Assembly: GCA_016841605.1 (NCBI GenBank)
Contig: JAENYV010000001.1
Span: 165,553-229,552 of the forward strand
From: Dethiobacter alkaliphilus
Lineage (GTDB): Bacteria > Bacillota > Dethiobacteria > DTU022 > UBA8154
DNA: 64,000 nucleotides
Direction of reading: 5' to 3'
Of this stretch, positions 1 to 64,000 are shown piece after piece (positions within the stretch are counted from its first letter, which is position 1; each line of letters starts with the position of its first letter). The notes beneath the pieces are model-generated. The model did not search any database and was not told the DNA's origin. It was given only the letters and a program-made list of their open reading frames with translations. The position numbers and the translations under genes were made by a program.

Positions 1-110
1 ATTCTCCCCATGATGTTGTCTTTCTATTAAAGGAAATCGGCCTGCACATAGAAGAACAAGGCAATGAGGAGCGGGAGAGAGCCATCCAAAGAGGGACGCA
101 TTACTCTGAG

Positions 111-1094
111 ATGCTTCCTATTGAGTACAGGCCGACAAAGGAGTATATTGACCTGTTCCATAAATCTTTAAAGGAAACGGGAGGCAGGCTTGCCCTGGCA
201 ACAGCCGTCGTAGCCGAGACTATCCTTAAAAGGTCGGGGCCAAGAGTAATTTTAGTCTCCCTGGCAAGGGCGGGCACACCGATCGGCGTTCTGATAAAAA
301 AATACCTGCGGCAGTTTCACGGAGTGGATGCGCCCCACTACAGTATTTCTATTATCCGGGATAAAGGAATTGATAAAAACGCCTTAATTTATCTGCTGCA
401 GCGATACCCTGGCTATGAGATTCAGTTTATTGATGGGTGGACGGGAAAAGGTTCTATTACCCGGGAGCTGAGCCGTTCCATCTCAAACTTCGAGCAGGAA
501 TTTAAATTGAACGCGGGCTGCATTAATCGGGACCTGGCGGTCCTGGCAGATCCGGGTTACTGCGCCAATATCTTTGGGACCAGGGATGACTTTTTAATCC
601 CCAGCGCCTGCCTGAATTCAACCGTATCCGGGCTGATGTCGCGGACGGTCTACAGGGATGACCTTATTAAGGGGCTTGATTTTCACGGGGCTAAATTTTA
701 TGCGGAGCTTAGGGGCGAGGATCTCTCCAACTACTTTGTTGATACCGTTGCAGGACACCTGAACGAGGCTCATCAACGGTCCTTAATGCTTCTGGAGGCA
801 AAACCCCGTCTGGGTGTGGATAATGCTCCCGCCTGGGTTGGTTTAAAAGAAGTAAGAGCTATTCAGCTGGCATTTGGTATTCAAAATGTTAATCATGTTA
901 AACCGGGGGTAGGGGAAACAACAAGGGTTCTCCTGCGGCGCGTACCCTGGAAGATCTTAGTAAGGGACGCTGCCGGCCCGGATGTCAGGCACGTTTTACT
1001 GCTGGCTGAGGATCGGAAGGTAGAGGTGCAGGAGTATCCCCGGATGAGCTATTCCTGCTGCGGGCTAATTAAGTCGGTAGGTGAAGCTGAATGA
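111..1094 (+). CDS. StiP-family phosphoribosyltransferase-like protein (Ter-associated biosynthetic module)
   Basis: 327-aa ORF with a 4-nt overlap onto the downstream HAD gene. The sequence resembles the PRTase-like 'StiP' proteins that sit next to HAD hydrolases in tellurite-resistance (Ter/TelA) neighbourhoods. Confidence 0.45.
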   Translation: MLPIEYRPTKEYIDLFHKSLKETGGRLALATAVVAETILKRSGPRVILVSLARAGTPIGVLIKKYLRQFHGVDAPHYSISIIRDKGIDKNALIYLLQRYPGYEIQFIDGWTGKGSITRELSRSISNFEQEFKLNAGCINRDLAVLADPGYCANIFGTRDDFLIPSACLNSTVSGLMSRTVYRDDLIKGLDFHGAKFYAELRGEDLSNYFVDTVAGHLNEAHQRSLMLLEAKPRLGVDNAPAWVGLKEVRAIQLAFGIQNVNHVKPGVGETTRVLLRRVPWKILVRDAAGPDVRHVLLLAEDRKVEVQEYPRMSYSCCGLIKSVGEAE

Positions 1095-1906
1095 TTTTTG
1101 CCAGTGACCTTGACCGCACCCTGATTTACTCGGAAAAATTTCTTGAAGGCACTTCCTGCGCGGTCAGTTTGGTTGAGAGGGGCAAGTACAGATCATATAT
1201 GACCAGGCCGGCCGTTGAATTGCTGCGTCAGATTGCCGGGGAGATGACTTTTGTACCCTGCACTACCAGAACCATAGAGCAGTACCATCGCATTCAGCTT
1301 TTCCAGACGGAAATTGTTCCCCGGTACGCGGTAGTCAGTAATGGGGCTAATCTTCTTATCCGCGGCACGCCGGATATTAGTTACCGGACAAAGATGAGCC
1401 GAATGCTGGCAACAGACTGCCTGGCACCTGAGGATATGTTTGTTGAATTCAACAAAATCGCTTCAGAAGAATGGGCCGCCCCCATGCGGCAAGCGGACGG
1501 TGTCTTTTATTACTGCATTATTGACCGCCTGAAGGCCCCCCTCGGCTTGGTGCAGGCTTTTGCCCAATGGGCCGAAAGGAAAGGTTGGGCTGTATCTGTT
1601 CAGGAAAGGAAGCTGTATTTAGTTCCTCAACTGGTAAATAAGTGGACCGCCTTAAAAAGAGTTATGGAATTAACGGGCGATAATAGGGTTGTGGCTGCCG
1701 GCGACTCCCTCCTGGATCTACCGCTTGTTAAGGGAGCGGAGTATGCAATTTCCCCGTCACATGGCGAGCTATACTTGCAGCAAAAAGAGCTGAATGCCGG
1801 CAATGCCGGCTGGGATTTTACAAAGGCCTGCGGCATTGCAGCGGGGGAAGAGCTATTAAGAGCTGTTCTTAACAAAAACACCACTACAGAACAAGGGGGC
1901 TATTAG
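1091..1906 (+). CDS. HAD-superfamily hydrolase (phosphatase)
   Basis: N-terminal motif FASDLDRTLIYS is the canonical HAD motif I (DxDxT). The start overlaps the upstream gene in an ATGA-type translational coupling. Confidence 0.75.
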   Translation: MIFASDLDRTLIYSEKFLEGTSCAVSLVERGKYRSYMTRPAVELLRQIAGEMTFVPCTTRTIEQYHRIQLFQTEIVPRYAVVSNGANLLIRGTPDISYRTKMSRMLATDCLAPEDMFVEFNKIASEEWAAPMRQADGVFYYCIIDRLKAPLGLVQAFAQWAERKGWAVSVQERKLYLVPQLVNKWTALKRVMELTGDNRVVAAGDSLLDLPLVKGAEYAISPSHGELYLQQKELNAGNAGWDFTKACGIAAGEELLRAVLNKNTTTEQGGY

Positions 1907-2590
1907 GTGGAATATAAAATACTTTATCCAGGTGCATCTCCGCTAGTTCAAATATTTCTCACAGGGGGGGAGACCATAAAGGCTGAATCAGATGCTATGG
2001 TTGCCATGTCCTCATCTGTAGATGTAGAAGGGAAACTGGATGGGGGGCTGCTGGGAGGCCTGGCCCGGATGGTTGCAGGTGAGAGTTTTTTTCTGCAAAC
2101 GCTTACGGCCGGCCGCGGGCCGGGGGATGTTTTGTTGGCCCCGTCAACACCAGGAGACATTATTGACGTGGAGCTTGATGGCTCTTACAGTCTGATTATT
2201 CAAAAGGACGGCTTTTTGGCCGGCTCGGAAAATCTGCAAATATCTACTAAGCTGCAAAATCTCGCGCAGGGCATGTTTTCAGGGGAAGGTTTCTTTGTTG
2301 TGAAAGTCTCCGGCAAGGGATTTGTTTTCTTAAGTAGCTATGGCAGTATTCATGTCGTTAATCTGGAACCGGACCAGGAGTATGTTGTAGATAATAGTCA
2401 TCTGGTAGCGTGGCCCGACTATATGAACTATACGATAGAAAAAGCCTCCAAGGGCTGGATTTCCAGTTTTACATCCGGCGAGATGGCTGTCTGCCGTTTC
2501 CGGGGTCCTGGCCCGGTTATTATTCAAACCCGTAACCCCAGGGGCTTTGGAAACTGGATAAAAAGATTTATCCCTCAAAAAAAAGCATAA
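1907..2590 (+). CDS. AIM24-family protein (TIGR00266/DUF124-like)
   Basis: 227 aa. The N-terminus MEYKILYPGASPLVQIFLTGGETIKAESDAMVAM matches the AIM24/DUF124 pattern (M.x.I.G...L.V.L..GE.I.AE.GAMV.M). Confidence 0.65.
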   Translation: MEYKILYPGASPLVQIFLTGGETIKAESDAMVAMSSSVDVEGKLDGGLLGGLARMVAGESFFLQTLTAGRGPGDVLLAPSTPGDIIDVELDGSYSLIIQKDGFLAGSENLQISTKLQNLAQGMFSGEGFFVVKVSGKGFVFLSSYGSIHVVNLEPDQEYVVDNSHLVAWPDYMNYTIEKASKGWISSFTSGEMAVCRFRGPGPVIIQTRNPRGFGNWIKRFIPQKKA

Positions 2591-2692
2591 AAGTGCAAAA
2601 AAGAGGATATATGAAAGGTGAACTATTCCATTTAAAGCAATAATAAACTATTATAATATATTTATACGTCCGGACTATAAGAATGAAAGGGT

Positions 2693-5140
2693 ATGCTCTG
2701 GATGGAAATTAATAGAAATAAAAGCATTGTTTTTAAGCAATCTAACGACATATATAATGACATATTGCTGCCATTAGAAGAACGTTCTCAGGAGCAAGGT
2801 AAAAGATCTGTCTATTTTTATAGGATGATAGGTTTTAACAACCAGACGGAATTTGTCAAGAAAACAGCCATGCTTCATGAGAAATTAGTCAATCTGGGTA
2901 ATCTCTATCTATATTTTATCAATGAAATCCCGCTTCCTTTTAATGAACAACTAACCGGCCAAATAAATAAAACCTTTACTTCATTAAATATATCTTTTGA
3001 GACTTTGCAAGCAGAAACTTTATGCCATACTATTGAAACGGCGGATTTATTTCCTTTACCTGCTGTGGAATTAAAAAATTCTTTCAAAACTGTTCTAGGC
3101 GAATATCTAAAAAAAGAGAAACCTGCAAACATAGGGATGATAAAAAATTTTGTTTCCAAGTTAATCTTATGGATACACGAGTATATTCCAGGGTTTTATG
3201 CCTCTAAATCTCCCTGGAATCCCAAAATACTATATTACGGTGATATTAAAAAACACTCTGTTTACTTCCTGATTTTGTTATCACAACTCGGTTGTGATGT
3301 TTTGTATATCAACCCTTACTCTGATGAGGAATATATAAAAGTAGACAATAATAACCGTTTTTCTATGCTCCATGAAGAAAATATTAAAAGTAAGCTTAGC
3401 AGTCCGCCCATAAAAGTAATTAGTAGACCTGAGCAGCCCCTTAACATGGAACAGCTAAATCAAGTAGTGCCGATAACGGGTCATTCGGTTATTGTTAAAT
3501 TAAAAAGCTCCAACGACATATTTAAGGACTTACTGATGCCGTTAAGTAAAAGAAGCGGTTTTCTTGGTAACCCAGCTCCAATTGTGCCGGTATATTTTTA
3601 TAGGTACATTGGTATAAACGGGAAAATTGATCCGGCAGTTGATGAGTATTACAATAACCTTTACCAACTTGATAAAACTTTAAGGAGCAGGCAAAATGGC
3701 TATATAAGATTAACGGACCAATTAGCTGCACCTGAGAATAAGGAAATCTCCACTTACAAGTCTAAATTACAGCATGCCGGGACAACACTACTTTATGGCA
3801 GCGAAAAGGATCTTTTCATAAACAGAATAATCAATGCGAAAATTTTACCTTCCACCATAAACCAGCCATTAAACAACACCATAAAAAAAGCTTTTATGGA
3901 TATAATGAACTTGTTTGACAAATTGGAGCCCAACAGTGGCATTTACAAAATGGAGAGTTTTGCACTTAAAATGCTCTGCTGGATTAATAATTATTTCAAA
4001 TATTTATACAAATCCTTTGATTTTAAAGAAAACCCTCGAATCTTGTATTACGGCGACATTAAAAACCATGAGATATGCCTGTTAATCTATTTTTCAAAAA
4101 TTGGGTGTGATGTTCTATATGTTAATTCCGACATAGAAAAAGATGATATTTTTAAACAAATCGATATAAAACAAGAATACACAAAACTGATACAAAATGA
4201 GTTTAGTAAAGAGTTGGAAAAGTTTCCGGAACATGAAAGAAAAGTTAGGAAAGCTACCGTTGCCTATAATGCATCCCAGGAAATACAGCAGGTTATTTAC
4301 AACGAGGATGTAGGGTTATTTAAACCCTGGCAGTTTGAGAATAGTATGACAAGAACGGTAACTTTAAAAACCACTTATGATGAACTTAAAATTTTGTGGA
4401 ATGAAGAAGCCAAAATTAGACCCGAGTTTAAAGTTGTGGAGAACACTGTTTATGTGCCGAATCTTTTTGCTAAAATTAAGGGTACCCATGAGAATTTAGC
4501 ACAGTATTGGCAAGATTATAAAAAGCTGGCTGCTGCTAAGAATACCCACGTAATAACCTCTGTTCCTTTCACGAAAATAAATTACAGTAAGCGGGATTTA
4601 TATGCATCAGCTTTTTTAATCAATGATTCCGGCTTAATAGATAGAGAGAAACTATTTAGTAGTAATTTCTATAAGTACGGCTATTTAAGAACATCGTTGC
4701 AAGAATTTATCATTAATAAGACGGAGGAGTTAATTAAAGCAGATTTATTTATCAATAGCAATAAAGAGTTGCCTTTAAAGATACTGATGACCATCCTGAC
4801 CATGGATGAAAACGTATTAAACTTGATAGAATTCTTTGATTATCCCGGTGATATACCAAAACTGGTTATTTTTGACGGGACTAAAGATGTTTTCAGCGAT
4901 GAAGACGCCATAATTATAGCCTTTCTTAACCTGGTCGGAATAGATATGGCCGTTTTTACACCAACTAATTATAACAATATTGAACTTAAATTGAAGAAAG
5001 GGTTGCTGGATATCCATCAGTTGTCATCAGTACACCTGGATTTACAAGCACCTGATATTACTATTAAGCCGGCTGAAGAAAACAAAATTAGTTCTTTCTT
5101 AAACAGCTTTTCACAAAAAATTAGGAGGAAATTTAATTGA
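2693..5140 (+). CDS. YceG-like stress protein with tandemly duplicated TerB-N-like/TerB-C-like modules
   Basis: 815-aa, Lys/Asn-rich ORF. It has a clear two-fold internal repeat (VYFYRMIG...ILYYGDIKKHSVYFLILLSQLGCDVLY and VYFYRYIG...ILYYGDIKNHEICLLIYFSKIGCDVLY). It sits immediately upstream of telA, as yceG-yceH do in Bacillus. Confidence 0.5.
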   Translation: MLWMEINRNKSIVFKQSNDIYNDILLPLEERSQEQGKRSVYFYRMIGFNNQTEFVKKTAMLHEKLVNLGNLYLYFINEIPLPFNEQLTGQINKTFTSLNISFETLQAETLCHTIETADLFPLPAVELKNSFKTVLGEYLKKEKPANIGMIKNFVSKLILWIHEYIPGFYASKSPWNPKILYYGDIKKHSVYFLILLSQLGCDVLYINPYSDEEYIKVDNNNRFSMLHEENIKSKLSSPPIKVISRPEQPLNMEQLNQVVPITGHSVIVKLKSSNDIFKDLLMPLSKRSGFLGNPAPIVPVYFYRYIGINGKIDPAVDEYYNNLYQLDKTLRSRQNGYIRLTDQLAAPENKEISTYKSKLQHAGTTLLYGSEKDLFINRIINAKILPSTINQPLNNTIKKAFMDIMNLFDKLEPNSGIYKMESFALKMLCWINNYFKYLYKSFDFKENPRILYYGDIKNHEICLLIYFSKIGCDVLYVNSDIEKDDIFKQIDIKQEYTKLIQNEFSKELEKFPEHERKVRKATVAYNASQEIQQVIYNEDVGLFKPWQFENSMTRTVTLKTTYDELKILWNEEAKIRPEFKVVENTVYVPNLFAKIKGTHENLAQYWQDYKKLAAAKNTHVITSVPFTKINYSKRDLYASAFLINDSGLIDREKLFSSNFYKYGYLRTSLQEFIINKTEELIKADLFINSNKELPLKILMTILTMDENVLNLIEFFDYPGDIPKLVIFDGTKDVFSDEDAIIIAFLNLVGIDMAVFTPTNYNNIELKLKKGLLDIHQLSSVHLDLQAPDITIKPAEENKISSFLNSFSQKIRRKFN

Positions 5141-6246
5141 AAATTGAACGATCAAAAAAACAACCTGAACAGGCAGTGGAAGTAGTTCCTTTTGATTTAG
5201 AGAAGCAAAAAAAAGAAGTGGCGGCAAAAATTCAAAACTCTCCGGAGGTAGACCATATTTTGGAACAGATCGATCTGGATAACGCAGATACAATTATGAC
5301 CTTTGGAGCTAACATTACCGAGGAGATAGCTAAGTTTTCCGATCAGATTCTCCATAGCATGGAAACTACCAAAGTGGAAGATTCCGGGGATATGCTCATT
5401 CAACTCAACCAGATCATGGACAAGTTTGATATTAAGGATTTTGAAGAAAAAAAACAGGGAATTTTAACCAAATTGTTTAATAAGGCTAAGGATTCCATTG
5501 AGGCATTATTCAAGAAATACCACACCATGGGTGACGAGGTGGACAAGATTTATGTTACCCTAAAGCAGTATGAGTCTGAAATCAATATAACCAATAATAA
5601 TCTGGAAGAAATGTTCGTTAAGAACCTGGAATACTACGAGCAGTTAGGGGAATACATTTTTGCCGGGGAGCTAGCCGTTAATGAAATAAAAAGCAACGTA
5701 ATTCCCCAAATGCAAGTAAATGCTGAAAGCAGCGGTAATCAGCTGGATCAGTTGGCGGTAAATAATGCCAACAGAATGTTGGAGATGATGGAACAGCGGG
5801 TTCATGATTTAAAATTAGCCGAGAATATCGCCATTCAAACCATGCCCAGCATTAAGTCCATTCAAAATGGCAACTATAATTTAATCCGTAAAATAAATTC
5901 GGCTTTCATTATTACGCTGCCCATATTTAAGCAATGCCTGATCCAATCAATCATGCTAAAGAGGCAGGCGGTTCAAGCCAAGGCCATGCAGGCATTGGAT
6001 GACAAAACCAATGAACTGCTTTTAAGAAATGCCCAAAATACAGCTCTGCAGTCCAAAATGACCGCTAAACTGGCTTCCGGTAGTTTTGTCAGCATTGAAA
6101 CACTACAGCAGTCGTGGGAGACAATTGTTAAAGGCATTGAAGAAACCAAGCAAATTCAAGAGGATATGCGTCAAAAAAGGTACGAGGACAGTAAAAAATT
6201 GCAGGCTTTTAAAGAAGAGTTTGAAAGTAAGAAAATGCTCAATTAA
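5137..6246 (+). CDS. telA: TelA/KlaA-family toxic anion resistance protein (YceH-like)
   Basis: 369-aa acidic, coiled-coil-rich protein with TelA-like sequence throughout. Its start (TTG/ATG) overlaps the stop of the upstream gene. A bidirectional hairpin follows the stop. Confidence 0.75.
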   Translation: MKIERSKKQPEQAVEVVPFDLEKQKKEVAAKIQNSPEVDHILEQIDLDNADTIMTFGANITEEIAKFSDQILHSMETTKVEDSGDMLIQLNQIMDKFDIKDFEEKKQGILTKLFNKAKDSIEALFKKYHTMGDEVDKIYVTLKQYESEINITNNNLEEMFVKNLEYYEQLGEYIFAGELAVNEIKSNVIPQMQVNAESSGNQLDQLAVNNANRMLEMMEQRVHDLKLAENIAIQTMPSIKSIQNGNYNLIRKINSAFIITLPIFKQCLIQSIMLKRQAVQAKAMQALDDKTNELLLRNAQNTALQSKMTAKLASGSFVSIETLQQSWETIVKGIEETKQIQEDMRQKRYEDSKKLQAFKEEFESKKMLN

Positions 6247-6265
6247 TTATCTCATGGCCGGAAAA

Positions 6266-6300
6266 GTAAAAATCGGGAGTTTGATAACTCCCGATTTTAC
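6266..6300. terminator. Perfect hairpin (aaaatcgggagtt-tgat-aactcccgatttt), bidirectional intrinsic terminator
   Basis: Stem of 11-12 bp flanked by A-run and T-run. It lies between the telA stop and the minus-strand tRNA-like 3' end. Confidence 0.7.
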
Positions 6301-6302
6301 GA

Positions 6303-6337
6303 TGGTGGGGCTGCCGGGGATCGAACCCGGGACCTTG
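6303..6337 (-). tRNA. tRNA 3'-terminal fragment (T-arm + acceptor 3' strand + encoded CCA), not a full tRNA
   Basis: The reverse complement reads ...ggtc CCGGG TTCGATC CCCGG CAGCCCC A CCA, a canonical T-stem/T-loop/acceptor/discriminator/CCA. No complementary 5' acceptor strand (GGGGCTG) and no foldable anticodon arm exist upstream. This pattern is typical of an att-site remnant left by an integrase. Confidence 0.5.
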
Positions 6338-6438
6338 AAGCCCAACCGGCAAAATTTGATCCCAAAAAGTTAAATTCCTCCTCATTAAAAAATTCATCAA
6401 CAGTAATCATCTTCCGCTAACTAAATTTTTTACTAATG

Positions 6439-6455
6439 CCCCCCCCCTTTTTTTT
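6439..6455. repeat. Homopolymer tract C9T8
   Basis: The sequence gcc ccccccc tttttttt a lies in the non-coding AT-rich gap between the tRNA fragment and the dctM remnant. Confidence 0.8.
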
Positions 6456-6812
6456 ATTGTTAACAAATACTACACTGTTTTAAAACAGGACGGTTTGAAT
6501 AAAAGCACATTTAATCGATATAAGAAAGCCGAGTCCAATCTAAACTATTAAGATTGTTACAACTATGGACAGGCTTTTTTTTATTTGTAATATTAGCCAT
6601 ATAAATCAAGAGAAAAAATCAAATAATTTTATGATTTATTCATGCTTACAACAGCAAAGTTCCCCCTATCCCTAATTTTAATAAATCTCAGTAATCTTTT
6701 TTAGCATTATATTACAAAAATTAAGTATTGGCATGAATGTTGCAAAAATGAGGATTGAGAAAGGTAAATGTAATGTTAACTACAAAGGCAGGAAACTGCA
6801 AAGACCACCGCA

Positions 6813-7259
6813 ATGCTTATGTTTTTAATTATATTCGGCATGGGTTTTGCCTACCTGGTTAGTTCCTTAGGAATACCGCGAGAAGTTTCAAGTGCACTGG
6901 TAAGCATTGACGCAAGCAAATGGGTTATTTTTACCTTTATCCTCATATTCTGGATACTGGCGGGTTGCTTTTTGGACCCTACGGGCTTGCTTGTTGTAAC
7001 ATTGCCCATATTGTATCCGCCTCTGGTTGAATTAGGATTTGAGCCTATTTGGATAGGTATTATTGCAACGCTTGCTATTTGTATCGGGATGATAACCCCC
7101 CCCGTTGGACTAAATTTATACGTTGTTAAGGGAATTACAAATAGTTCCTTTGAAGAAGTTGTCTCCGGATCACTTCCGTTTCTGCTTGTTATCCTGGTTA
7201 TAATGTTCTTATTGATAGTTTTCCCTCAGATTGTTATGTTTGTGCCCAATACAATGTGA
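6813..7259 (+). pseudogene. dctM: C-terminal fragment of a TRAP transporter large permease (DctM-like)
   Basis: 148-aa hydrophobic ORF ending with the DctM C-terminal signature (ITPPVGLNLYVVKGI). It lacks the N-terminal roughly 280 aa and has no cognate dctQ/dctP genes. Confidence 0.55.
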
Positions 7260-7277
7260 TTTTGAGAATAAAATAAC

Positions 7278-7307
7278 TCACCCCCTGCCGTGGGAGGTAG
7301 GGGGTGA
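7278..7307. terminator. Hairpin tcaccccct-N12-agggggtga between convergent genes
   Basis: 9-bp GC-rich inverted repeat between the dctM fragment (+) and the sigma-54 activator gene (-). Confidence 0.5.
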
Positions 7308-7351
7308 AAAACTAAATAACTAAATAACATTTTGTTCAATGGGAGTAGCCC

Positions 7352-9292
7352 TTATGCTTCAGTATGCTCAATCCGATACTCATATATTTTACGGTATAAA
7401 GTTGTCCTGGAAATTCCCATGAATTCTGCAACCTTTGATTTATTTCCTTTATTCTTATTCAGAAGAGAAATAATTAGTTCTTTTTCATAATTATCCAGAG
7501 GTACTAGCATCGGTTCATCTTTTTCCTCAACAGTATTGCGAATAGTAGCGGGTAGATCCGAAGTAGTTATAATATTGCCGGTTACGATGTTTATTGTCCT
7601 TTCCAAAACGTTTTGCAGTTCTCTCGCATTTCCCGGCCAACGGTAACGGGTTAGCACATCTAAAGCATCCTTGCTGATTTGCGAAACATCTTTATTTAAG
7701 CGCTGATTTAATTTGTTTAAGAAATGTTCAGCTAAAATAACAATATCATCAGGTCTTTCTCTGAGTGATGGAATATTAATTCGCAATACATTTAACCTGT
7801 AAAAAAGGTCTTCTCTAAAGTGCCCCAATTTAATTTCTTCTTCCAGTTTTTTATTAGTAGCAGCAATTATTCTGACATCTATGGGAATTAATTTCCCTCC
7901 ACCTATTCTGGTAATAGAATTTTCTTGTAATACTCGCAATAAGACAGCTTGGAATTCAAGGGGCATTTCTCCTATCTCATCTAAAAAAAGTGTCCCGCCG
8001 TCAGCCAATTCAAATTTTCCCGGATTCCCGCCTTTTTTTGCCCCGGTAAATGCACCATCTGCATAACCGAATAATTCACTTTCAATTAAATTTCTGGGAA
8101 GGGCAGCGCAATTTATCGCCAGGAACGGATTGTTTTTACGGTTGCTTGCATTATGAATTGCCTGTGCAAAAATTTCTTTTCCGGTTCCGCTTTCGCCTAC
8201 GAGCAATACATTTGAAATACTGTTGGCAGCTGTTTTACCCAGCATTACTGTTGATAAAAAGAGGTCGTTTTGACCAATTAAATCTTCAAAAGTATATGTG
8301 GCCATTGCTCCTACAAACCTGTTAACGAATTTTTTTACTTTCTTCATTTCCCTTAATACCAGTAAAAGGCCGATAATCTCATTATTTGTTGAGTAAATCA
8401 GCTTGTAATTTGCCGTATAATCATTTGCATCCAGAGAGAAACCGGTTTTTTTTTGTTCAAAACAGTTTTCAATACCTTGATAAAGTGGATGGTTCTTTCC
8501 AAGAAGAGTATTAATCGGTTGAGATAATATTTTATCTTCCGGTTTGGTAATTTTAAGTAGATTTTTTGCGCACTTATTTATATGCATAATAGTTCTATCT
8601 GTTTTTAAAGCTAATATTCCATCACTAATGGATTCCATCATGGAGGTTTTAAACGCATCGACAATTGCAATTTCAATATAAGATTTTTGTATTCGCCAGC
8701 TGTTTTCTATCGCGCTTGCTGCGGCGACAATCATACCCAGCGTATGAGGATGAACTTTGTCATAATCACCAACCATTGTTAGAACGCCGAGAAGATTATT
8801 ATCTTCATCAAAAATTGGAGCTGAGGATGCAGCCCAATCATGTCCGGTTATACAAAAATGTTCAGCGGCAAATACCTGGCTGGGTTTCTGAGTTAAAAGG
8901 CATAATCCGATGGAGTTTGTTCCTGCTGATTCCTCTGTCCAATTGTCACCCAAACGTACTTTTGTATTTTTTATGATATTATGATCCCCTTCAATAGCAA
9001 TATATACTCCTTTGCTATTCGTCAGGGAAATGAGGAAAAATGAACCTTTAACAATATTATATAAATTTTTCATTATTGGAACTGCTGTTTCCAATAAAGC
9101 ATGTTGTTTTCCTAATTCATCTTCCGATAAACTGGTTCTCAGTATTCTATTAGTAAAAGGTGAAAGCTGGTTATCGGAACATCTTTGCCAGGATTTAGCA
9201 ATAACCGGCCTTACAGAGGAAGTAATTTTTCCTGTTGTTACAAAGATATCCCATGCCTTTTCCAGGCTTTTTCTCATGCTTAAATTATCCAT
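7352..9292 (-). CDS. Sigma-54-dependent transcriptional activator (AcoR/PrpR-like; N-terminal sensor domains + AAA+ + Fis-type HTH)
   Basis: Carries GESGTGKE (Walker A), a GAFTGA-like motif (GYADGAFTGA), the ELFGY/RED region and a C-terminal HTH (SRTTLYRKI). A sigma-54 promoter lies in the divergent intergenic region. Confidence 0.9.
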   Translation of the reverse strand: MDNLSMRKSLEKAWDIFVTTGKITSSVRPVIAKSWQRCSDNQLSPFTNRILRTSLSEDELGKQHALLETAVPIMKNLYNIVKGSFFLISLTNSKGVYIAIEGDHNIIKNTKVRLGDNWTEESAGTNSIGLCLLTQKPSQVFAAEHFCITGHDWAASSAPIFDEDNNLLGVLTMVGDYDKVHPHTLGMIVAAASAIENSWRIQKSYIEIAIVDAFKTSMMESISDGILALKTDRTIMHINKCAKNLLKITKPEDKILSQPINTLLGKNHPLYQGIENCFEQKKTGFSLDANDYTANYKLIYSTNNEIIGLLLVLREMKKVKKFVNRFVGAMATYTFEDLIGQNDLFLSTVMLGKTAANSISNVLLVGESGTGKEIFAQAIHNASNRKNNPFLAINCAALPRNLIESELFGYADGAFTGAKKGGNPGKFELADGGTLFLDEIGEMPLEFQAVLLRVLQENSITRIGGGKLIPIDVRIIAATNKKLEEEIKLGHFREDLFYRLNVLRINIPSLRERPDDIVILAEHFLNKLNQRLNKDVSQISKDALDVLTRYRWPGNARELQNVLERTINIVTGNIITTSDLPATIRNTVEEKDEPMLVPLDNYEKELIISLLNKNKGNKSKVAEFMGISRTTLYRKIYEYRIEHTEA

Positions 9293-9419
9293 AAATTAAC
9301 TCCTCTGACAATAAACAGAAAAACATTATTGTTTAAAGAATTATTTACATTTTTAATATATAAAGCTTAGCATAAAAAAGGCAGTCTTTCAATCCATAAT
9401 TGAAAATGCAGCATTATAT

Positions 9420-9468
9420 TGTCCATTAATGTTACACTGTCCATAAAGTGTGCGTTAAGATGTTACAG
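9420..9468. promoter_or_regulatory. Candidate enhancer (UAS) repeats for the sigma-54 activator
   Basis: Direct repeats TGTCCAT (x2, at 9420 and 9439) and ATGTTACA (x2, at 9429 and 9460, 31 bp apart). They also show partial dyad symmetry (acact-N8-agtgt). They lie about 100-150 bp upstream of the sigma-54 promoter. Confidence 0.35.
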
Positions 9469-9561
9469 TTATCATCCCGAACAATAGAAGAACAATATAC
9501 TTAGGATAATTTTTCCCGGCCTGCCGGCACTCCTGCCTTCGGGCCTCTGCATTTTCAGGGC

Positions 9562-9577
9562 GGGGCATGTTTGGTAC
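9562..9577 (+). promoter_or_regulatory. Sigma-54 (-24/-12) promoter TGGTAC-N5-TTGCA
   Basis: The sequence ttGGtacggtagtTGCa has the GG/GC spacing of the TGGCAC-N5-TTGCW consensus. It lies about 100 bp upstream of hbd and divergent from the sigma-54 activator gene. Confidence 0.7.
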
Positions 9578-9675
9578 GGTAGTTGCACAATATCTCTGTG
9601 TCGAGAAAAAAAATTAAGCTCTAACACCTTGGCAAAACGATCTAAGGCTATTTTTAAAAAAGGAGGTATGTACAG

Positions 9676-10527
9676 TTGGAAATTTCTACTATAGGTGTTC
9701 TTGGAGCCGGAACAATGGGAGGTGGTATTGCACTTGTCGCTGCACAGACAGGGTTCAAGGTTTTATTGAAGGGCACTGAATTGTCACGTGTTAAGAATTC
9801 AATCAAACGTTTGGAAGCTTTTTTGGAGAAAAGCGTTCAAAAAGGTAAGTTAACTGAAGAAGAGAAGCAGGAAACCCTTGTGCGTATTAAACCTACCAAT
9901 GAATTATCAGACTTTAAAGAAGCTGATCTGGTAGTTGAAGCCATAGTTGAAAATCTTGAACGAAAGAAAAAAGCCTTTGGCGAACTGGATAATGTTTGTA
10001 AACCGGAAACAATTATTACGACAAACACTTCCTCCATGTCCATAAATATGCTTGCCGGTGTTACGAAGAGACCTGATCGTGTGGCCGGCATGCATTTCTT
10101 TAATCCTACTCCGATTATGAAATTGGTAGAGGTAGTTCGAGGGTATGATACAAGCGACGAAACCATAAAAGTGATTTTTGATGTTGCAAAAAAAATGGGT
10201 AAAATTACGGTTGAAGTCAAAAAGGATTACCCCGGGTTTATTGTTACAAGGGTTAATATGGCTCAGGTTATTGAAGCAATCCGTCTGGTCGAAGAAGGTG
10301 TGGCAACACCTGAAGATATTGATACCGCGATGAAGTTAGGGCTTAACTGGCCCATGGGTCCATTTGAAATGCAAGATTTTATCGGACTGGATGTGACGAG
10401 TTCGATTCTGGGATATTTTAATGATGAATTTAAAGAGGCCCGCTGGAATCCTCCCCAATCTCTCAAGGCTTTAATCAGGTCGGGAAAATTAGGTAAAAAA
10501 TCTAATTCAGGCTGGTTTCACTATTAA
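9676..10527 (+). CDS. hbd: 3-hydroxyacyl/3-hydroxybutyryl-CoA dehydrogenase
   Basis: N-terminal Rossmann motif GVLGAGTMGGGIA. Length (283 aa) and sequence are typical of Hbd. An AGGAGG RBS lies 8 nt upstream of the TTG start. Confidence 0.85.
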   Translation: MEISTIGVLGAGTMGGGIALVAAQTGFKVLLKGTELSRVKNSIKRLEAFLEKSVQKGKLTEEEKQETLVRIKPTNELSDFKEADLVVEAIVENLERKKKAFGELDNVCKPETIITTNTSSMSINMLAGVTKRPDRVAGMHFFNPTPIMKLVEVVRGYDTSDETIKVIFDVAKKMGKITVEVKKDYPGFIVTRVNMAQVIEAIRLVEEGVATPEDIDTAMKLGLNWPMGPFEMQDFIGLDVTSSILGYFNDEFKEARWNPPQSLKALIRSGKLGKKSNSGWFHY

Positions 10528-10553
10528 TTAATCAACCAATTGATTAAAAAGGG

Positions 10554-11345
10554 GTGAACAAAAAAATGGTTTCCGAAGTGGTTAAGCTGGAAAGAGAAGA
10601 CGATATCGCCATCATTACCTTAAATCGGCCTCCTTTTAATCCGCTCAGCAGCCGGGTTTTTTCTGATTTAAATAAAGCCCTTGCGGAAATTGAAGCTGAT
10701 TCTTCGTTTAAGTCGGTAATTATTACAGGATCAGGTGAAAAAGCTTTTGCAGCCGGGGCTGATGTTAACGAAGTGGCCGCCAATACTTCAGTTGCACAGC
10801 ATGACTTCTTAAAATTAATACTATCTGTTTTCAACAGGCTGGAAAACCTGGAGAAGCCAACCATTGCCGCTGTAAATGGTCTTGCGCTCGGAGGCGGATG
10901 TGAACTGACGTTAGCATGCGATTTTCGTATCGCCGCGGAAAATGCCAAGTTCGGGCAACCCGAAATTAACATCGGTGTTATCCCGGGGGGCGGAGGTACA
11001 CAGCGTTTGCCCAGGTTAATAGGGCTTACCCGTGCCAAAGAAATGTTGTTTTTGGGAGAGGTAATCGATGCAGTTACTGCTGAGAAATATGGACTGGTAA
11101 ACAAGGTTGTTCCGAAAGACCAGTTACTCAACGAAGCTAAAAAATATGCCCGAAAAATTGCTTCCAAGCCGCCCGTGACAATGAAGGTTCTTAAGAAAAC
11201 AGTAAATGCAGGGCAAAACATTGATTTACCTTCGGCTCTTAACCTGGAAATAGATAGCTTTATAGTTGCCTTTTCCAGCGATGATCGTGTCGAAGGAATA
11301 AAGGCAATGTTGGAAAAACGTAAACCAAACTTTCAGGGGAAATAA
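10554..11345 (+). CDS. Enoyl-CoA hydratase/isomerase (crotonase family)
   Basis: 263 aa with a crotonase-fold signature (AAVNGLALGGGCELTLACDFRIA; oxyanion-hole region). Confidence 0.85.
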   Translation: MNKKMVSEVVKLEREDDIAIITLNRPPFNPLSSRVFSDLNKALAEIEADSSFKSVIITGSGEKAFAAGADVNEVAANTSVAQHDFLKLILSVFNRLENLEKPTIAAVNGLALGGGCELTLACDFRIAAENAKFGQPEINIGVIPGGGGTQRLPRLIGLTRAKEMLFLGEVIDAVTAEKYGLVNKVVPKDQLLNEAKKYARKIASKPPVTMKVLKKTVNAGQNIDLPSALNLEIDSFIVAFSSDDRVEGIKAMLEKRKPNFQGK

Positions 11346-11401
11346 AAAAGTTAATTTTACCACATTAAGCCAAATCAGTACAAAGAAAGGGGTACTTTAA
11401 A

Positions 11402-12493
11402 ATGTTGCTTTCTCCGGTAAATTTTAGAAATTTGAGTTTAAAAAACAGGATCGTCTGGCTGCCTATTGTCAGCTGGTTGGCAGAAGATGACGGTTTTGTT
11501 ACCGATGCAGTTATCGAACGTTACAGCCGCAGGGCAGAAGGTGGAGTAGGGATGGTTGTTATTGAAGCGACAGGAGTCCTGGACAGGAGAAGCCCGAAAC
11601 TGATAAAGATTTGTGATGATAAATATATGCCGGGTTTGGAAAAGTTGGTACAAGCCATTCACGATGCGGGAGCAAAAGTATCCGTTCAGCTGATTCACTA
11701 CGCCAAGAAATCTAAAAAAACAGGATGGAAACAAAAGGTTGAAGATTTAAGTCCGGAAGATATCCGGCAGGTCAAGAAAGAATATGTAGAAGCGGCAATC
11801 AGGGCAAAAAAAGTCGGGTTTGATGCTATTGAATTACATGTGGCTCACAGCTATACCCTTGCCTCTTTCGTTTCCCTTCTGAACAAGCGGCAAGATGAAT
11901 ATGGCCGTGATATATGGGGAAGAAGTAAAATTGTTCTGGAGATTATGGAAATGATTCGAGAAAAAGTCGGTGATGACTATGCTGTATGTGCCAGAATCAG
12001 CGGTGAAGAATTTGTAAAAGGTGGCAACACTTTGAAGCAAACCAGAGTAATCTCCAGGTTAATGGCCGGGAAAGGCCTGGACTATTTAAGCGTATCGGCC
12101 GGAGGGAAAGATGAAGATGGTGATTGGTACACAGGATATAGTTCAACGAGAAGCATGCCAACTGCCAACCTGACGGATGGATGCCATGTATACCTGGCGG
12201 AAGCTCTTCGGGAAGAAATGGCACCATATGGAGTACCGGTCATTGCTTCCGGAAAAATAAATACCCTTAAACAGGCTGAAGAAATTTTAGCCGGGGGACA
12301 GGCTGATTTGATCGGTGTGGCCAGGCCGTTGCTGGCTGATCCCGATTGGATATTAAAACTTAAAGAAAATAAGGAAGACGAACTTGTTACGTGCACATAC
12401 TGTAATACCTGCCTGGATAGAGACCGCCGCTTTGAGCCTGTCGAATGTATTGAAGCAGAGAAAAAAATCAGAAAAGAAGCCAGGATGGCATAA
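11402..12493 (+). CDS. NADH:flavin oxidoreductase, Old Yellow Enzyme family (enoate/enoyl-CoA reductase-like)
   Basis: OYE TIM-barrel motifs with a C-terminal Cys cluster (CTYCNTCLDRD). It sits in the operon with hbd, the crotonase and the CoA ligase. Confidence 0.7.
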   Translation: MLLSPVNFRNLSLKNRIVWLPIVSWLAEDDGFVTDAVIERYSRRAEGGVGMVVIEATGVLDRRSPKLIKICDDKYMPGLEKLVQAIHDAGAKVSVQLIHYAKKSKKTGWKQKVEDLSPEDIRQVKKEYVEAAIRAKKVGFDAIELHVAHSYTLASFVSLLNKRQDEYGRDIWGRSKIVLEIMEMIREKVGDDYAVCARISGEEFVKGGNTLKQTRVISRLMAGKGLDYLSVSAGGKDEDGDWYTGYSSTRSMPTANLTDGCHVYLAEALREEMAPYGVPVIASGKINTLKQAEEILAGGQADLIGVARPLLADPDWILKLKENKEDELVTCTYCNTCLDRDRRFEPVECIEAEKKIRKEARMA

Positions 12494-12538
12494 AGGAAGG
12501 ACTGTATTCTGTTCAGCTATGCAGAAGGAGGGAAAGAT

Positions 12539-14197
12539 ATGCTGCAAGGTTGTGTTCCATGGCCGGATGAATTTGTTGAAAAATATGTAGAAGGGGGGTA
12601 TTGGGAGAATATCACCCTTGGAGACGCATTTGACAGGATTGCCGGCTCTTTTCCCCATAAAGAGGCGTTGGTTTTTAAAGATGAGAGAATAACCTACAGC
12701 CGGCTAAAAAAAATGTCCGATCAATTGGCTACCGGTTTTCTAAAGTCCGGCTTGAAACCCTTAGACCGGGTTATTGTTCAATTGCCGAACATTACTGAAT
12801 TTGTTACATGTTATTTGGCATTTCTAAAGATAGGTGTAATTCCGGTAATGTGCCTGCCTCAGCACCGTCTTGCAGAGATAGAATATATTGCAAACCAGTG
12901 TGAGGCTAAAGGATATTTAATTTCTGATAAAATCGGTAAATTTAACTTCCTGGAGCTGGCGGTAGAAGTGTGCCGGGAAGTACCTTCTCTAGAGAAAGTC
13001 TTTGTAGCAGGTCAAGATTGCCCGGAGGGGTATATATCTATTGAAAGTTTGCTTGAAGATGCCATTGAAGAAAAGCAAATATCTAAAACGCTGGAGAACA
13101 ATAAACCAAGCCCTTATGAAGTTGCCGTTTTTTTGCTCTCAGGGGGTACAACAGGCTTACCTAAGATAATTCCAAGAACGCACAATGATTACAGATATAC
13201 TTCTCAAATAACGGGTATGCATATGGGTGTCAGCAAATATACTACGTACCTGGCTATAGCACCTTTAGCTCATAATATGACTTTGGCCTGTCCCGGAATA
13301 ATGGGTGTTTTTCAGCGGGGAGGAAAAGTCGTTTTAACAGATTCAACGGCTCCGGAAAATATTTGTAAGGTTGTTGAGAAAGAAAAAGTTACAAATATGG
13401 GGCTGGTGCCGGCGTTAATAATCGGCTTATTAAATCTTGAGAAAAGAAAGGATTACGATCTTTCTTTTCTGGTTGCCATTGTATCCGGCGGCTCCAAATT
13501 AAATCCCGAAGTAGCAAAAAGGGTTAAGCCCGAATTGGGCTGTAATTTAATCCAGCAATTCGGCATGGGGGAAGGTTTGTTGACGATGACGGATGATACC
13601 AGTGATAGCGACAGACTAACTTTTGAAACGATCGGTCGTCCACTGTCTCCTGCTGATGAGGTAAAGATTGTAGATGATAAAGGCCTGGAAGTACCTGCCG
13701 GTGAAGTCGGAGAACTGTTATGCCGGGGGCCTTACACCATCAGGGGTTATTATAAAGCACCCGAGCATAATAAAAAAGCTTTTACAGAAGATGGTTTTTA
13801 TAAATCGGGAGATATGGTCGTAATAGATCCGAAAAGTGGGTATTTCTCTATTGGGGGTAGAGTTAAGGATATAATTAACAGGGGTGGAGAAAAAATCAGT
13901 GCGGAGGAGATCGAAAATCTGATTTTGGCACACCCCAAGGTAAAGAATGCTGCTGCCATTGCCATGCCGGATGCTTTAATGGGAGAAAAATGCTGCGCTT
14001 ACGTTATATTAAAAGAGAATGAAAGTCTGGATCTGGCTGAGCTAAACGCTTTCTTAGTGGATAAAAAAATTGCCAAGTTCAAACTGCCTGAGCGTCTTGA
14101 AGTTGTCGACAGTTTTCCCATGACCAATATTGGAAAAATCTCCAAGAAAGATTTACGTGATGATATTGAGGAAAAATTAAAAGAAAAAGTAAATTAA
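12539..14197 (+). CDS. AMP-dependent aryl/acyl-CoA ligase (DhbE/EntE-like adenylating enzyme)
   Basis: AMP-binding motifs LSGGTTGLPKIIPRTHNDY, GEGLLTM and SGDMV...GRVKD. Confidence 0.85.
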   Translation: MLQGCVPWPDEFVEKYVEGGYWENITLGDAFDRIAGSFPHKEALVFKDERITYSRLKKMSDQLATGFLKSGLKPLDRVIVQLPNITEFVTCYLAFLKIGVIPVMCLPQHRLAEIEYIANQCEAKGYLISDKIGKFNFLELAVEVCREVPSLEKVFVAGQDCPEGYISIESLLEDAIEEKQISKTLENNKPSPYEVAVFLLSGGTTGLPKIIPRTHNDYRYTSQITGMHMGVSKYTTYLAIAPLAHNMTLACPGIMGVFQRGGKVVLTDSTAPENICKVVEKEKVTNMGLVPALIIGLLNLEKRKDYDLSFLVAIVSGGSKLNPEVAKRVKPELGCNLIQQFGMGEGLLTMTDDTSDSDRLTFETIGRPLSPADEVKIVDDKGLEVPAGEVGELLCRGPYTIRGYYKAPEHNKKAFTEDGFYKSGDMVVIDPKSGYFSIGGRVKDIINRGGEKISAEEIENLILAHPKVKNAAAIAMPDALMGEKCCAYVILKENESLDLAELNAFLVDKKIAKFKLPERLEVVDSFPMTNIGKISKKDLRDDIEEKLKEKVN

Positions 14198-14245
14198 TTT
14201 ACTACCGGTAGACTACCTCAACTAAATAATCTTTCCTTACAGGAA

Positions 14246-14275
14246 AACCTTGGTAACTCCAGGGTTTTCTTGTTT
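14246..14275 (+). terminator. Intrinsic terminator after the CoA-ligase operon
   Basis: Stem aaccttgg/ccagggtt with one G-U pair, loop taact, then a U-rich tail. Confidence 0.45.
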
Positions 14276-14425
14276 CAAAGACCTAATTTTGTGTTGGAAC
14301 GTTAAAAATTATATACATCCCTGCAGCTATAGAAAATATCTATTGGTTTTCTTTGTTGCCCTTTGATAGACTACTTTGAAGATTAAACGAAACATAATAT
14401 TGCTTAAAAAAAGTGAAGGGGTGAG

Positions 14426-15046
14426 GTGATGCTCATCGATATTCATGTGCATACCTGCAAACATTCTCCATGCAGCCGCATTGAACCGCAAGAGGCGGTT
14501 TTGAAGGCCAGGGAGATGGGCCTAGACGGGATATGCATAACAGACCACGATAACTGCCATTTTCGGTCCGAGGCCGAAGTGCTAAGCAGGGAAACGAACT
14601 TTTTGATTTTAGTCGGAATGGAAGTGTTGAGTTACGAAGGGGATCTGCTTATCTTTGGGCTGGACGAAGCTCCGGCACAAAAAATGCACGCCAGGGATTT
14701 AATTGCTCTGGTCAACAGGAAAAGCGGTGTCGCTATTGCTGCGCACCCTTTTCGCGACAACGGGCGAGCTTTGGGCGAGTCTATCAGGGAACTGGAAGGT
14801 TTGTCAGGGGTGGAGAGTTTTAACGGCAATACTTCATTGGCCGATAACTACCGGGCAGACGCTCTGGGGAAGTCACTGTTTTTGCCCTTATTGGGCGGGA
14901 GCGATGCTCACTCGGTTGAGCGCGTCGGGTGCTACGCTACATATTTTTCTGCAGATATTAATAGTACTGCCGCTTTTATCAGTGCTGTCAAAGGTGGACT
15001 TGTTTGCCCGGTGGCTCATGAGGTAAACGGCTTTTATAAGCTTTAA
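14426..15046 (+). CDS. PHP-domain phosphoesterase
   Basis: DIHVHTCKHSPCS and ITDHDN motifs of the PHP (polymerase/histidinol phosphatase) family. Confidence 0.7.
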   Translation: MMLIDIHVHTCKHSPCSRIEPQEAVLKAREMGLDGICITDHDNCHFRSEAEVLSRETNFLILVGMEVLSYEGDLLIFGLDEAPAQKMHARDLIALVNRKSGVAIAAHPFRDNGRALGESIRELEGLSGVESFNGNTSLADNYRADALGKSLFLPLLGGSDAHSVERVGCYATYFSADINSTAAFISAVKGGLVCPVAHEVNGFYKL

Positions 15047-15091
15047 TTTGTTTTATTAAACGGAAAAGCAAAACGAGGGGGAACGAAGTTA

Positions 15092-16213
15092 ATGAAAAAG
15101 GTTCTAATTTTGTTGCTGGCTGTGATGCTGGTCTTTACTTTGGCTTCCTGTTCACCAAAAGAAACAGAGACAGAGAACGGAACGGGAGCGGAAGTAGGGA
15201 CAGAAACAGGCACAGAGCCGGAGATCTATGTCGGTGAGGGCTGGTCCTCGGAGTATTACAATCCGGAAACCATGAAAGGTGTTGTTCTGAATCTTTATGG
15301 TGTAACGGATGTCGTCAGACCTATCCTTGATATTTTTGAAGAAGATACGGGTATCAAAGTGGAACACCTGACCTTGAAAAATGCGGAAATTCTGCAAAGA
15401 TTAAGCAATGAGTTTGACGTAGGGGTCTCCATTGCGGATATTTGGTTTACAGGCGGTGCGGATACTTTTATTAATGCCGCGCAGAATGGACTGCTAATTC
15501 CTTACAAATCACCGCCCGGCGCAGAACTCGACGATATTATGAAAGATACCGAAGGGTATTGGCATGGGACATCCTTAACCATTGTCAACTGGGTTGTCAA
15601 CAAGGAGCTTATTGAACAGAAAGGTCTTAAAATGCCGGAAACCTGGGAGGATCTTTTGCAGGAAGGCTTAAAGGGCGAAGTAGCCATGCCCAATCCGGCT
15701 TCTTCAGGAACCGGTTATAATACTATCAGCGCGATTATCGAAGTAAAAGGTGAAGAAGCGGGCTGGGCTTACCTGGAGAAACTCATTGAGCAAGTTTCCT
15801 TTTTTAGCCCCAGGGGCAGCGACCCGGCCCAGCATGTTGTCAACGGCGAGGCAATTGTCGGTATTAATCCCACAGACGGCGGCAGGGAGTTGGAGATTAA
15901 CAACCCCCATATAGCCCTTGTTTACCCCGAAGATGGAACCGGATGGTGGCCACAGCCGGTGGCTATCGTTAATGGCACCAAAAATGAAGAAGCAGCCAAA
16001 GTTTTTGTTGACTGGCTTTTATCGAAGAGGGGTATGGAGACGATAGCGAGAGAAAGGTATGCAGCTGTTGCCAGACAAGATGTGGAAAGGCCGGAAGGAA
16101 TTGTTGATATCAGCACGATAAACCTTTTTGCTACTGATTTTCAACTTAATGCCGAAAGGCGAGATGAGATTTTAGCAGAATGGGAAAAACGGGTCAGCGC
16201 TGCCGCAAGGTAG
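15092..16213 (+). CDS. ABC transporter substrate-binding lipoprotein (FbpA/AfuA-like, iron(III)/thiamin family)
   Basis: Lipoprotein signal (LASCSPKE) and family-1 solute-binding protein features. Confidence 0.7.
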   Translation: MKKVLILLLAVMLVFTLASCSPKETETENGTGAEVGTETGTEPEIYVGEGWSSEYYNPETMKGVVLNLYGVTDVVRPILDIFEEDTGIKVEHLTLKNAEILQRLSNEFDVGVSIADIWFTGGADTFINAAQNGLLIPYKSPPGAELDDIMKDTEGYWHGTSLTIVNWVVNKELIEQKGLKMPETWEDLLQEGLKGEVAMPNPASSGTGYNTISAIIEVKGEEAGWAYLEKLIEQVSFFSPRGSDPAQHVVNGEAIVGINPTDGGRELEINNPHIALVYPEDGTGWWPQPVAIVNGTKNEEAAKVFVDWLLSKRGMETIARERYAAVARQDVERPEGIVDISTINLFATDFQLNAERRDEILAEWEKRVSAAAR

Positions 16214-16237
16214 AGAGAGCTCAAATAAAATTTATGG

Positions 16238-16278
16238 CAAAGAGAAAGCCGGGGCTTCGCTTTCCGGCTTTCTCTTTG
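16238..16278 (+). terminator. Strong intra-operon hairpin (15-bp perfect stem) between SBP and permease genes
   Basis: caaagagaaagccgg ... ccggctttctctttg. This is typical of partial terminators that raise SBP transcript levels. Confidence 0.5.
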
Positions 16279-16330
16279 CCGTTAACATGGCAAGTATTCT
16301 CTTTGCAACTATGCTCTTCGAGGTGTACCG

Positions 16331-18076
16331 ATGTCTTTACAAGCCAGTAAACCGGTTATAGTCTTATACATTTTAATATTAATTTCTGTTGTCTATTTTG
16401 TTTTGGTGCCCGTTGTCAGTGTGGTTTACTACGGGATTAGCTCCGGCGAGCCGGGGGTTGTTTTCCAGGGAACAGGCCGGGCCCTTTTGTATTTAAAGAA
16501 TAGTTTGCAGGTTTCAATGCCTGTTACCTTGATTGCCACTGCTTTTGGATTATTGGCCGCGCTTACCCTGTGGCGTGTAAAGTTTTGGGGCAGGTCCTTG
16601 ATGAGGCTGATGGTTTTATTTCCTTTGATCAATCCTCCTTTTGTGGGAAGTATTGCCTTTATTATGCTTTTTGGGAAAAGGGGTCTTATCAGCCATAATC
16701 TACTCGGGTTGACGGTCAGCCCCTTTGGCTATTATGGTATTGTCGTCATGCAGTGTATCGGGCTTTCAACGCTGGCTTACCTGATTATCTCCAGTGCTAT
16801 CCAGGAAATAAATATTGACTATGAAGAAGCGGCACGCAATCTTGGTGCTTCGGAAGGGCGCATCTTCTTTTCCGTAACTTTGCCGTTGATGATTCCGGAA
16901 ATAACGGTTGCTGCCATGTTGGTTTTTCTTTCCTCCATGTCGGATTTTGGGACGCCCCTCATTATTGGGGGAAATTATCAAACCCTTGCTTCAGATTTAT
17001 ATTTACAGATAACGGGCTTGTACAATATGCGCACAGCATCGCTTTCCGGCATCTTCCTTTTAATACCCTGCCTCATTGCCTTTTTCATACAAAAGTACTT
17101 TTCCGGTCGCCAAGCATACTATAGTCAGTCTGTTGCCTCTGAAAACATTGAATATACGAGCATACCTGCAGCAGTAAAAGGTATTTTAATTTCTTTGACA
17201 GGTCTCTTTATTTTTTTTGTCATCATCAAATACGGCTTTATTGCTTTGGGAGCCTTTACCGAGCACTGGGGTTATGACTTTTCTCTTACGCTCCGGCACT
17301 TTTATAAGTTGCTTGGCAGGGAATTTGCTCCTTTTATCAACAGTGTCAAGCTGGCGTTGGGTGTGGCTGTGGTTTCTTCCTTATTGGGGGTTGTCATCGC
17401 TTATCTGTTAAAAACCAGGAAGTTGTTCTGTGTCCGACAGCTGGACTTCCTGGCTACTGTCCCGGCGGCAGTACCGGGGATTCTTTTTGGTATCGGCTAT
17501 CTGGTTACTTTTAAATATCCACTGTTCGGTGTGGGCAGGTTTATTTTTCCGGAGATGTCTCCTGTTATTTTGTTGGGAACAGGTATAATTATTTACATAA
17601 TTTGTGTGTTCCGATATTTATATGTAGGCCTGAAAACCGGTTATGCTCTCCTGGAACACCTTGATCCAAACCTGGAACCTGCTGCCAATAATCTCGGAGC
17701 CGGCGATCTGAAAACATTTGTCCATATTATCTTTCCACAGCTCAAACCTGCTTTTGCCGCCGCGTTTTTGCGCAACTTTACTTCCACCATGACGACCCTG
17801 GGCGCCATAATTTTTTTATTGTTGCCCCGGAATAAAGTTGCAACGCAACAAATTCTGCAAGTTGCCGGCAGTTCGGAAATCGGTTTTGCCGCAACATTGG
17901 CCTTGATGCTCTCTTTGCTCTCCCTTTTGTTGCTCATTGTCTTTCAGATAATTGTTAACTACCAGGGGCTTATCGGTTGGTTTAAAAGCAAATGGGGCCG
18001 GGTAAGGCGTGTCAGGAATGTTAAAATGCTTACTGGGAGCAACTTTTCAGGAGAAAAAAACCGGGAGACAACTTGA
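16331..18076 (+). CDS. ABC transporter permease, two fused TMD halves (FbpB/AfuB-like)
   Basis: 581-aa polytopic protein with duplicated permease modules. Confidence 0.8.
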   Translation: MSLQASKPVIVLYILILISVVYFVLVPVVSVVYYGISSGEPGVVFQGTGRALLYLKNSLQVSMPVTLIATAFGLLAALTLWRVKFWGRSLMRLMVLFPLINPPFVGSIAFIMLFGKRGLISHNLLGLTVSPFGYYGIVVMQCIGLSTLAYLIISSAIQEINIDYEEAARNLGASEGRIFFSVTLPLMIPEITVAAMLVFLSSMSDFGTPLIIGGNYQTLASDLYLQITGLYNMRTASLSGIFLLIPCLIAFFIQKYFSGRQAYYSQSVASENIEYTSIPAAVKGILISLTGLFIFFVIIKYGFIALGAFTEHWGYDFSLTLRHFYKLLGREFAPFINSVKLALGVAVVSSLLGVVIAYLLKTRKLFCVRQLDFLATVPAAVPGILFGIGYLVTFKYPLFGVGRFIFPEMSPVILLGTGIIIYIICVFRYLYVGLKTGYALLEHLDPNLEPAANNLGAGDLKTFVHIIFPQLKPAFAAAFLRNFTSTMTTLGAIIFLLLPRNKVATQQILQVAGSSEIGFAATLALMLSLLSLLLLIVFQIIVNYQGLIGWFKSKWGRVRRVRNVKMLTGSNFSGEKNRETT

Positions 18077-18115
18077 CGTATCAACTTGACGTATTGCCTG
18101 CGAAGGAGTTTTTTT

Positions 18116-19174
18116 ATGAAAATTGAATTGCGAGACATTACACAAAAATATGGGGACAAAATAGCCGTTAACAATGTAAGCTTTTCTATTGATGATGGAG
18201 AGCTGGTCGCTCTCCTAGGTCCCTCCGGTTGCGGCAAGACGACATTGCTGAGAACCATTGCCGGCATGATACCTCTATTTAAAGGTGCAATTTACCTGAA
18301 TGGGGTAAATATCAGTGTCTGGCCTGCGCAGAGACGCAATACGGCTATGGTTTTTCAAAATTATGCCCTGTTTCCCCATATGACTGTGGAAGAAAATATT
18401 GCTTATGGTCTGAGAGTGAAAAAAATAAAGAAAAACGTTCAAAGACAAAAGGTTGAGGAAATACTGAGCAAGGTCCGGCTGGAGGGATACAATAAACGTA
18501 AAATATATGAACTCAGCGGCGGAGAGCAACAAAGAGTGGCTCTGGCCAGAGCCCTGGTTATTGAGCCCGGTGTTTTGCTCTTTGATGAACCTTTAAGCAA
18601 TCTGGACGAAAAGCTGCGGGTCTCCATGCGCCGGGAGATTAGAAAGATTCAACAGGAATATGGGATAACCAGCATTTATGTAACTCATGACCAGGAAGAG
18701 GCCATGTCTATCGCAGACCGAATTGTCATTATGAAAGACGGTCTGCTTCAGCAAATGGGCTCTCCCCGTGAAATTTATTTTCATCCGGCCAACACGTTTG
18801 TGGCGGATTTTATGGGTGTTGCCAATATTATTGAACCGGGAGAAATAAGAATAAACCGCGATCATCAACTTGTTTTTAAAATCTTCGGAAATACTTATGC
18901 CATACCGTCCAACAACTATCAGGAAAAAGGAAATCTAAAAGGAAAGATTATGTTCAGACCGGAAGACGTTGAGCTGAAAGAGAACGGAGAATGCAGGGGC
19001 GTTGTCAGATGGTACGAGAACCTCGGGGCGACCGGCAGAGTTGCCATTGATTGCCAAGGCATCTCTCTTATCGCTGAAATATTCAATCGCTATGGAAATA
19101 TCCGGGAATATTGTTTTGGTGAAGAGGTGCGATTTACTATTATTCCGGACGCCTTTCATTTGCTTGCAGAATAA
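18116..19174 (+). CDS. ABC transporter ATP-binding protein with C-terminal TOBE-like domain (FbpC/PotA-like)
   Basis: Walker A GPSGCGKTT, signature LSGGEQQR and Walker B LLFDEP. The start is probably the internal ATG at 18116 (MKIELRD), which has an AGGAG RBS. The ORF track opens at 18086. Confidence 0.85.
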   Translation: MKIELRDITQKYGDKIAVNNVSFSIDDGELVALLGPSGCGKTTLLRTIAGMIPLFKGAIYLNGVNISVWPAQRRNTAMVFQNYALFPHMTVEENIAYGLRVKKIKKNVQRQKVEEILSKVRLEGYNKRKIYELSGGEQQRVALARALVIEPGVLLFDEPLSNLDEKLRVSMRREIRKIQQEYGITSIYVTHDQEEAMSIADRIVIMKDGLLQQMGSPREIYFHPANTFVADFMGVANIIEPGEIRINRDHQLVFKIFGNTYAIPSNNYQEKGNLKGKIMFRPEDVELKENGECRGVVRWYENLGATGRVAIDCQGISLIAEIFNRYGNIREYCFGEEVRFTIIPDAFHLLAE

Positions 19175-19197
19175 TACTGCCGTTTGCCTGTATCAAA

Positions 19198-19695
19198 TTA
19201 TGAACGCTTATTATCTTGCAAAGTTTCCCCCGGTTCGGGGAAAAGGGACGGATCTCCGAGTTTTGATGTCAACAAAGCGGCAGTAATACCATACAGCCCG
19301 TGATTTATAAAAGCTGATAAATTTGTGGAAGCATTAAGAGGAAATAAGCCCTTGATGCCGAACATGCGGCCTACTGCCCCGTATAAAGAAACCCAGGCAA
19401 GATTACCGAAGCCCAAACCTTTGAGGGTAGCATGGTCTCTGCCCGTATAACGTAATATGTAAACCATGGGTACCCCCATCATTGCTCCGATGGCAAAGTC
19501 TGCCAGCGCGCCGACAAATAAACCGACCGGTTTTTTGCGTTCTTTTTGGGCCATAAAAAGCCCTGCGGCAATTTCCGGATAAGTTACATTGGAAATTTTT
19601 AAGATTTTCCTGTTGAATTCATTTCCCACAAATTTTACAAGATTTGCTACTATACCCACGGTAGCGCCAAGAACCAGCGGATCTTTTATTTTCAT
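19198..19695 (-). CDS. Small polytopic membrane protein of unknown function, downstream of lanA on the same strand
   Basis: 165 aa with 4-5 predicted TM segments. Its position would suit a self-immunity or accessory role, but this is not supported by sequence similarity. Confidence 0.35.
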   Translation of the reverse strand: MKIKDPLVLGATVGIVANLVKFVGNEFNRKILKISNVTYPEIAAGLFMAQKERKKPVGLFVGALADFAIGAMMGVPMVYILRYTGRDHATLKGLGFGNLAWVSLYGAVGRMFGIKGLFPLNASTNLSAFINHGLYGITAALLTSKLGDPSLFPEPGETLQDNKRS

Positions 19696-19820
19696 TATTT
19701 ATCCGCCTTTCATGTTATGGTACAGTTTATTGTGCCCGGATTTAGCGTTTTTAGTCTTGGTAAATGATAGCTATTTCGCTTGACGCTTTGATGCAGTTAA
19801 ATAAAATAGTAATTGTTCTT

Positions 19821-20189
19821 CTATTCTCTTTCTATTACACAGTTATAATTATTTCCAAATTTAGACTTATAAATAGCTGACGTAACAGCTGCTATTCCGC
19901 AGAGGACACCCAAAGTAACCATGGAATATACTACCCATGTGCTTCCCCCCGCCACATTTTCTAATTCCTCATCACTTAATTCTCCTTCATTTTGGGCTTG
20001 CCGGACTGCTTCCGTGATGTACGTATAGAAGTCTTCTTCTGTAAACCGGAGGCCCTGTTTTTCTCCTATTTTGATTATTTCTTTGATCACTTCTTCGTTC
20101 ATTTCGCTGTGCAAATTTTTTAGTTGCTCTTGCAGACTTTCATCCCCGGCCACTTTTTCTAATAATAACTTCACATTCTCTACTGCCAT
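19821..20189 (-). CDS. lanA: Lanthipeptide precursor with Nif11-type leader (LanA), Gly-Gly cleavage motif
   Basis: The leader MAVENVKLLLEKVAGDESLQEQLKNL...ELSDEELENVAGG matches the Nif11-like leader family (TIGR03798). The 40-aa core STWVVYSMVTLGVLCGIAAVTSAIYKSKFGNNYNCVIERE has 2 Cys and 8 Ser/Thr. It lies immediately downstream of lanM. Confidence 0.7.
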   Translation of the reverse strand: MAVENVKLLLEKVAGDESLQEQLKNLHSEMNEEVIKEIIKIGEKQGLRFTEEDFYTYITEAVRQAQNEGELSDEELENVAGGSTWVVYSMVTLGVLCGIAAVTSAIYKSKFGNNYNCVIERE

Positions 20190-20276
20190 ACTGTTATCAT
20201 CTCCTTGTAAACTGTAAATAGTGTAATTTCTAAAGGTATATACGAAAAAACGTCTATTCTATTACAGGGTCTATTT

Positions 20277-23200
20277 TTACGTTAGAATACTTGGTATACC
20301 CTCTCTGTTGAAAAGGCGCAACAGTTCATATCCTATTCCGGCCAGGCCCTGAAATAAGGAGGGATTAAACAAAGCCCCCGCCTCTTTATCCTCCCCGTGG
20401 AAGACATAATGTCCCAATTTCCTCTTACGCTGCAGCATCCAGCTTAGCCTCTTTCCGGCTTCCGTCAATAGTTCCGGTTGATTCAGCCTGTGGCCGGCTT
20501 CGATCAGCAGTTCAATCCGGCCTCCATTGCCGCAACAGATATGGTCGCTGTAATACGGAGGATAATTTAAGGTAAAGGTAAGGGCATTAGCAATATCCTC
20601 GTGCACTTTTTGTGTATGATGAACGGAAAGAGTGCCCAATCTTGCCAAGCCGATTCCCGGTGCCCCGCTGCACCACCCTGCCATGAAAGCTTTTTCTCCT
20701 TTCTTTAAATTCGGGTTTTTTCGTAAATCCGGCCAGTTGTTTTTCTCCCGGTCATACAAGGTATCTTCGTGATGGAGCGCCTCTTCGGCTGCATGATAAT
20801 ACCTGTCCTCCCCCGTGATTTGATAGAGCCTTAATAAAGAATTGGCAATTCCTGCGGAGCCGTGCCCCATTCCTGTCAAGGGCGCAGTTCCCATGCCCGT
20901 ATCCCAGACCTGCTGACCCGAAGCAGCTCTGACCCGCTGTTTTAAAAGGTGTTCCCCGCATGTTTCGGATAAAGATAATACCTTTGGTGATTTTTCCTGA
21001 GTGTATAGTTGCGTCAGGACAGAAAGGAGGCCTGCACATCCTCCCAATATATCCAGATGAGCGTCTTCCCTAATTTGTCCCTGTTCCAACCTGCTAATTA
21101 TCGTAGAGATATCTTTTTGAAAAGAAGAATCTCCTAAAAAGTTGCCAATCAGAATGAGAGACTTTAATATTCCGGCAAGGCCGTTTCCCAGACCCAGGGG
21201 CAAGCGATGGAGAGGAAGGGGGTTAGAGGGATCATGCAATTGGTTTCTGAATTTTTCTAATGCTTTGAGCGTATCATGTTTAATTTGTTTTTTTCCGGTA
21301 CAGTGATACAGGGCTGCCATAAAAACGGCGATCCCCAAAATTCCATCATATAGCAGCGGACCGATAAGGTCTAAAGCCATCTTCTGCGTTTGGATATCAT
21401 GTTGCCTGACCACCCAGGTAAAATCTCCATCCGCCCCTTCAATCCTCCGCTCCATAATATGGCGATAAATGTTTAGGGCTTCTTCCAACAGAGTTTCGTT
21501 ATCTATGGGGAGAATATCTTCTACTTTTGTGGATAGTATACGATCTCCACCTGCTGCCTCTTCCCCATGGGAGGTGACTTCATGCATAGATAAGGATGAA
21601 AGGATTAAGTTCATTTGCAGCTTTTTATCTTGGGGGTTCATTCCTTTAAGCAATTTCTGCGCTCTGTCTGTGGCGCTTTGCCAAAAATATTGACCGTATA
21701 AATAACCCCTATGATCCTGTACTGATAGGTCGCCGGCATCACCGAAGAAAACCGGAATATCCCTTTGTTCCAGTGCATCTCTTTCAGAAAGATATATCTT
21801 CCAGAGTTCTTTTAATTTGGCTGCAGGGGCAGATAATAGATAAGCACTGCCCATCCTTTCCAGTTCAAAGGAATAGTCAAGCCCGGTCCGGAGGTAAGCC
21901 GGGTGTGTCGTATGATGCAATAGATCCGCATAGATCTGTGTGGATCTGATCAGAAAGCGAAACCGGCAGTCCTGAAACTTGCGGAAAGGGGAAGCTTCGA
22001 GGAGTGTGTCTCTATGTTGAAGCAGGAAATCATAGATCGTCGCAAAACCCTGGAGAATCTCTTCCCGATAGCGGCTGCTTTGCTGCTTTTCTCCTTGATA
22101 CAGGGGAAGATTTTTCATTCTGTCATTATTAGCGGTCAATGCTCCGATATCTTGCGTATTCCCATTTCCGTCCATCCGCCAAACAGGTAAAAGCCCTATC
22201 CGGAGGACGGAATCACCAAGCATATTCAGGGCCTTCTGTATACCGTCCAAACCCTGTTCAGCTTCAGTTAGCTGAAAAGGCCTTACCCGGTGAAGCAAAA
22301 GCGTTTCCAGGTCGATCAAAACAGGATGGGAACCCCAGGCAATGAGGTTTTCACAGTGAAAATCATTTCCTCCCAGGGCATAAACCAACCCCAGCAGAAC
22401 ACCTCCCCGGTAATAAAATTCTCTCACTTCTTTTTCTTCCTCAACAGGTTTTTGCTCGATGTACTCCACCCAGCCGCGGCTTCCTCGATCCAACAGCAAG
22501 GGAGTCCTGAAATAACATGGGAAGCCTTTTTCTCCGAGCCACTCCAGCAGTTCGTCCCAGATCCGATCAATCTGCAGGCTTCTGGGTTTAAAGACTATTT
22601 TTACCCCCGAAGAGAACGTCAAAGCCTTTACACATCTTCCTTGTTGATGGAAATCGGAGAGGTTGTCTTCAACGCGGTTAATTTGTCCTAAAGGCCGGCT
22701 ATTATTAAATATTTTTTCCAGTTTTACCCTGTCTTCTTCCAAAAATTTGACCAATTCCCGGATCGCCTCGGCCCAATTGTTCACTGCTGTTACCAGCAGT
22801 CTGGCGAGAACGGGATACTCCATAAAATGCTCCTTCCATTCTCCCCCCAGCATCTCATTTGTAAAAGCGTGCAGATGCTTTCTATATTCCTTTTCCGTAG
22901 GTTTCATTTCCAGAAAGCAGTAGAGGGGGTTTTTCTTCAGAAAAGACGTGCTGAATTTGTTTAAAAGGGTATTAAAACAGAGTGAACTCAAGGTTTTAAG
23001 CAGCCCGTCATGGAGATGATGCAGGGCGTTGCAGGTGAAGGCGGCTGCCCTGCTTCCCAATCCTGCTGCGAGCTTCTGTGCTGCATAGGCAATGAAAGGG
23101 GAAAAACAGGGAGAAAAGGATAGGGGAGAGAGGGTATATGTTTTATCTTTTTCTTCTTCTTCTTCTTCTTCTTCAAAGCATTGCACAGCCGGTATTTCCG

Positions 23201-23546
23201 ATTCTGACGCCGGAAAAAAGTGAAATATTGTCTCAATTTCTCTCACCCATGCAGGAAGGGGATATTTCGTATTCCATATAACAGCGCCTGTCAGTGTTTC
23301 TGCTTGTTCCAGGGTAATATCCTCTGCTGACAATCTTTTTGCAAAAGCCGCCTTGCCCCCGTTTCCCCCGGCTTTTTGCATCCACCTGTCAATTTGCCGG
23401 ACAGATCCTGCGGCAGATCCTTTGGAAATTGTCATTCCCTGAAGCCGTTCTTTGAGAAAAGCAGCCCTGGCTGCCAGTTCATTCTGTTGTTCTGTTGTTA
23501 AGAACATAATATCAACCAGCCTCTCTCCGGTCCCCTTAAGAGCCAT
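20277..23546 (-). CDS. lanM: Class II lanthipeptide synthetase LanM (dehydratase + LanC-like cyclase)
   Basis: 1089 aa. The C-terminal LanC motifs are GMGHGSAGI, WCSGAPGIG and CCGNGG. The N-terminal dehydratase region is about 850 aa. An alternative start is at 23507. Confidence 0.9.
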   Translation of the reverse strand: MALKGTGERLVDIMFLTTEQQNELAARAAFLKERLQGMTISKGSAAGSVRQIDRWMQKAGGNGGKAAFAKRLSAEDITLEQAETLTGAVIWNTKYPLPAWVREIETIFHFFPASESEIPAVQCFEEEEEEEEKDKTYTLSPLSFSPCFSPFIAYAAQKLAAGLGSRAAAFTCNALHHLHDGLLKTLSSLCFNTLLNKFSTSFLKKNPLYCFLEMKPTEKEYRKHLHAFTNEMLGGEWKEHFMEYPVLARLLVTAVNNWAEAIRELVKFLEEDRVKLEKIFNNSRPLGQINRVEDNLSDFHQQGRCVKALTFSSGVKIVFKPRSLQIDRIWDELLEWLGEKGFPCYFRTPLLLDRGSRGWVEYIEQKPVEEEKEVREFYYRGGVLLGLVYALGGNDFHCENLIAWGSHPVLIDLETLLLHRVRPFQLTEAEQGLDGIQKALNMLGDSVLRIGLLPVWRMDGNGNTQDIGALTANNDRMKNLPLYQGEKQQSSRYREEILQGFATIYDFLLQHRDTLLEASPFRKFQDCRFRFLIRSTQIYADLLHHTTHPAYLRTGLDYSFELERMGSAYLLSAPAAKLKELWKIYLSERDALEQRDIPVFFGDAGDLSVQDHRGYLYGQYFWQSATDRAQKLLKGMNPQDKKLQMNLILSSLSMHEVTSHGEEAAGGDRILSTKVEDILPIDNETLLEEALNIYRHIMERRIEGADGDFTWVVRQHDIQTQKMALDLIGPLLYDGILGIAVFMAALYHCTGKKQIKHDTLKALEKFRNQLHDPSNPLPLHRLPLGLGNGLAGILKSLILIGNFLGDSSFQKDISTIISRLEQGQIREDAHLDILGGCAGLLSVLTQLYTQEKSPKVLSLSETCGEHLLKQRVRAASGQQVWDTGMGTAPLTGMGHGSAGIANSLLRLYQITGEDRYYHAAEEALHHEDTLYDREKNNWPDLRKNPNLKKGEKAFMAGWCSGAPGIGLARLGTLSVHHTQKVHEDIANALTFTLNYPPYYSDHICCGNGGRIELLIEAGHRLNQPELLTEAGKRLSWMLQRKRKLGHYVFHGEDKEAGALFNPSLFQGLAGIGYELLRLFNREGIPSILT
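23151..23174. repeat. (GAA)8 trinucleotide microsatellite inside lanM (encodes EEEEEEEE)
   Basis: The sequence is ttcttcttcttcttcttcttcttc on + (GAA on the coding strand). It stays in frame. Confidence 0.9.
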
Positions 23547-23965
23547 GGGAATGAAGAGTCATGAAGACGGTTCCATTGTCTTCCCTTCGGACCTCTTCTT
23601 CGCTTCGGTGACGCTCGAACCGTCCCCTTGGCTTAAGTCAACCGGTTTAACTAAATATATACGGTGCCGTTATTTACTGCAAACCGACAAGTTGGCAAAA
23701 ACATTTTATTCCATATAAATTATGGAATAAAAACGAATGGAGAGCAAGGGGCAATTTAACAAAGCTAAACGGATACGGGTCATTTTAGCAGGTCAGGGCG
23801 GTATGTATGGCTCTAAAAAGCAAAATAAATATGCAGCTAATCCTGATCCGAGCTTTTCTACAAAAAATTCATTAAGTTTATCAAAATATGGAGGTTTTTC
23901 TATTTTTAATGTAGAATGGGAAATAAAAGAGAGGTACATTAATTAATTTCAATAATAAGTAAATT

Positions 23966-24781
23966 ATGCTAAATAACGGCAGAATATTGGGGAGACAAAC
24001 CTCAGGAGTGCAACTTGACATGGAAGTGGAGAAAGCATTATGGAAAGTATATGCCACCGTCTATGACGGTATCCTGTTGCGTTTCCTACCATACCTTACA
24101 TTGCTTGGCCGGGTGAAGGAAGCCCTGGGTGTGAAGGATAGGCGGCGAGTGCTTGATGCCGGCTGCGGGACGGGTAATTTAATACAATCTATGATTAAAT
24201 CGTCTGTAAGTATTTCCATAGTCGGTATTGATTTTGACAGAGCCATGCTGGAGCGAGCCAGGGCTAAAATTGGAGTAAACGGCCGAGTTACCCTTCGGAA
24301 AGGAAGTTTGGATCACCCTTTACCCTTTGCGAACGAGGAGTTTGACGGTATTGCCTGTGTCAATGTTCTCTATGCCTTAGCCGACCCCTCCCACTTTATG
24401 AAGGAATGCCGGAGGGTTTTAAAGGCAAAAGGGAAAATGGTCCTGGTCACGCCACCGGAACAACCGAAGATGGGACCTGTTTTTTGGGAACATCTTCAGG
24501 CGCTGGGGCAAAAGCAAAAGTATCCCCTCTTTCGGTTTTTTACCCTCTGCTGTCTGATGCTCCAATTGAGCCCATCCTTAGTGCCTTTCTTGTTCATCAA
24601 CCGTATCATCCAGGGTCAAAGTTCGTTTACCTTTTTCGGCGAAAAGGAGCTTATCTCACTGGTAACCCGATGCGGTTTTTTAATTCAAAAGCTGGAAAAA
24701 GCTTACGGAGGACAGGCCTGGTTTCTTGTTTGCATAAAACCGGCAAATGCTGAGGACGGCATTGCAGGGAAAGGAGCATAA
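23966..24781 (+). CDS. Class I SAM-dependent methyltransferase
   Basis: VLDAGCGTGNL motif I. The true start may be the internal ATG around 24020 (MEVEKALW). Confidence 0.7.
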   Translation: MLNNGRILGRQTSGVQLDMEVEKALWKVYATVYDGILLRFLPYLTLLGRVKEALGVKDRRRVLDAGCGTGNLIQSMIKSSVSISIVGIDFDRAMLERARAKIGVNGRVTLRKGSLDHPLPFANEEFDGIACVNVLYALADPSHFMKECRRVLKAKGKMVLVTPPEQPKMGPVFWEHLQALGQKQKYPLFRFFTLCCLMLQLSPSLVPFLFINRIIQGQSSFTFFGEKELISLVTRCGFLIQKLEKAYGGQAWFLVCIKPANAEDGIAGKGA

Positions 24782-24782
24782 G

Positions 24783-26006
24783 ATGAAAAGCGTGGTCATA
24801 ACGGGGCTTGGGGTAGTAGCACCAAACGGCCTGGGCAAAGAAGCCTACTGGCATGCTCTGGCAAACGGTAAATCGGGGATACGATCCATTAGTAAATTTG
24901 ACCCTTCTCCCTTTCCCTGCCGCATTGCCGGAGAAATCCCGGCAGAATGGTTCGCGGAAAAGGGACTTGCCTCGGGGGGAGAAGAATATTCCTGGAGCAC
25001 AATTTATGCTCTCCAGGCAGCCAGGCTGGCCCTCAAGGATGCCATGCTCAGCTCTGAAGCGATAAAAGACTGCTCCACCGGTGTTTACATGGGGATCAGC
25101 AGCACCGACATGGGAGTTGTACAGGATGAATATGCGGTTTTTCAAAAAAATAAAACAACTTCTGCCGGAGCAATCGCGGCGTCTTTTCCCCATGCACCGG
25201 CAAGTCAACTGGCGAAGGAAATTAACTGTGCGGGAAATGTGTTTACCGTTTCCACAGGGTGTTCTTCCGGGCTGAACAGCCTTATTCTGGCAGCCGAGAG
25301 TATTATACACGGCGAAGCGGAAGTTGTGCTGGCCGGAGGGGTGGATGCCCCCCTAACACCCCTGCTCCTGGCAGGTTTTTGTGCCACAGGTTTACTCCCC
25401 ACCAGCTTTAATGATACTCCGGAAACAGCCAGCCGACCTTTTGATGCAAAGCGACAGGGGGGAGTACTCTCGGAGGGTGCCGGGGTCCTGGTCTTGGAAG
25501 AGGAGGAGGGTGCCCGGCGGCGTGGCGCCCCCCTTTATGCCAGGATAAGCGGGTGGGGAGCGACCAACACCTTTTCTCCAACCGGTTTGCGCGCTTCCTC
25601 CAATGAGTGTATTATTCAGGCTTTGCATAGCGCGGGCCTTAAACCGGAACAAATTGATTATATCAGTGCCCATTCCCCCGGGGACCCTGTCATGGACCGG
25701 GTGGAAACCCGGGTTATTAAGGAAGTGTGGGGTAAATATGCCTACAATATTCCGGTAAGTTCCGTCAAATCCATGATCGGCAACCCCCTGGCGGCATCAG
25801 GACCGTTGCAGACGATCGCAACGGTCCTGGCACTGCAAAACCAGTTTATTCCGCCGACCGTGAATTACCGTTATCCCGATCACCGCTGCGACCTCGATTA
25901 TGTCCCGAATACGGGGCGGGTTGCCAGGGTTGCCAGGGCCTTAATCAATGTACAGGGGTTTGGCGGTGGGATTACAGCTTTGGTTATCAGCAAACCTTCA
26001 ATATAA
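24783..26006 (+). CDS. Beta-ketoacyl synthase (FabF/KAS II-like), atypical active site
   Basis: KS fold with the active Cys in STGCSSG, the first His in SAHSPGD and the second catalytic His replaced by Asn (KSMIGNPLAASG). The start is taken at MKSVVITG. Confidence 0.8.
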   Translation: MKSVVITGLGVVAPNGLGKEAYWHALANGKSGIRSISKFDPSPFPCRIAGEIPAEWFAEKGLASGGEEYSWSTIYALQAARLALKDAMLSSEAIKDCSTGVYMGISSTDMGVVQDEYAVFQKNKTTSAGAIAASFPHAPASQLAKEINCAGNVFTVSTGCSSGLNSLILAAESIIHGEAEVVLAGGVDAPLTPLLLAGFCATGLLPTSFNDTPETASRPFDAKRQGGVLSEGAGVLVLEEEEGARRRGAPLYARISGWGATNTFSPTGLRASSNECIIQALHSAGLKPEQIDYISAHSPGDPVMDRVETRVIKEVWGKYAYNIPVSSVKSMIGNPLAASGPLQTIATVLALQNQFIPPTVNYRYPDHRCDLDYVPNTGRVARVARALINVQGFGGGITALVISKPSI

Positions 26007-26028
26007 TTTTGGGAGCGGGTTATATCTT

Positions 26029-28500
26029 TTGACAAATCCAAACATCTGGCTATTATCTATTATAGCTTTGGCGAACTTAACGCTGGGTTTGCTGGTTCTC
26101 CTAAAAAACCGCCGGGGGACGTTGAACCGCCTTTTATTCAGGTTGAGTATCAGCGCCGCTCTCTGGAGCCTGACGGTTTTGTTCATCGTGTCACATCATG
26201 ATTATCCCATAGTCCTGTTTTGGGTCCGGGCATCCCATGCGGCAGCTATTATTATCCCCTGGCATATCCTTCTTATAGCTTTTGCCGTAGCCGGAATTAA
26301 TCCCCGGCAGCAAAGATGGGCCGGGTTTGTCAGTCTATGCTGTTTTCTCCTCGTTTTCCTCTCCTTTACTCCGGCTATTATCCGCGGCCTGGATTTACCT
26401 TTGGAAAACAAAGATATAGTATTGGGATTTCTTTACCCTTTTTATTCGCTTTTTTTCCTGGGCGTAATACTGGCTGCTCTGGGGAAGTTATTCCGGCAGC
26501 TTCGCTCTGCCAGGGGACTGTTGCGTTTGCAGCTGCGTTACCTTTTCTGGGGAATTGCCATATCACTGGTGCTCGGCAGCTTATCCAATATGTTGTTGCC
26601 TTTAATGGGGATTACAGCAGTAGACCTGCGACCCTTCGGTCCCACTTTCAGCATCATCATGATTGGAGCTATCAGCTATGCTATTATTAAATACCGGCTG
26701 ATGGACATCCGCCTTGTTGTCCGTAACGGCCTGGCCATCGTCATGACTGCCCTTATTTTTAGCGTAGCTTTTGGGCTGGTTTTTTCTTTGCTCCAGTGGG
26801 TGGAACTGCTTGCGACCACAAACTTTGTCCTGGTGGTCGTCGTATTTATTGTTGCCTTTTTCTTTGGACCTCTAAGGATTAAAGTGCAGAAGATCGTTGA
26901 TAAATACTTCTTCCGGGGAGCCTATGACTACCATGCTTCTTTGTTAAAAATCGGCAAAGATATGGTTTCTTTGCTCAGACTGGAGAAGCTTATTACTGTT
27001 ATTTCCCAAAACTTGTTTGAAAAAATGATGCTGGAAAACTGTTCTTTTTTTAGACAGAGTAAAGAAGGGGAGTTTGTTTTATCTGCCTTTTATTGTTCCA
27101 ATGAAGGAAATGTCTTTTCCCAGGAAGCGGTTATTTCCCGGGAAAACCCCCTTGTACAGTTTTTAAATGAAAAGGCGGAACTCTTTTTTATTACGGATAT
27201 CCCTGACATTGCGCCGCCGGAAGACAGAGAATCCCTATCCCGGGCCATGCAGGATTTGCGTGGTGAAGTTGCTATTCCCATCATCCTGGATAATAAATTG
27301 GAAGGTATCTTTCTGCTTGGTCCCAAGCTTTCCGGTGAACCGTATTCCATGAAGGACGGGAATATCCTGACAGCCCTGACCGCGCAGCTAACTGTAGCAT
27401 GGCGAAATGCTCAGCTCTATCAGGAGGTTCTGGCTGTTAAACAGCACCTGGAAAATGTTTTGGAAAATATGGGTAATGCTTTAATCGCTGTTAATTGTGA
27501 GGGTCTGGTAACACTGTTTAACAGTGCTGCAGAGCATTTTACCGGCTTCAAGGCGGAAAATATTTTAGGAAGAAAAGCAGAGGACATTTTACCCGGCGGC
27601 CTCAGCAAGCTTTTTATGCAGGCCCTTGCGGAACAACAGGATCTAAAAGAAGTGGAGCAGGTTTTTTCCGATAACGAAAGGGAAATGCACTTTTCCTGCA
27701 GCATTACGCTGGTTGGGTCTGCTGAATCCCGGGAAAAAGGGGCAATTATGGTACTTAGCGATGTAACTCGAATTAAAGAGCTGGAAAAAGAAAAAGCTCA
27801 GGCACTCAGGCTGGCTTCCCTGGGTGAAGTTGCTGCGGGCATGGCTCACGAAATTAAAAACCCCCTGGTTTCCATTAAAACTTTTGCCGAGTTATTACCC
27901 GAGAAATACAATGACCATGAGTTTCGTCATACTTTTTCTCACATTGTCATTCAAGAGATCGAACGGATCAATACGCTTATTTTACGGCTGCTGGATTTAA
28001 CGGCAGATCCGTCTCTCATCTTTCAAAAAACAAAGCTCCAAGACCTCATGGATGAAGTTCTTTTTCTCTTGTCTCCATACCTGGAGACGTTTAAGATCTC
28101 CCTGATGAAGGAATATTATTCCAGGATCCCTCCTGTAAATGTTGATCGCAGCCATATTAAGCAGGCTCTCTTCAACATTTGCCTAAACGGCGTACAGGCC
28201 ATGGGGGAAGGCGGAAATTTAAATATTCGGCTTATGCCCGTTTGGCAGGAAAACCTTAATCAGACCGGGCCGGACGATAAAGAGGAAGTAAAGATCATCA
28301 TCAAGGATACAGGGCCGGGTATTCCCGGAGAGATAGCACAGAGGATTTTTGATCCCTTCTTTACCACCAAGGCCGATGGTATGGGGATGGGTCTTGCCCT
28401 CAGTCATAAAATTATCTCAGCTCACGGAGGAGCCATACAGTTCAGCAGTAATGGTGCAGGAACCATGTTTGAAATATCCATTCCCGTATTGTCGGAATGA
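26029..28500 (+). CDS. Membrane sensor histidine kinase (polytopic N-terminal domain, GAF/PAS, HisKA, HATPase)
   Basis: About 8 TM helices, then an H-box [12 protein letters not shown] and the G-boxes. The ORF opens at 25948 and overlaps the KS gene. A TTG at about 26029 with a GGGAGCGG RBS is a plausible start. Confidence 0.75.
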
Positions 28501-28504
28501 AAGG

Positions 28505-30502
28505 ATGATCAGCTTGAAGTTAATTATTTTAATTTCAGACATAAACAGCACCGGTCAGATCCTAAAGTCGTATGTTCCTCAGGATTTTGTCCTCCTGGAA
28601 GGCAGCGCGGACAACAGGGGAGCTGAGTTGCTTAAAAATATTTCCTCAGGTATTGTCCTTGTGGATACAAACGTTGCCGGAGCCTTGTCGTGGATGAAAG
28701 AGGTATACCCCTTCAAACCGGACCTTACATACATCGGCATCACCGGCGATGAAAGGAAAACAAACGACCTCTTTCACCTTTTTTATGAGATACTTTCTCC
28801 TCCCTTTAATCCTGCACAGGTCCAAAACCTGCTTAATCGCTCCTGGGAGAGGACTGTTTTACTGATGCAAAAAAATATGGAGCATGGTATCAGCGTGGAG
28901 AGGAGAAGCCGTAACTATGCTGCCGGCAGCGCTTACAGCCACAAAGAGCATATTCTGTGTAAGTTTTCGCGGGCTCTCGGAACAGACTTTAACTGCCGGC
29001 ATCTAATAGATCTTTTTCTCAGCATGCTGGAAGAATTGGTGCCTGTGAATAAGATATCGCTTTTACTGGCCGGCAGCAAGGATGGAGTTTATGAGATCGC
29101 CGCTCAAAGGGGGCTTGATTTGCAAATTGCTTCCAAACTGCGCTTCCATGCCAATGGGGGGTTAATTGCCTGGTTGTCAAGGGAGGGACGTATCCTCTAT
29201 TCCGATGGACGGCCCGCACAAGGGTTATTTGTTCAGGAGGCACTCCAGGAAATGAGCCTCCTCCACTCTCTGATCTCTATTCCTCTGCTGGCGCGGGGAC
29301 GCCTGGTGGGAGCACTAAATCTCGGCCCCAAGGTAACCGGCTATCTTTATAGCGATGATGAACTGGAGATCCTTTATATGCTGTCGGGAAACGTAGCTAC
29401 AGCCCTGCTGGACATAGATTTGCACCATCAGTTGCGCTATCAGAAACTTTATACCGAAAATATCCTTTTACGTATGAATAGCGGAGTTATTGGAATCGAC
29501 ATGCATGATAAAATTACAACTTTTAACGAACGAGCGGCAGAGATTTTGAAAATGAACTCAAGCGAGGTCATGCAGAAAGACTTACGCTGTTTACCCAGCC
29601 CTCTTGGCGATATGCTTTATCGGACCCGTTCCAGCGGAGAGGGTTGCGACCGGGAAAAACTTGAGCTGGTCAAAAATCGGCTTCCTCTGGAAATAAGTAC
29701 CTATCAGCTGGTTGACGAGGGGGATAATATTCTGGGCAGCGTGATGATTTTTGATAATATTTCCGAGCGGCGCCAGTTGGAACTGGAAAGACGCAAAGCC
29801 GACCAGCTTGATGTTCTCAATCGCTTTGTCGGCCAGCTTGCCCATGAAATTAAAAATCCCATGGTTGCCATTTTAACCTTTGCCGAGTTGCTACCGGAGA
29901 AATACAGTGATGAATCTTTCCGGGAACAGTTTGCCGGGACCGTGCAAAAAGAGGTTAAACGTTTAAATGATCTTGTGGAGCAACTTATTGATTTTTCCAC
30001 CCCCCTTTCTTATAAATACAGTGTGGAGGATATTCATGAAATTGTTGAACAGGGTCTACTCCTCGTACAGGAACAGGACAGTACGGTTGAAGTTACTATT
30101 AAATTTACCCGTCATGAAAAGAAATTGCTTGTAAGGGCCGACCGGACACTTCTTTCCAGGGCTTTCGCCTATCTGATCCATCTTTTTGGTCACACCCTGT
30201 CACGGGGCAACGTTTTATTTATTCAAGTAGAGCTTCGCCCTTCTCTTTTTGCGGAAGGCGGCATCAGCCTTTCCTTCCGGTCCCCTGAGGCAAAGTTGGA
30301 AAAAGAACACGTGGAGAAGATTTTTGACCCCCTTTTATTTCCACAGGAGCAGAGCATCTCGTTGGGACTGCCCGTTAGCAGGAAGATTGTAGAAGACCAT
30401 GGCGGAAGGATGAAAGCGTCTTTAAGCCGGGATGGATATCTGATCATTGATGTAGAGCTTCCTATCACAGATAACAAAGCGCAGGTGAAATCTCTTGACT
30501 AA
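28505..30502 (+). CDS. Hybrid sensor histidine kinase (N-terminal REC-like, GAF, PAS, HisKA, degenerate HATPase)
   Basis: H-box FVGQLAHEIKNPM. The N-terminal segment has receiver-like acidic residues (LIILISD...VLVD). The start is taken at the ATG after the upstream stop. Confidence 0.75.
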   Translation: MISLKLIILISDINSTGQILKSYVPQDFVLLEGSADNRGAELLKNISSGIVLVDTNVAGALSWMKEVYPFKPDLTYIGITGDERKTNDLFHLFYEILSPPFNPAQVQNLLNRSWERTVLLMQKNMEHGISVERRSRNYAAGSAYSHKEHILCKFSRALGTDFNCRHLIDLFLSMLEELVPVNKISLLLAGSKDGVYEIAAQRGLDLQIASKLRFHANGGLIAWLSREGRILYSDGRPAQGLFVQEALQEMSLLHSLISIPLLARGRLVGALNLGPKVTGYLYSDDELEILYMLSGNVATALLDIDLHHQLRYQKLYTENILLRMNSGVIGIDMHDKITTFNERAAEILKMNSSEVMQKDLRCLPSPLGDMLYRTRSSGEGCDREKLELVKNRLPLEISTYQLVDEGDNILGSVMIFDNISERRQLELERRKADQLDVLNRFVGQLAHEIKNPMVAILTFAELLPEKYSDESFREQFAGTVQKEVKRLNDLVEQLIDFSTPLSYKYSVEDIHEIVEQGLLLVQEQDSTVEVTIKFTRHEKKLLVRADRTLLSRAFAYLIHLFGHTLSRGNVLFIQVELRPSLFAEGGISLSFRSPEAKLEKEHVEKIFDPLLFPQEQSISLGLPVSRKIVEDHGGRMKASLSRDGYLIIDVELPITDNKAQVKSLD

Positions 30503-31568
30503 TGATTCATGCATACTCATTGTAGACGATGAACTTGGACCGCGTGAAGCGCTACGTATGATTTTACGGGACAATTACCGGGTTACCGTGGCGGCTTCCG
30601 GAAAAGAAGCACTGGATTGTTTTGCCGGAAAGGAATACGACCTGGTTATCCTGGATATTAGAATGCCTGATATAAATGGCGTTGATCTTCTGGCGGAGAT
30701 AAAAAAGAAAGCACCGGAGACCGAGGTTGTAATGATAACTGCTTATGCTTCCGTGGAAACGGCTACAAAAGCCTTGCGCTACGGTGCCCTTGATTACCTG
30801 ATTAAACCTTTTGACCGTGCTTCAGTGCTGAATGTTGTGGAGAAAGGCCTGTCGCGCCGCAGCAATACGCGCGGCATGAGGGATAAACTGAAAGAACTTC
30901 AGCTCGCCAATAAAACTCTTGAGAAAGAAGTGGAGTATGCTTATAAAAACATTCAAGGCCATTATTCGGAAACCGTATCATCCCTGGTGGCGGCAGTAGA
31001 TGCCAAGGATGCTTATACCAAGGGACATCAGGAAAGAATCGCCAGGTTTGCACAGCTTATCGGCCAAAAAATCGGTTGCTCCGCAGAAGAAACGGAGTTA
31101 ATCAAGCAGGCCGCTATCCTTCATGATATAGGCAAAATTGGTGTTCCGGAAGCAATTCTCATGAAACAGGACGCTTTAACCGACGAAGAATATGAGATCA
31201 TAAAAAAACACCCTGTGATCGGGGCAAAAATTCTTTCTCCCGTGCAGTTCTTAAAAGAAGTGGTTCCGCTGGTTTTCTTTCATCATGAAAGGTTTGATGG
31301 AACAGGATACCCCAGGGGTCTTAAGGGATCCCAAATACCCCTGAGTGCCCGGGTCATTTGTATTGCCGACGCAGTGGATGCCATGCTTTCCCAACGGCCA
31401 TATTCCCGTGCAAAAACAGTAGAAAAAGTAAAGGAAGAGTTGCTGCGCTGCTCGGGAACGCAATTTGATCCCCAGTTGGTGGATGTTATCATCAAAAACG
31501 ACCTTCTTTCTGTTTACCTTCTTTTAGTAGAGACCCATGAAGCTTCGTCTTCATCATCGGACGGATGA
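30495..31568 (+). CDS. Response regulator with HD-GYP c-di-GMP phosphodiesterase output domain
   Basis: REC domain (ILIVDDE...D...LDIRMP) plus HD-GYP (HHERFDGTGYP). Confidence 0.85.
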   Translation: MTNDSCILIVDDELGPREALRMILRDNYRVTVAASGKEALDCFAGKEYDLVILDIRMPDINGVDLLAEIKKKAPETEVVMITAYASVETATKALRYGALDYLIKPFDRASVLNVVEKGLSRRSNTRGMRDKLKELQLANKTLEKEVEYAYKNIQGHYSETVSSLVAAVDAKDAYTKGHQERIARFAQLIGQKIGCSAEETELIKQAAILHDIGKIGVPEAILMKQDALTDEEYEIIKKHPVIGAKILSPVQFLKEVVPLVFFHHERFDGTGYPRGLKGSQIPLSARVICIADAVDAMLSQRPYSRAKTVEKVKEELLRCSGTQFDPQLVDVIIKNDLLSVYLLLVETHEASSSSSDG

Positions 31569-31600
31569 AAATAGAAGAACATTAGAAGCCGAGGTTTGCT

Positions 31601-31629
31601 TTCAAAAGAGCGGTTTTTTTGCTATAATG
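31601..31629 (+). promoter_or_regulatory. Sigma-70-type promoter (TTCAAA-N16-TGcTATAAT, extended -10)
   Basis: Lies upstream of the ModE-N/PBP regulator gene. Confidence 0.45.
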
Positions 31630-31661
31630 TACCACAATGAGCGGTGTCGGGAGGATGACAC

Positions 31662-32828
31662 ATGGTTAAAAATTTTTCCAATGAATTTAAAATAGCTCTC
31701 CAGCTGGAAGGGGAAAAGTCTCTTTCCGGAAATGACCTTTTTACTCTCTTAGAAAATATCATGCTTTCCGGTTCGATCAGCAGTGCAGCGGCGCGGATGG
31801 GTGCCTCTTACCGCTATTGCTGGGGGCTGATCCAGGGGGCGGAAAAAACTCTGGGTCTTACATTGGTAGATAAGCAGGTAGGCGGGGTAGCCGGTGGGGG
31901 AACTTCACTGACACCTCAGGGAAAAGAGTTGCTTGAGCAGTATAAGGCTTTTAAACAGGAAGTTGACAGTCAGTTAAAACACTTCCTGGCCCGGACCGGT
32001 AGTACGCCCTCTCAAGATGTTTTTGTCTCAGCCGGACAGCCCGAAAAAGCGGATGAGAGGACTGCTGTGCGGCACCTCTTACTGGCCAGTACTATGGAAG
32101 CAGTGGAAACCGGGCTGATGGATCTTTTGGAAGAGGCTTTTTTCCATACCAGCAGTATCCTGGTCAGGCATATCTCCATCGGCAGCGGACGAGCTTTGCA
32201 GATTGCCAGGGAAGGCCGCGTCGATGTGGTGCTTTCTCATGCTCCGGAACTGGAGAAGTCCTTTATGGACGAGGGCTGGGGAGTAGAAATGATCCCCATC
32301 ATGGCCAATGATTTTGTTATTGCCGGCCCTCTATCCGACCCGGTGGGGGTATCTGAACTGTCCGGTGCGGTAGAGGCTTTCAGAAAGATCGCTTCCTCCC
32401 AGGTGCCCTTTATTAGCCGCGGCGACAGTTCGGGGACCCACCAGCGGGAAAAGGAAATTTGGAAACAGGCGGGGATAATTCCCGAAGGACAGTGGTATAC
32501 CAAATCTTCGGGAATGGTGGGAAATCTGGGAGCCTTACATCTGGCCAGGGAAAAAGAGGGCTATACTCTTGTTGACCGGGCGACCTTTCTTATTTCCCGT
32601 GAGGAAAAAATGATTATTTTTCCTCCTGGAGAAAAAGCAAATGATCCGGCCTGGACCCTGGAAAATATTTTTGTCCTAACCATAGTCAACCCGGAGCGTG
32701 TTCCCGGAGTCAAACTCGCTGATGCGCGGCTTTTTGCCCGCTGGCTGCTGGAAAGGGAAGGGCAGGAGCTTATTTCCTCTTTCGGCCGTGAAACTTTTGG
32801 AACCCCTCTTTTTTCCAGAGTTACCTGA
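31662..32828 (+). CDS. Transcriptional regulator: ModE-type N-terminal HTH fused to a periplasmic-binding-protein-like (molybdate/tungstate-type) domain (TunR-like, COG1910-type)
   Basis: The N-terminus (LSGNDLFTLLENIMLSGSISSAAARMGASYRYCWGLIQGAEKTLGLTLVDKQVGG..GGTSLTPQG) is a ModE N-domain. The C-terminal roughly 250 aa is PBP-like and has no signal peptide. Confidence 0.6.
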   Translation: MVKNFSNEFKIALQLEGEKSLSGNDLFTLLENIMLSGSISSAAARMGASYRYCWGLIQGAEKTLGLTLVDKQVGGVAGGGTSLTPQGKELLEQYKAFKQEVDSQLKHFLARTGSTPSQDVFVSAGQPEKADERTAVRHLLLASTMEAVETGLMDLLEEAFFHTSSILVRHISIGSGRALQIAREGRVDVVLSHAPELEKSFMDEGWGVEMIPIMANDFVIAGPLSDPVGVSELSGAVEAFRKIASSQVPFISRGDSSGTHQREKEIWKQAGIIPEGQWYTKSSGMVGNLGALHLAREKEGYTLVDRATFLISREEKMIIFPPGEKANDPAWTLENIFVLTIVNPERVPGVKLADARLFARWLLEREGQELISSFGRETFGTPLFSRVT

Positions 32829-32902
32829 TCCGCCTTATTAGGCCGTGCGGATTTTTTTGTAACCGCTATGCAATTTAATGCATATCCGATGACTTGATAA
32901 TA

Positions 32903-32931
32903 TTGACACCCATTTCTTTTTTAAATATAAT
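32903..32931 (+). promoter_or_regulatory. Consensus sigma-70 promoter TTGACA-N17-TATAAT with a roughly 160-nt leader
   Basis: Perfect hexamers. The leader contains the palindrome GGCATAATGCC (about 33061-33071) just before the RBS AAGGAGGAGGAG. Confidence 0.6.
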
Positions 32932-33095
32932 AGCACATGGAAGGTTCATCGCGGTGGACACTACTTGAAGGAGATGAAACAAACAGAAAAAAGAAAAATT
33001 AAGGGGCAGGCTGAAATTCTATCTTTTTGTACCGGTATATGCTGTCGTTATGTCAAAATAGGCATAATGCCTGCTTAATAAAGGAGGAGGAGACA

Positions 33096-34253
33096 TTGAA
33101 AAAGTTTATCCAATTACTACTTATTGCAGTAATGATTTTATCAATCTTTATGGGAACCTGGGGTTGTACGGCCCAGCCGGAGGAAACTGCCCCGGCGACG
33201 TCCGGTGAGGAGATATCGGCAACTCCTGAGGAGACTACACCCGCGACACGGGAGGTAGTGGACCTCGCGGAGAGAACCGTGACCGTTCCTGCGGAACCAA
33301 AGAAAGTAGCAACAATGCAGGGCCCAACGTATGAGATGGTTTTTATGCTGGGAGCCAAAGACCGGATAGGTCTTGTCAGGGATGACCATCCAACTGCTTA
33401 TCCTCTCGCCCTGTTGACCAATCCTGACCTTGCGAACTATCCGACCATTGCCGGTGTCGGGCCCCAGAGCCCGGTTAATGTGGAAGAATTTATTAATAAA
33501 GGGGTTGACCTGGTTATCTACTGGAACATTGAACAGGAACTCACGAAGTTTGATAATGCCGGCATCCCCGCGCTTGTGATAAACTGGTCGACTTTTCAGC
33601 CGACTAATATTGAGGAAGCTCTTATGGACTCCAAGAAACAGATTTCATTCCTTGCGGACGTGCTGGGCGGCAAGGCGCCCGAGCGCTATGCAGATTGGGA
33701 AAGCTATCTTGACGAGACCGTTGAATTTATCCGGTCCCGTACGGCACAAATTCCGGAAGATGAACGCCCTGTTGTCTACTGGGGCAATAGTTGGGGTCCC
33801 AATATCCTTTCCACATGGCCTCTTACGCCGAAACAATTTGAAGTGGAACTTTGCGGCGGCAAGCTTGTCAGCGTAGAAAAGGGCGGCCAGTTTCCGGAGA
33901 CAACCAAAGAACAGTTGCTCGCCTGGGAGCCTGAAGTAATTATTGTTGATAATCACGGAGGGAGTCCGGAACAAGTTATTGAAGAGCTTAAGAGCAGCGC
34001 AGACTGGGCTTCATTGCCCGCGGTCAAGAATGACCGTCTCTATCGCATACCTGCCGGCGTCTTCTTCCTGGATAAAGGAACCAGCCGTACTGTCTATTAC
34101 TACTGGCTGGCAAAACAACTGCATCCCGATCTGTTCGAAGATGTTGACTTGATTAAGGAATTAAAGTACTACTTCAAGACTTTCTATGATTATGAGCTGA
34201 CCACGGAGGAGGGCGAAAAAGTGCTCGCGGGCTGGGCGGAAACAAGAAAATAA
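33096..34253 (+). CDS. ABC transporter substrate-binding lipoprotein, class III (FecB/BtuF/heme-siderophore type)
   Basis: Lipobox (TWGC) and PBP type 2 features. The likely start is TTG 33096, after the RBS. The ORF track opens at 33027. Confidence 0.7.
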   Translation: MKKFIQLLLIAVMILSIFMGTWGCTAQPEETAPATSGEEISATPEETTPATREVVDLAERTVTVPAEPKKVATMQGPTYEMVFMLGAKDRIGLVRDDHPTAYPLALLTNPDLANYPTIAGVGPQSPVNVEEFINKGVDLVIYWNIEQELTKFDNAGIPALVINWSTFQPTNIEEALMDSKKQISFLADVLGGKAPERYADWESYLDETVEFIRSRTAQIPEDERPVVYWGNSWGPNILSTWPLTPKQFEVELCGGKLVSVEKGGQFPETTKEQLLAWEPEVIIVDNHGGSPEQVIEELKSSADWASLPAVKNDRLYRIPAGVFFLDKGTSRTVYYYWLAKQLHPDLFEDVDLIKELKYYFKTFYDYELTTEEGEKVLAGWAETRK

Positions 34254-34277
34254 TCGGATAAAATCGGAGGGAAGGTC

Positions 34278-35366
34278 ATGCGCACTACAACGAATACGAT
34301 AAAGCCAACGCCGGTCCAAAAACAGAAGAACCTGAACGAACAAACGGAGACGGAGAAACTTTCCTGCACTAAAATGGCATTGCTCATCGGCCTTCCCCTG
34401 CTTTTCTTCTTTATTTCTCTATTTTTGGGTCGTCACTTCATAGACCCGCTTACCGTTTTAAAGATCCTGGGGCAAAAGTTGCTCTCCTTACCTCTAGAGA
34501 CGACATGGACCGATACCATGGAAACGGTTGTCCTGCGCATCAGAATGCCCCGTGCCATCATGGCGGGTGCGGTCGGTGCCGGTCTTTCCATTTCCGGCGC
34601 CGCGTTTCAGGGGATGTTCCATAATCCTTTGGTGAGCCCCTTTGTCCTAGGCGTTTCTTCCGGAGCCGGCTTTGGCGCTGCACTGGCTATAGTTATGGAG
34701 GGCTCCATGCTGATGATTCAGCTGTTGGCATTTTTATTCGGTATAATCGCCGTCACCATCACCTATTGTACAAGCCGTATCTACAAAACAACCCCCATTT
34801 TGATGCTCGTCCTCTCCGGTATTGTTGTCTCCGCGCTCTTTCAGTCTCTGCTTTCTTTGCTCAAGTATACGGCAGATACGGAAGACAAGCTTCCTGCCAT
34901 TGTCTTCTGGTTAATGGGGAGTATGGGCAGTGTTAGCCTGGAGAATTTGCTCCCGGCTGTTGCCTCAATTGCCGCGGGCTGTCTTGGTCTGCTTCTTATC
35001 CGCTGGCGTTTCAACGTACTCTCTATGGGGGACCAGGAAGCCAGGTCTATGGGGATGAATACGGAATTGCTCAAGGGTATTATTATCGTCTGTACCACCA
35101 TTATCTCTTCCGTAGTAGTTGCTTTTTGCGGTATTATCGGCTGGGTGGGGCTGGTTATTCCCCACTTATGCCGTATGCTGGTAGGTCCCGATCACCGCGT
35201 GCTCATGCCCACTACTCTCTGTGTGGGAGCTGCCTATCTGATTTTTGTTGACAATATAGCCCGCATCATATCGCCGGCCGAGGTGCCTCTGGGTATTCTG
35301 ACCGCGCTGGTGGGCGCCCCGTTTTTTATGATTATGCTCAGGAAGACGAGAGGAGGCTGGGGATAA
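34278..35366 (+). CDS. FecCD-family ABC permease
   Basis: Polytopic. A C-terminal GAP sequence (LVGAPFF) is present; this motif is an assumption. Confidence 0.8.
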   Translation: MRTTTNTIKPTPVQKQKNLNEQTETEKLSCTKMALLIGLPLLFFFISLFLGRHFIDPLTVLKILGQKLLSLPLETTWTDTMETVVLRIRMPRAIMAGAVGAGLSISGAAFQGMFHNPLVSPFVLGVSSGAGFGAALAIVMEGSMLMIQLLAFLFGIIAVTITYCTSRIYKTTPILMLVLSGIVVSALFQSLLSLLKYTADTEDKLPAIVFWLMGSMGSVSLENLLPAVASIAAGCLGLLLIRWRFNVLSMGDQEARSMGMNTELLKGIIIVCTTIISSVVVAFCGIIGWVGLVIPHLCRMLVGPDHRVLMPTTLCVGAAYLIFVDNIARIISPAEVPLGILTALVGAPFFMIMLRKTRGGWG

Positions 35367-36184
35367 TGACGGCAAAGGTATCGGTTAGCTCTGCCTGCTT
35401 CAGCTATGGTGAGAAGGAAGTATGGAGGGATATCAATCTGAACGTGGAAAAAGGGGAAACCATCTGCCTGCTTGGTCCAAACGGCTGTGGTAAAACCACC
35501 CTTCTCAACTGCATACACGGGGACCTTGCCTTAAAAAGCGGAGATATCTATATTGACGGGCGCAATATCAAAACAATGGCGGTTACGGAGATTGCACGCA
35601 GCGTGGGTTACGTCTTTCAGGAGCACAGAGCGCCGTTTCCGTACAGTTCTCTTGAAGTGGTGAGAATGGGGCGTGCTCCTCATCTGGGTCTTTTCCAGGC
35701 TCCCTCCCGCGATGATACGGAGCTGGCTAGAAGCATCATGGAGGAGATGGGTATCGGTTACCTTGCGGCAAAACGCTATACCAACATATCGGGCGGGGAA
35801 CGTCAGCTTGTGCTTATCGCGCGGACGCTTTGTCAGCAACCGGAGATGATTTTGTTTGATGAACCGACCTCTCATCTTGATTTTAAGAACCAGGCACTTG
35901 TTCTCCGGACGATTAGCCGTCTGACCCGGAAAGGTCTCACCATTATTATGACAAGTCATTTTCCCAATCACGCCTGGCTGCTCAGCAGCAGGGTGGCCAT
36001 GATGGACAATAACGGCTTTGTGGCTCTGGGACCGGCGGAAGAGGTTATGACCGAAGAAAACCTGAGTGAAACTTACGGGGTGAGGGTTAAAGTCTACGAG
36101 GCCAAGGACGACCACAAGACTGTCAACTTCTGTACTCCGGAGTTCGTTCCGACGTCAAAGGGAGAGGGAGTCGATGATGATTAA
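35366..36184 (+). CDS. ABC transporter ATP-binding protein (FecE/BtuD-like)
   Basis: Walker A GPNGCGKTT, signature SGGERQ and Walker B ILFDEPTSHLD. Confidence 0.85.
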   Translation: MTAKVSVSSACFSYGEKEVWRDINLNVEKGETICLLGPNGCGKTTLLNCIHGDLALKSGDIYIDGRNIKTMAVTEIARSVGYVFQEHRAPFPYSSLEVVRMGRAPHLGLFQAPSRDDTELARSIMEEMGIGYLAAKRYTNISGGERQLVLIARTLCQQPEMILFDEPTSHLDFKNQALVLRTISRLTRKGLTIIMTSHFPNHAWLLSSRVAMMDNNGFVALGPAEEVMTEENLSETYGVRVKVYEAKDDHKTVNFCTPEFVPTSKGEGVDDD

Positions 36185-36222
36185 GCACGAAAATTTAAAA
36201 ACCTTTCAGCGGGGGAGATAAG

Positions 36223-36813
36223 ATGAAAAAGACGTTTTATAATCTTCTTCAGCCGATTTATCCTTTGCTTGCGCAGCAGTTTGTGGATGATTACGGTTTG
36301 CAAAGCGGCAGGTGTATTGATATAGGAGCCGGTCCCGGCTTTATCGGTATCGAACTGGCCAAAATAACCGATATGGAAATATATTTTGTCGACACTGTTG
36401 ATGAACAGCTGAAACTGGCGCAGGCTAATTTTTTAGCATCCGGAAGCGAAAATAAAGCGCATTTTATTAATTCCGATGTTCACCAATTGGCCTTTGAAGA
36501 TAACTTTGGCGATTTTATTGTCAGCAGGGGTTCGATCTGGTTTTGGCGGGAGCCCCGGGAAGCGTTAAAGGAAATATACCGTGTCCTTAAACCCGGAGGG
36601 ACAGCCTTAATTGGAGGAGGGCTCGGCAGATACGTTCCTGAAACAATGAGAAAACGCTTGATGGAAGCGAATCAGAAAAGACTGGCTGAGCGAGGAGAAA
36701 AAAGACCTACTTTGGCAGAGTTTCAGTTGATGGTGGAAGAGGCCCATTTACCCCATTATCTCGTTATCAGTGAAGAACCGGGAGTGGGAAGATGGGTCGA
36801 GATCAAGAAGTAA
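36223..36813 (+). CDS. Class I SAM-dependent methyltransferase
   Basis: IDIGAGPG motif I and LKPGG motif. Confidence 0.65.
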   Translation: MKKTFYNLLQPIYPLLAQQFVDDYGLQSGRCIDIGAGPGFIGIELAKITDMEIYFVDTVDEQLKLAQANFLASGSENKAHFINSDVHQLAFEDNFGDFIVSRGSIWFWREPREALKEIYRVLKPGGTALIGGGLGRYVPETMRKRLMEANQKRLAERGEKRPTLAEFQLMVEEAHLPHYLVISEEPGVGRWVEIKK

Positions 36814-36866
36814 GCGAAAATGAGTAGAGGAATAAATTTAAAGAAAGAAAGGGGAGTGAGAAACCT

Positions 36867-37757
36867 GTGAACCGCATACTTATTCACACCCCCATCAACA
36901 TCCGGAAAGCCCTTGTAGACGCTTTAAAACAGCATCTTAAGGAATTTAGGAATAAGCACGGGATGGAGATAAGCGTAGAAACTCCCGGCCATAACCATGC
37001 GGAAAACTGGCTGGTTAAGTGTATGGAAGAAGGTTCATTTCCGGATATGGTGATAGCCCATGCTACTGATTTCGCTCCTTTAAACCGGCAGCAGCTTAAA
37101 GAAATATTCCTGCCCGTCGGGGAACGGTTTCCTTTGCGGAGGGAGTTGGATAGGTTCCGGGAAGAAGGAGGGCTTTTAAATCCTGTTTTCCTCGTTCCCC
37201 TTGTCATTGCTTGCAACACCGACATGGTCGATGAGGCAAAGAGGCCGGAAAAATGGGAAGACCTGCTTAAATCTGAATGGGAAAATATGGTAACTTTTCC
37301 TGCCGGTGAAACGCCCATCTCCCAGGCGGTCCTCTCTTTCCTTGCCGACAAGTATCCGGATAAATTCAGAGATTTTTTCCCTTCCATTGTCTTTCAGAGC
37401 TCTGTTCCGGAGGTTCTCCAGTCTATGGGAGCGGGAAATTTCCCCCTGGCTGTGGCCAATATTTCTTTTGCCAAAATGCTCCGTCAGAAACATGTCATAC
37501 CTTTATGGCCCCGGGAAGGAGCCGTGTGTATTCCCCAGGTAGCGGTCTGGTCCCGCAACGCCGATAAAAGACTGCTGGAGCTTGGCGAATTTTTCCGCAG
37601 CCGGCAGTTGCAGGAACTGTTTGCCCACCAGGGCTTTATTCCGGTAATTCCCGAAGTTTCTTTGCCGGCGGAATTGCCCGGTCGGAATTTTTCTTTCACC
37701 TGGGAAGGCTGGGACCCGTTTCTGGAAAGTATCAGGAAAGGTTGTGGCGCCCGGTGA
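36867..37757 (+). CDS. Cytoplasmic periplasmic-binding-protein-like protein (no signal peptide)
   Basis: Sequence resembles family-1 SBPs (a PEKWEDLL segment parallels PETWEDLL in the 15092 SBP), but there is no secretion signal. Confidence 0.35.
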   Translation: MNRILIHTPINIRKALVDALKQHLKEFRNKHGMEISVETPGHNHAENWLVKCMEEGSFPDMVIAHATDFAPLNRQQLKEIFLPVGERFPLRRELDRFREEGGLLNPVFLVPLVIACNTDMVDEAKRPEKWEDLLKSEWENMVTFPAGETPISQAVLSFLADKYPDKFRDFFPSIVFQSSVPEVLQSMGAGNFPLAVANISFAKMLRQKHVIPLWPREGAVCIPQVAVWSRNADKRLLELGEFFRSRQLQELFAHQGFIPVIPEVSLPAELPGRNFSFTWEGWDPFLESIRKGCGAR

Positions 37758-38449
37758 AGTTGCTTACGGTCTGTGGCCCACCTTCTTCAGGGAAAACTTC
37801 CGTTATCACGAAAACCATAGAGATCCTGCGGCAGCAGGGGCTGAACGCGGGAGTGGTTAAATTTGATTGCCTGACAACTCATGATGATGCTTTATACGAA
37901 GAAAAAGGAATCAAAAATAAAGTCGGTCTCTCCGACAGCCTTTGCCCCGATCATTTTCTGGTGAGCAATATTGAGGGGTGTCTTCGCTGGGGCATCGATC
38001 AGGGTTTCGATCTTCTCATCACCGAAAGCGCAGGCCTCTGCAGCCGGTGTTCTCCTCATATTAAGGGTGTTCCGGCCGTGTGCGTGATGGATAACCTGAT
38101 GGGAATCAATACCCCGAAAAAAACCGGCCCCATGCTGAGATTCGCCGATATCGTCGTTATTACTAAAGGAGATATTGTTTCTCAGGCCGAAAGAGAAGTG
38201 TTTGCCTTCAGGATTAAACAGGTAAACCCCCGGGGCAAGATCCTGCATATAAACGGAATTACCGGGCAGGGAACGTTTCAATTGGCCGGGTTGTTTATGG
38301 AGGCCGGGGATATCCGGACCCTTAAAGACAAAGAGCTCCGCTATTCCATGCCTTCGGCCCTTTGTTCCTACTGCCTGGGGGAAAGACAAATCGGAGAAGA
38401 ATTTCAAATGGGAAGCGGAAAAAAAATGGTTTTTGATGAGGTAAAGTGA
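37742..38449 (+). CDS. G3E-family P-loop GTPase (HypB/UreG/CobW/MeaB-like putative metallochaperone)
   Basis: Walker A CGPPSSGKTS, an ESAG switch-like motif and an (I/L)TKxD base-specificity motif (VITKGDIV). Its start overlaps the upstream gene. Confidence 0.5.
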   Translation: MWRPVKLLTVCGPPSSGKTSVITKTIEILRQQGLNAGVVKFDCLTTHDDALYEEKGIKNKVGLSDSLCPDHFLVSNIEGCLRWGIDQGFDLLITESAGLCSRCSPHIKGVPAVCVMDNLMGINTPKKTGPMLRFADIVVITKGDIVSQAEREVFAFRIKQVNPRGKILHINGITGQGTFQLAGLFMEAGDIRTLKDKELRYSMPSALCSYCLGERQIGEEFQMGSGKKMVFDEVK

Positions 38450-38450
38450 G

Positions 38451-39452
38451 ATGGGTTTACAACAAAATTCTTTCCTGAAAATGGAACAGCTCATAAAAGA
38501 GTATCCGCCGCTGAGAGGTTTTTTAGAGAACATGAACCTGCCTCTTGACAAGATTACGCTTCTCCCGGAAGAGTATTTTCGCTCTCTGGATAGCTTTGTT
38601 TTGGAAGAAACAGGTTTGGGGCGGGTGGAGTTGCAGGATCTTTTCCAGTCTTACCTCCAACACCTGCAAATGATCAAGGAGGATCAGGGAAGCATCGGTT
38701 CCTTGACCCTATGGGGCGGTCAGGATAAAGCGGGAAAGCCGGAAGAGGTGCATCTGCATATACAAAGGGGGGAGATAGTCTGTCTTGTGGGTCCCACCGG
38801 TTCGGGCAAGAGCAGGCTTTTGGAGGATATTGAGTGGCTGGCGCAGCAAGATACCGTCACCCGCAGAAAAGTAACCATCGACGGAAATGTTCCCCGTGAG
38901 GAGTTGAGGTTTTCCTCCGGACGAAAATTGGTCGCGCAGCTGTCGCAGAATATGAATTTTGTGATGGATGTCACTGTTTATGAATTTCTTAAGATGCACG
39001 CTGAAAGCCGCTTGATGAAAAATATAGAAGAACTGGTGGATATCGTGGTTGAACAGGCCAATCTCCTTACCGGGGAAAGTTTTGGGAAGGATGTGCCGGT
39101 CACATCATTGAGCGGCGGGCAGTCACGCGCTTTGATGATTGCCGATACGGCCGCGTTAAGCGTAGCACCGGTCGTTCTCATTGACGAAATTGAGAATGCC
39201 GGTATTAACAGGAGTAAAGCGCTGGAGCTGCTGGTCAGCCGGGATAAGATCGTCTTTATCGCCACCCATGATCCCATTTTGGCTCTCATGGGCCACAAAA
39301 GGCTAGTAATGAAAAACGGGGGAATGATCAAAGTCCTGGAAAGATCGGAAAAAGAACTTGAGGCTCTTGAGAAACTTCAAATGATAGATAGAAAAATTAA
39401 TGAAGCCCGGCAACTACTGAGGGAAGGTGCGAAACTGGAAAGTTTATTTTAG
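38451..39452 (+). CDS. Stand-alone ABC-type ATPase with about 100-aa N-terminal extension
   Basis: Walker A GPTGSGKS, signature LSGGQSRAL and Walker B VVLIDEIE. It has no adjacent permease of its own. Its start is 2 nt after the GTPase stop. Confidence 0.55.
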   Translation: MGLQQNSFLKMEQLIKEYPPLRGFLENMNLPLDKITLLPEEYFRSLDSFVLEETGLGRVELQDLFQSYLQHLQMIKEDQGSIGSLTLWGGQDKAGKPEEVHLHIQRGEIVCLVGPTGSGKSRLLEDIEWLAQQDTVTRRKVTIDGNVPREELRFSSGRKLVAQLSQNMNFVMDVTVYEFLKMHAESRLMKNIEELVDIVVEQANLLTGESFGKDVPVTSLSGGQSRALMIADTAALSVAPVVLIDEIENAGINRSKALELLVSRDKIVFIATHDPILALMGHKRLVMKNGGMIKVLERSEKELEALEKLQMIDRKINEARQLLREGAKLESLF

Positions 39453-39545
39453 AGTAGCACATATAAACGGGTTTCATAAATAGGACGCTCGTACGGCGCT
39501 ATTTTTTGCTTTACTTAAATATTTATATTATTGGGAGGTTTTTTA

Positions 39546-40367
39546 GTGAAAAGGTTTTTTGGGATTTGTGTTGCAGTTTTCTTTATTGTCTTGTTGGGGG
39601 TAACAGGCGGTTGCGGGTCCGGGAATACGGATGACGCTTCCGGTGCAGGTCAAGAAATACAGCCGGGCAGCACGGGAGAAGAGCTCCTGGTCTACAGTGG
39701 TGCCGGATTACGCAAACCAATGGAAGAAATTGCGGGAATGTTCCAGGAAGAAACCGGTATTTTGGTTCAATTTTCCTTTGGTGGTTCAGCTCAGTGTGTC
39801 GGTCAGATTCTGACCGTCGATAAGGGGGATGCCTTTTTGCCGGGGGATGTGGTAGAATTAGATAAATTGATTGAAAAAGATAAGATTGACCTGCAAAAAC
39901 CGGTAGTTCTGCATGTCCCTGTGCTCGCTGTTCCTGCGGGTAATCCCGCCGGGATAACCGGAATAGAAGATCTTGCCGAACCGGGAATTAAGGTTGTTTT
40001 GGGCGACCCTGAGGCCAATCCGATCGGTAAACTGGCTGATAAGGCATTGCAAGAGCTTGGCCTTTTTGAAAAAGTGCAGGCTAATGTCGTGGCCCGGGCA
40101 GCTACGGTCAATGAGCTCTTTGCTTACCTTGCCCTGGGACAGGCAGATGTTGCCGTCATTTGGGAAGACAATCTGGTCGGCAATGAAAAGATCGAACTGA
40201 TTCAGACTTCGGATTTTGATAACTTTATCAAAACTATCCCTGTTGTCTCTTTGAAATGCTCGACCAACCCTGAAGCGGCCAACCGGTTTGTTGAGTTCGT
40301 ATCAAGTGAAAAAGCGATGGGCGTTTGGGAGAAATGCGGGTTTAAACCGGCACCGGAGGCCGAGTAG
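39546..40367 (+). CDS. Molybdate/tungstate ABC transporter substrate-binding lipoprotein (ModA/TupA/WtpA family)
   Basis: Lipobox (VTGGCGS), and VYSGAGLRKPMEEI...FSFGGS is typical of ModA-type binding proteins. The start is probably GTG 39546, after a GGGAGG RBS. The ORF track opens at 39531. Confidence 0.8.
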   Translation: MKRFFGICVAVFFIVLLGVTGGCGSGNTDDASGAGQEIQPGSTGEELLVYSGAGLRKPMEEIAGMFQEETGILVQFSFGGSAQCVGQILTVDKGDAFLPGDVVELDKLIEKDKIDLQKPVVLHVPVLAVPAGNPAGITGIEDLAEPGIKVVLGDPEANPIGKLADKALQELGLFEKVQANVVARAATVNELFAYLALGQADVAVIWEDNLVGNEKIELIQTSDFDNFIKTIPVVSLKCSTNPEAANRFVEFVSSEKAMGVWEKCGFKPAPEAE

Positions 40368-40370
40368 TAA

Positions 40371-41180
40371 ATGAAGAAACTTTGGTGGAAAGACAAATTT
40401 AACATCTTTATGGCTGCAATAGCTTATCTTACTCTTCTTTTTATTATTGCTGCTATTGGAACGGTAATAATGAAGGGGTTTCCGCATATCGGTAAATCCC
40501 TTGCCACCCCGGAGATTCAATTTGCCGTCAAGCTAAGTCTTTATACTTCGCTGATTTCCACGGTTCTCTGTATTGTAATTGCCATTCCTGTAGCATTTGT
40601 TCTGGCCAGGGTGGATATCCCTTTTAAATCTCTTTTCAATACCCTGTTGGATTTACCCCTGGCCTTGCCGCCGGTGGTATCGGGTGTCTGTCTCCTGCTC
40701 TTTTTTGGGACGACAGCTTTCGGAGCCTGGCTGGAAGAGATCGGTCTCCCCTTTGTCTTCACGATAAAAGGAATCATCATTGCCCAAATTTTTGTCAACC
40801 TTCCTTTTATGATCCGGGTCATGAAGTCGACAATTCTCTCGGTGAGCCCGCGTCTGGAATTTATCGCGCGGACCCTGGGCTGTACTCCGACTCAGGCTTT
40901 CTGGAAGATAACCCTCCCTCTTTCAAGAAACGGAATCATTGCCGGGACTGTCATTACCTGGGCAAGAGCGTTAGGGGAGTTCGGAGCAGCGTTGATGCTG
41001 GCCGGAGCAACACGCTTTCGCACGGAGACTTTGCCGATCTCCCTTTTTCTCAACATGTCGACCGGAGATTTGGAAGAGGCGATGGCAGCAGCAAACCTGT
41101 TGATAATAATATCTATTATCTCTCTCTATATCTTTAACAAATTAGGCGGTGATTTTATCGGAGGGACCCGCGGTGTTTAA
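40371..41180 (+). CDS. Molybdate/tungstate ABC permease (ModB/TupB)
   Basis: Permease EAA-like region (ARTLGCTPTQAFWKITLP). Confidence 0.85.
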   Translation: MKKLWWKDKFNIFMAAIAYLTLLFIIAAIGTVIMKGFPHIGKSLATPEIQFAVKLSLYTSLISTVLCIVIAIPVAFVLARVDIPFKSLFNTLLDLPLALPPVVSGVCLLLFFGTTAFGAWLEEIGLPFVFTIKGIIIAQIFVNLPFMIRVMKSTILSVSPRLEFIARTLGCTPTQAFWKITLPLSRNGIIAGTVITWARALGEFGAALMLAGATRFRTETLPISLFLNMSTGDLEEAMAAANLLIIISIISLYIFNKLGGDFIGGTRGV

Positions 41181-41229
41181 ATTTTAGGCGGTTAAGTAAA
41201 ACAAGCATTTTTGTTGGGGAGGACGGCAA

Positions 41230-41958
41230 ATGATAAAACTTGCAGATGTGTCAATAACGCTGGGGGATTTTTCACTGAAGAATGTTCATCTGGAAATAAG
41301 AAAAGGAGAATTCTTTACTATCCTGGGGCCGACGGGTACCGGAAAAACCGTCATCCTGGAGCTGATTGCCGGGTTGTACAGGCCGGACGCCGGTAAAGTG
41401 TTAATTAACGGAGCAGACTCTGAAAACATTCCTCCCGAAAAAAGAGAAATCGGTTTTGTTTATCAGGATTATGCACTTTTTCCCCATCTTAATGTATATA
41501 AAAACATTGCCTTTGGGCCACGACTTCGCAAAATGCCGCCTTCTGCGATTAAAGAAAATGTCCAGGGCCTGGCGGATATGCTGGAAATTACGCACCTGTT
41601 GGCCCGTTTTCCCGGTACTTTGAGCGGTGGTGAGCAGCAGCGTGTTTCACTGGCCAGAGCCCTTATCATGAAACCAAAAATACTTTTAATGGATGAACCG
41701 CTCAGTGCTCTTGATCCCAATACAAAAAGGATGTTATGCGGGGAACTGAAAAGAGTACATGAAAAATACCGCTGTACTGTTGTCCATGTTACCCATGATT
41801 TTAACGAAGCGGCTATGCTGGCGGACCGGATCGGGGTTATACTGAAGGGAAAGGTAAAGCAAGTAGGAGTTCCCAGGGAGGTCTTTGAAAGACCCCGGGA
41901 TCAAGAAGTAAAAAATTTCCTGGGCGTTGAGCCCTTAAAAGCCGTCTATGCACGATAA
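41230..41958 (+). CDS. Molybdate/tungstate ABC ATPase (ModC/TupC)
   Basis: Walker A GPTGTGKT, signature LSGGEQQR and Walker B LLMDEPLSALD. Confidence 0.85.
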   Translation: MIKLADVSITLGDFSLKNVHLEIRKGEFFTILGPTGTGKTVILELIAGLYRPDAGKVLINGADSENIPPEKREIGFVYQDYALFPHLNVYKNIAFGPRLRKMPPSAIKENVQGLADMLEITHLLARFPGTLSGGEQQRVSLARALIMKPKILLMDEPLSALDPNTKRMLCGELKRVHEKYRCTVVHVTHDFNEAAMLADRIGVILKGKVKQVGVPREVFERPRDQEVKNFLGVEPLKAVYAR

Positions 41959-42028
41959 AGAAACTTTTAGGGAATGAAAGAGGGGCATCCCTGATTTTTA
42001 ATAACTTGAACAGGTTAAAAAGGGGTGA

Positions 42029-43030
42029 GTGAAGATTATGCAGTGCGGGTATTGCGCAAGCAGGTGTGAGCTTGAAGGGAAAAAAGCAGGTGTGTGCGGG
42101 ATGTATGCTGTAGTGGATGGTGAGATCAGAGAGCGTTTTCCCAACACGTGGTCGACATATCATGCGACACATATTGAGCAGATACCGTTTTTCCATGCTT
42201 ATCCGGGCAGCAGAAGTCTTCTTGTGGGAACGGCAGGATGTAATTTTAGCTGCAGCTATTGTATGAATGCCTATGTAGCTAAGGAAAAACCCGAAAACCT
42301 GGATTTGTTTGAACTGACACCGGAAAAGCTGGTCAAAACGGCAAAATTGTCAGGCTGCCATAATATTGTGTTTGGAGTAAATGAGGTAACAGTATCGCTA
42401 CCCTCAGCCATAAATTTGGCCAAAGAGGCCAAATTGCACAACTTGCCCATGGGATGCCTCTCAAATGGATATATGACAGAGGAAGCGGCAGGTTTGCTTG
42501 CTGATCATATGTCATTTTTAAATATCAGTTTAAAATCTCTTTCTCCGGAATTTTACCAAAAATATGCCGGAGTAACCGATATAAAGCCTGTCCTGCGCAA
42601 TATTGAAAAATTTGCCGTAAAGAATCATCTGGAAATTACAACTCCGATAGTTCAGTCTGTCAATGATCATGAGATAGAGGAAATAGCAAAATATATCCGT
42701 GACATTGATCCCAATATACCCTGGCATGTATTCAGACTTCTTCCGGAGTATAAAATGAAGGATTATGCCTATCCTGACATTGAAAAAATAAGCGAGGCTT
42801 TGCAAAAAGCCGGAGAAATACTTCCTTACATCTATTTCAGTAATTTTGTCGGTTCCCCCTGGGTAAGCACAAACTGTCCTGAATGCGGTAAAACCGTCAT
42901 TAATCGTATCAGTCTGGGCACCTGTGGAGCTAAGCTGCTGAATAATCTTTTACTTGAGAACAGGTGTCCCGGCTGCGGTGAAAAAATAGCTGTTTTGGAA
43001 GATTATGAAAAGGGAATTCCGGGAAGGTGA
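42029..43030 (+). CDS. Radical SAM enzyme, AmmeMemoRadiSam/YjjW-type (PflA-like activase family)
   Basis: QCGYCASRCEL...GVCG N-terminal Cys cluster, an IPFFHAYPGS segment, GCNFSCSYCMN (CxxxCxxC) and a C-terminal CPECG...CPGCG rubredoxin-like pair of CxxC motifs. No AMMECR1 or MEMO1 partner lies in the window. Confidence 0.7.
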   Translation: MKIMQCGYCASRCELEGKKAGVCGMYAVVDGEIRERFPNTWSTYHATHIEQIPFFHAYPGSRSLLVGTAGCNFSCSYCMNAYVAKEKPENLDLFELTPEKLVKTAKLSGCHNIVFGVNEVTVSLPSAINLAKEAKLHNLPMGCLSNGYMTEEAAGLLADHMSFLNISLKSLSPEFYQKYAGVTDIKPVLRNIEKFAVKNHLEITTPIVQSVNDHEIEEIAKYIRDIDPNIPWHVFRLLPEYKMKDYAYPDIEKISEALQKAGEILPYIYFSNFVGSPWVSTNCPECGKTVINRISLGTCGAKLLNNLLLENRCPGCGEKIAVLEDYEKGIPGR

Positions 43031-43034
43031 GAGT

Positions 43035-44177
43035 ATGAGTACAGGAATAATTGATGTCAGGGACTGGCAGGTAACCGTAGATTTCCAAACAGGAAATAAA
43101 ATTGAGCTGGAAAATGAACTTACCGGTATGGTCAGGGAGATTATCCGGAACAACAGATATCCCGGGGATATGGATCTGCGAAGTATTGACTGGGTTACTG
43201 ATATGGGATTAAGGCTGGCGGACAAATACAATCCCGATTTTATGTTCCTCAGCTATGCGCAGCCGTATTTTTTTTCCGCCTATGGGCAGGGTACGCCCGG
43301 GGAATGGGAATCAGTTATGAAAAGAATATTTGACAATGTAGAAAAGTTTCTCGCGGGGACGGACTTTTGGCCTGTTGTGGTCGGACTGGGCCGTATGACC
43401 GATCTGCTGGGAAAAATTGATTTAAGTATTCTTGACTGTTTGGCAATTGCTACCAACTGGTCTTTACAATATGCAGGCCTCTTCAATCCCACGGCGGAGG
43501 ATGTAGAAAAAGTAATGGCCATGCCAAAGCTTGAAAAGGTAATTAGTAAGGAAGATTTTGTTAAGGAGTATGGCGGGAGTGAGAGCTTCATCAAAAGATT
43601 CCCCGACTATCTGCTTACTGCTGAAGAGGGTTATACCTTCAAAGGATTTGAAAGTACCTCCAGAAAAATAAAAAAAATACCTGCTAAAAATATTGAAATA
43701 CCAATATATACTACTTTGGGTGAAGTAAATTCCCTTATTGATATCAGAGGATTAATTGACAGTGTACTGCCGGAGAAAAAAGTAGCCCTGATAGTTATTG
43801 AGGCAATAGGAGCCGGAGACTTCGAGTATGAATATAAGCTATGTTCCAATAAATTAAACTCCTATATATATGAACATATTGAAAGTCAGTACCTGGCCAT
43901 GACAACGGGCAAACACTTTCAGTATCATCCTTTTCCTCCTGTTTTTAAATTTTTCGAAGAAGACAATGAAAATAAAAGTTATCCGTTTTCAGGAAGCCAC
44001 TATACACTTCCACAGGATACCATCGGCAGACGGAAGGATATTAAGAGCGGCGCGGTCGGAACAAGAGGAATGGTAACACATGTGGCAAGTGGAGCGGATA
44101 TTTGTATTGAATGTTATGCCAGACAGCTTTCCAATATGGGAACGCTGGCAGTTATTAATGATACAAAAAATGAATAA
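43035..44177 (+). CDS. Hypothetical cytoplasmic protein (about 380 aa)
   Basis: The ORF opens at 43005 and overlaps the radical SAM gene. A likely start is MSTGIIDV at about 43035. No confident family assignment. Confidence 0.35.
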   Translation: MSTGIIDVRDWQVTVDFQTGNKIELENELTGMVREIIRNNRYPGDMDLRSIDWVTDMGLRLADKYNPDFMFLSYAQPYFFSAYGQGTPGEWESVMKRIFDNVEKFLAGTDFWPVVVGLGRMTDLLGKIDLSILDCLAIATNWSLQYAGLFNPTAEDVEKVMAMPKLEKVISKEDFVKEYGGSESFIKRFPDYLLTAEEGYTFKGFESTSRKIKKIPAKNIEIPIYTTLGEVNSLIDIRGLIDSVLPEKKVALIVIEAIGAGDFEYEYKLCSNKLNSYIYEHIESQYLAMTTGKHFQYHPFPPVFKFFEEDNENKSYPFSGSHYTLPQDTIGRRKDIKSGAVGTRGMVTHVASGADICIECYARQLSNMGTLAVINDTKNE

Positions 44178-44251
44178 CAGTAATAATAAAGAAGGGATAG
44201 AAGAGAAGCCCGCAGAACGTACTGTTTTTTACACTTCCGCGAAAATTTTTG

Positions 44252-44301
44252 TTGACACCCCTTGTTTATACATATATAATTTTCCTGTAGTGGTAAAAAA
44301 G
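44252..44301 (+). promoter_or_regulatory. Promoter/leader module copy A (TTGACA-N17-TATAAT + TGGTAAAAAAG box)
   Basis: Perfect sigma-70 hexamers at 44252-44257 and 44275-44280. The conserved box is at 44291-44301. Confidence 0.7.
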
Positions 44302-44398
44302 ACTATTTTTTTTGCCGCGCAGTTTAAATCCAAGAAGTCCGGTTGTTCGTTTTTTCTATATTATGAAGAAAGTAATATGGGAAAAATATGTTTTGCAA

Positions 44399-44424
44399 GC
44401 ATTATGCCTGTTCAGGCATAATGC
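44399..44424 (+). promoter_or_regulatory. 11-bp-stem hairpin/palindrome gcattatgcct-gttc-aggcataatgc in the 5' leader of the SLH protein gene
   Basis: Perfect inverted repeat containing two copies of the GGCATAATGC element that is also found at 33061. Confidence 0.55.
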
Positions 44425-44464
44425 GACAGATTTTGACGTTATAAAGATAAGGGGTGTCTGAATA

Positions 44465-47400
44465 ATGCTGATTACTAACAAAAATTGGTGGTACAGGCTC
44501 CTGCCGTCTATTTTGATTGTGCTCCTGCTTCCCTGTTTCTTCGGCCTGCCGGTACCGGCCGCTGTTCATTCCGAAGGGGGCATTGTTACAATAACAGAGC
44601 CCACCGGGAATATCAAGAATACCGTTAGCAAGGAAACAGCAAGCGGACCAGGCGGTTCGGCCGGCAACAATGTCACTTTTAAGGACCAGGTTCCCGTATT
44701 TTTGAACATGAATAATCCTGACGGTGTAACCGGGAAAGAAGTGTATGCAGGGCATACCTTATCCGGAACCGACGGCGCAACCCCCGCGGATACAGACAGC
44801 CGTGGATTTATCGTGGTAATGGATGAAGCCGGAATACCAGCTCCGGCTTTGACTGCCGATACCAGCGATAACCTGCTTGGGAAGTCCATAGATATTACCT
44901 TTACGGATAATGCCTCCTGGCGGGCGGCGATTAGCGGTGTGCTTGTGGACGGGGTAGCGCTGCAGTCCGGCAAATACACGGTAAGCGCCGGCAAAATCAG
45001 CATTTCCGGCAGCGTTTTCCAGGAATCGAAAGAATACGCCATTGTAGTTGCAGCCAATGGTTACACCGATGCAAGTGTGAGCCAGATAATCGGTACATTG
45101 ATAATTACCGGAGACGGGGTGACGGATCCCCAAATTTTTACGCAGCCCCAACTCGAGGCAATGCAGCCCCAGCTCGAGGAAATGGAGCCCCAGCATGTTG
45201 TTTACAGTTGCATTAATACCTGGCCCAGCAAGAAATGGTATGTGGGAAAAGGGGTCAAATTAGAAGACCTGCTCACCCAGGCGGGACTGAAAGAAACCGC
45301 CGAACAGATTAAATTCAGTTCCGTTGATGGCTACTATATGACGCTTACAGTCAAGGAGTTATTAACGGACAAGCGTTATTGTTTTCCCAATTTCAAAACC
45401 GGTGGCGACGGAGACGGGCATATTCCCGGTGACCCGTCGGGTGCATTCGAGGTGGAGACTATTCTAGGCCTGGTCAGCGCCGAGGGCACCGACGAATCTT
45501 CCTCTATGAACGATACAAATGCCCTGTTGCTGATGCTGGGGCAGCGGTCAGTTACCGAGCAAACAGGCCCCATATTTGTTAAATACGTCAATAAAATTGA
45601 AGTATTGACTGCTGCACCGGCTAAATGGGATAATCCGACGGCGAGCCCGGATAGTGGCATAGTATCTGCGGGGACCATGGTGGAACTGCATAGCAAGTAC
45701 AACGATTTGGATAAGGTCCATTATACGACGGACGGCAGTACTCCAACCATAGAAAGTCCCATGTATAACTGGATTGCCAGCCGGTGGTGGTCCTCGCGAC
45801 AGGATGTTAAGGACGAAATAAACCACCCGATTGAAATTACAAAGAACACCGCTATTAAGGCAATAGTAATCGGTCCAGGCAAAGAGGACAGCGATATTGT
45901 CACCTTCGAGTACCAGGTTCCTGTTATTATGAACACAGATAATCTTGCCGATGCAACCGAAAACGAAGCATACGCAGGTCATACCTTCACAGCGACAGGC
46001 GGAGCTGAGCCATACAGTTTTGCAGTAACTGCCGGGACACTGCCGGCAGGCATGGTTTTAAACGGTGCCGTATTGGAAGGAACGCCGACTGAGAGTGGGA
46101 CATTTCTCTTCACTGTAACCTTAACGGACAGTGCAGATCCCGCGGATGCAGACAGCCATGAGTTTACCCTGGCGGTTGATGAGGCTGAAGTAGTCACGCC
46201 GGTCTTGAATGCCGATACGACGGACAATAAAGTTGGACAGCCGATCGAGCTGACCTTTACGGATGATGGGCTCTGGCGTTCGGCGATTAGCGGTGTGTTT
46301 GTGGACGAAGTGGTGCTTCAGCCGGAGGAATACACGGTAAGCGCCGGTAAGATTAACATAGCTGCCGGAGTCTTCACGTCAGCAAAAGATTACAGTATCG
46401 TAGTGGAAGCCGAAGGGTACGAAGATGCGGCCGTGACGCAGATTATCACTACGTCGTCAACGCCGGAGACTAAGGAACCACCGGTTCTGACCGCCGATAG
46501 TAGCGATAACCTGAAGGGACGGCCGATCGAGCTGACTTTTACGGATGATGGGCTCTGGCGTTCGGCGATTAGCGGTGTGCTGGTGGACGAAGTGGTGCTT
46601 CAGCCGGAGGAATACACGGTAAGCGCCGGTAAGATTAACATAGCTGCCGGAGTCTTCACGTCAGCAAAAGATTACAGTATCGTAGTGGAAGCCGAAGGGT
46701 ACGAAGATGCGGCCGTGACACAGATTATCACTACGTCGTCAGCGCCGGAAACTAAGGAACCACCGGTTTTGACCGCCGATAATAGCGATAACCTGCTTGG
46801 GCAGGGTATAGATATTACCTTTACGGATGATGGCTCCTGGCGTTCGGCGATTCAAGAGGTTAGTGTGGACGGCGCGGTGCTTCAGCCGGAGAAATACACG
46901 GTTAGTGCCGGTAAGATTGCCATTGTTTCCGGCGTTTTCAAGGAATCGAAAGAATACGCCATCGTAGTTAAAGCAGGCGGGTACCCCGATGCAAGTGTGA
47001 GCCAAACGATTAATAGATTGGTAATTACAGGAGCCGGGGTGACTGAATCCAAGATGTTTACGCAGTCCCAGCTCGAAGCAATGTCGCAGCGCCAGTATGT
47101 GTACAGTTGCATCAATACCTGGCCCAGCAAAAAGTGGTATGTGGGAAAAGGGGTCAAATTGAGCGATCTGCTCACACAGGCGGGGATGAAGGGAAACGCC
47201 AAGCTCATTAAATTTTCTGCCGGCGATGGTTATGCCATGACACTTACTGTTCAGGAAATATTAACGGACAAGCGTTATCGTTTTCCTAATTTCAAGACCG
47301 GTGGCGATGGAGACGGGCATATTCCCGGCGATCCGTCGGGCAAAGTAGAGGTGGAAACTATTCTTGGGCTGGTCAGCGCCGAGGGCACGGACGACCCCTC

Positions 47401-49567
47401 TTATATGAACGACACAAATTCCCTGCTGCTGATGCTGGGACAGCGCTCAGTCATCGAGCAAACCGGCCCCTTATTTGTTAAAAACGTCAATAGAATTGAG
47501 GTACTTACTACTACTCCCGGCAAATGGGATACTCCAAAGGTGACTCCGAGTGGTGGAGAGGTGCCTGTTGGAACCATGGTGGAGCTGCACAGCCTTTTTG
47601 ACGACATGGATAAGGTTCATTACACGATGGACGGCAGTACTCCAACCATAGAAAGTCCCATGTATAACTGGATTGCCAGCCGATGGTGGTCTTCACGGGG
47701 CGAAGAAAAAGTAGCCGAGATTAATCACCCGCTTGAGCTGACAAAAGATACGGTAATCAAAGCAATCACAATTGGTTCCGGTAAGATGAACAGTGATGTT
47801 GTCACCTTTTCCTACAAGGTCAGAACAAGTGCGGACAGCAAAATTACCTCCGGAGAAGGCGGTACAATCAGCCTTGGAGAAGAAGCCGTTCTTGAAATAC
47901 CGGGAGGAGCGCTGACCGGAAGCGGAGCGAGGGAAGTAAAAATAGAACGTGTGGAAACAACTCTCTCGGCCCCGAAGGGCTTCAAGCTACTGGGTAGTGT
48001 ATATGAGTTCAGCGTGGGAGGCAAAAACAGCTACAATTTTGCCAAGAAAGTAACCATTAAGCTCAGCTTTGATGCCGGGGCTGTAAATGCGGACGAGACA
48101 CCGGCCATCCACTATTATGACGAAGCTGCCGGCGAGTGGATAAACCTGGGCGGGGAAGTAAGCGGGAATATAATTACTGTGCAGGTGGATCACTTTACTA
48201 AGTTTGCTGTTATTGCAGCCCTTCCCAGTACTGTGACTGTCAAAGTTGAGCCCCGCGAAGGGGGTACAGTAAGCCTTGGAGAAGAAGCTGTTCTTGCAAT
48301 ACCGGGAGGAGCGCTGACCGGAAGCGGAGCGAGGGAAGTAAAAATAGAACGTGTGGAAACAACTCTCTCGGCCCCGAAGGGCTTCAAGCTACTGGGTAGT
48401 GTATATGAGTTCAGCGTGGGAGGCAAAAACAGCTACAATTTTGCCAAGAAAGTAACCATTAAGCTCAGCTTTGATGCCGGGGCTGTAAATGCGGACGAGA
48501 CACCGGCCATCCACTATTATGACGAAGCTGCCGGCGAGTGGATAAACCTGGGCGGGGAAGTAAGCGGGAATATAATTACTGTGCAGGTGGATCACTTTAC
48601 TAAGTTTGCTGTTATTGCGGCGCTTCCCAGTACTGTGACTGCCAAAGTTGAGCCCCGCGAAGGGGGCACAGTAAGCCTTGGAGAAGAAGCTGTTCTTGCA
48701 ATACCTGAAGGAGCGCTGACCGGAAGCGAAGCACTGGAGGTAAAAATAGAGCGGGTGGTTGTACCTCCTGCTCCACCAGCGGGCTTCAAGCTGCTGAGCG
48801 ATATGTTTGATTTCAGTGTGGACGGCAAGAAGTGGTATCGCTTTGCCGGGGAAGTTACCATCAAGCTCAGCTTCGCTCCTGAGGTAAGAAAAGCGGAAGA
48901 GATCCCGGTTATTTATTGCTACGACGAATTCTCGCGGCGTTGGATAAACCTGGGCGGGGAGATAAACGGGACCACTGTTACTGTACAGGTGGACCACTTC
49001 ACCAAATTTGCCGTAATGGCAGCAATGGAGCAGGGATTGGCAGATATCGCCGGGCACTGGGCGGAATACAGTATTAAAGAACTGCTTACCCTTGGGGCTA
49101 TTAGCGGTTATCCGGACGGCACCTTTAAGCCCGACAAGATAATAACCAGGGCTGAATTTACCACAGTGCTGGCGAAGTCCTTTCAGCTTGAAAACAGGGG
49201 CGAAAAGACCTTTATCGACACTGAGGCACACTGGGCCAAAAATTACATAGCTGCGGCAGTAGCGGAGGGTATTGTCAATGGCTATGACACCGCGACCTTC
49301 GGACCGGATAATCCGGTCACCCGCGAGCAGATGGCTGTGATGACCGTCAAGGCGGCCAAAGTATCTCCGGAAGCAGGAGAGCCCCTCTTTGACGACAGCG
49401 GCAGTATCTCCGCGTGGGCCGGGGAAGCCCTGGTCACAGCGATGGAGAACGGGCTCATAGAGGAATATGCCGATAACACCGTCCGGCCTCAGAACAGTGC
49501 CACCAGGGCCGAAGCTGTTACAGTTATTGTGAATGCGTTGCATAAGGCGGGAGAGAGGAAAATATAA
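44465..49567 (+). CDS. Large S-layer-homology (SLH) cell-surface protein with two divergent sulfite-oxidase-fold domains, two CHB_HEX_C domains, an Ig-like domain, 4x approximately 91-aa 'ADTSDN...ITFTDD' repeats, 3x 134-aa repeats and 3 C-terminal SLH domains
   Basis: 1700 aa with a Sec signal peptide. The SO-like domains lie at about 45110-45620 and 47030-47520 (YSCINTWPSKKWYVGKGVKL...LLLMLGQR...FVKYVNKIEV). The CHB_HEX_C-like domains are recognised by HYTTDGSTPTIESPMYNWIA. The SLH region is at about 49020-49560 (AGHWAEYSIKELLTLGAISGYPDGTFKPD). Confidence 0.85.
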   Translation: MLITNKNWWYRLLPSILIVLLLPCFFGLPVPAAVHSEGGIVTITEPTGNIKNTVSKETASGPGGSAGNNVTFKDQVPVFLNMNNPDGVTGKEVYAGHTLSGTDGATPADTDSRGFIVVMDEAGIPAPALTADTSDNLLGKSIDITFTDNASWRAAISGVLVDGVALQSGKYTVSAGKISISGSVFQESKEYAIVVAANGYTDASVSQIIGTLIITGDGVTDPQIFTQPQLEAMQPQLEEMEPQHVVYSCINTWPSKKWYVGKGVKLEDLLTQAGLKETAEQIKFSSVDGYYMTLTVKELLTDKRYCFPNFKTGGDGDGHIPGDPSGAFEVETILGLVSAEGTDESSSMNDTNALLLMLGQRSVTEQTGPIFVKYVNKIEVLTAAPAKWDNPTASPDSGIVSAGTMVELHSKYNDLDKVHYTTDGSTPTIESPMYNWIASRWWSSRQDVKDEINHPIEITKNTAIKAIVIGPGKEDSDIVTFEYQVPVIMNTDNLADATENEAYAGHTFTATGGAEPYSFAVTAGTLPAGMVLNGAVLEGTPTESGTFLFTVTLTDSADPADADSHEFTLAVDEAEVVTPVLNADTTDNKVGQPIELTFTDDGLWRSAISGVFVDEVVLQPEEYTVSAGKINIAAGVFTSAKDYSIVVEAEGYEDAAVTQIITTSSTPETKEPPVLTADSSDNLKGRPIELTFTDDGLWRSAISGVLVDEVVLQPEEYTVSAGKINIAAGVFTSAKDYSIVVEAEGYEDAAVTQIITTSSAPETKEPPVLTADNSDNLLGQGIDITFTDDGSWRSAIQEVSVDGAVLQPEKYTVSAGKIAIVSGVFKESKEYAIVVKAGGYPDASVSQTINRLVITGAGVTESKMFTQSQLEAMSQRQYVYSCINTWPSKKWYVGKGVKLSDLLTQAGMKGNAKLIKFSAGDGYAMTLTVQEILTDKRYRFPNFKTGGDGDGHIPGDPSGKVEVETILGLVSAEGTDDPSYMNDTNSLLLMLGQRSVIEQTGPLFVKNVNRIEVLTTTPGKWDTPKVTPSGGEVPVGTMVELHSLFDDMDKVHYTMDGSTPTIESPMYNWIASRWWSSRGEEKVAEINHPLELTKDTVIKAITIGSGKMNSDVVTFSYKVRTSADSKITSGEGGTISLGEEAVLEIPGGALTGSGAREVKIERVETTLSAPKGFKLLGSVYEFSVGGKNSYNFAKKVTIKLSFDAGAVNADETPAIHYYDEAAGEWINLGGEVSGNIITVQVDHFTKFAVIAALPSTVTVKVEPREGGTVSLGEEAVLAIPGGALTGSGAREVKIERVETTLSAPKGFKLLGSVYEFSVGGKNSYNFAKKVTIKLSFDAGAVNADETPAIHYYDEAAGEWINLGGEVSGNIITVQVDHFTKFAVIAALPSTVTAKVEPREGGTVSLGEEAVLAIPEGALTGSEALEVKIERVVVPPAPPAGFKLLSDMFDFSVDGKKWYRFAGEVTIKLSFAPEVRKAEEIPVIYCYDEFSRRWINLGGEINGTTVTVQVDHFTKFAVMAAMEQGLADIAGHWAEYSIKELLTLGAISGYPDGTFKPDKIITRAEFTTVLAKSFQLENRGEKTFIDTEAHWAKNYIAAAVAEGIVNGYDTATFGPDNPVTREQMAVMTVKAAKVSPEAGEPLFDDSGSISAWAGEALVTAMENGLIEEYADNTVRPQNSATRAEAVTVIVNALHKAGERKI
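46241..46786 (+). repeat. Two near-identical tandem copies of a roughly 273-bp coding repeat
   Basis: 46241-46513 and 46514-46786 are nearly identical at the nucleotide level (ccgatcgagctgac...gaaccaccggtt). They encode the ADTSDN/ITFTDD-type domain. Confidence 0.85.
47850..49015 (+). repeat. Three tandem copies of a roughly 400-bp coding repeat (copies 1 and 2 identical over more than 330 bp; copy 3 diverged)
   Basis: ccgggaggagcgctgaccggaagcggagcgagggaagtaaaaatagaacgtgtggaaac recurs at 47900 and 48302. The units encode the approximately 134-aa VKIERVETTLSAPKGFKLLGSVYEFSVGG...VDHFTKFAV domain. Confidence 0.85.
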
Positions 49568-49620
49568 CGGCACAACCTGTTGAGAAACCAAGATTTTCCG
49601 AAACGGAGTGAAAGTGAAAA

Positions 49621-50205
49621 TTGAGTAAAATGTACCGGAAAAGAATTTCCTTTATAACAACTATAACAACGCTATCGTTATTGTTTTTTCTTCTAATGCT
49701 TTACCTTACGTTTTTGGCCGGATGTCAGGGTGGTCAGCCGACTTCAGCCGGAGAAGGTATTCTAGTAATACGGGGGGATGCTGTGGAAGGTGAAGTTTGC
49801 CTTACCCTGGATGAATTAAAGTCCATGGAGGACGGCCTGATTGAAGACGATTATTTTTCCGTTAATTCATACGGGACAAAGGAGTATTTTCATTTCAAGG
49901 GCATCTGGATCTGGCATGTTTTACAAGAAAAAACGGACTTAAAGGATAATGCCTCCAAGGTGACTTTCATTGCAGAGGACGGTTACACAGTGGAATACAC
50001 GCTGGAAGAGGTCAAGAGGGAAGATTATATTGACGAGCAAAATCCTGCGACAAAGTACAAGATGATCCTGGCCTGGGAAGAAAATGGAAAAGAGTATGAT
50101 CCGGATGAAGGCAATCCCTTTCAACTGGTCGTCGGTCAAAAGGAGCCGGGTGATGAAAACAAACCATACTGGGTGCGCAATGTAAAGACCATCCGCATTG
50201 ATTGA
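49621..50205 (+). CDS. Lipoprotein consisting of a single divergent sulfite-oxidase/YedY-fold (Oxidored_molyb-like) domain lacking the Mo-ligand Cys
   Basis: Lipobox LAGC. ILAWEENGKEYDPDEGNPFQLVVGQKEPGDENKPYWVRNVKTIRI aligns to the SO-family hallmark LLAYEMNGEPL..GFPLRLVVPG..G..VKWL..IEV. Confidence 0.6.
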   Translation: MSKMYRKRISFITTITTLSLLFFLLMLYLTFLAGCQGGQPTSAGEGILVIRGDAVEGEVCLTLDELKSMEDGLIEDDYFSVNSYGTKEYFHFKGIWIWHVLQEKTDLKDNASKVTFIAEDGYTVEYTLEEVKREDYIDEQNPATKYKMILAWEENGKEYDPDEGNPFQLVVGQKEPGDENKPYWVRNVKTIRID

Positions 50206-50261
50206 AGAAAGCAGGCCGACAACCGGTGAGTGAGAATGGTTCCTAAACTGGAGGTTATAGC

Positions 50262-51344
50262 GTGGAAGAAAAAATGAAAAAACATAAGAACTATTACCTG
50301 AGCAATCGGGATCTGCTTATTGTTGCTGTTTTGAGCGGTATCGGAGGAGTGATGAGTACCTATATCGGCTATCTGGGCAATCTCCTGAACCGTATTTGCG
50401 GTGTTCCTTTCGGTGCGGGACAGTTCGTCTCCGGTTTGCATATTTTCTGGTTTATCCTGGTGGCGGGGCTGATCAGGCGACCGGGAGCTGTTACCGTCGC
50501 GGGTCTGCTCAAAGGAGTAATTGAATTGCTCACCGGCAGTACCCACGGGGTTGTCATTGTCTTGATTTCTCTGATACAGGGTCTTATCGTCGATGTTGTC
50601 CTTCTGATTGCCAGGCGCCGGAATTTGGGAAGCTATATGCTGGCCGGCGGGCTTTCCGCCGCCTCAAATGTTTTTGTCTTTCAGCTCCTCTACTTTTCCG
50701 GTGTCCCTTTCACCTATCTTCTCTTTATAGGACTTTTAGCCTTTGTTTCCGGAGTTCTTCTGGCAGGCAGCTTTGGTCACAGTGTGCTGGATATTGTGTT
50801 GCAGGCCAGGCCTTTTCGTTTGGCCGATGCTTCAAGGGAAGAGACAGCCGCAACAGCCGCGACCCCCGGGAGCAAAAAAAGAGTCCTCCCCCGTTTAAGG
50901 ATTGCTGCAACGGTTCTACTGGTTGTGCTGTTTTTTATTGGTGCGGTTTATTACTTTACCGCTGTCTTTGAACCTCCCTGGGTAGGCCCCAGCTGCCGGG
51001 TAGAAGGAGCGGTAGAAAACCCCCTCTCTTTCCAGCTTTCCCGTTTCGACCGGTATGAAACAACCATAACCGCCGAATTAAAGGGGCAGGTTAGCTACAT
51101 CCCTCCGCAGGAGTATACAGGCATCCCCTTAAGTATAATTCTCCAGGAGGCCTCTCCCCTGGATGAGGCTAAAAAGCTTAAAGTTATGGCAACGGATGGT
51201 TATATGGTGGAATTTGAACTGCAAGAAGTGTTAAATGACGACCTGATGGTACTGATCCGGGAAGAAGATATGCTTCGCCTTATAGCCGGAAATTACGAAG
51301 GAGGATACTGGGTGAAACTGGTAAACAGAATGATAGTGGAATAA
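50262..51344 (+). CDS. Fusion protein: N-terminal polytopic membrane domain (5-6 TM, ECF-transporter S-component-like) + C-terminal sulfite-oxidase-fold domain
   Basis: GTG start. TM region 1-190. The C-terminus (ATDGYMVEFELQEV...LIAGNYEGGYWVKLVNRMIVE) is SO-like. It ends at an in-frame TAA, after which the same frame encodes a CHB_HEX_C domain. Confidence 0.55.
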   Translation: MEEKMKKHKNYYLSNRDLLIVAVLSGIGGVMSTYIGYLGNLLNRICGVPFGAGQFVSGLHIFWFILVAGLIRRPGAVTVAGLLKGVIELLTGSTHGVVIVLISLIQGLIVDVVLLIARRRNLGSYMLAGGLSAASNVFVFQLLYFSGVPFTYLLFIGLLAFVSGVLLAGSFGHSVLDIVLQARPFRLADASREETAATAATPGSKKRVLPRLRIAATVLLVVLFFIGAVYYFTAVFEPPWVGPSCRVEGAVENPLSFQLSRFDRYETTITAELKGQVSYIPPQEYTGIPLSIILQEASPLDEAKKLKVMATDGYMVEFELQEVLNDDLMVLIREEDMLRLIAGNYEGGYWVKLVNRMIVE

Positions 51345-51656
51345 ATAAATCTTATTACTGAGGAAGAGCCGGACCAATGGGATGAGCCGACCTCATCGCA
51401 TGTATCGGGGACGGTAACGGCCGGGACACAGGTAACGCTCAATCATACCGGTATCAACGAGGTGAGAATTTATTATACAACTGACAGCAGCACCCCGGAT
51501 GTGAACAGTACCATGTACAATGTAAGCGCTACCTACTACCAGCCGCAGTTGAACGTACCTATTACGATCAACCAAACTGCTACAATTAAGGCTATCGCCA
51601 TCGGACCGGGTAAAACCGATAGCGATGTAGCTGTTTGGACCTATATGTTGGAATAA
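51345..51656 (+). pseudogene. Orphan CHB_HEX_C domain in frame with, and immediately downstream of, the stop codon of the 50262 gene
   Basis: Translation ...EEEPDQWDEPTSSHVSGTVTAGTQVTLNHTGINEVRIYYTTDSSTPDVNSTMYNV...IKAIAIGPGKTDSDVAVWTYMLE is colinear with the domain that follows the SO-like domain in every paralog. There is no start codon except an internal GTG at 51462. Confidence 0.6.
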
Positions 51657-51697
51657 CTGTTTTGGCTAAAGACAGCTAATGTTGTTGTCTAAAACGG

Positions 51698-52543
51698 TTA
51701 AACGGCTATCATGGTTACACCGATATTTACAGGCCGGCCAAAATACATGGAAGTGGTAACGATGGCATCCACTCCTGTTGCCGCATATTTTTCAACATTA
51801 GTTTCGTTTATTCCCCCGGCGGCAATGGTCAGAATGTGCGGGAAATCTTTTTTTATCTCCCGGACCAGGTCGGCTATTTTTTCGGGAGACAATTTATCAA
51901 ACTGTAACCCGTCAATACCCGCGTTGCATAAATAATCTGCTTCTTCCGGTTGTTCAATTTCTACGATTATCTTTTTTTCACAGGTTTTTGTTTTTAATTC
52001 CTGTATTTTTGCAGCCAGTTTGTCCTCCGATTCCAGGAAAACCCGGTGATGCTTAAAAATAAGTATTGTTTCCGATAAGCCGAGCCGGTGAGGAAAACCT
52101 CCGCCGCTCAAAACAGCCTTAATGGATAATTCTTTTGTTCCCGGGAATACCTTTCTTGTTGATAGTATAGAGACGTTCCGGTTTACTTTCTTCGCTTTTT
52201 CTACCAGCTTGTTGGTGCGAGAAGCCACTGCACTGGCATACTCCAGGATATTCTGGGAAGGTTTCCAGAGCAGGTGCAAAACATCTGCTTTACCGCTAAT
52301 TTTCATAAAGATCTGTCCGGGAAGGACTTTCGAACCTGAAGGGGTATATTCGAGCACCCGGCCTCCCTTTAGCTCACACAAACGTGCAATTTCCTCCGTG
52401 CCGCAAAGAACGGCTTCATCCCTGCTGAGGAAGTGCATTTCTCCGTCCCGGCTACCGATATTCAACATAAAGGTAGTGAGATCCATGTAAGGAGTATCTT
52501 CTTTAAGCCATTTTTCTAAAGTATCATTGGTGATATTAACCAT
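51698..52543 (-). CDS. modD: ModD/NadC-family quinolinate-phosphoribosyltransferase-like protein (probable molybdenum utilisation protein ModD)
   Basis: 281-aa type II PRTase fold (NadC-like). Assigned to ModD rather than NadC because of the Mo/W transporter context and because no nadA/nadB are nearby. Confidence 0.65.
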   Translation of the reverse strand: MVNITNDTLEKWLKEDTPYMDLTTFMLNIGSRDGEMHFLSRDEAVLCGTEEIARLCELKGGRVLEYTPSGSKVLPGQIFMKISGKADVLHLLWKPSQNILEYASAVASRTNKLVEKAKKVNRNVSILSTRKVFPGTKELSIKAVLSGGGFPHRLGLSETILIFKHHRVFLESEDKLAAKIQELKTKTCEKKIIVEIEQPEEADYLCNAGIDGLQFDKLSPEKIADLVREIKKDFPHILTIAAGGINETNVEKYAATGVDAIVTTSMYFGRPVNIGVTMIAV

Positions 52544-52731
52544 GTTAAATCCTCCTGTATAGAATTAAGAGACCATCAAGCATTTAACAGACCGGACATT
52601 ACACGAAAGGACTGTTGATTTAGGGGAAGTATACCAAATTTCCTCCTTTATGTAAAGATATGCATATCCATGTGTCTCAATATGATTATATTAAGGGGCA
52701 AAATAAGCTGCAAATCAAAGTAGTTTTTCTG

Positions 52732-52781
52732 TTGACCCTCTTATTTTTATCATATATAATTTTCATGTATTGGTAAAAAAG
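52732..52781 (+). promoter_or_regulatory. Promoter/leader module copy B (TTGACC-N17-TATAAT + TGGTAAAAAAG box)
   Basis: Hexamers at 52732-52737 and 52755-52760. Box at 52771-52781. Confidence 0.7.
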
Positions 52782-52906
52782 ACTAACTTTTGTGGTTACC
52801 AGCAATATGCATGCCGAAACATATCGCGCCTCAAGAGAGCGCTACCAGGTCCGGGACTGTTAATTATTTTTAATATACTGAATAAGACGGGAGAGAGGAG
52901 AGTATA

Positions 52907-54655
52907 ATGGCGCAGGGAAATAATCTTCAATTAAAAAAATGGTTGTATAAGCAATTAATAACCATTCCAGCTCTGTTATTACTTACTGCTTCGTTTTATC
53001 TGACGGCGCCTGCGGTTGCTTTGGCCATACAGTCGGACTCGCTGGAAATTATCGGGGACGGGGTGACGACTCCTGTGACGTTCACCTTGGCCGAGCTTGA
53101 GGCGATGAAGCAATACGAGCAAGTCTACAGTACGATCAACACTTATCCGACCAAGAGATGGTACACGGCAAGAGGGGTTAAATTGAGGAACCTGCTTGCT
53201 TTGGCAGGAATGACAGAAGAAGCCGAAATGATTAAGTTTATATCCAATGATGGCTACGATGTGACCCTTACGGTTAAAGAACTGCTGGAAGACAAACGGT
53301 ATTATTTTCCGGGTTTAAAGGAGAATCATCCCAGTGATGGAAGCATTCCAGGTTCTCCGGAGGGGGCGCAGGAGGTTGAGCCTATCCTTGCCCTTATCAG
53401 TGCCGAGGGCAGTGACAATCCGGCTAATATGAACGACAGGGATTTCTTGCTGCTGATGCTGGGGCAGCGGGCCGTAACCGAGCAGACGAATAATTTGTTT
53501 TTAAAATATACAAGTAGAATCGAGGTGCTTACCACTGCTCCGGAAAAATGGGATAGTCCGAAGACGAGTATTCCGGACGGCACCGTGCTGCCTCCGGGGA
53601 TCATGCTGGAATTGAGCAATAAGGGCAATGACGATGATAAAATTTATTATACCCTGGACGGCAGCACTCCCACGGTGAACAGCCCTATGTTTAACTGGAG
53701 CGCCAGTCGCTGGTGGCCTTTACGAGCGAATGACCTGGAGAGTGTCAACAGGCCGATCGAGCTTACGGAGGACACCGTCCTCAAGGCCATCACCATCGGT
53801 CCCGGCAGGGAGGATAGCGATGTGGTCACGTTTACCTTCACTACTGATCCCACGGCTGTGGACCCGACGAAGATCCCCGGCGGACCGCCGACCGGCGTGA
53901 CCCTCGACCGCAATGCAATTGACCTCAAAGTCGGCGCCACTTTTCAGCTGCAGGCGACGATAGCTCCGTACAATGCCACGGACCGGAGCGTAACCTGGAG
54001 TTCCAGTGATACCAGGACGGCCACGGTGGATAACAATGGCCTGGTAACCGTTGTCGGCCCGGGCTCGGCTACCATCACCGTAAAAACTTTAGTCGGCAAA
54101 TATATATCCTCCTGCATCGTGAACGGTCCTGAACAGGATGATGATGAAGGGGGCGCTATAATTGCCGGTCCCGTTTCTCCGGAAAATGAAGCCCAGGAGG
54201 ATCCTTTGGAGCCGTCGGCGGAAGAACCATTGGTGGAAGAGATTCAAGAAGAGGAGCTTTCAGTAGAGGAGCCGCCGCCATTACCGGAAGATGATCAGCA
54301 GTTCGTGGAAGATAAGGTTACGGCTGATCCCGCGACAGCACCTTCAAAAACCCCTGATAAAGCACCGGACTCTTCCGATGAACCACCAGTGGATGAGTTG
54401 CCTGTACCGGATGTCAAAGGGCAGTATTTGGCGGAAAAGGATGCAGTAGCACTCGCTTCACCCGCTGGCGATGTTTCCTCAGAACAGCCGGGTAGCCTTA
54501 CCCGGCAGATATTCGAAATGTCGCTTGATGTTACTGTACCATTGCCATTACAGGAGGTGCAAAACGAACTGAATATTTATACTGCTGCTATTTTCCTGTT
54601 TCTTTTTCTTTCCGGTATAAGCAAAAAAATCGTAGAATATGCAAAGGAGCTTTGA
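52907..54655 (+). CDS. Secreted/membrane-anchored protein: sulfite-oxidase-fold domain + CHB_HEX_C + Big_2 Ig-like domain + acidic Pro/Glu-rich linker + C-terminal hydrophobic anchor
   Basis: Signal peptide, and YSTINTYPTKRWYTARGVKL (the Cys position is Thr here). The Big_2 motif is VTLDRNAIDLKVGATFQLQATIAPYNATDRSVTWSSSD. C-terminal TM segment is IYTAAIFLFLFLSGI. Confidence 0.75.
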   Translation: MAQGNNLQLKKWLYKQLITIPALLLLTASFYLTAPAVALAIQSDSLEIIGDGVTTPVTFTLAELEAMKQYEQVYSTINTYPTKRWYTARGVKLRNLLALAGMTEEAEMIKFISNDGYDVTLTVKELLEDKRYYFPGLKENHPSDGSIPGSPEGAQEVEPILALISAEGSDNPANMNDRDFLLLMLGQRAVTEQTNNLFLKYTSRIEVLTTAPEKWDSPKTSIPDGTVLPPGIMLELSNKGNDDDKIYYTLDGSTPTVNSPMFNWSASRWWPLRANDLESVNRPIELTEDTVLKAITIGPGREDSDVVTFTFTTDPTAVDPTKIPGGPPTGVTLDRNAIDLKVGATFQLQATIAPYNATDRSVTWSSSDTRTATVDNNGLVTVVGPGSATITVKTLVGKYISSCIVNGPEQDDDEGGAIIAGPVSPENEAQEDPLEPSAEEPLVEEIQEEELSVEEPPPLPEDDQQFVEDKVTADPATAPSKTPDKAPDSSDEPPVDELPVPDVKGQYLAEKDAVALASPAGDVSSEQPGSLTRQIFEMSLDVTVPLPLQEVQNELNIYTAAIFLFLFLSGISKKIVEYAKEL

Positions 54656-54661
54656 AGCAAG

Positions 54662-55333
54662 GTGACGGAATCTATTTTATTATCCTTAAAAGATACCATG
54701 CATGTCATCTCGTCAAATTTATTGATACCTACTATTATTATCCTGCTCCTACTTTTGGCTTTGACCGTAGTCGAACTCGGCGGTATTCTGGCGGAAACCC
54801 TGACGGAAAGACGCAGGATGAAAGTCGACGTGTCGGAGTTGGTTGACGCTTTTCAAGGGAAGGATGCCGGCAAGATTATGGACAAGATCGAGCATAGCCT
54901 TTTGTTACGGCGTCAGAAGAAGGTTCTCGGCAAGCTAATCAGGCACAGCAATTTGCCGTCTGCCTCGTTGCAGGCACTGGCGCGCCGCTTGCTTGCCGGT
55001 GAGGAACTGCATTATACCAAGATAACAAACAGGACCGATCTGGTGGTGCGTTTGGGTCCCATGTTCGGATTGATGGGCACTCTCATTCCACTAGGGCCGG
55101 GTATGATCGCCCTCGGCCAGGGGGATACCAAGACACTGGCAGATTCTCTGCTCATCGCCTTTGACACAACAATAACCGGCCTGGCAGCCGCGGGTATTGC
55201 TTTTGCCATTTCCCGGTTACGGAAACGGTGGTATGATGATTACTTGAGTAATCTGGAGGCCTTAATGGAGAGCCTATTGGAGGTGTTTGCTCATGAACGG
55301 GGGATTGAGAAGCAGGAGGTACAGGACGCATAG
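54662..55333 (+). CDS. exbB: MotA/TolQ/ExbB-family proton channel protein
   Basis: LGPMFGLMGTLIPLG...LADSLLIAFDTTITGLAAAGIAFAI is the ExbB/TolQ signature. Confidence 0.8.
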   Translation: MTESILLSLKDTMHVISSNLLIPTIIILLLLLALTVVELGGILAETLTERRRMKVDVSELVDAFQGKDAGKIMDKIEHSLLLRRQKKVLGKLIRHSNLPSASLQALARRLLAGEELHYTKITNRTDLVVRLGPMFGLMGTLIPLGPGMIALGQGDTKTLADSLLIAFDTTITGLAAAGIAFAISRLRKRWYDDYLSNLEALMESLLEVFAHERGIEKQEVQDA

Positions 55334-55619
55334 GGAATCAGAAGATATCAATCCTCTGGAGGGCGTTATCAACATTGTAGATGCCATGCTGGTATTTGCC
55401 TGCGGACTTATGCTTGCTTTGGCTGTTTACTGGAACATCGACCTGGGCCCCATAGGAGAACGAATCAATATAAACCGTGGACGGGAGGTGACGGAAGTCC
55501 CGGAGTTACGTGACGACCTGATTGAAACCCAAGACCAGGGAAAGCTTTACGAAAGAATGGGCACCGTCTATAAAGACCCCGCAACCGGGCAGCTTTTTAT
55601 GCTGACCGACGAGGAATAA
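55287..55619 (+). CDS. exbD: ExbD/TolR-family protein
   Basis: INPLEGVINIVDAMLVFACGLM matches the ExbD pattern of a single TM plus a periplasmic domain. It overlaps the exbB 3' end. The exact start is uncertain. Confidence 0.6.
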   Translation: MLMNGGLRSRRYRTHRESEDINPLEGVINIVDAMLVFACGLMLALAVYWNIDLGPIGERININRGREVTEVPELRDDLIETQDQGKLYERMGTVYKDPATGQLFMLTDEE

Positions 55620-55643
55620 TAAAGATAAGGGGGGACTAGATCA

Positions 55644-57122
55644 ATGCAAGCTGATAAAAGGAAAGGGGAGACACCCCCGGCATATCCGCCGGAATCTTCT
55701 CAGTTAAAGAGATGGATTTACAGGTCCATGATGATTGTCCTGGGTATGTTAATGCTGGTAAGTATGTTTTACATGCCGTTGCCCGCGGTTGTCCATGCCG
55801 CGACGGACTCGCTGGAAATTACCGGAGACGGGGTGACGGACCCGCTGACCCTGACCCTGACCCAGTTAGAGGAAATGGAGCAATACCAGTATACATACAG
55901 TTGTATTAACACGTGGCCTACCAAAAAATGGTATGTAGGTAAAGGAGTTAAATTGAGCGATCTGCTCGCCAGGGCGGGGATGACCGATGAGGCCAGGCTG
56001 CTTAAATTTACGGCTGTCGACGGTTACACAGTGACGCTTACGGTCAAGGAACTGTTAAAAGATAAGCGTTATCGTTTTCCCAATTTCAAGAGCGGTGGCG
56101 GCGATGGTGACGGGCATACTCCGGGCGATCCTTCGGGTCAGGTGGAGGTAGTGACGATTATCGGCCTGGTCAGCGTCGAAGGCAGCGATAATCCCCAGTA
56201 TATGAACGATCTGAATACTTTGCTGTTGATGCTGGGGCAGCGTGCTGTAACTGAGCAGACAGGAAACCTTTTCGTTAAATATCTGAACAAGATCGAAGTA
56301 CTTACGGACGAGCCGGAAAAATGGGATGCACCGCAGGCCAATCCGGACAGTAGCACAGTGCCCGCGGGAACCATGGTGACACTGAGCAATCTCCACAATG
56401 ATGACGACAAAATTTATTATACCACGGACGGCAGTGAGCCGACCCGGAACAGCCCCATGTATAACTGGATTGCCAAGCGCTGGTGGTCATCACGGGCGGA
56501 TGTACTGGGAACCATCAATCACCCTATCGGACCCATTGAGAAAGATACAATCATCAAGGCGGTTACCATCGGACCCGGTAAAGCGGACAGCGATGTCGTT
56601 ACCTTCAAATATCAGGTTTCCGGGGCTGAGCCGGACAACGGGACATCAACGTCAACAGTCACACCCGGTCCGGAAGAGTCTGAGACAACAGAAGAACACG
56701 GGACAGATGAAATGAAAGGCGAAGTACCCGGGAAACCGTCGCAAAAAATTATCAAGCTTGCCATTGACCGGATGGAAGCGGATATTGACGGCAATACCTG
56801 CGCTCTGGAGGCAGCACCTTATCTCAACACCGAGGTCGGTCGTGTCCTGGTTCCGGTACGGTTTGTCAGCGAAGCCCTGGGTGCCGGAGTTAATTGGAAC
56901 CCGGAAAAAGGACAGATAACCGTCACCGATGAAGGAAAAGAAATTCTCCTGACCCTCGGTTCCGGCAATGTTCAGATCAACGGTATACCGCAGGCCGTTG
57001 ATTGTGTTCCGGTTACACTCCCGCCCGGCCGTACTTTTATCCCCCTCCGCTTTGTGAGTGAGACCCTTGGAGCGAAGGTGGGCTACAAAGCAGAGACCGG
57101 AGAGATCACCATCACAAGATAG
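55644..57122 (+). CDS. Secreted protein: sulfite-oxidase-fold domain (Cys retained) + CHB_HEX_C + copper-amine-oxidase-N-terminal-like cell-wall domain
   Basis: Signal peptide and YSCINTWPTKKWYVGKGVKLSDLL. The C-terminus (VLVPVRFVSEALGAGVNWNPEKGQITVT...FIPLRFVSETLGAKVGY) matches the Cu_amine_oxidN1 domain used as a wall anchor in Clostridia. Confidence 0.75.
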   Translation: MQADKRKGETPPAYPPESSQLKRWIYRSMMIVLGMLMLVSMFYMPLPAVVHAATDSLEITGDGVTDPLTLTLTQLEEMEQYQYTYSCINTWPTKKWYVGKGVKLSDLLARAGMTDEARLLKFTAVDGYTVTLTVKELLKDKRYRFPNFKSGGGDGDGHTPGDPSGQVEVVTIIGLVSVEGSDNPQYMNDLNTLLLMLGQRAVTEQTGNLFVKYLNKIEVLTDEPEKWDAPQANPDSSTVPAGTMVTLSNLHNDDDKIYYTTDGSEPTRNSPMYNWIAKRWWSSRADVLGTINHPIGPIEKDTIIKAVTIGPGKADSDVVTFKYQVSGAEPDNGTSTSTVTPGPEESETTEEHGTDEMKGEVPGKPSQKIIKLAIDRMEADIDGNTCALEAAPYLNTEVGRVLVPVRFVSEALGAGVNWNPEKGQITVTDEGKEILLTLGSGNVQINGIPQAVDCVPVTLPPGRTFIPLRFVSETLGAKVGYKAETGEITITR

Positions 57123-57241
57123 TTCTTTCTTACAATCAGGCCTTAACACTGCCAGAGCCGTTTGACGTAGTGAATACGGCTCTGGCCTAGAAAACGGCTG
57201 TATTTGGGCAATATCCATGGTGACTGAAACATACGCTTTAT

Positions 57242-57303
57242 GTTGACAACTTTTTGTTGACACCCCTTGTTTTTCCTATATAATTTAGTTGATTGGTAAA
57301 AAA
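57242..57303 (+). promoter_or_regulatory. Promoter/leader module copy C (two TTGACA, TATAAT, TGGTAAAAAAG box)
   Basis: TTGACA at 57242 and 57256. TATAAT at about 57278-57283. Box at 57293-57303. Confidence 0.65.
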
Positions 57304-57420
57304 GCCAACTTTTTGCAGTAATATTAAATACAAACCGGTCAATTGTTATTTTAACAGGCACAATTAAGCATGAAGGGGTTTTTTTACGCACATTATGTCT
57401 GAATTGGCATATTGATGGCA

Positions 57421-57745
57421 CTTAAACGGAAAACATTCGCCTTCGAGGAGAGATGTTCGCAGGGACCATGGTGGAATTGAGTTCTCTTGAGGCCTTGATG
57501 GATAGTCTGTTGAAGGTAGTTTTTCCGTGGACGGGGGATGGGAGCATAAGGCAATGCTTAAAGCTTCTGATGAGGATAATCCTCCGGATAAACTGACGAC
57601 ATCGTGAAAATTATGTCGGTAGTTGTTTGCAGTAGTATTTGCATCGGCTATTTATTGTTAGGAAGATCCCGGCCTGGCAGAGAGCTCAGTAGTTTAAAAT
57701 TATTGGACGGGAGGTGACATAAGTCCCGGAGATACGTATCGTTCA
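57421..57745 (+). pseudogene. Decayed remnants of a second exbB 3' end/exbD copy
   Basis: 57470-57600 shows nucleotide similarity to the 55240-55380 exbB/exbD junction (gagttctcttgaggccttgatggatagtctgttgaaggt vs gagtaatctggaggccttaatggagagcctattggaggt). 57690-57740 shows similarity to the exbD interior (ggacgggaggtgacataagtcccggagatacgt vs ggacgggaggtgacggaagtcccggagttacgt). No intact ORF remains. Confidence 0.5.
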
Positions 57746-57783
57746 AGAAGAAGAAAATCAAGTATTAAAGGAGTGTATGCTCA

Positions 57784-60700
57784 ATGCAAACAGTAAAAAA
57801 AAGATGGTGGTACAGGCTTGTACCATCCATCCTGAGTGTGCTGATGATCGTCTGTTCGTTCGGCATGGCGGCACCTGCGGCTGTTTATGCTGTGGACGAT
57901 ATTGAACCTCCTGCCTGGCCGGCAGAGAGCGAATTAACCGCGGATGTCTGCGGCAGCAGTGTGACCTTGAGCTGGCCTGCGGCAACCGATAACGTAGGGG
58001 TTGTCTGCTACGAGGTTTATAAAAACGACGGTCTCATTGATACGGTGACCGGTGCCACTCAGAGAAGCTGCACTGTCTCCGGACTCGATCCTTCTGTCTA
58101 CACCTTCGGCGTACAGGCTGTGGATGACGCCGGCAATCACAGCGAAGCCTTAACGGCCGACGCCACCGTAGAAGCCGTTGCCCTTACAGTTACCGGAGAC
58201 GGTGTAGAGACTCCCATGACCTTTAGCATGACCGATCTACAGGAAATGGAACAGTACCAGCATTTGTACAGTTCAATTAACACCTGGCCCACCAAAAAAT
58301 GGTATGCCGGAGAGGGCGTCAAGCTGACGGACCTTTTAGCCTCCGCCGGAATTAAGGATGAAGCCACGCTGATTACCGTAAAAGCAACTGATGGTTATAG
58401 AATGACGTTTACCCGTCAAGAACTGGTGGAGGACCCCCGCTATTATTATCCGGGTTTGAGAGAAAATGCGGAATATGACGGATCTATACCGGGCTCTCCG
58501 GAGGGGGCGCAGCAGGTGGAGACCATCATAGCACTGCGCAGCGCACAAAGCAATAGCTTAGCAAATATGAATACATCCGATGCTCTGCATTTGCTGATGG
58601 GGCAGAGGTGGGTTACCGAACAAACCAACAACGCGTTTGTGAAACATACCGGGACAATTGAAGTCTCTACTGAGGCCCCGGAAAAATGGGCAAATCCCAT
58701 CGCAGATCCGCCGTCCGGGATTGTGCCCGCGGGGACCGGGGTAATTTTTGACCCTGTCAATATAAATGACATGGACGGGGCCAATTTCCATTATACCACG
58801 GACGGCAGTGATCCTACTTTTGAGAGTCCCATGTATAACTGGATTAAATACCGGTGGTGGTTTAATCGCCCTGACGACCTGCCGATTATAAACCATCCCA
58901 TTAACGTAGACAAAAGTATGACAATTAAAGCGGTGGCTATCGGTTTTGGCAGGGAGGATAGCGATATCCTTACTTTCAATTACCAGGTTCCTCTGCTCAT
59001 TGACACCGGTAATCCTGCCAATGCAACCGAGAACGAAGCCTATGCGGGTCATACCTTTATAGCGGCAGGCGGAGTAGAACCGTACAGTTTTGCGGTAACT
59101 GAGGGAACACTGCCGGCAGGTATGGAACTGAACGGTGCGATATTGGAAGGAACACCGACGGCAAGCGGGACATCTGTTTTCACTGTAACCGTAACCGACA
59201 GTGCAAATCCTGCGAATACAGGCAGCCATGAGTTTACCATGGTGGTAGACGAAGCGGGCGCAGCACCGCCGGCCTTGACCGCCGATACTAGCGATAACAA
59301 AGTCGGACAGGCCATAGATATCACCTTTACCGACGATGCGGCCTGGCGGGCGGCTGTCGGCGGAATAAAAGTCAATGATACTGATTTAAACGGCGAGCAG
59401 TATACACTTGGCGAAGGTAACATCAATATTATTGCCGACGTATTCACCGCTGCCGGTGATTACGTAATTACGGTCCAGGCAACGGGATATGTCGATGCCG
59501 CAGTAACCCAGACCGTAACAGTTGCATCTTCGGACCCGGACGATTTTTATGTATACCAGGGTATATTGGTAGCATACTACGGTTCCGGTGGTGATGTGAT
59601 CATTCCGGATAATTTAGATATAACCGGCATTGGGGGGAGTGCGTTTAGTAATTTAACCAGCCTGACCTCCATAAGCATCCCCGAAGGAGTCACCAGCATT
59701 GACAATAGTGCCTTTCGTGACTGCAGCAACCTGGTTTCAGCCGTCATTCCCGGCACCATTACCAGCATTGGAAACGGTATTTTTTATGATTGCAGCAGCC
59801 TGACTTCGGTCACTATCTTCGAAGGAGTCACCGGCATTGGAGAGCAAATGTTTCGAAATTGTACCAGTCTGGCCTCGCTAACTATCCCCAATAGCGTTAC
59901 CGGTATTGGAGAAAATGCCTTTCTCGACTGCAGCGGCTTGACCTCGCTAACTATCCCCGGCAGCGTTACCGACATTGGCGAAGGTGCCTTTAGAGGTTGC
60001 AGCGGCCTGACTTCGCTAAGTATCCCCGGCAGCGTTACCAGTATGGGAAGGTATGCCTTTCGCGATTGCACTAGCCTGACCTCAGTTACTATCTCTGAAG
60101 GTGTTACCGACATTGGAGAGGATGCTTTTAACGGTTGTAGCGGTCTGACTTCGATAGCTATCCCCGGCAGTGTTACCGGCATTGGAGAAAGTGCCTTTAG
60201 CGGTTGCAGCGGCCTGACTTCAGTCACTATCTCTGAAGGTGTTATTAGCATTGGAGAAGATGCTTTTAGCGGTTGCAGCGGCCTGACTTCAGTTACTATT
60301 CCCGGTAGTGTCACCAGTATTGGAACTAGTGTCTTTAATGTGTGTACCAGTTTGACAACAATTAATGTAAATCCAAGTAACCTCAATTATACCGGTGATG
60401 GTGGGGTATTGTTCAATAAGCTTTTAACAGTACTTGAATGCTATCCGGCTGGAAAAACAGGGGAATATATTGTGCCTGACGGCGTTGAAGCTATTGGCGA
60501 AAGTGCTTTTTCTTCTTGCATCAACCTGGGCTCGCTAGTTTTTCCCGATAGTGTCACCAGCATTGGAGAGTATGCCTTCCGTAACTGTAGCGGCCTGACT
60601 GCGGTTACTATTCCCGGCAGCGTTACCAGTATGGGAAGATATGCTTTTAGAGGTTGCAGCGGCCTGACTTCACTTACTATCTCCGAAGGAGTCACCAGCA

Positions 60701-63700
60701 TTGGAGAGTATGCCTTCCGTGACTGTAGCGGCCTGACTGCGGTTACTATTCCCGGCACTATCACCAGCTTTGAGGATGATGCCTTCCAAGACTGCACTAG
60801 CCTGACTTCGGTCACTATTTCTGAAGGAGTTACCAGCATTGGGAGTGGTGCCTTCAATGGCTGCACTAGCCTGACCACGGTAACTATCCCCAACAGCGTT
60901 ATCAGCATTCAATCTAATGCATTTTCCGGCTGCAGCAGCCTGAATTCGGTAACTATCCCCAACAGCGTCACCATCATTGATACTTATGCGTTTTATGGCT
61001 GCAGTAACCTGAGTTCGTTTACTATCCCTGAAGGTGTCACCGGTATTGGAAGAGCTACGTTTTCCGGCTGCAGCAGCCTGAATTACGTAACTATCCCCGA
61101 AAGCGTTACCATCATTGACAGGGATGCCTTTAAAGACTGCGTCAGTCTGACTTTTATAAATATCCCCGATAACGTCACCAGCATAGGGAGATCTGCCTTT
61201 CAAGGTTGCACCGGCTTTAGTTTGGTTACTATTCCCGGTAGCGTCACCAGTATTGATAGAGATGCCTTTTCCGGATGCAGTAATTTAACATCCATAAATA
61301 TTCCCGAAAGCGTTACCACTATTGGAAGTAATGTGTTCAGCGGATGCAGTAGCTTAACCGTATACGGTTATGACGGTTCCTATGCGCAGAGCTATGCCTC
61401 CGACAATAGTATTCCCTTTGAAGTTATCAGCGGAGCGTTCGCACCGGTCTTGACCCCCGATACTAGCGATAACAAAGTCGGACAGGCCATAGATATCACC
61501 TTTACCGACGATGCGGCCTGGCGGGCGGCTGTCGGCGGAATAAAAGTCAATGATACTGATTTAAACGGCGAGCAGTATACACTTGGCGAAGGTAACATCA
61601 ATATTATTGCCGACGTATTCACCGCTGCCGGTGATTACGTAATTACGGTCCAGGCAACGGGATATACCGATGCCGTAGTAATCCAGACCGTAACAGTTGC
61701 ATCTTCGGACCCGGACGATTTTGTAGTAAACGAGGGTATTCTGTCAGCATACCAGGGTTCCGGCGGTGATGTGATCATTCCGGATAATCTGGGTATAACC
61801 GGCATTGGGGAAGCTGTGTTTGAAAATTTAATAAGCCTCACTTCGATAATTATTCCCGAAGGAGTTACCACCATTGGAGCCAGCGCCTTTCGTGGCTGCA
61901 GCAACCTGGGCTCCATAACTATTCCCGCCGGCGTTACCAGTATTGGAATTGGCGCTATTCGTGATTGCAGCAGTCTGACCTCGGTAACGATTCCCGAAGG
62001 GGTTGAGGATATCGGAAGCTATGCCTTCAGAGGTAGCAACCTGAGCTCCATAACTATTCCCGGCAGTGTCGCCGGTATTGGGAATAGTGCTTTTCGTGAG
62101 TGCAGCAACTTAAGTTCGGTGATCCTCTCCGAAGGAGTTAGCACCATGGGAACTTATGTCTTTAGCGAGTGCACTAGCCTGAGCTCCATAACTATTCCCG
62201 GCAGCGTTACCAGTATTGGAAGTCGCATGTTCAACGGTTGCAGCAGCCTGACCTCGGTAACCCTCTCCGAAGGGGTTGAGGAGATTGGAACTTATGTATT
62301 CTGGAATTGCAGCAGTCTGAGTTCCATAAGTATCCCCGGCAGCGTTACGAGCATTGGCAATTCAGCCTTTGGCGGCTGCACCGGCCTGATCTCCGTTATT
62401 ATTCCCGACAGCATTACCAGTCTGGGAACTAGCATCTTCAGCGGTTGCAGCAATTTGACAGAAGTAACTCTTCCCGACAACCTTACCGGTTTACCGAATA
62501 GTTTGTTTAAAGACTGCAGCAGCCTGATCACAGTAAATATCCCGGAAAGCGTTACGAGCATTGGAGACAGTGTCTTTTCCGGCTGCAGCAGCCTGACTTC
62601 CATAAATATTCCCGATAGTGTTACCTCTATATTGGGCAGTGCCTTTTATAATTGCAGCAGCCTGACTTCTATAAATATTCCTGACAACATTACCGATATT
62701 GCAGGATATCTGTTTTACAATTGTACCAGTCTAGTTTCCATAACCATCCCGGACAATGTTACCGGTATAGGATTTTATGCTTTTAAAAATTGCACCAATT
62801 TAAGCTCCATTATCATCCCCAGTAGTGTCAGCAACATTGCAAATGATGCTTTTCAAGAGTGCAGTAGCTTAACCATATACGGTTATGAAGGCTCTTATGC
62901 GCAGAGCTATGCCTCTGCCAACAGTATTCCTTTTGTAGCGATAGATCCCGTAATCTGGTATGTTGATGACTCCGGCAGCGCCGACTTTACCGCCATACAG
63001 GCAGCCGTGACAGCTGCCGACGCCGGTGATACCATCATTGTAAAAGACGGTACCTATACTGAGAACGTGGTTGTGGATAAAAGTCTGGTTATTCAGTCCG
63101 AAAACGGGGCGGAGCTGACTATTGTCCGGGCGGCCGCTTCAAATGCCGATGTCTTCAAGGTGACAGCAGAGAACGTTACCATTGACGGCTTTAGCATAAC
63201 CGGAGCAACGTCAATGGGGAAATCAGGTATTGCAGTCTTTGGTTCGACCAGTGGCTCCTGCACTATTATTAATAATCAGTGCAGCGAGAACAATCAAGGA
63301 ATAACCATTGAAGCACTGACAACAGATAATACGGTTGCCGATAACATCTGTACTCTCAGTGGCAGATACGGCATTTATCTGTCAAACACAACCGGCAACA
63401 TCATAACCGGTAACACTTGCTCAAACAACACGGCTAGCTCCGGTTTTGCTCTCTATCTGGCGGATAATGCTGATAATAATACTGTTAATGATAACATCAC
63501 AGACTCAAATAACATCGGTATACGGGTTAAAAACGCAGACTCTAATTTGCTCTTTAACAACACCTCCTCAAACAATAACTACGGCCTGGAAATTGCCACC
63601 GGCTCTCTAGACAATGTTTTTTACCTGAACAATTTTGTGGGAAATACCAGTAGTCAGTTATCCCTGGGGTACGGTGCGGTGGCCGGTAATTTCTGGAACT

Positions 63701-64000
63701 CCCAGACGGAACAGACCTACACGTTCAATGAAACTCAGTATACCGGTCAAGTGGGCAACTACTGGAGCGACTATACCGGTACGGATGCGGATAGTAACGG
63801 CATCGGTGATACGCCATACGGGACATTCACGAACGAGTATGACAACTATCCTTTGATGGGGCAATGGGAGAACGGCGTTATCACTGTGACCGAACCAACG
63901 CCGGTTTATTCAGTTCTTCCCGTAGCCGATGATGCTTATACTATTGGGACAACACCGGAAGGCATCAAAACCATGACCGTAAATGAAGGTAAAACAGGAT
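57784..64000 (+). CDS. Giant cell-surface protein (more than 2070 aa, 3' end outside window): FN3-like, sulfite-oxidase-fold domain, CHB_HEX_C, Ig-like (He_PIG-type), two [ADTSDN/ITFTDD-domain + BspA-type leucine-rich-repeat array] blocks, right-handed beta-helix (NosD/PbH1-like) region
   Basis: ATG about 10 nt after an AAGGAG RBS, then a signal peptide (MQTVKKRWWYRLVPSILSVLMIVCSFGMAAPAAVYA). The SO-like segment has Ser at the Cys position (YSSINTWPTKKWYAGEGVKL). LRR_5 consensus is IPxxVTSIGxxAFxxCSxLTSV. The beta-helix segment is NNQCSENNQGITIE...GNTCSNN. The frame stays open to the window end. Minus-strand ORFs inside are repeat artefacts. Confidence 0.85.
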   Translation, partial: MQTVKKRWWYRLVPSILSVLMIVCSFGMAAPAAVYAVDDIEPPAWPAESELTADVCGSSVTLSWPAATDNVGVVCYEVYKNDGLIDTVTGATQRSCTVSGLDPSVYTFGVQAVDDAGNHSEALTADATVEAVALTVTGDGVETPMTFSMTDLQEMEQYQHLYSSINTWPTKKWYAGEGVKLTDLLASAGIKDEATLITVKATDGYRMTFTRQELVEDPRYYYPGLRENAEYDGSIPGSPEGAQQVETIIALRSAQSNSLANMNTSDALHLLMGQRWVTEQTNNAFVKHTGTIEVSTEAPEKWANPIADPPSGIVPAGTGVIFDPVNINDMDGANFHYTTDGSDPTFESPMYNWIKYRWWFNRPDDLPIINHPINVDKSMTIKAVAIGFGREDSDILTFNYQVPLLIDTGNPANATENEAYAGHTFIAAGGVEPYSFAVTEGTLPAGMELNGAILEGTPTASGTSVFTVTVTDSANPANTGSHEFTMVVDEAGAAPPALTADTSDNKVGQAIDITFTDDAAWRAAVGGIKVNDTDLNGEQYTLGEGNINIIADVFTAAGDYVITVQATGYVDAAVTQTVTVASSDPDDFYVYQGILVAYYGSGGDVIIPDNLDITGIGGSAFSNLTSLTSISIPEGVTSIDNSAFRDCSNLVSAVIPGTITSIGNGIFYDCSSLTSVTIFEGVTGIGEQMFRNCTSLASLTIPNSVTGIGENAFLDCSGLTSLTIPGSVTDIGEGAFRGCSGLTSLSIPGSVTSMGRYAFRDCTSLTSVTISEGVTDIGEDAFNGCSGLTSIAIPGSVTGIGESAFSGCSGLTSVTISEGVISIGEDAFSGCSGLTSVTIPGSVTSIGTSVFNVCTSLTTINVNPSNLNYTGDGGVLFNKLLTVLECYPAGKTGEYIVPDGVEAIGESAFSSCINLGSLVFPDSVTSIGEYAFRNCSGLTAVTIPGSVTSMGRYAFRGCSGLTSLTISEGVTSIGEYAFRDCSGLTAVTIPGTITSFEDDAFQDCTSLTSVTISEGVTSIGSGAFNGCTSLTTVTIPNSVISIQSNAFSGCSSLNSVTIPNSVTIIDTYAFYGCSNLSSFTIPEGVTGIGRATFSGCSSLNYVTIPESVTIIDRDAFKDCVSLTFINIPDNVTSIGRSAFQGCTGFSLVTIPGSVTSIDRDAFSGCSNLTSINIPESVTTIGSNVFSGCSSLTVYGYDGSYAQSYASDNSIPFEVISGAFAPVLTPDTSDNKVGQAIDITFTDDAAWRAAVGGIKVNDTDLNGEQYTLGEGNINIIADVFTAAGDYVITVQATGYTDAVVIQTVTVASSDPDDFVVNEGILSAYQGSGGDVIIPDNLGITGIGEAVFENLISLTSIIIPEGVTTIGASAFRGCSNLGSITIPAGVTSIGIGAIRDCSSLTSVTIPEGVEDIGSYAFRGSNLSSITIPGSVAGIGNSAFRECSNLSSVILSEGVSTMGTYVFSECTSLSSITIPGSVTSIGSRMFNGCSSLTSVTLSEGVEEIGTYVFWNCSSLSSISIPGSVTSIGNSAFGGCTGLISVIIPDSITSLGTSIFSGCSNLTEVTLPDNLTGLPNSLFKDCSSLITVNIPESVTSIGDSVFSGCSSLTSINIPDSVTSILGSAFYNCSSLTSINIPDNITDIAGYLFYNCTSLVSITIPDNVTGIGFYAFKNCTNLSSIIIPSSVSNIANDAFQECSSLTIYGYEGSYAQSYASANSIPFVAIDPVIWYVDDSGSADFTAIQAAVTAADAGDTIIVKDGTYTENVVVDKSLVIQSENGAELTIVRAAASNADVFKVTAENVTIDGFSITGATSMGKSGIAVFGSTSGSCTIINNQCSENNQGITIEALTTDNTVADNICTLSGRYGIYLSNTTGNIITGNTCSNNTASSGFALYLADNADNNTVNDNITDSNNIGIRVKNADSNLLFNNTSSNNNYGLEIATGSLDNVFYLNNFVGNTSSQLSLGYGAVAGNFWNSQTEQTYTFNETQYTGQVGNYWSDYTGTDADSNGIGDTPYGTFTNEYDNYPLMGQWENGVITVTEPTPVYSVLPVADDAYTIGTTPEGIKTMTVNEGKTG
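59285..59620 (+). repeat. Dispersed near-identical duplicate (copy 1) of a roughly 330-bp coding segment; copy 2 at 61458-61800
   Basis: gatactagcgataacaaagtcggacaggccatagatatcacctttaccgacgatgcggcctggcgggcggctgtcggcggaataaaagtcaatgatactg... is identical in both copies for more than 200 bp and then slightly diverged. Confidence 0.85.

Follow-up and report, generated by a model that had tools for sequence, protein, structure and literature searches.

Our analysis indicates that the seven "sulfite-oxidase-like" (SUOX-fold) domains encoded in a 64-kb window of Dethiobacter alkaliphilus DNA (the whole stretch analyzed here, 64,000 nucleotides) are most likely not molybdenum enzymes, but cell-surface binding modules of a syntrophic Firmicute. 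They are probably cofactor-free modules similar to the pterin-binding protein PruR and part of an acquisition system for conditions of tungsten or molybdenum (W/Mo) scarcity.

The seven copies reported by the sequence-only reading are real, as the Pfam Oxidored_molyb profile matches all of them, although weakly (E 1e-8 to 1e-3). Its gathering score is passed by four proteins (A, B, C, and G), while D and H score below it. The boundaries given in Table 1 were obtained with a profile built on the window copies themselves. The domain set of protein A, including its SLH domains, marks it as an S-layer-anchored surface protein. Past the TAA stop codon of C, the frame continues into a linker and a module resembling Fn3_assoc, which likewise comes after the SUOX fold in proteins A, D, G, and H; this continuation could be either a remnant or a gene that was interrupted. 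Export of the SUOX-fold proteins is of the Sec type: as previously noted, twin-arginine signals are lacking, with an RR or relaxed Tat motif in none of the six window N-termini, and in 2/140 family proteins versus 53/56 MsrP controls. The accompanying statement that all N-termini have hydrophobic signal peptides was too broad; by inspection, it applies to A, D, G, and H, which have cleavable-looking signal peptides, but B has a lipobox and C is a polytopic membrane protein.

Table 1. Features of the window discussed in the text (positions in the 64-kb stretch; "variable" marks the residue at the variable motif position).
Feature	Position	Strand	Details
ModE/TupA-type regulator	31662..32828	+	Fusion of ModE-type HTH (TIGR00637, 1.2e-19) and TupA-like tungstate-binding domain (NF041772, 6e-45)
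BtuC/BtuF-like transporter genes	33027-36184		
ModA/ModB/WtpC-like ABC transporter	39531..41958	+	Molybdate or tungstate
Promoter and leader element upstream of A	44252..44301	+	TTGACACCCC, then TATATAAT, then TGGTAAAAAAG
Protein A	44465..49567	+	1700 aa; signal peptide, 4 Shr-like_HID, 2 SUOX-fold copies, 2 Fn3_assoc/CHB_HEX_C_1, He_PIG, 3 SLH
SUOX-fold copy A1	45086..45610	+	Variable: Cys249, codon 45209-45211
SUOX-fold copy A2	47006..47509	+	Variable: Cys882, codon 47108-47110
Protein B	49621..50205	+	194-aa lipoprotein, lipobox LAGC
Copy in B	49750-50202	+	Short-form SUOX fold; variable: Ser80, codon 49858-49860
Protein C	50262..51344	+	N-terminal PF09819 (ABC_cobalt) membrane domain, ECF-transporter substrate-binding-component type
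Copy in C	50979-51341	+	Degenerate SUOX fold, C-terminal to last transmembrane helix
In-frame continuation past stop of C	51345..51656	+	EPDQWDEP linker and Fn3_assoc-like module
ModD	51698..52543	-	TIGR01334, E 1.4e-64
Promoter and leader element upstream of D	52732..52781	+	Common to A and H elements
Protein D	52907..54655	+	582 aa; signal peptide, SUOX fold, Fn3_assoc, Big_2, acidic Pro/Glu-rich stalk, anchor
SUOX-fold copy in D	53030-53533	+	Variable: Thr76, codon 53132-53134
C-terminal transmembrane anchor of D	54575-54619	+	Conserved tail after anchor
MotA/TolQ/ExbB-family proton-channel protein	54662..55333	+	Start 7 nt past end of D
DUF2149 protein	55287..55619	+	Partner of MotA/ExbB protein
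Protein G	55644..57122	+	492 aa; signal peptide, SUOX fold, Fn3_assoc, Cu_amine_oxidN1 wall-associated domain
SUOX-fold copy in G	55800-56306	+	Variable: Cys87, codon 55902-55904
Promoter and leader element upstream of H	57257..57304	+	Common to A and D elements
Protein H	57784..64000	+	>2072 aa, continues beyond window end; signal peptide, fn3, SUOX fold, Fn3_assoc, He_PIG, Shr-like_HID, two BspA-type LRR arrays, then NosD/beta-helix
SUOX-fold copy in H	58171-58671	+	Variable: Ser164, codon 58273-58275

To place the fold among solved structures, an AF2 model of the G domain (pLDDT 91) was compared with the PDB using Foldseek. PruR came out on top (7KOM, E 3.8e-6), ahead of SoxC, SorA, YedY, nitrate reductase, and plant sulfite oxidase, with a probability of 1.0 throughout. 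A 29-sequence family profile run against PDB sequences likewise ranked PruR (7kom) first (E 0.001), aligning the family D-G-Y with N-D-Y, G-Q with P-Q, and the hairpin Trp with Trp; HMMER pairs the PruR Trp with the family Trp four residues downstream of the variable position. PruR is a Moco-less protein that is exported by Sec, does without the Cys, and holds its pterin between Tyr104 and Trp160, with Asn102 (PMC11194511), a residue replaced by Asp in some PruR groups (PMC13259868). Since the hairpin is full length in the family and truncated in PruR, the pocket may differ from that of PruR. Against a 56-sequence MsrP profile, hhalign gave 83% probability (E 9e-6) with coverage of only MsrP residues 113-259; the domain has no counterpart to the first 68 and the last 75 residues of the mature MsrP protein (45-112 and 260-334).

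Evidence on regulation comes largely from related loci. No riboswitch was found in the 64-kb window, so what ties it to W/Mo is its neighboring genes and its orthology to loci that do carry one. Related loci contain RF01055 aptamers, and a purpose-built covariance model returned 67 Moco-type matches spread over 39/69 of these loci, every one on the same strand as the genes. The first gene downstream of the aptamer is a family ORF in 37/64 cases, and a family gene lies within 9 kb in 57/64. Stem P3 is missing in 12/13 aligned aptamers, which is the trait of the proposed tungsten-cofactor class. Regulski et al. (2008) left as unexplained exceptions two Syntrophomonas wolfei genes that they listed as "putative sulphite oxidase" and that follow P3-lacking RNAs; an aptamer is also present at a family locus of S. 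wolfei subsp. methylbutyratica (L136). A terminator lies 3' of 37/59 aptamers (median 22 nt), with none detected in the other 22/59. The 5' half of the terminator is complementary to the aptamer 3' strand (-9.3 vs. -6.7 kcal/mol for shuffles), although exact complementarity is barely above shuffles. From this arrangement we infer switches of the OFF type, which would have the related genes expressed when cofactor is scarce. The presence of cofactor-sensing riboswitches ahead of these genes points to a role in metal or cofactor acquisition.

In 36/39 large related loci, the G-type gene is immediately preceded by the MotA/ExbB and DUF2149 pair, and the C-terminal transmembrane helix and tail of the D-type protein are conserved in all 23 loci examined. 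The ModE/TupA regulator adjoins an A-like gene in two other loci (L002 and L101) and occurs in a third (L132). Only a few related loci have mod/tup genes at a distance of up to 10 kb, and ModD was found in 0/67 checked. In the window, the ModE/TupA-type regulator, the modABC-like genes, and the three near-identical promoters may replace the riboswitches.

Taken together, we propose a system that would be produced under W/Mo cofactor scarcity. Its SUOX-fold domains would leave the cell unfolded, via Sec or the lipoprotein pathway, and serve at the cell surface as binding modules rather than Mo/W enzymes. The conserved cluster comprises a wall-anchored part (the large proteins A, G, and H), protein D with its C-terminal transmembrane anchor and acidic Pro/Glu-rich stalk, the proton-channel pair, lipoprotein B, and C as an ECF-type substrate-binding membrane component fused to a SUOX fold. 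Candidate cargoes are tungstate/molybdate or a pterin-type precursor needed for cofactor restoration, which would be handed from the surface system to membrane transporters.

Multiplicity of the domain could also suggest structural or adhesive modules without a small-molecule ligand, acting in cell-cell or cell-surface contact, e.g., between syntrophic partners. Family proteins carry up to 10 tandem SUOX-fold copies, with more than one copy in 66/177 proteins, and partner domains include BspA-type LRR, Ig-like, cohesin/dockerin, SLH, and CW_binding_2. We consider this explanation unlikely: the best-conserved columns (hairpin tip N-T-W-P, D-G-Y, G-Q, and aromatic-x-Lys) are the elements that line the Moco/pterin site of the fold, the genes are tightly coupled to the proton-channel pair and an ECF-type membrane component, and control by cofactor riboswitches is hard to reconcile with adhesion.

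Still less probable is a sensory role, in which the domains would bind extracellular pterin and signal via a membrane partner with no nutrient delivery. PruR, the closest solved relative, acts through ligand-dependent contact with a membrane protein (PMC11194511), and the conserved transmembrane helix and cytoplasmic tail of protein D would suit such a mechanism. However, a DcpA-type GGDEF/EAL partner was not found in the Pfam-annotated loci, the neighbors belong to transport systems by type (an ABC ATPase alongside an ECF substrate-binding component), the only studied context of the MotA/ExbB pair is the hmu haem-uptake operon, and many copies per genome would be unusual for sensors.

The sequence-only reading had favored sub-functionalization, with cofactor (Moco) binding possible in the copies that retain a Mo-ligand Cys and ligand-binding or structural roles in the others. 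The residues were partly read correctly: at the x of the motif Y-[SF]-x-[IV]-N-[TS]-[WY], Cys is found in three copies (A1, A2, and G), Thr in D, and Ser in H. The position is not absent from the 49621 protein (B), as had been claimed, which has an ungapped YFSVNSY with Ser80; the copy in the 50262 protein (C) is the sole degenerate one (KGQVSYIPP, with Gln at the position by HMM alignment). Equivalence to the Mo ligand is doubtful, as in hhalign, a sequence-profile comparison, MsrP Cys146 pairs with the conserved Asn of the family, which lies two residues further downstream. The residue itself is located in a beta-strand, two residues ahead of the hairpin tip. Among 334 family copies the main counts are T76, S62, A47, V31, L31, and C12 (Cys, 3.6%), among 62 positional orthologues of the 55644 gene (G) A23, C23, S10, V2, and T2, and among orthologues of D T40, V8, A7, and G1. 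Different residues occupy the position in 14/59 nearest-neighbor orthologue pairs, and just 55% of pairs that are 80-90% identical agree there, while the flanking motif stays invariant as the residue flips among Ala, Cys, and Ser. The position can be filled by any small residue (Thr, Ser, Ala, Val, or Cys), so that Cys in three copies carries no functional signal.

These observations make it very improbable that the Cys copies are extracellular Moco or tungsten-cofactor oxidoreductases from which the Thr and Ser copies lost catalysis. Such enzymes would account for the gathering scores of A, B, C, and G, for the similarity of C-I-N-T-W to C-V-E-A-W of MsrP, for a regulon that also includes some Moco enzymes (PMC2408646), and for the annotation of the S. 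wolfei relatives as putative sulfite oxidases by Regulski et al. They are difficult to reconcile with the exchange of Cys for Ala and Ser among orthologues, its two-residue offset in the profile alignment, the missing N- and C-terminal thirds of MsrP, OFF-type platforms that imply expression without cofactor, and the lack of a Tat motif, which means that protein would be exported unfolded. The earlier interpretation is therefore supported only in its alternative, that none of the copies binds Moco and the Cys is coincidental; its "ligand-binding or structural only" category comes near to what the evidence suggests, but for all seven copies and not for a subset.

Capture of a metallo-tetrapyrrole (haem or corrinoid), by analogy with Hmu and Shr, might be read from the HmuU/HmuV-like pair, the Shr-like_HID domains of A and H, and the BtuC/BtuF-like genes, but it is hardly credible given the Mo/W-cofactor riboswitches, the tungstate-type regulator, and a cluster in which NEAT, HmuY, and CobN-type genes were not seen; among other Rfam riboswitches, including cobalamin, the window and 14 scanned loci contained none except one c-di-GMP-I aptamer.

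Compared with known systems, the cluster shares with the Bacteroidetes haem-uptake operon hmuYRSTUV the adjacent MotA/TolQ/ExbB-family and DUF2149 genes (corresponding to HmuU and HmuV) within a nutrient-acquisition operon. Unlike hmu, it has no TonB-dependent receptor, HmuY, or CobN-like HmuS, its regulation involves Mo/W rather than iron, and the partner of the pair is a C-terminally anchored protein. YedY/MsrP, SorA, SoxC, and other PF00174 Moco enzymes have the same core fold (Foldseek TM about 0.6), and share the weak Pfam matches and the G-x-x-L-x-x-L-L, D-G-Y, and aromatic-V-K motifs. The family differs from them in having no conserved Cys, Tat signal, dimerization domain, or haem domain, and in a regulatory logic that implies expression under cofactor shortage.

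PruR (Agrobacterium, Vibrio, and Klebsiella; PDB 7KOM, 7KOS/7KOU, 7RKB, and 7KP2) is a periplasmic protein that, besides being the best structural and profile match, has in common with the family a small stand-alone sulfite-oxidase fold, Sec export, no conserved Mo-ligand Cys, and counterparts of D-G-Y (its pterin-contacting N-x-Y), the Gln, and the hairpin-tip Trp. PruR is single-domain, proteobacterial, and paired with a DcpA-type c-di-GMP enzyme, whereas the family, a candidate pterin binder, belongs to Bacillota, repeats the fold up to 10 times in one protein, has it fused to wall anchors or a membrane transporter component, and is linked to MotA/ExbB-DUF2149 and Mo/W-cofactor control. Finally, the related loci share with Moco/Tuco riboswitch genes (Regulski et al., 2008; RF01055) the single, tandem, or triple P3-lacking aptamers with terminators described for S. 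wolfei, the window itself differing in having no riboswitch. The targets known for these RNAs comprise transporters, molybdopterin synthesis genes, and enzymes that use the cofactor; no surface family that is Sec-exported and cofactor-free, as proposed here, has been described among them.

Our analysis showed that six genes on the + strand, from 44.4 kb to the window end, hold seven copies of one domain of the sulfite-oxidase fold (proteins A, B, C, D, G and H, with copies A1 and A2 in protein A; see the table). All seven copies are matched weakly by Pfam Oxidored_molyb (E 1e-8 to 1e-3); the PF00174 scores of A (29.4), B (29.1), C (24.5) and G (35.1) exceed the 24-bit cutoff, and those of D (21.1) and H (18.7) fall below it. 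A MotA/ExbB-family gene and a DUF2149 gene lie between D and G, and since the intergenic gaps measure 7 nt (D/MotA) and 24 nt (DUF2149/G), D-MotA-DUF2149-G reads as a single operon. An exact-sequence look-up of protein G returned no record, and the 390-aa protein encoded at 43005 had no family match.

Features of the cluster and its surroundings (window coordinates, except for the aptamers of related loci in the last row)
Feature	Position	Strand	Description
Lanthipeptide synthetase-like gene	20277-23546	-	class II; DUF4135 + LANC_like, 1089 aa; appears unrelated to the cluster
Histidine kinases and response regulator	25948-31568		directly 5' of the ModE/TupA-type regulator; two PAS/GAF kinases, response regulator with HD-type (HD_5) output
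ModE/TupA-type regulator	31662-32828		upstream of cluster; ModE-type HTH fused to TupA-like tungstate-binding domain
BtuF/BtuC/ATPase-type transporter			after the regulator, before the ModA/ModB/WtpC-like transporter
ModA/ModB/WtpC-like transporter	39531-41958		upstream of A
Radical SAM gene and ~390-aa gene	42029-44177		pair preceding A; radical SAM AmmeMemoRadiSam-like, below cutoff
Promoter/leader element	44252-44301		before A; one of three, near-identical
Protein A	44465-49567	+	1700 aa; two copies, four Shr-like_HID domains, three SLH domains
Protein B	49621-50205	+	194 aa; one copy
Protein C	50262-51344	+	PF09819 membrane domain, one copy
ModD	51698-52543	-	opposite to cluster
Promoter/leader element	52732-52781		before D
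Protein D	52907-54655	+	one copy, Fn3_assoc, Big_2
MotA/ExbB-family gene	54662-55333	+	Pfam 35.9 bits, cutoff 22.9
DUF2149 gene	55287-55619	+	Pfam 36.9 bits, cutoff 27.1
Protein G	55644-57122	+	one copy, C-terminal Cu_amine_oxidN1 domain
Promoter/leader element	57257-57304		before H
Protein H	57784 to beyond 64000	+	one copy, LRR arrays, NosD beta-helix; window ends inside H
ApbE-linked aptamers	L109 612-1078; L127 836-1130; L120 1970-2259; L098 18336-18453		numbered related loci

Several further features of these genes should be noted. Protein A contains recent internal tandem duplications, with 282-nt units repeated 2.4 times at 90% identity in its Shr-like_HID repeats (46235-46918) and 402-nt units repeated 2.2 times at 96% identity (47855-48758). 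After the TAA stop of C, the same frame stays open for 103 more codons (51345-51656) and codes for an EPDQWDEP linker and then for an Fn3_assoc-like module, which A, D, G and H likewise have 3' of their fold domain; the orthologue of C in related locus L003 stops at the same place without such a tail, and the stretch may represent a remnant, the product of a rearrangement or a gene that has been interrupted. The fold region of A, B, D and G gave weak matches to NCBIfam NF041762 (E 1e-14 to 3e-5, far below cutoff), suggesting that this "GEGP motif-containing diheme protein" family may contain a related domain. The pair formed by the radical SAM and ~390-aa genes recurs in locus L004 (3949-7524), beside a MOT1-family molybdate transporter and surface proteins.

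The sequence-only reading of this DNA had taken residue x of a Y-S-x-I-N-T-W-P motif as the equivalent of the Mo-ligand Cys. The motif Y-[SF]-x-[IV]-N-[TS]-[WY] is found in six of the seven copies, and the residues reported for A1, A2 and G (Cys), D (Thr) and H (Ser) were borne out. The position had also been described as absent from B and C, but B does carry the motif (YFSVNSY, x = Ser); in C, the sole degenerate copy, the description stands as regards the motif, and the HMM alignment places a Gln at the position.

The proposed equivalence with the Mo ligand appears doubtful after alignment to MsrP. Comparison by hhalign of the family profile with an MsrP profile of 56 sequences (homologues from 80 metagenome loci) gave 83% probability (E 9e-6), aligned the hairpin without gaps, and paired the Mo-ligand Cys146 (Cys102 of mature MsrP) with the family Asn that follows motif x by two residues. 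HMMER aligned the Trp of the PruR P-W, which according to the PruR authors structurally replaces the Mo-ligand Cys (PMC11194511), with the Trp of the family N-T-W-P, four residues after motif x. The AF2 model of the G domain (pLDDT 91) places the Cys within strand 29-36, ahead of the hairpin loop formed by residues N37-T41. Together, the two alignments and the strand position suggest that the Mo-ligand equivalent probably lies within N-T-W rather than at the Cys. The family counterpart is moreover limited to MsrP residues 113-259 (hhalign), so that it lacks 75 C-terminal residues and 68 mature N-terminal residues of MsrP, the latter including the invariant G86-G94 block, a segment that we take to contact Moco in YedY. 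Nor is there room for this missing N-terminal segment in D and G, where about 4-6 residues separate the end of the signal peptide from the first aligned strand.

An exhaustive profile search (E up to 1e-3) identified 1155 representative family proteins, many of them holding 2-10 copies. The family is found in Desulfoscipio, Sporotomaculum syntrophicum, Syntrophomonas wolfei, Pelotomaculum, Syntrophothermus, Thermovorax, Dethiobacteria and related MAGs; the nearest match to the window G domain (84%) comes from a Bacillota MAG (L101/L002). Across 334 aligned copies Tyr35, Asn39, Gly51, Asp76, Gly147 and Gln148 are near-fixed, and residue x is most often Thr (76), followed by Ser (62), Ala (47), Val (31), Leu (31) and Cys (12). 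We also compared positional orthologues at 67 loci from genomes and metagenomes. Among G-type orthologues, encoded directly after DUF2149, residue x is Ala (23), Cys (23), Ser (10), Val (2) or Thr (2), with Cys in 23/62 of them, and among D-type orthologues, encoded directly before MotA, it is Thr (40), Val (8), Ala (7) or Gly (1), with Cys in 0/56. The residue is the same in 55% of orthologue pairs with 80-90% identity and differs between nearest-neighbour orthologues in 14 of 59 cases. This pattern of swaps suggests that the position needs only a small side chain, and the distribution of Cys among the window copies is best read as neutral variation. A disulfide role for the Cys was considered and dropped, as the G domain has one Cys only.

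With regard to export, extracytoplasmic Moco members receive their cofactor in the cytoplasm, and a twin-arginine signal is therefore expected of them. In agreement with the earlier report of no such motif, none of the six N-termini has an RR, and a relaxed Tat pattern (regex) matched none of the six window proteins and 2/140 members of the family, compared with 53/56 MsrP homologues that served as the positive control. The hydrophobic signal peptides ascribed to all six proteins were found by inspection in part: A, D, G and H have cleavable-looking ones, whereas B carries a lipobox (LAGC) and C is polytopic. Two readings of the mixed residues had been offered. Sub-functionalisation, with the Cys copies competent to bind cofactor, would draw on the presence of Cys in three copies, but it is not supported, in view of the exchange of Ala, Cys and Ser among G-type orthologues and of Sec-type export. 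The other, a coincidental Cys with no Moco in any copy, appears the better supported of the two, the position varying freely among small residues.

To place the fold, the G-domain AF2 model was compared with the PDB by Foldseek, and all significant matches were sulfite-oxidase-fold proteins, led by PruR (7KOM; E 3.8e-6, TM 0.61-0.67 normalised to PruR length) and followed by SoxC, SorA, YedY, nitrate reductase and plant sulfite oxidase (E 5e-6 to 2e-5, probability 1.0). Against PDB sequences, a 29-sequence family profile also placed PruR (7kom) first (E 0.001), a profile of the seven window copies gave a marginal SorA match only, and a single-sequence search with protein G gave no relevant match. 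The periplasmic PruR, exported by Sec, has a degenerate sulfite-oxidase fold that lacks the Cys; its pterin ligand sits between Tyr104 and Trp160 and is also contacted by Asn102 (PMC11194511), a residue replaced by Asp in some groups (PMC13259868). The D-G-Y present in all seven window copies aligns with PruR N-D-Y, and the family G-Q with PruR P-Q; family-wide, Asp is found in 320/340 copies and Tyr, Phe or Trp at the third position in 287/337. A further aromatic column of the family (F132/W25/Y14) aligns with the Trp of SorA Y-W-V-K.

An Rfam scan of related loci identified Moco-type aptamers (RF01055) 5' of family genes. A covariance model built from 13 aptamers and searched against 69 loci detected 67 aptamers in 39 of them, every one on the gene strand, often in tandem or triple, and 110-129 nt long in 66/67. 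In 37/64 cases the first ORF 3' of the aptamer carries a family domain; extending the distance to 9 kb brings the cases with a family ORF to 57/64. In the Rfam alignment the aptamer that precedes the L003 A-type gene (L003:3608) has P3 deleted, and the one that precedes modA of L140 has it; the stem is missing in 12 of the 13 aligned aptamers, which have just 3-5 nt between P2 and P4. According to a proposal by Regulski et al. (PMC2408646), RNAs without P3 respond to the tungsten cofactor. For S. wolfei these authors described at least 15 copies as well as tandem arrays, and they left as unexplained exceptions two P3-lacking RNAs before genes of that species for a "putative Moco-utilizing sulphite oxidase"; these two genes very probably belong to the present family. 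A hairpin followed by a U-run lies behind 37/59 aptamers, starting at a median of 22 nt past the aptamer without overlap with P1, and the 5' half of this terminator pairs with the 3' strand of the aptamer (-9.3 vs -6.7 kcal/mol in shuffles), the antiterminator pairing surpassing 90% of shuffles in 18/37. Computationally, the arrangement appears to be an OFF-switch layout, the same as that of the modA-linked aptamer in the set.

Other genes behind aptamers in the same neighbourhoods encode ApbE, a PF09819 component, a phosphatase and ModA. ApbE was detected in 6/69 loci; at L109, L127, L120 and L098 the ApbE-family (flavin transferase) gene, beside surface-protein clusters, is directly preceded by triple or tandem P3-lacking aptamers. 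At L003 a group II intron with its reverse transcriptase (1791-3599; RF02001, RF01998, RF00029) sits between aptamers 1514-1634 and 3608-3729, 5' of the A-type gene, and L089 carries a c-di-GMP-I-GGC aptamer at the locus edge (331-410, 75 bits).

No riboswitch was detected in the window at the Rfam gathering score, at Rfam E up to 5, or with our own covariance model with filters off. The three leader elements of the window share the order TTGACACCCC (also given as TTGAC[AC]C[CT]C[CT]T), then TATATAAT, then TGGTAAAAAAG, and the latter 11-mer occurs in these leaders and nowhere else in the window. The elements before A and after G occupy operon boundaries that carry aptamers in the nearest relative; the third one precedes D. 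The TGGTAAAAAAG leader may be an operator for the ModE/TupA-type regulator, replacing the riboswitches of relatives; the three promoters and this regulator suggest protein-based control of the window cluster by W/Mo.

The MotA/ExbB and DUF2149 pair is kept in 58-59/67 loci and lies immediately 5' of the G-type gene in 36/39 large loci; PDB searches with the two proteins gave no useful match. In 23/23 loci the D-type protein, encoded directly before MotA/ExbB, has a conserved transmembrane helix and SGAGKRYxEYxKE tail at its C-terminus (54575-54655 in the window), and window protein D has an acidic Pro/Glu-rich stalk before this helix (39% Pro/Glu/Asp over 155 residues). The SGAG of the tail was considered as an ApbE flavinylation site and set aside, as it does not match the flavinylation motif and sits at the membrane/cytoplasm boundary. 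About one quarter of loci contain a pair of a B-type lipoprotein and a PF09819-fold fusion, followed by an ABC ATPase. A purple-acid-phosphatase-like gene (Pur_ac_phosph_N + Metallophos) is present in 32/69 loci (for example, L002 18173-19486), and in L113 (gene at 11368-12966) it lies directly behind an aptamer; none was found in the window, which ends inside H.

Taking these results into account, the best reading of the seven domains is that they are PruR-like binding modules without cofactor, belonging to a surface system that would be made when the W/Mo cofactor is scarce. A cofactor-dependent exported enzyme does not appear a coherent alternative, because it would combine unfolded export, no fixed ligand and expression only when the cofactor is lacking. 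Family proteins are routinely annotated "molybdopterin-dependent oxidoreductase", and the label is probably wrong for more than 1000 representative family proteins. This reading also offers an explanation of why riboswitches of the proposed tungsten-cofactor class stand before "sulfite oxidase" genes in Syntrophomonas, a question left by the 2008 riboswitch paper, and it carries the PruR-type, cofactor-free use of the fold, recognised only recently, beyond signalling in proteobacteria to surface proteins of Firmicutes. For binding modules of this kind, a pterin-type precursor is one candidate ligand, in line with the fold, with the ECF-type component and with the phosphatase; the tungstate-type regulator and the transporters nearby speak for another candidate, tungstate or molybdate.

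We further propose, as a tentative and rather doubtful possibility, that these genes represent an undescribed surface system for tungsten-cofactor shortage in syntrophic Firmicutes (Syntrophomonas, Pelotomaculum, Sporotomaculum, Desulfoscipio and relatives), combining capture by the modules, energising by D-MotA/DUF2149 and ECF uptake. In such a system, arrays of cofactor-free modules would bind, on the extracellular side, either tungstate/molybdate or a cofactor precursor of the pterin type; D, a C-terminally anchored stalk protein, would couple to the MotA/ExbB and DUF2149 proton channel as energy source, in a TonB-like manner with reversed orientation; and uptake would be completed by an ECF-type transporter bearing the same fold together with the purple-acid-phosphatase-like enzyme. 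If true, this would be the first nutrient-acquisition role for the sulfite-oxidase fold and would account for the "sulphite oxidase" exceptions noted in Syntrophomonas in 2008 by Regulski et al. Syntrophic fatty-acid and propionate oxidisers need tungsten and molybdenum enzymes, so a shortage-induced surface system would bear on how they handle trace-metal limitation and, by extension, on anaerobic digesters driven by such syntrophs under that limitation.

A literature search on Oxidored_molyb found no paper on the architecture of this family. We compared it with three known systems. It shares with the sulfite-oxidase Moco enzymes the fold of the Moco domain (AF2 and Foldseek), but differs from them in having no invariant Cys, no full MsrP-type N- and C-terminal parts and no Tat motif. 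It resembles PruR more closely in its small degenerate fold without catalytic partner domains and its Sec-type N-termini; however, the family hairpin is of full length and ungapped against MsrP, whereas that of PruR is truncated, and the partner is MotA/ExbB and DUF2149, with no DcpA-type GGDEF/EAL gene in the window or in Pfam-annotated related loci. This partner pair has been studied only as HmuU/HmuV of the Bacteroidetes haem-uptake operon (PMC11681262, PMC10434189). The window and annotated related loci differ from the hmu operon in containing no TonB-dependent receptor, HmuY or CobN-like HmuS, but they share with HmuU/HmuV the adjacency of the MotA_ExbB and DUF2149 genes, and the layout of the D-type protein, with a C-terminal helix and a stalk next to MotA/ExbB, recalls TonB in reverse orientation.

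Follow-up and report, generated by a model that had tools for sequence, protein, structure and literature searches.

Does the in-frame TAA at 51342-51344 interrupt a gene, or does it end one? In the window (the whole 64,000-nucleotide stretch of Dethiobacter alkaliphilus DNA that was analysed), single-frame translation of 50262-51659 gives an ORF of 360 aa that closes at this TAA, then 103 more sense codons and a further TAA at 51654-51656. The preliminary description had reported such an ORF, a stop at the exact point where paralogous proteins continue (IEVL-TxxPxKWD), and a CHB_HEX_C domain in the same frame behind it. Translation and Pfam confirm all of these elements, and in a protein alignment the downstream piece (51345-51656), which begins INLITEEEPDQWDEP, lines up with the IEVLTxxPxKWDxP of the paralogues. 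The answer that we consider likely has three parts: the stop is native, the piece behind it is a gene relic at the position of ecfAA'T, and the gene before it encodes the orphaned S component of a candidate Moco-pterin importer. The junction is made up as follows.

50262..51344, forward strand: gene for a fusion of an S component and a SUOX-fold domain; GTG start with GGAGG 7 nt upstream, native TAA included.
51342..51344, forward strand: native stop of the fusion gene as judged from orthologues, TAA followed by A; same aligned position in 27/27 orthologous loci.
51345..51377, forward strand: junction spacer INLITEEEPDQ, which resembles the last part of a SUOX-like domain and the linker of a paralogue.
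51378..51656, forward strand: putative relic, a complete CHB_HEX_C/Fn3_assoc domain with its own stop (Pfam; paralogue comparison).

Where do related genes stop? The 120 homologues listed (57-81% identical) are about 350-365 aa long and cover 76-78% of a 464-aa readthrough query; the sole exception in length among them, a protein of 420 aa, is extended at its N-terminus only and has the C-terminal end …VNRLLIE. The stop falls at one aligned residue, directly after ...V(N/S)(R/K)xxV(E/K/R/Q), in 27/27 orthologous loci and likewise across the 28 aligned proteins. Neither a sense codon at this position nor an uninterrupted ORF occurs in any of the 27 loci, and a CHB_HEX_C tail on the S-component fusion is absent from all of them as well as from the 120 listed homologues. 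A close relative of the window strain (the sister strain, seen on contigs L001 and L009 and 92-96% identical to the window) has the same TAA, which is therefore not a read error. By these comparisons, TAA 51342-51344 is shown to be the ancestral, native stop of the fusion gene. The 360-aa ORF is a complete member of a conserved family, in which a YkoE-type S component is followed by a seventh TM helix and a Cys-less sulfite-oxidase-fold domain.

That the junction is an assembly chimera of the fusion gene and an unrelated CHB_HEX_C fragment is scarcely credible: paralogous repeats abound in the locus and may mislead an assembler, but the independent metagenome contig L009 shows the same arrangement of fusion 3' end, relic, and modD at 92% nt identity over 9 kb.

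Could the fusion once have continued into the CHB_HEX_C domain, the TAA being a recent nonsense mutation, a sequencing error, or a site of programmed readthrough, as first proposed? The frame is kept across the stop, and the downstream domain is intact and starts where the paralogues continue. However, no tail exists in any of the homologues described above, all of which stop at one residue, and neither a conserved in-frame extension (27 loci, 120 listed homologues) nor a single leaky stop in a conserved context is found. The sister strain shares the TAA and adds a second in-frame TAA nine codons later; on L009 the sequence corresponding to window 51345-51377 has been replaced by extra copies of GGAATAAAT, and this rebuilt spacer is the least conserved stretch between the two strains. 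TAA is the least leaky bacterial stop. It is also the commonest stop in the window, ending 18 of 35 genes, and TAA(A) serves six other window genes as an ordinary stop. Orthologue lengths, stop positions, and the double stop of the sister strain in effect rule out nonsense mutation, sequencing error, and readthrough, and they contradict the claim that the CHB_HEX_C domain belongs to the fusion protein.

If the stop is native, where does the CHB_HEX_C piece come from? Its Pfam scores (Fn3_assoc, E 6.5e-17, 61.8 bits, cut-off 23; CHB_HEX_C_1, E 9e-16, 58 bits, cut-off 22) are on a par with the scores of the intact paralogues at 52907 and 55644, and it is 34-47% identical to all paralogues in the window and the loci. 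A metagenome scan returned two relatives. The better one, which is the best intact relative, is a 471-aa protein (L031) composed of a signal peptide, a SUOX-like domain, CHB_HEX_C, and SLH, 61% identical to the piece; the other is 38% identical. In a protein-database search the sole match was a 64-aa ORF of the sister strain. The 312 nt of the piece encode the last strand, linker, and CHB_HEX_C domain of another, divergent SUOX-like surface-protein gene, now occupying the position of ecfAA'T. A CHB_HEX_C piece in the ecfAA' position is found in this lineage only, and the arrangement has a database twin in the sister strain only.

A deletion or rearrangement would have joined the base after the fusion stop to a near-homologous point of a paralogue. 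The parent gene of the piece was not found in any close relative, and the event cannot be reconstructed base by base because the relatives found in the metagenome scan are distant (61% and 38%). No specific microhomology is claimed, since a crossover in the shared GAATAAAT motif would put the relic out of frame. The in-frame state of an untranslated relic would be a matter of chance, at 1 in 3.

Alternatively, the piece might be a functional small gene or domain, translated from GTG 51462 or by reinitiation after the fusion stop. This GTG is the only canonical in-frame start in the piece and gives 64 aa, and a gene caller predicted the 64-aa ORF in the sister strain (P0121). Window and sister strain are 94% identical over the piece at the nucleotide level. 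Of the changes, 7 are synonymous and 9 non-synonymous, they are distributed 4:5:7 among the codon positions, and the 92 codons are free of stops and indels in both strains; the stop position is also common to both (TAA and TAG). The dN/dS of the piece is 0.36 (0.36-0.40; neutrality P = 0.052), a value drawn from two strains and 16 substitutions, a number so small that intactness says little. GTG 51462, however, lies inside the domain, so that the first strands are lost, and the 28 codons before it evolve like the 64 codons after it. The GAGG before it abuts the start with zero spacing and reads GGGG in the sister strain. No SD-preceded start was found for the piece, nor a signal peptide, although the domain otherwise occurs in secreted surface proteins, and the interval from 51344 to 51462 lacks a promoter-like site. 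A functional piece is therefore improbable. We infer that it is an untranslated relic; weak constraint on it, and therefore some expression, is conceivable.

What kind of protein does the native stop complete? The fusion protein and the product of the gene upstream comprise the following parts.

49621..50205, forward strand: small 194-aa Cys-less SUOX-like protein with a lipoprotein-type signal, …FLAGC (Oxidored_molyb, E 9e-7, Pfam).
50304..50807, forward strand: S-component core of the YkoE/PF09819 type, aa 15-182, six TM helices (Pfam, HMMER, Foldseek; helices from the AlphaFold model).
50886..50963, forward strand: seventh TM helix (TM7), aa 209-234 (AlphaFold secondary structure and pLDDT).
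50991..51338, forward strand: degenerate SUOX-fold ectodomain, aa 244-359 (HMMER, Foldseek, invariant columns).

Pfam assigns aa 16-133 of the fusion ORF to PF09819 (ABC_cobalt, the YkoE-type S-component family; E 5.6e-20, 72.2 bits vs cut-off 25.2) and aa 246-358 to PF00174 (Oxidored_molyb; E 2.2e-5, 24.5 bits vs cut-off 24); NCBIfam has no specific model for the fusion protein or for the small SUOX-like protein. The first domain matches the YkoE structure 5EDL in an HMMER profile search (E 1.9e-14) and in Foldseek (E 4e-7, TM 0.75, rmsd 2.2 Å, 27% identity). By Pfam, HMMER, and Foldseek the protein thus has the six-helix fold required of the S component of an ECF transporter, which bears out the original suggestion of an ECF-S-like domain. 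The count of five to six helices leading into a sulfite-oxidase-fold domain was right about the fold but not about the helices: in the AlphaFold model, six TM helices are followed by a basic, disordered linker (aa 184-208, …SKKRVLPRLR), by TM7, and by a beta-rich C-terminal domain (aa 244-359). Given the cytoplasmic termini of S components, TM7 would put the SUOX-fold domain on the outer membrane face. The fusion architecture is real, and it is conserved in Syntrophomonadaceae, Dethiobacteria, and relatives.

The YkoE protein of the Bacillus subtilis YkoEDC thiamine/HMP transporter (5EDL, PF09819) has the same six-helix core, and the fusion orthologues are encoded with dedicated EcfA/A' and EcfT genes, in the group I layout. 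Unlike YkoE, the fusion protein adds a TM helix and a 115-aa extracytoplasmic SUOX-fold domain, of which a lipoprotein copy is encoded upstream; no TPP riboswitch is found at the fusion loci, and the window is without A/A' and T genes. Thiamine and HMP, but not pterins, are known ligands of S components of the YkoE type, which counts against a pterin as ligand here.

The sulfite-oxidase fold proposed for the C-terminal domain is recovered by HMMER (SoxC 2XTS, E 3.4e-7; SorA, E 3e-5) and by Foldseek, with matches to SorA and YedY (probability 1.0) and to the pterin-binding PruR proteins 7RKB and 7KOS; the Pfam hit, the SoxC profile, and Foldseek agree on the fold of the SUOX Moco domain. As in the SUOX molybdoenzymes (SorA, SoxC, YedY/MsrP, sulfite oxidase), the C-terminal motif …LRL(V/I)…G.(Y)WVK… aligns. 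By contrast with these enzymes, the ectodomain has no Cys ligand, and no dimerisation or haem domain: no conserved Mo-ligating Cys lies between the aligned blocks, which are separated by 19 residues rather than the 38 in SorA, the Cys hairpin being truncated. Paralogues carry C, T, or V at the equivalent YS(C/T/V)IN position. Insertion of Moco in the cytoplasm followed by Tat export would not be available to this domain, because a Sec-type membrane helix places it outside. Residues DGY 312-314, LRL 338-340, Y345, G347, and W350 are invariant in the orthologue alignment.

PruR, a secreted protein with the SUOX fold but without the Cys, binds pterins (PMC11194511); the pterin-stacking Tyr/Trp pair and the Asn of the A. 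tumefaciens protein are Y104, W160, and N102, and PruR has a PW motif. The ectodomain resembles the periplasmic PruR of Agrobacterium and other Proteobacteria (7KOS, 7RKB) in being a small, extracytoplasmic, degenerate SUOX fold with no Mo-ligating Cys and a shortened hairpin. The Foldseek match (E 4e-4 to 9e-4, TM 0.59) is at 14-17% identity; HMMER does not align PruR to the ectodomain, and the PW motif is not seen in it. By their conservation, DGY 312-314 and W350 are candidates for the pterin-stacking residues. Fold similarity to PruR (TM 0.59) and the conserved DGY and W suggest that the ectodomain may bind a ligand. PruR is a predicted lipoprotein (PMC11194511), like the 194-aa partner here, and a hydrophobic segment followed by xGC can be read by eye in the window protein and at least nine of its orthologues. 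Both domains are thus small, Cys-less SUOX-like folds, as PruR is, and TM7 and the lipobox of the partner point to an extracytoplasmic place. The systems differ in their partners: PruR works with the c-di-GMP enzyme DcpA in Proteobacteria, whereas no DcpA-type periplasmic sensor is among the operon partners in these Bacillota, which are ECF components and surface proteins.

In all related genomes covered, the fusion is the second gene of a four-gene module that encodes the small SUOX-like lipoprotein, the S-component fusion, EcfAA', and EcfT. In 22 loci, the fusion start has an orthologue of the small SUOX-like gene 512-875 nt upstream of it; ecfAA', a fused ECF ATPase gene, starts 4-75 nt after the fusion stop in 26 loci, with ecfT next, and in the 27th locus (Thermotogae) ecfT lies downstream of the fusion gene. 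The orthologue ATPase passes the NCBIfam cut-off for ECF_ATPase_1 (TIGR04520), the T component matches CbiQ, and an EcfT (CbiQ-family) gene is present in every orthologous locus with enough downstream DNA. In the 64-kb window, tblastn with four orthologous EcfT proteins found no ecfT, and it found no ecfAA' orthologue, only generic ABC ATPase matches at 24-37% identity. Elsewhere in the window ecfAA'T is likewise absent; the sparsity of ORFs at 57-64 kb comes from a single giant ORF that leaves the window, not from decayed genes.

Has the S component been abandoned together with its operon? Against the sister strain, dN/dS is 0.24 for the 5' part of the fusion gene, 0.08 for its 3' part, and 0.22 for the small SUOX-like gene. 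Because the gene stayed under purifying selection, the S component in this lineage probably pairs with an ECF module whose genes lie elsewhere in the genome. On this account, selection would have been kept up after the rearrangement, and a later insertion would have hit the gene in one sister strain, at the following site.

51130..51133, no strand: TAAG, insertion site in the fusion gene of the sister strain (contigs break off on either side).

The match to the window runs as far as 51133 in L001 and begins at 51130 in L009, with about 110 nt of unrelated sequence past each end; this inserted DNA lacks a clear terminal inverted repeat, and the window contains no copy of it.

What might the complete system transport? 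The genes around the fusion in the window are these.

39531..41958, forward strand: modABC molybdate ABC transporter genes, same gene array (SBP_bac_11, E 1.7e-54; BPD_transp_1; ABC_tran; Pfam).
44465..49567, forward strand: 1700-aa S-layer-anchored protein with two SUOX-like+CHB_HEX_C units and four Shr-like HID domains (Pfam).
51698..52543, reverse strand: ModD, quinolinate phosphoribosyltransferase-like and Mo-transport-associated (TIGR01334, 218 bits vs cut-off 179; QRPTase_N/C).
52907..57122, forward strand: conserved companion block (Pfam; tblastn for DUF2149).

The window also holds a ModE-like gene, and a FecCD-type ABC system is among the neighbours; modD is convergent with the relic. 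modABC and modD also flank the ECF operon in L003, as does modD in L010. The gene for the 1700-aa protein lies directly upstream of the small SUOX-like gene, and SLH/SUOX-like counterparts precede the module in L001, L005, L007, and L021. The companion block consists of a 582-aa SUOX-like+CHB_HEX_C+Big_2 protein, MotA/ExbB (54662-55333), DUF2149 (about 55293-55619), and a 492-aa SUOX-like+CHB_HEX_C+Cu_amine_oxidN1 protein; it stands upstream of the ECF module in L003, L005, L007/L008, L010, L017, and L027.

Twenty orthologous loci were scanned for the Moco/Wco riboswitch RF01055 at a cut-off of 36 bits, and six have it (46-75 bits). In L005, in L007 of Thermovorax subterraneus, and in L021 it heads a co-directional array of phosphoesterase, SLH-SUOX-like, small SUOX-like, fusion, and ecfAA'T genes; in L018 and L030 it heads genes for TupA-like ABC and MOT1 molybdate transporters beside the ECF operon, and in L015 it lies beside the operon. 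The riboswitch is at the head of the array in just 3 of the 20 loci, and the small SUOX-like gene is preceded by gaps of 240-630 nt, which may harbour separate promoters. Apart from Moco and one c-di-GMP riboswitch, the 20 loci contain no thiamine, cobalamin, or other riboswitch. The window itself has no Moco riboswitch at the gathering cut-off or at E ≤ 1, and tblastn finds no gene for the purple-acid-phosphatase-like phosphoesterase in it; both absences count against a Moco link in the window.

These data are consistent with a model of import in which TM7 would place the SUOX-like domain outside the cell. The ectodomain and its lipoprotein copy, supplied by S-layer-anchored paralogues, would capture a ligand; the ectodomain would then pass it to the S-component pocket, and EcfAA'T would power import. 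Among ECF transporters, the intact system would be the equivalent of ABC importers such as OpuA and GlnPQ, in which a binding domain of an unrelated fold (SBP) is fused to the membrane subunit and follows the same logic of tethered extracytoplasmic capture. In the Isd/LhaSTA haem relay, cell-wall-anchored paralogues likewise feed a membrane importer, through binding domains (NEAT) of yet another fold (PMC7299338).

Our best guess for the ligand is a pterin related to the Mo/W cofactor: molybdopterin, Moco/Wco, cPMP, or a breakdown product. The guess is made because the ectodomain is a Moco-binding fold in a degenerate, pterin-binding form as in PruR, and because Moco/Wco riboswitches, Mo/W transporters, ModD, and a purple-acid-phosphatase-like phosphoesterase that is extracellular are associated with the operon. 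Since some relatives place the intact transporter beside Moco riboswitches, it is a candidate cofactor-scavenging system. The uptake or salvage role first proposed is strengthened by the complete, dedicated ECF operons, the adjoining riboswitches, and the Mo/W transport genes, and it continues to be a matter of inference. According to a 2026 review, pterins have no known transport system (PMC13259868). Moco riboswitch regulons as listed include no transporter of the cofactor type (PMC3766115), and the transporter for dietary Moco uptake in C. elegans is not known (PMC7849362, PMC9793310). A literature search for fusions of an ECF S component with a molybdopterin-type domain, for control of an ECF transporter by a Moco riboswitch, and for bacterial Moco uptake found nothing relevant.

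A different function of the ectodomain is the alternative that survives best, and it keeps a real if lesser chance: docking to the SUOX-like S-layer proteins, signal sensing, or capture of another substrate such as Mo/W oxyanions, a thiamine-type pyrimidine, or a tetrapyrrole. Haem is suggested by the neighbours, since the pair of MotA/ExbB and DUF2149 is reportedly known from the Hmu haem locus of Porphyromonas, and Shr-like HID domains and the FecCD-type ABC system are nearby; a haem-specific ECF transporter within a surface relay, LhaSTA, does exist (PMC7299338). The relatives of YkoE bind thiamine or HMP (homologue annotations, 5EDL), and plain Mo/W oxyanion transporters are also under Moco riboswitches (PMC3766115). 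However, dedicated oxyanion transporters (ModABC, TupA-like, MOT1) already adjoin the operon, the fold is a Moco/pterin-binding one with an invariant C-terminal LRL…Y.G..W motif, and the riboswitches in the 20 loci are of the Moco type except for the single c-di-GMP one.

The stop-codon question is thereby settled, and its answer is ordinary: an in-frame gene remnant can mimic a readthrough site. For the family, the pterin reading leads to a tentative proposal, namely that it may represent an undescribed type of ECF importer with extracytoplasmic binding domains, which would scavenge a Mo/W-cofactor-type pterin from the surroundings of syntrophic anaerobes under Moco-riboswitch control. By definition, ECF transporters do without an extracytoplasmic binding protein; an S component tethered to a binding-type domain, with a lipid-anchored copy beside it, contrasts with that definition. 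For the passage of Moco and free pterins across membranes, the fusion family offers a concrete candidate for cloning and testing. If the proposal is true, this would be the first transporter known for the Moco-type pterin class in any organism.

The preliminary description correctly reported an ORF, an in-frame TAA, an in-frame domain downstream of it and a junction that aligns with the window paralogues: translation of 50262-51659 in a single frame gives 360 codons, the TAA at 51342-51344, 103 further sense codons and an end at 51654-51656. Its reading of the TAA as a nonsense mutation, a sequencing error or programmed readthrough does not hold. When the protein database was queried with the hypothetical readthrough product, 548 matches were found; the 120 listed are 57-81% identical and about 350-365 aa long, and cover just 76-78% of the query. 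The exceptions among these 120 are one 95% identical partial entry and a few other contig-truncated ones (330-345 aa); a lone 420-aa entry is extended at the N-terminus, with a C-terminal end that still reads …VNRLLIE. An uninterrupted ORF had been proposed as something to look for in orthologues. In a set of eight contigs reached via database proteins and 21 loci from GTDB genomes, all 27 fusion genes with the 3' end present stop at the identical aligned residue, …V(N/S)(R/K)xxV(E/K/R/Q) and then stop. TAA is also the commonest stop in the window (18 of 35 genes, six of the 18 with A next). The common length, the shared stop position and this ordinary use of TAA exclude all three explanations; on comparative grounds, the TAA is the native stop of the fusion gene.

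What is the DNA that follows the stop? The piece begins INLITEEEPDQWDEP, which aligns with IEVLTxxPxKWDxP of the window paralogues, and matches Fn3_assoc and CHB_HEX_C_1 in Pfam (E about 1e-16). Its identity to each CHB_HEX_C domain of the window and of all fetched loci is just 34-47%, and its sole protein-database relative is a 64-aa ORF, 92% identical, in the same arrangement in the sister strain. A metagenome scan found one intact gene 61% identical to it (locus L031), with a 471-aa product that has a signal peptide, a SUOX-like (sulfite oxidase-like) domain, a CHB_HEX_C domain with the same short-loop variant as the piece, and SLH (S-layer anchoring) repeats. The divergence from paralogues and the likeness to L031 identify the piece, at the level of sequence, as the mid-part of a divergent paralogous surface-protein gene, ending just past CHB_HEX_C; the signal peptide and the SUOX-like domain are both missing from it. 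The breakpoints are near-homologous, which suggests that two SUOX-like domain sequences recombined at their 3' ends; the prior chance of such a relic being in frame is 1 in 3.

Only one canonical start is in frame in the piece, GTG 51462; it is internal to the domain, and neither a properly spaced SD nor a promoter-like site precedes it. The sister strain, represented by two contigs (L001 and L009) of JGI metagenome 3300033145 with 92-96% nucleotide identity to the window, carries extra copies of the GGAATAAAT motif and a second in-frame TAA in place of the spacer (window 51345-51377); 3' of the spacer, from TGG GAT GA(G/A) on, it is 94% identical. The relic differs between the strains by 7 synonymous and 9 non-synonymous substitutions (codon positions 4:5:7), for a dN/dS of 0.36 (neutrality P = 0.052). 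The same ratio is 0.24 and 0.08 in the two fusion-gene parts, 0.22-0.26 in other SUOX-like genes and 0.04 in modD. Few as these substitutions are, we read them as a sign that the relic undergoes little translation or none. The sister contigs end and begin at window 51130-51133 with a TAAG overlap, and about 110 nt of unrelated sequence lies past each end (L001 10873-10982; L009 1-107). Such a break means that TAAG-flanked inserted DNA interrupts the sister strain's fusion gene.

The proposed fusion architecture is borne out in both halves. PF09819 (ABC_cobalt, the YkoE-type ECF S-component family) covers aa 16-133 (Pfam, E 5.6e-20); the N-terminal domain matches YkoE (5EDL; HMMER E 1.9e-14, Foldseek TM 0.75, rmsd 2.2 Å) and is a member of that family. 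PF00174 (Oxidored_molyb) covers aa 246-358, at 24.5 bits against a cut-off of 24. An AlphaFold model (28 homologues as input, mean pLDDT 76.6) has six helices at aa 15-182, a disordered basic linker, a seventh long helix at aa 209-234 and a beta-rich domain at aa 244-359. Both termini of S components are cytoplasmic; this, the basic linker and the seventh helix would place the SUOX-fold domain outside the cell.

The ectodomain matches SoxC and SorA at E 3e-7 and 3e-5. Unlike SUOX enzymes, it has no conserved Cys, and the stretch corresponding to the Mo-ligating Cys hairpin is shortened from 38 to 19 residues; because the Cys is missing, the domain is, judged by its residues, not a SUOX enzyme. 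YedY and the PruR pterin-binding proteins 7RKB and 7KOS are also among its Foldseek matches (TM 0.59). PruR, which is secreted and lacks the Cys, has a truncated SUOX fold in which pterin is stacked between Tyr and Trp (PMC11194511). The ectodomain resembles PruR and is not a demonstrable family member. Invariant in the fusion family are DGY at 312-314, LRL, Y345, G347 and W350, of which DGY and W350 are candidates for PruR equivalents. Source annotations of homologues read only "ECF transporter S component", "thiamin/HMP permease" or "molybdopterin-dependent oxidoreductase", there is no specific NCBIfam model for the fusion, and no paper on an S-component/SUOX-fold fusion was found in the literature searched.

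With which partners does the fusion occur? In 26 loci, ecfAA', a fused double ATPase gene (514-527 aa) with a product above the NCBIfam ECF_ATPase_1 cut-off, begins 4-75 nt 3' of the fusion stop and is followed by a CbiQ-family ecfT. Thermovorax subterraneus has a single 793-aa gene in which ATPase and T are fused, and a Thermotogae locus (45% identity) has ecfT downstream of the fusion. In 22 loci the fusion start is preceded, at a distance of 512-875 nt, by a small SUOX-like gene; in the window it encodes a 194-aa protein with a lipoprotein-type signal (FLAGC), and most orthologues have xGC after a hydrophobic segment. The conserved unit is therefore a small SUOX-like protein, the S-component fusion, EcfAA' and EcfT. 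The window's 64 kb hold no ecfAA' or ecfT orthologue, though the first two module genes are present; a 312-nt CHB_HEX_C piece and then convergent modD take their position. In orthologues the system as a whole qualifies as an ECF transporter, and the window copy lacks the T and A/A' parts of the operon. Since selection on the fusion gene persisted after the ECF genes left this position, it probably works with an ECF module encoded elsewhere.

Several other features lie around the module. The 1700-aa SLH-anchored protein at 44465-49567 combines four Shr-like HID domains with two SUOX-like+CHB_HEX_C units and contains internal repeats that are nearly identical; its sister-strain orthologue has only 927 aa, which points to recent internal duplication. 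Two genes lie between modC and this one (42029-44177): a radical SAM gene, AmmeMemoRadiSam-like and weakly MoaA-like by its matches, and one for a 390-aa protein without family match. Both are kept in the sister strain and not in other loci. A 2.8-kb segment (36459-39291; SBP_bac_6 protein, CobW/HypB/MobB-like GTPase, atypical ABC ATPase) is not in sister contig L001. A giant, highly repetitive ORF (>2072 aa), missing from the ORF list because it is open-ended, runs from 57784 to beyond 64000; its sister-strain orthologue has Fn3_assoc, He_PIG, Shr-like HID, LRR_5 and beta-helix domains. Further away are a tellurite-resistance-like cluster at 111-6246 (StiP/PELOTA, a 271-aa ORF without assignment, AIM24, YceG_bac, TelA), a 148-aa ORF at 6813-7259 that matches just the C-terminal third of DctM (profile positions 275-413 of 413) and is probably the remnant of a truncated TRAP-transporter gene, and a LanM-type class II lanthipeptide synthetase (DUF4135 + LANC_like) at 20277-23546 on the minus strand, with small ORFs nearby (19198-20189).

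An Rfam scan of 282 kb found RF01055, the molybdenum/tungsten cofactor (Moco/Wco) riboswitch, seven times in six of 20 orthologous loci (46-75 bits, cut-off 36).

RF01055 and purple-acid-phosphatase-like metallophosphoesterase genes in the fetched loci
L005 1804-1924, plus strand, RF01055 heading an array that contains the fusion gene
L007 3201-3320, plus strand, RF01055 heading an array that contains the fusion gene
L021 1515-1633, plus strand, RF01055 heading an array that contains the fusion gene
L018 7946-8061, minus strand, RF01055 in or next to an ECF/SUOX-like array
L030 5823-5939, plus strand, RF01055 in or next to an ECF/SUOX-like array
L030 9396-9512, minus strand, RF01055 in or next to an ECF/SUOX-like array
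L015 15599-15718, minus strand, RF01055 in or next to an orthologous ECF/SUOX-like array
L003 1-2002, metallophosphoesterase
L005 2002-3510, metallophosphoesterase
L007 3333-4937, metallophosphoesterase
L021 6228-7856, metallophosphoesterase

In L005, L007 and L021 the riboswitch heads a co-directional array of phosphoesterase, SLH/SUOX-like surface proteins, small SUOX-like gene, fusion and ecfAA'T; in L018 and L030 the genes it heads encode TupA-like ABC and MOT1 molybdate transporters and adjoin the ECF operon. The metallophosphoesterase, probably extracellular given the Big_2 domains of the L003 copy, recurs in riboswitch-headed arrays and is absent from the window. No Moco/Wco riboswitch was found in the window, although modABC, modD and a ModE-like gene surround the module. 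Locus L017 has a c-di-GMP-I riboswitch (16795-16880) about 5.7 kb downstream of its ECF operon.

What might the intact system carry? The riboswitch and Mo-gene context favours a Moco-related pterin, tentatively and at somewhat less than an even chance. Other candidate substrates are Mo/W oxyanions, a ligand of pyrimidine or thiamine type, and a tetrapyrrole. Just 62 Moco/Wco riboswitches turned up in a survey of 255 genomes, which listed Moco biosynthesis and Mo/W transporters as their targets and no cofactor-type transporter (PMC3766115). What points to a tetrapyrrole is the set of MotA/ExbB+DUF2149, Shr-like HID and FecCD neighbours. The genes for a MotA/ExbB proton channel and for DUF2149 lie between two SUOX-like surface-protein genes (54662-55619) and are kept in at least six related loci, an energiser pair unexpected in Bacillota; DUF2149 is otherwise mentioned in connection with the Porphyromonas Hmu haem-uptake locus.

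In our model, the tethered domain of the fusion and the lipid-anchored 194-aa protein would capture ligand for the S component, and the SLH-anchored paralogues may feed these SUOX-like domains. The operon and riboswitch context of orthologous loci supports the uptake or salvage role first proposed and makes it more specific. The TAA itself is ordinary; the function of the architecture is testable and potentially important.
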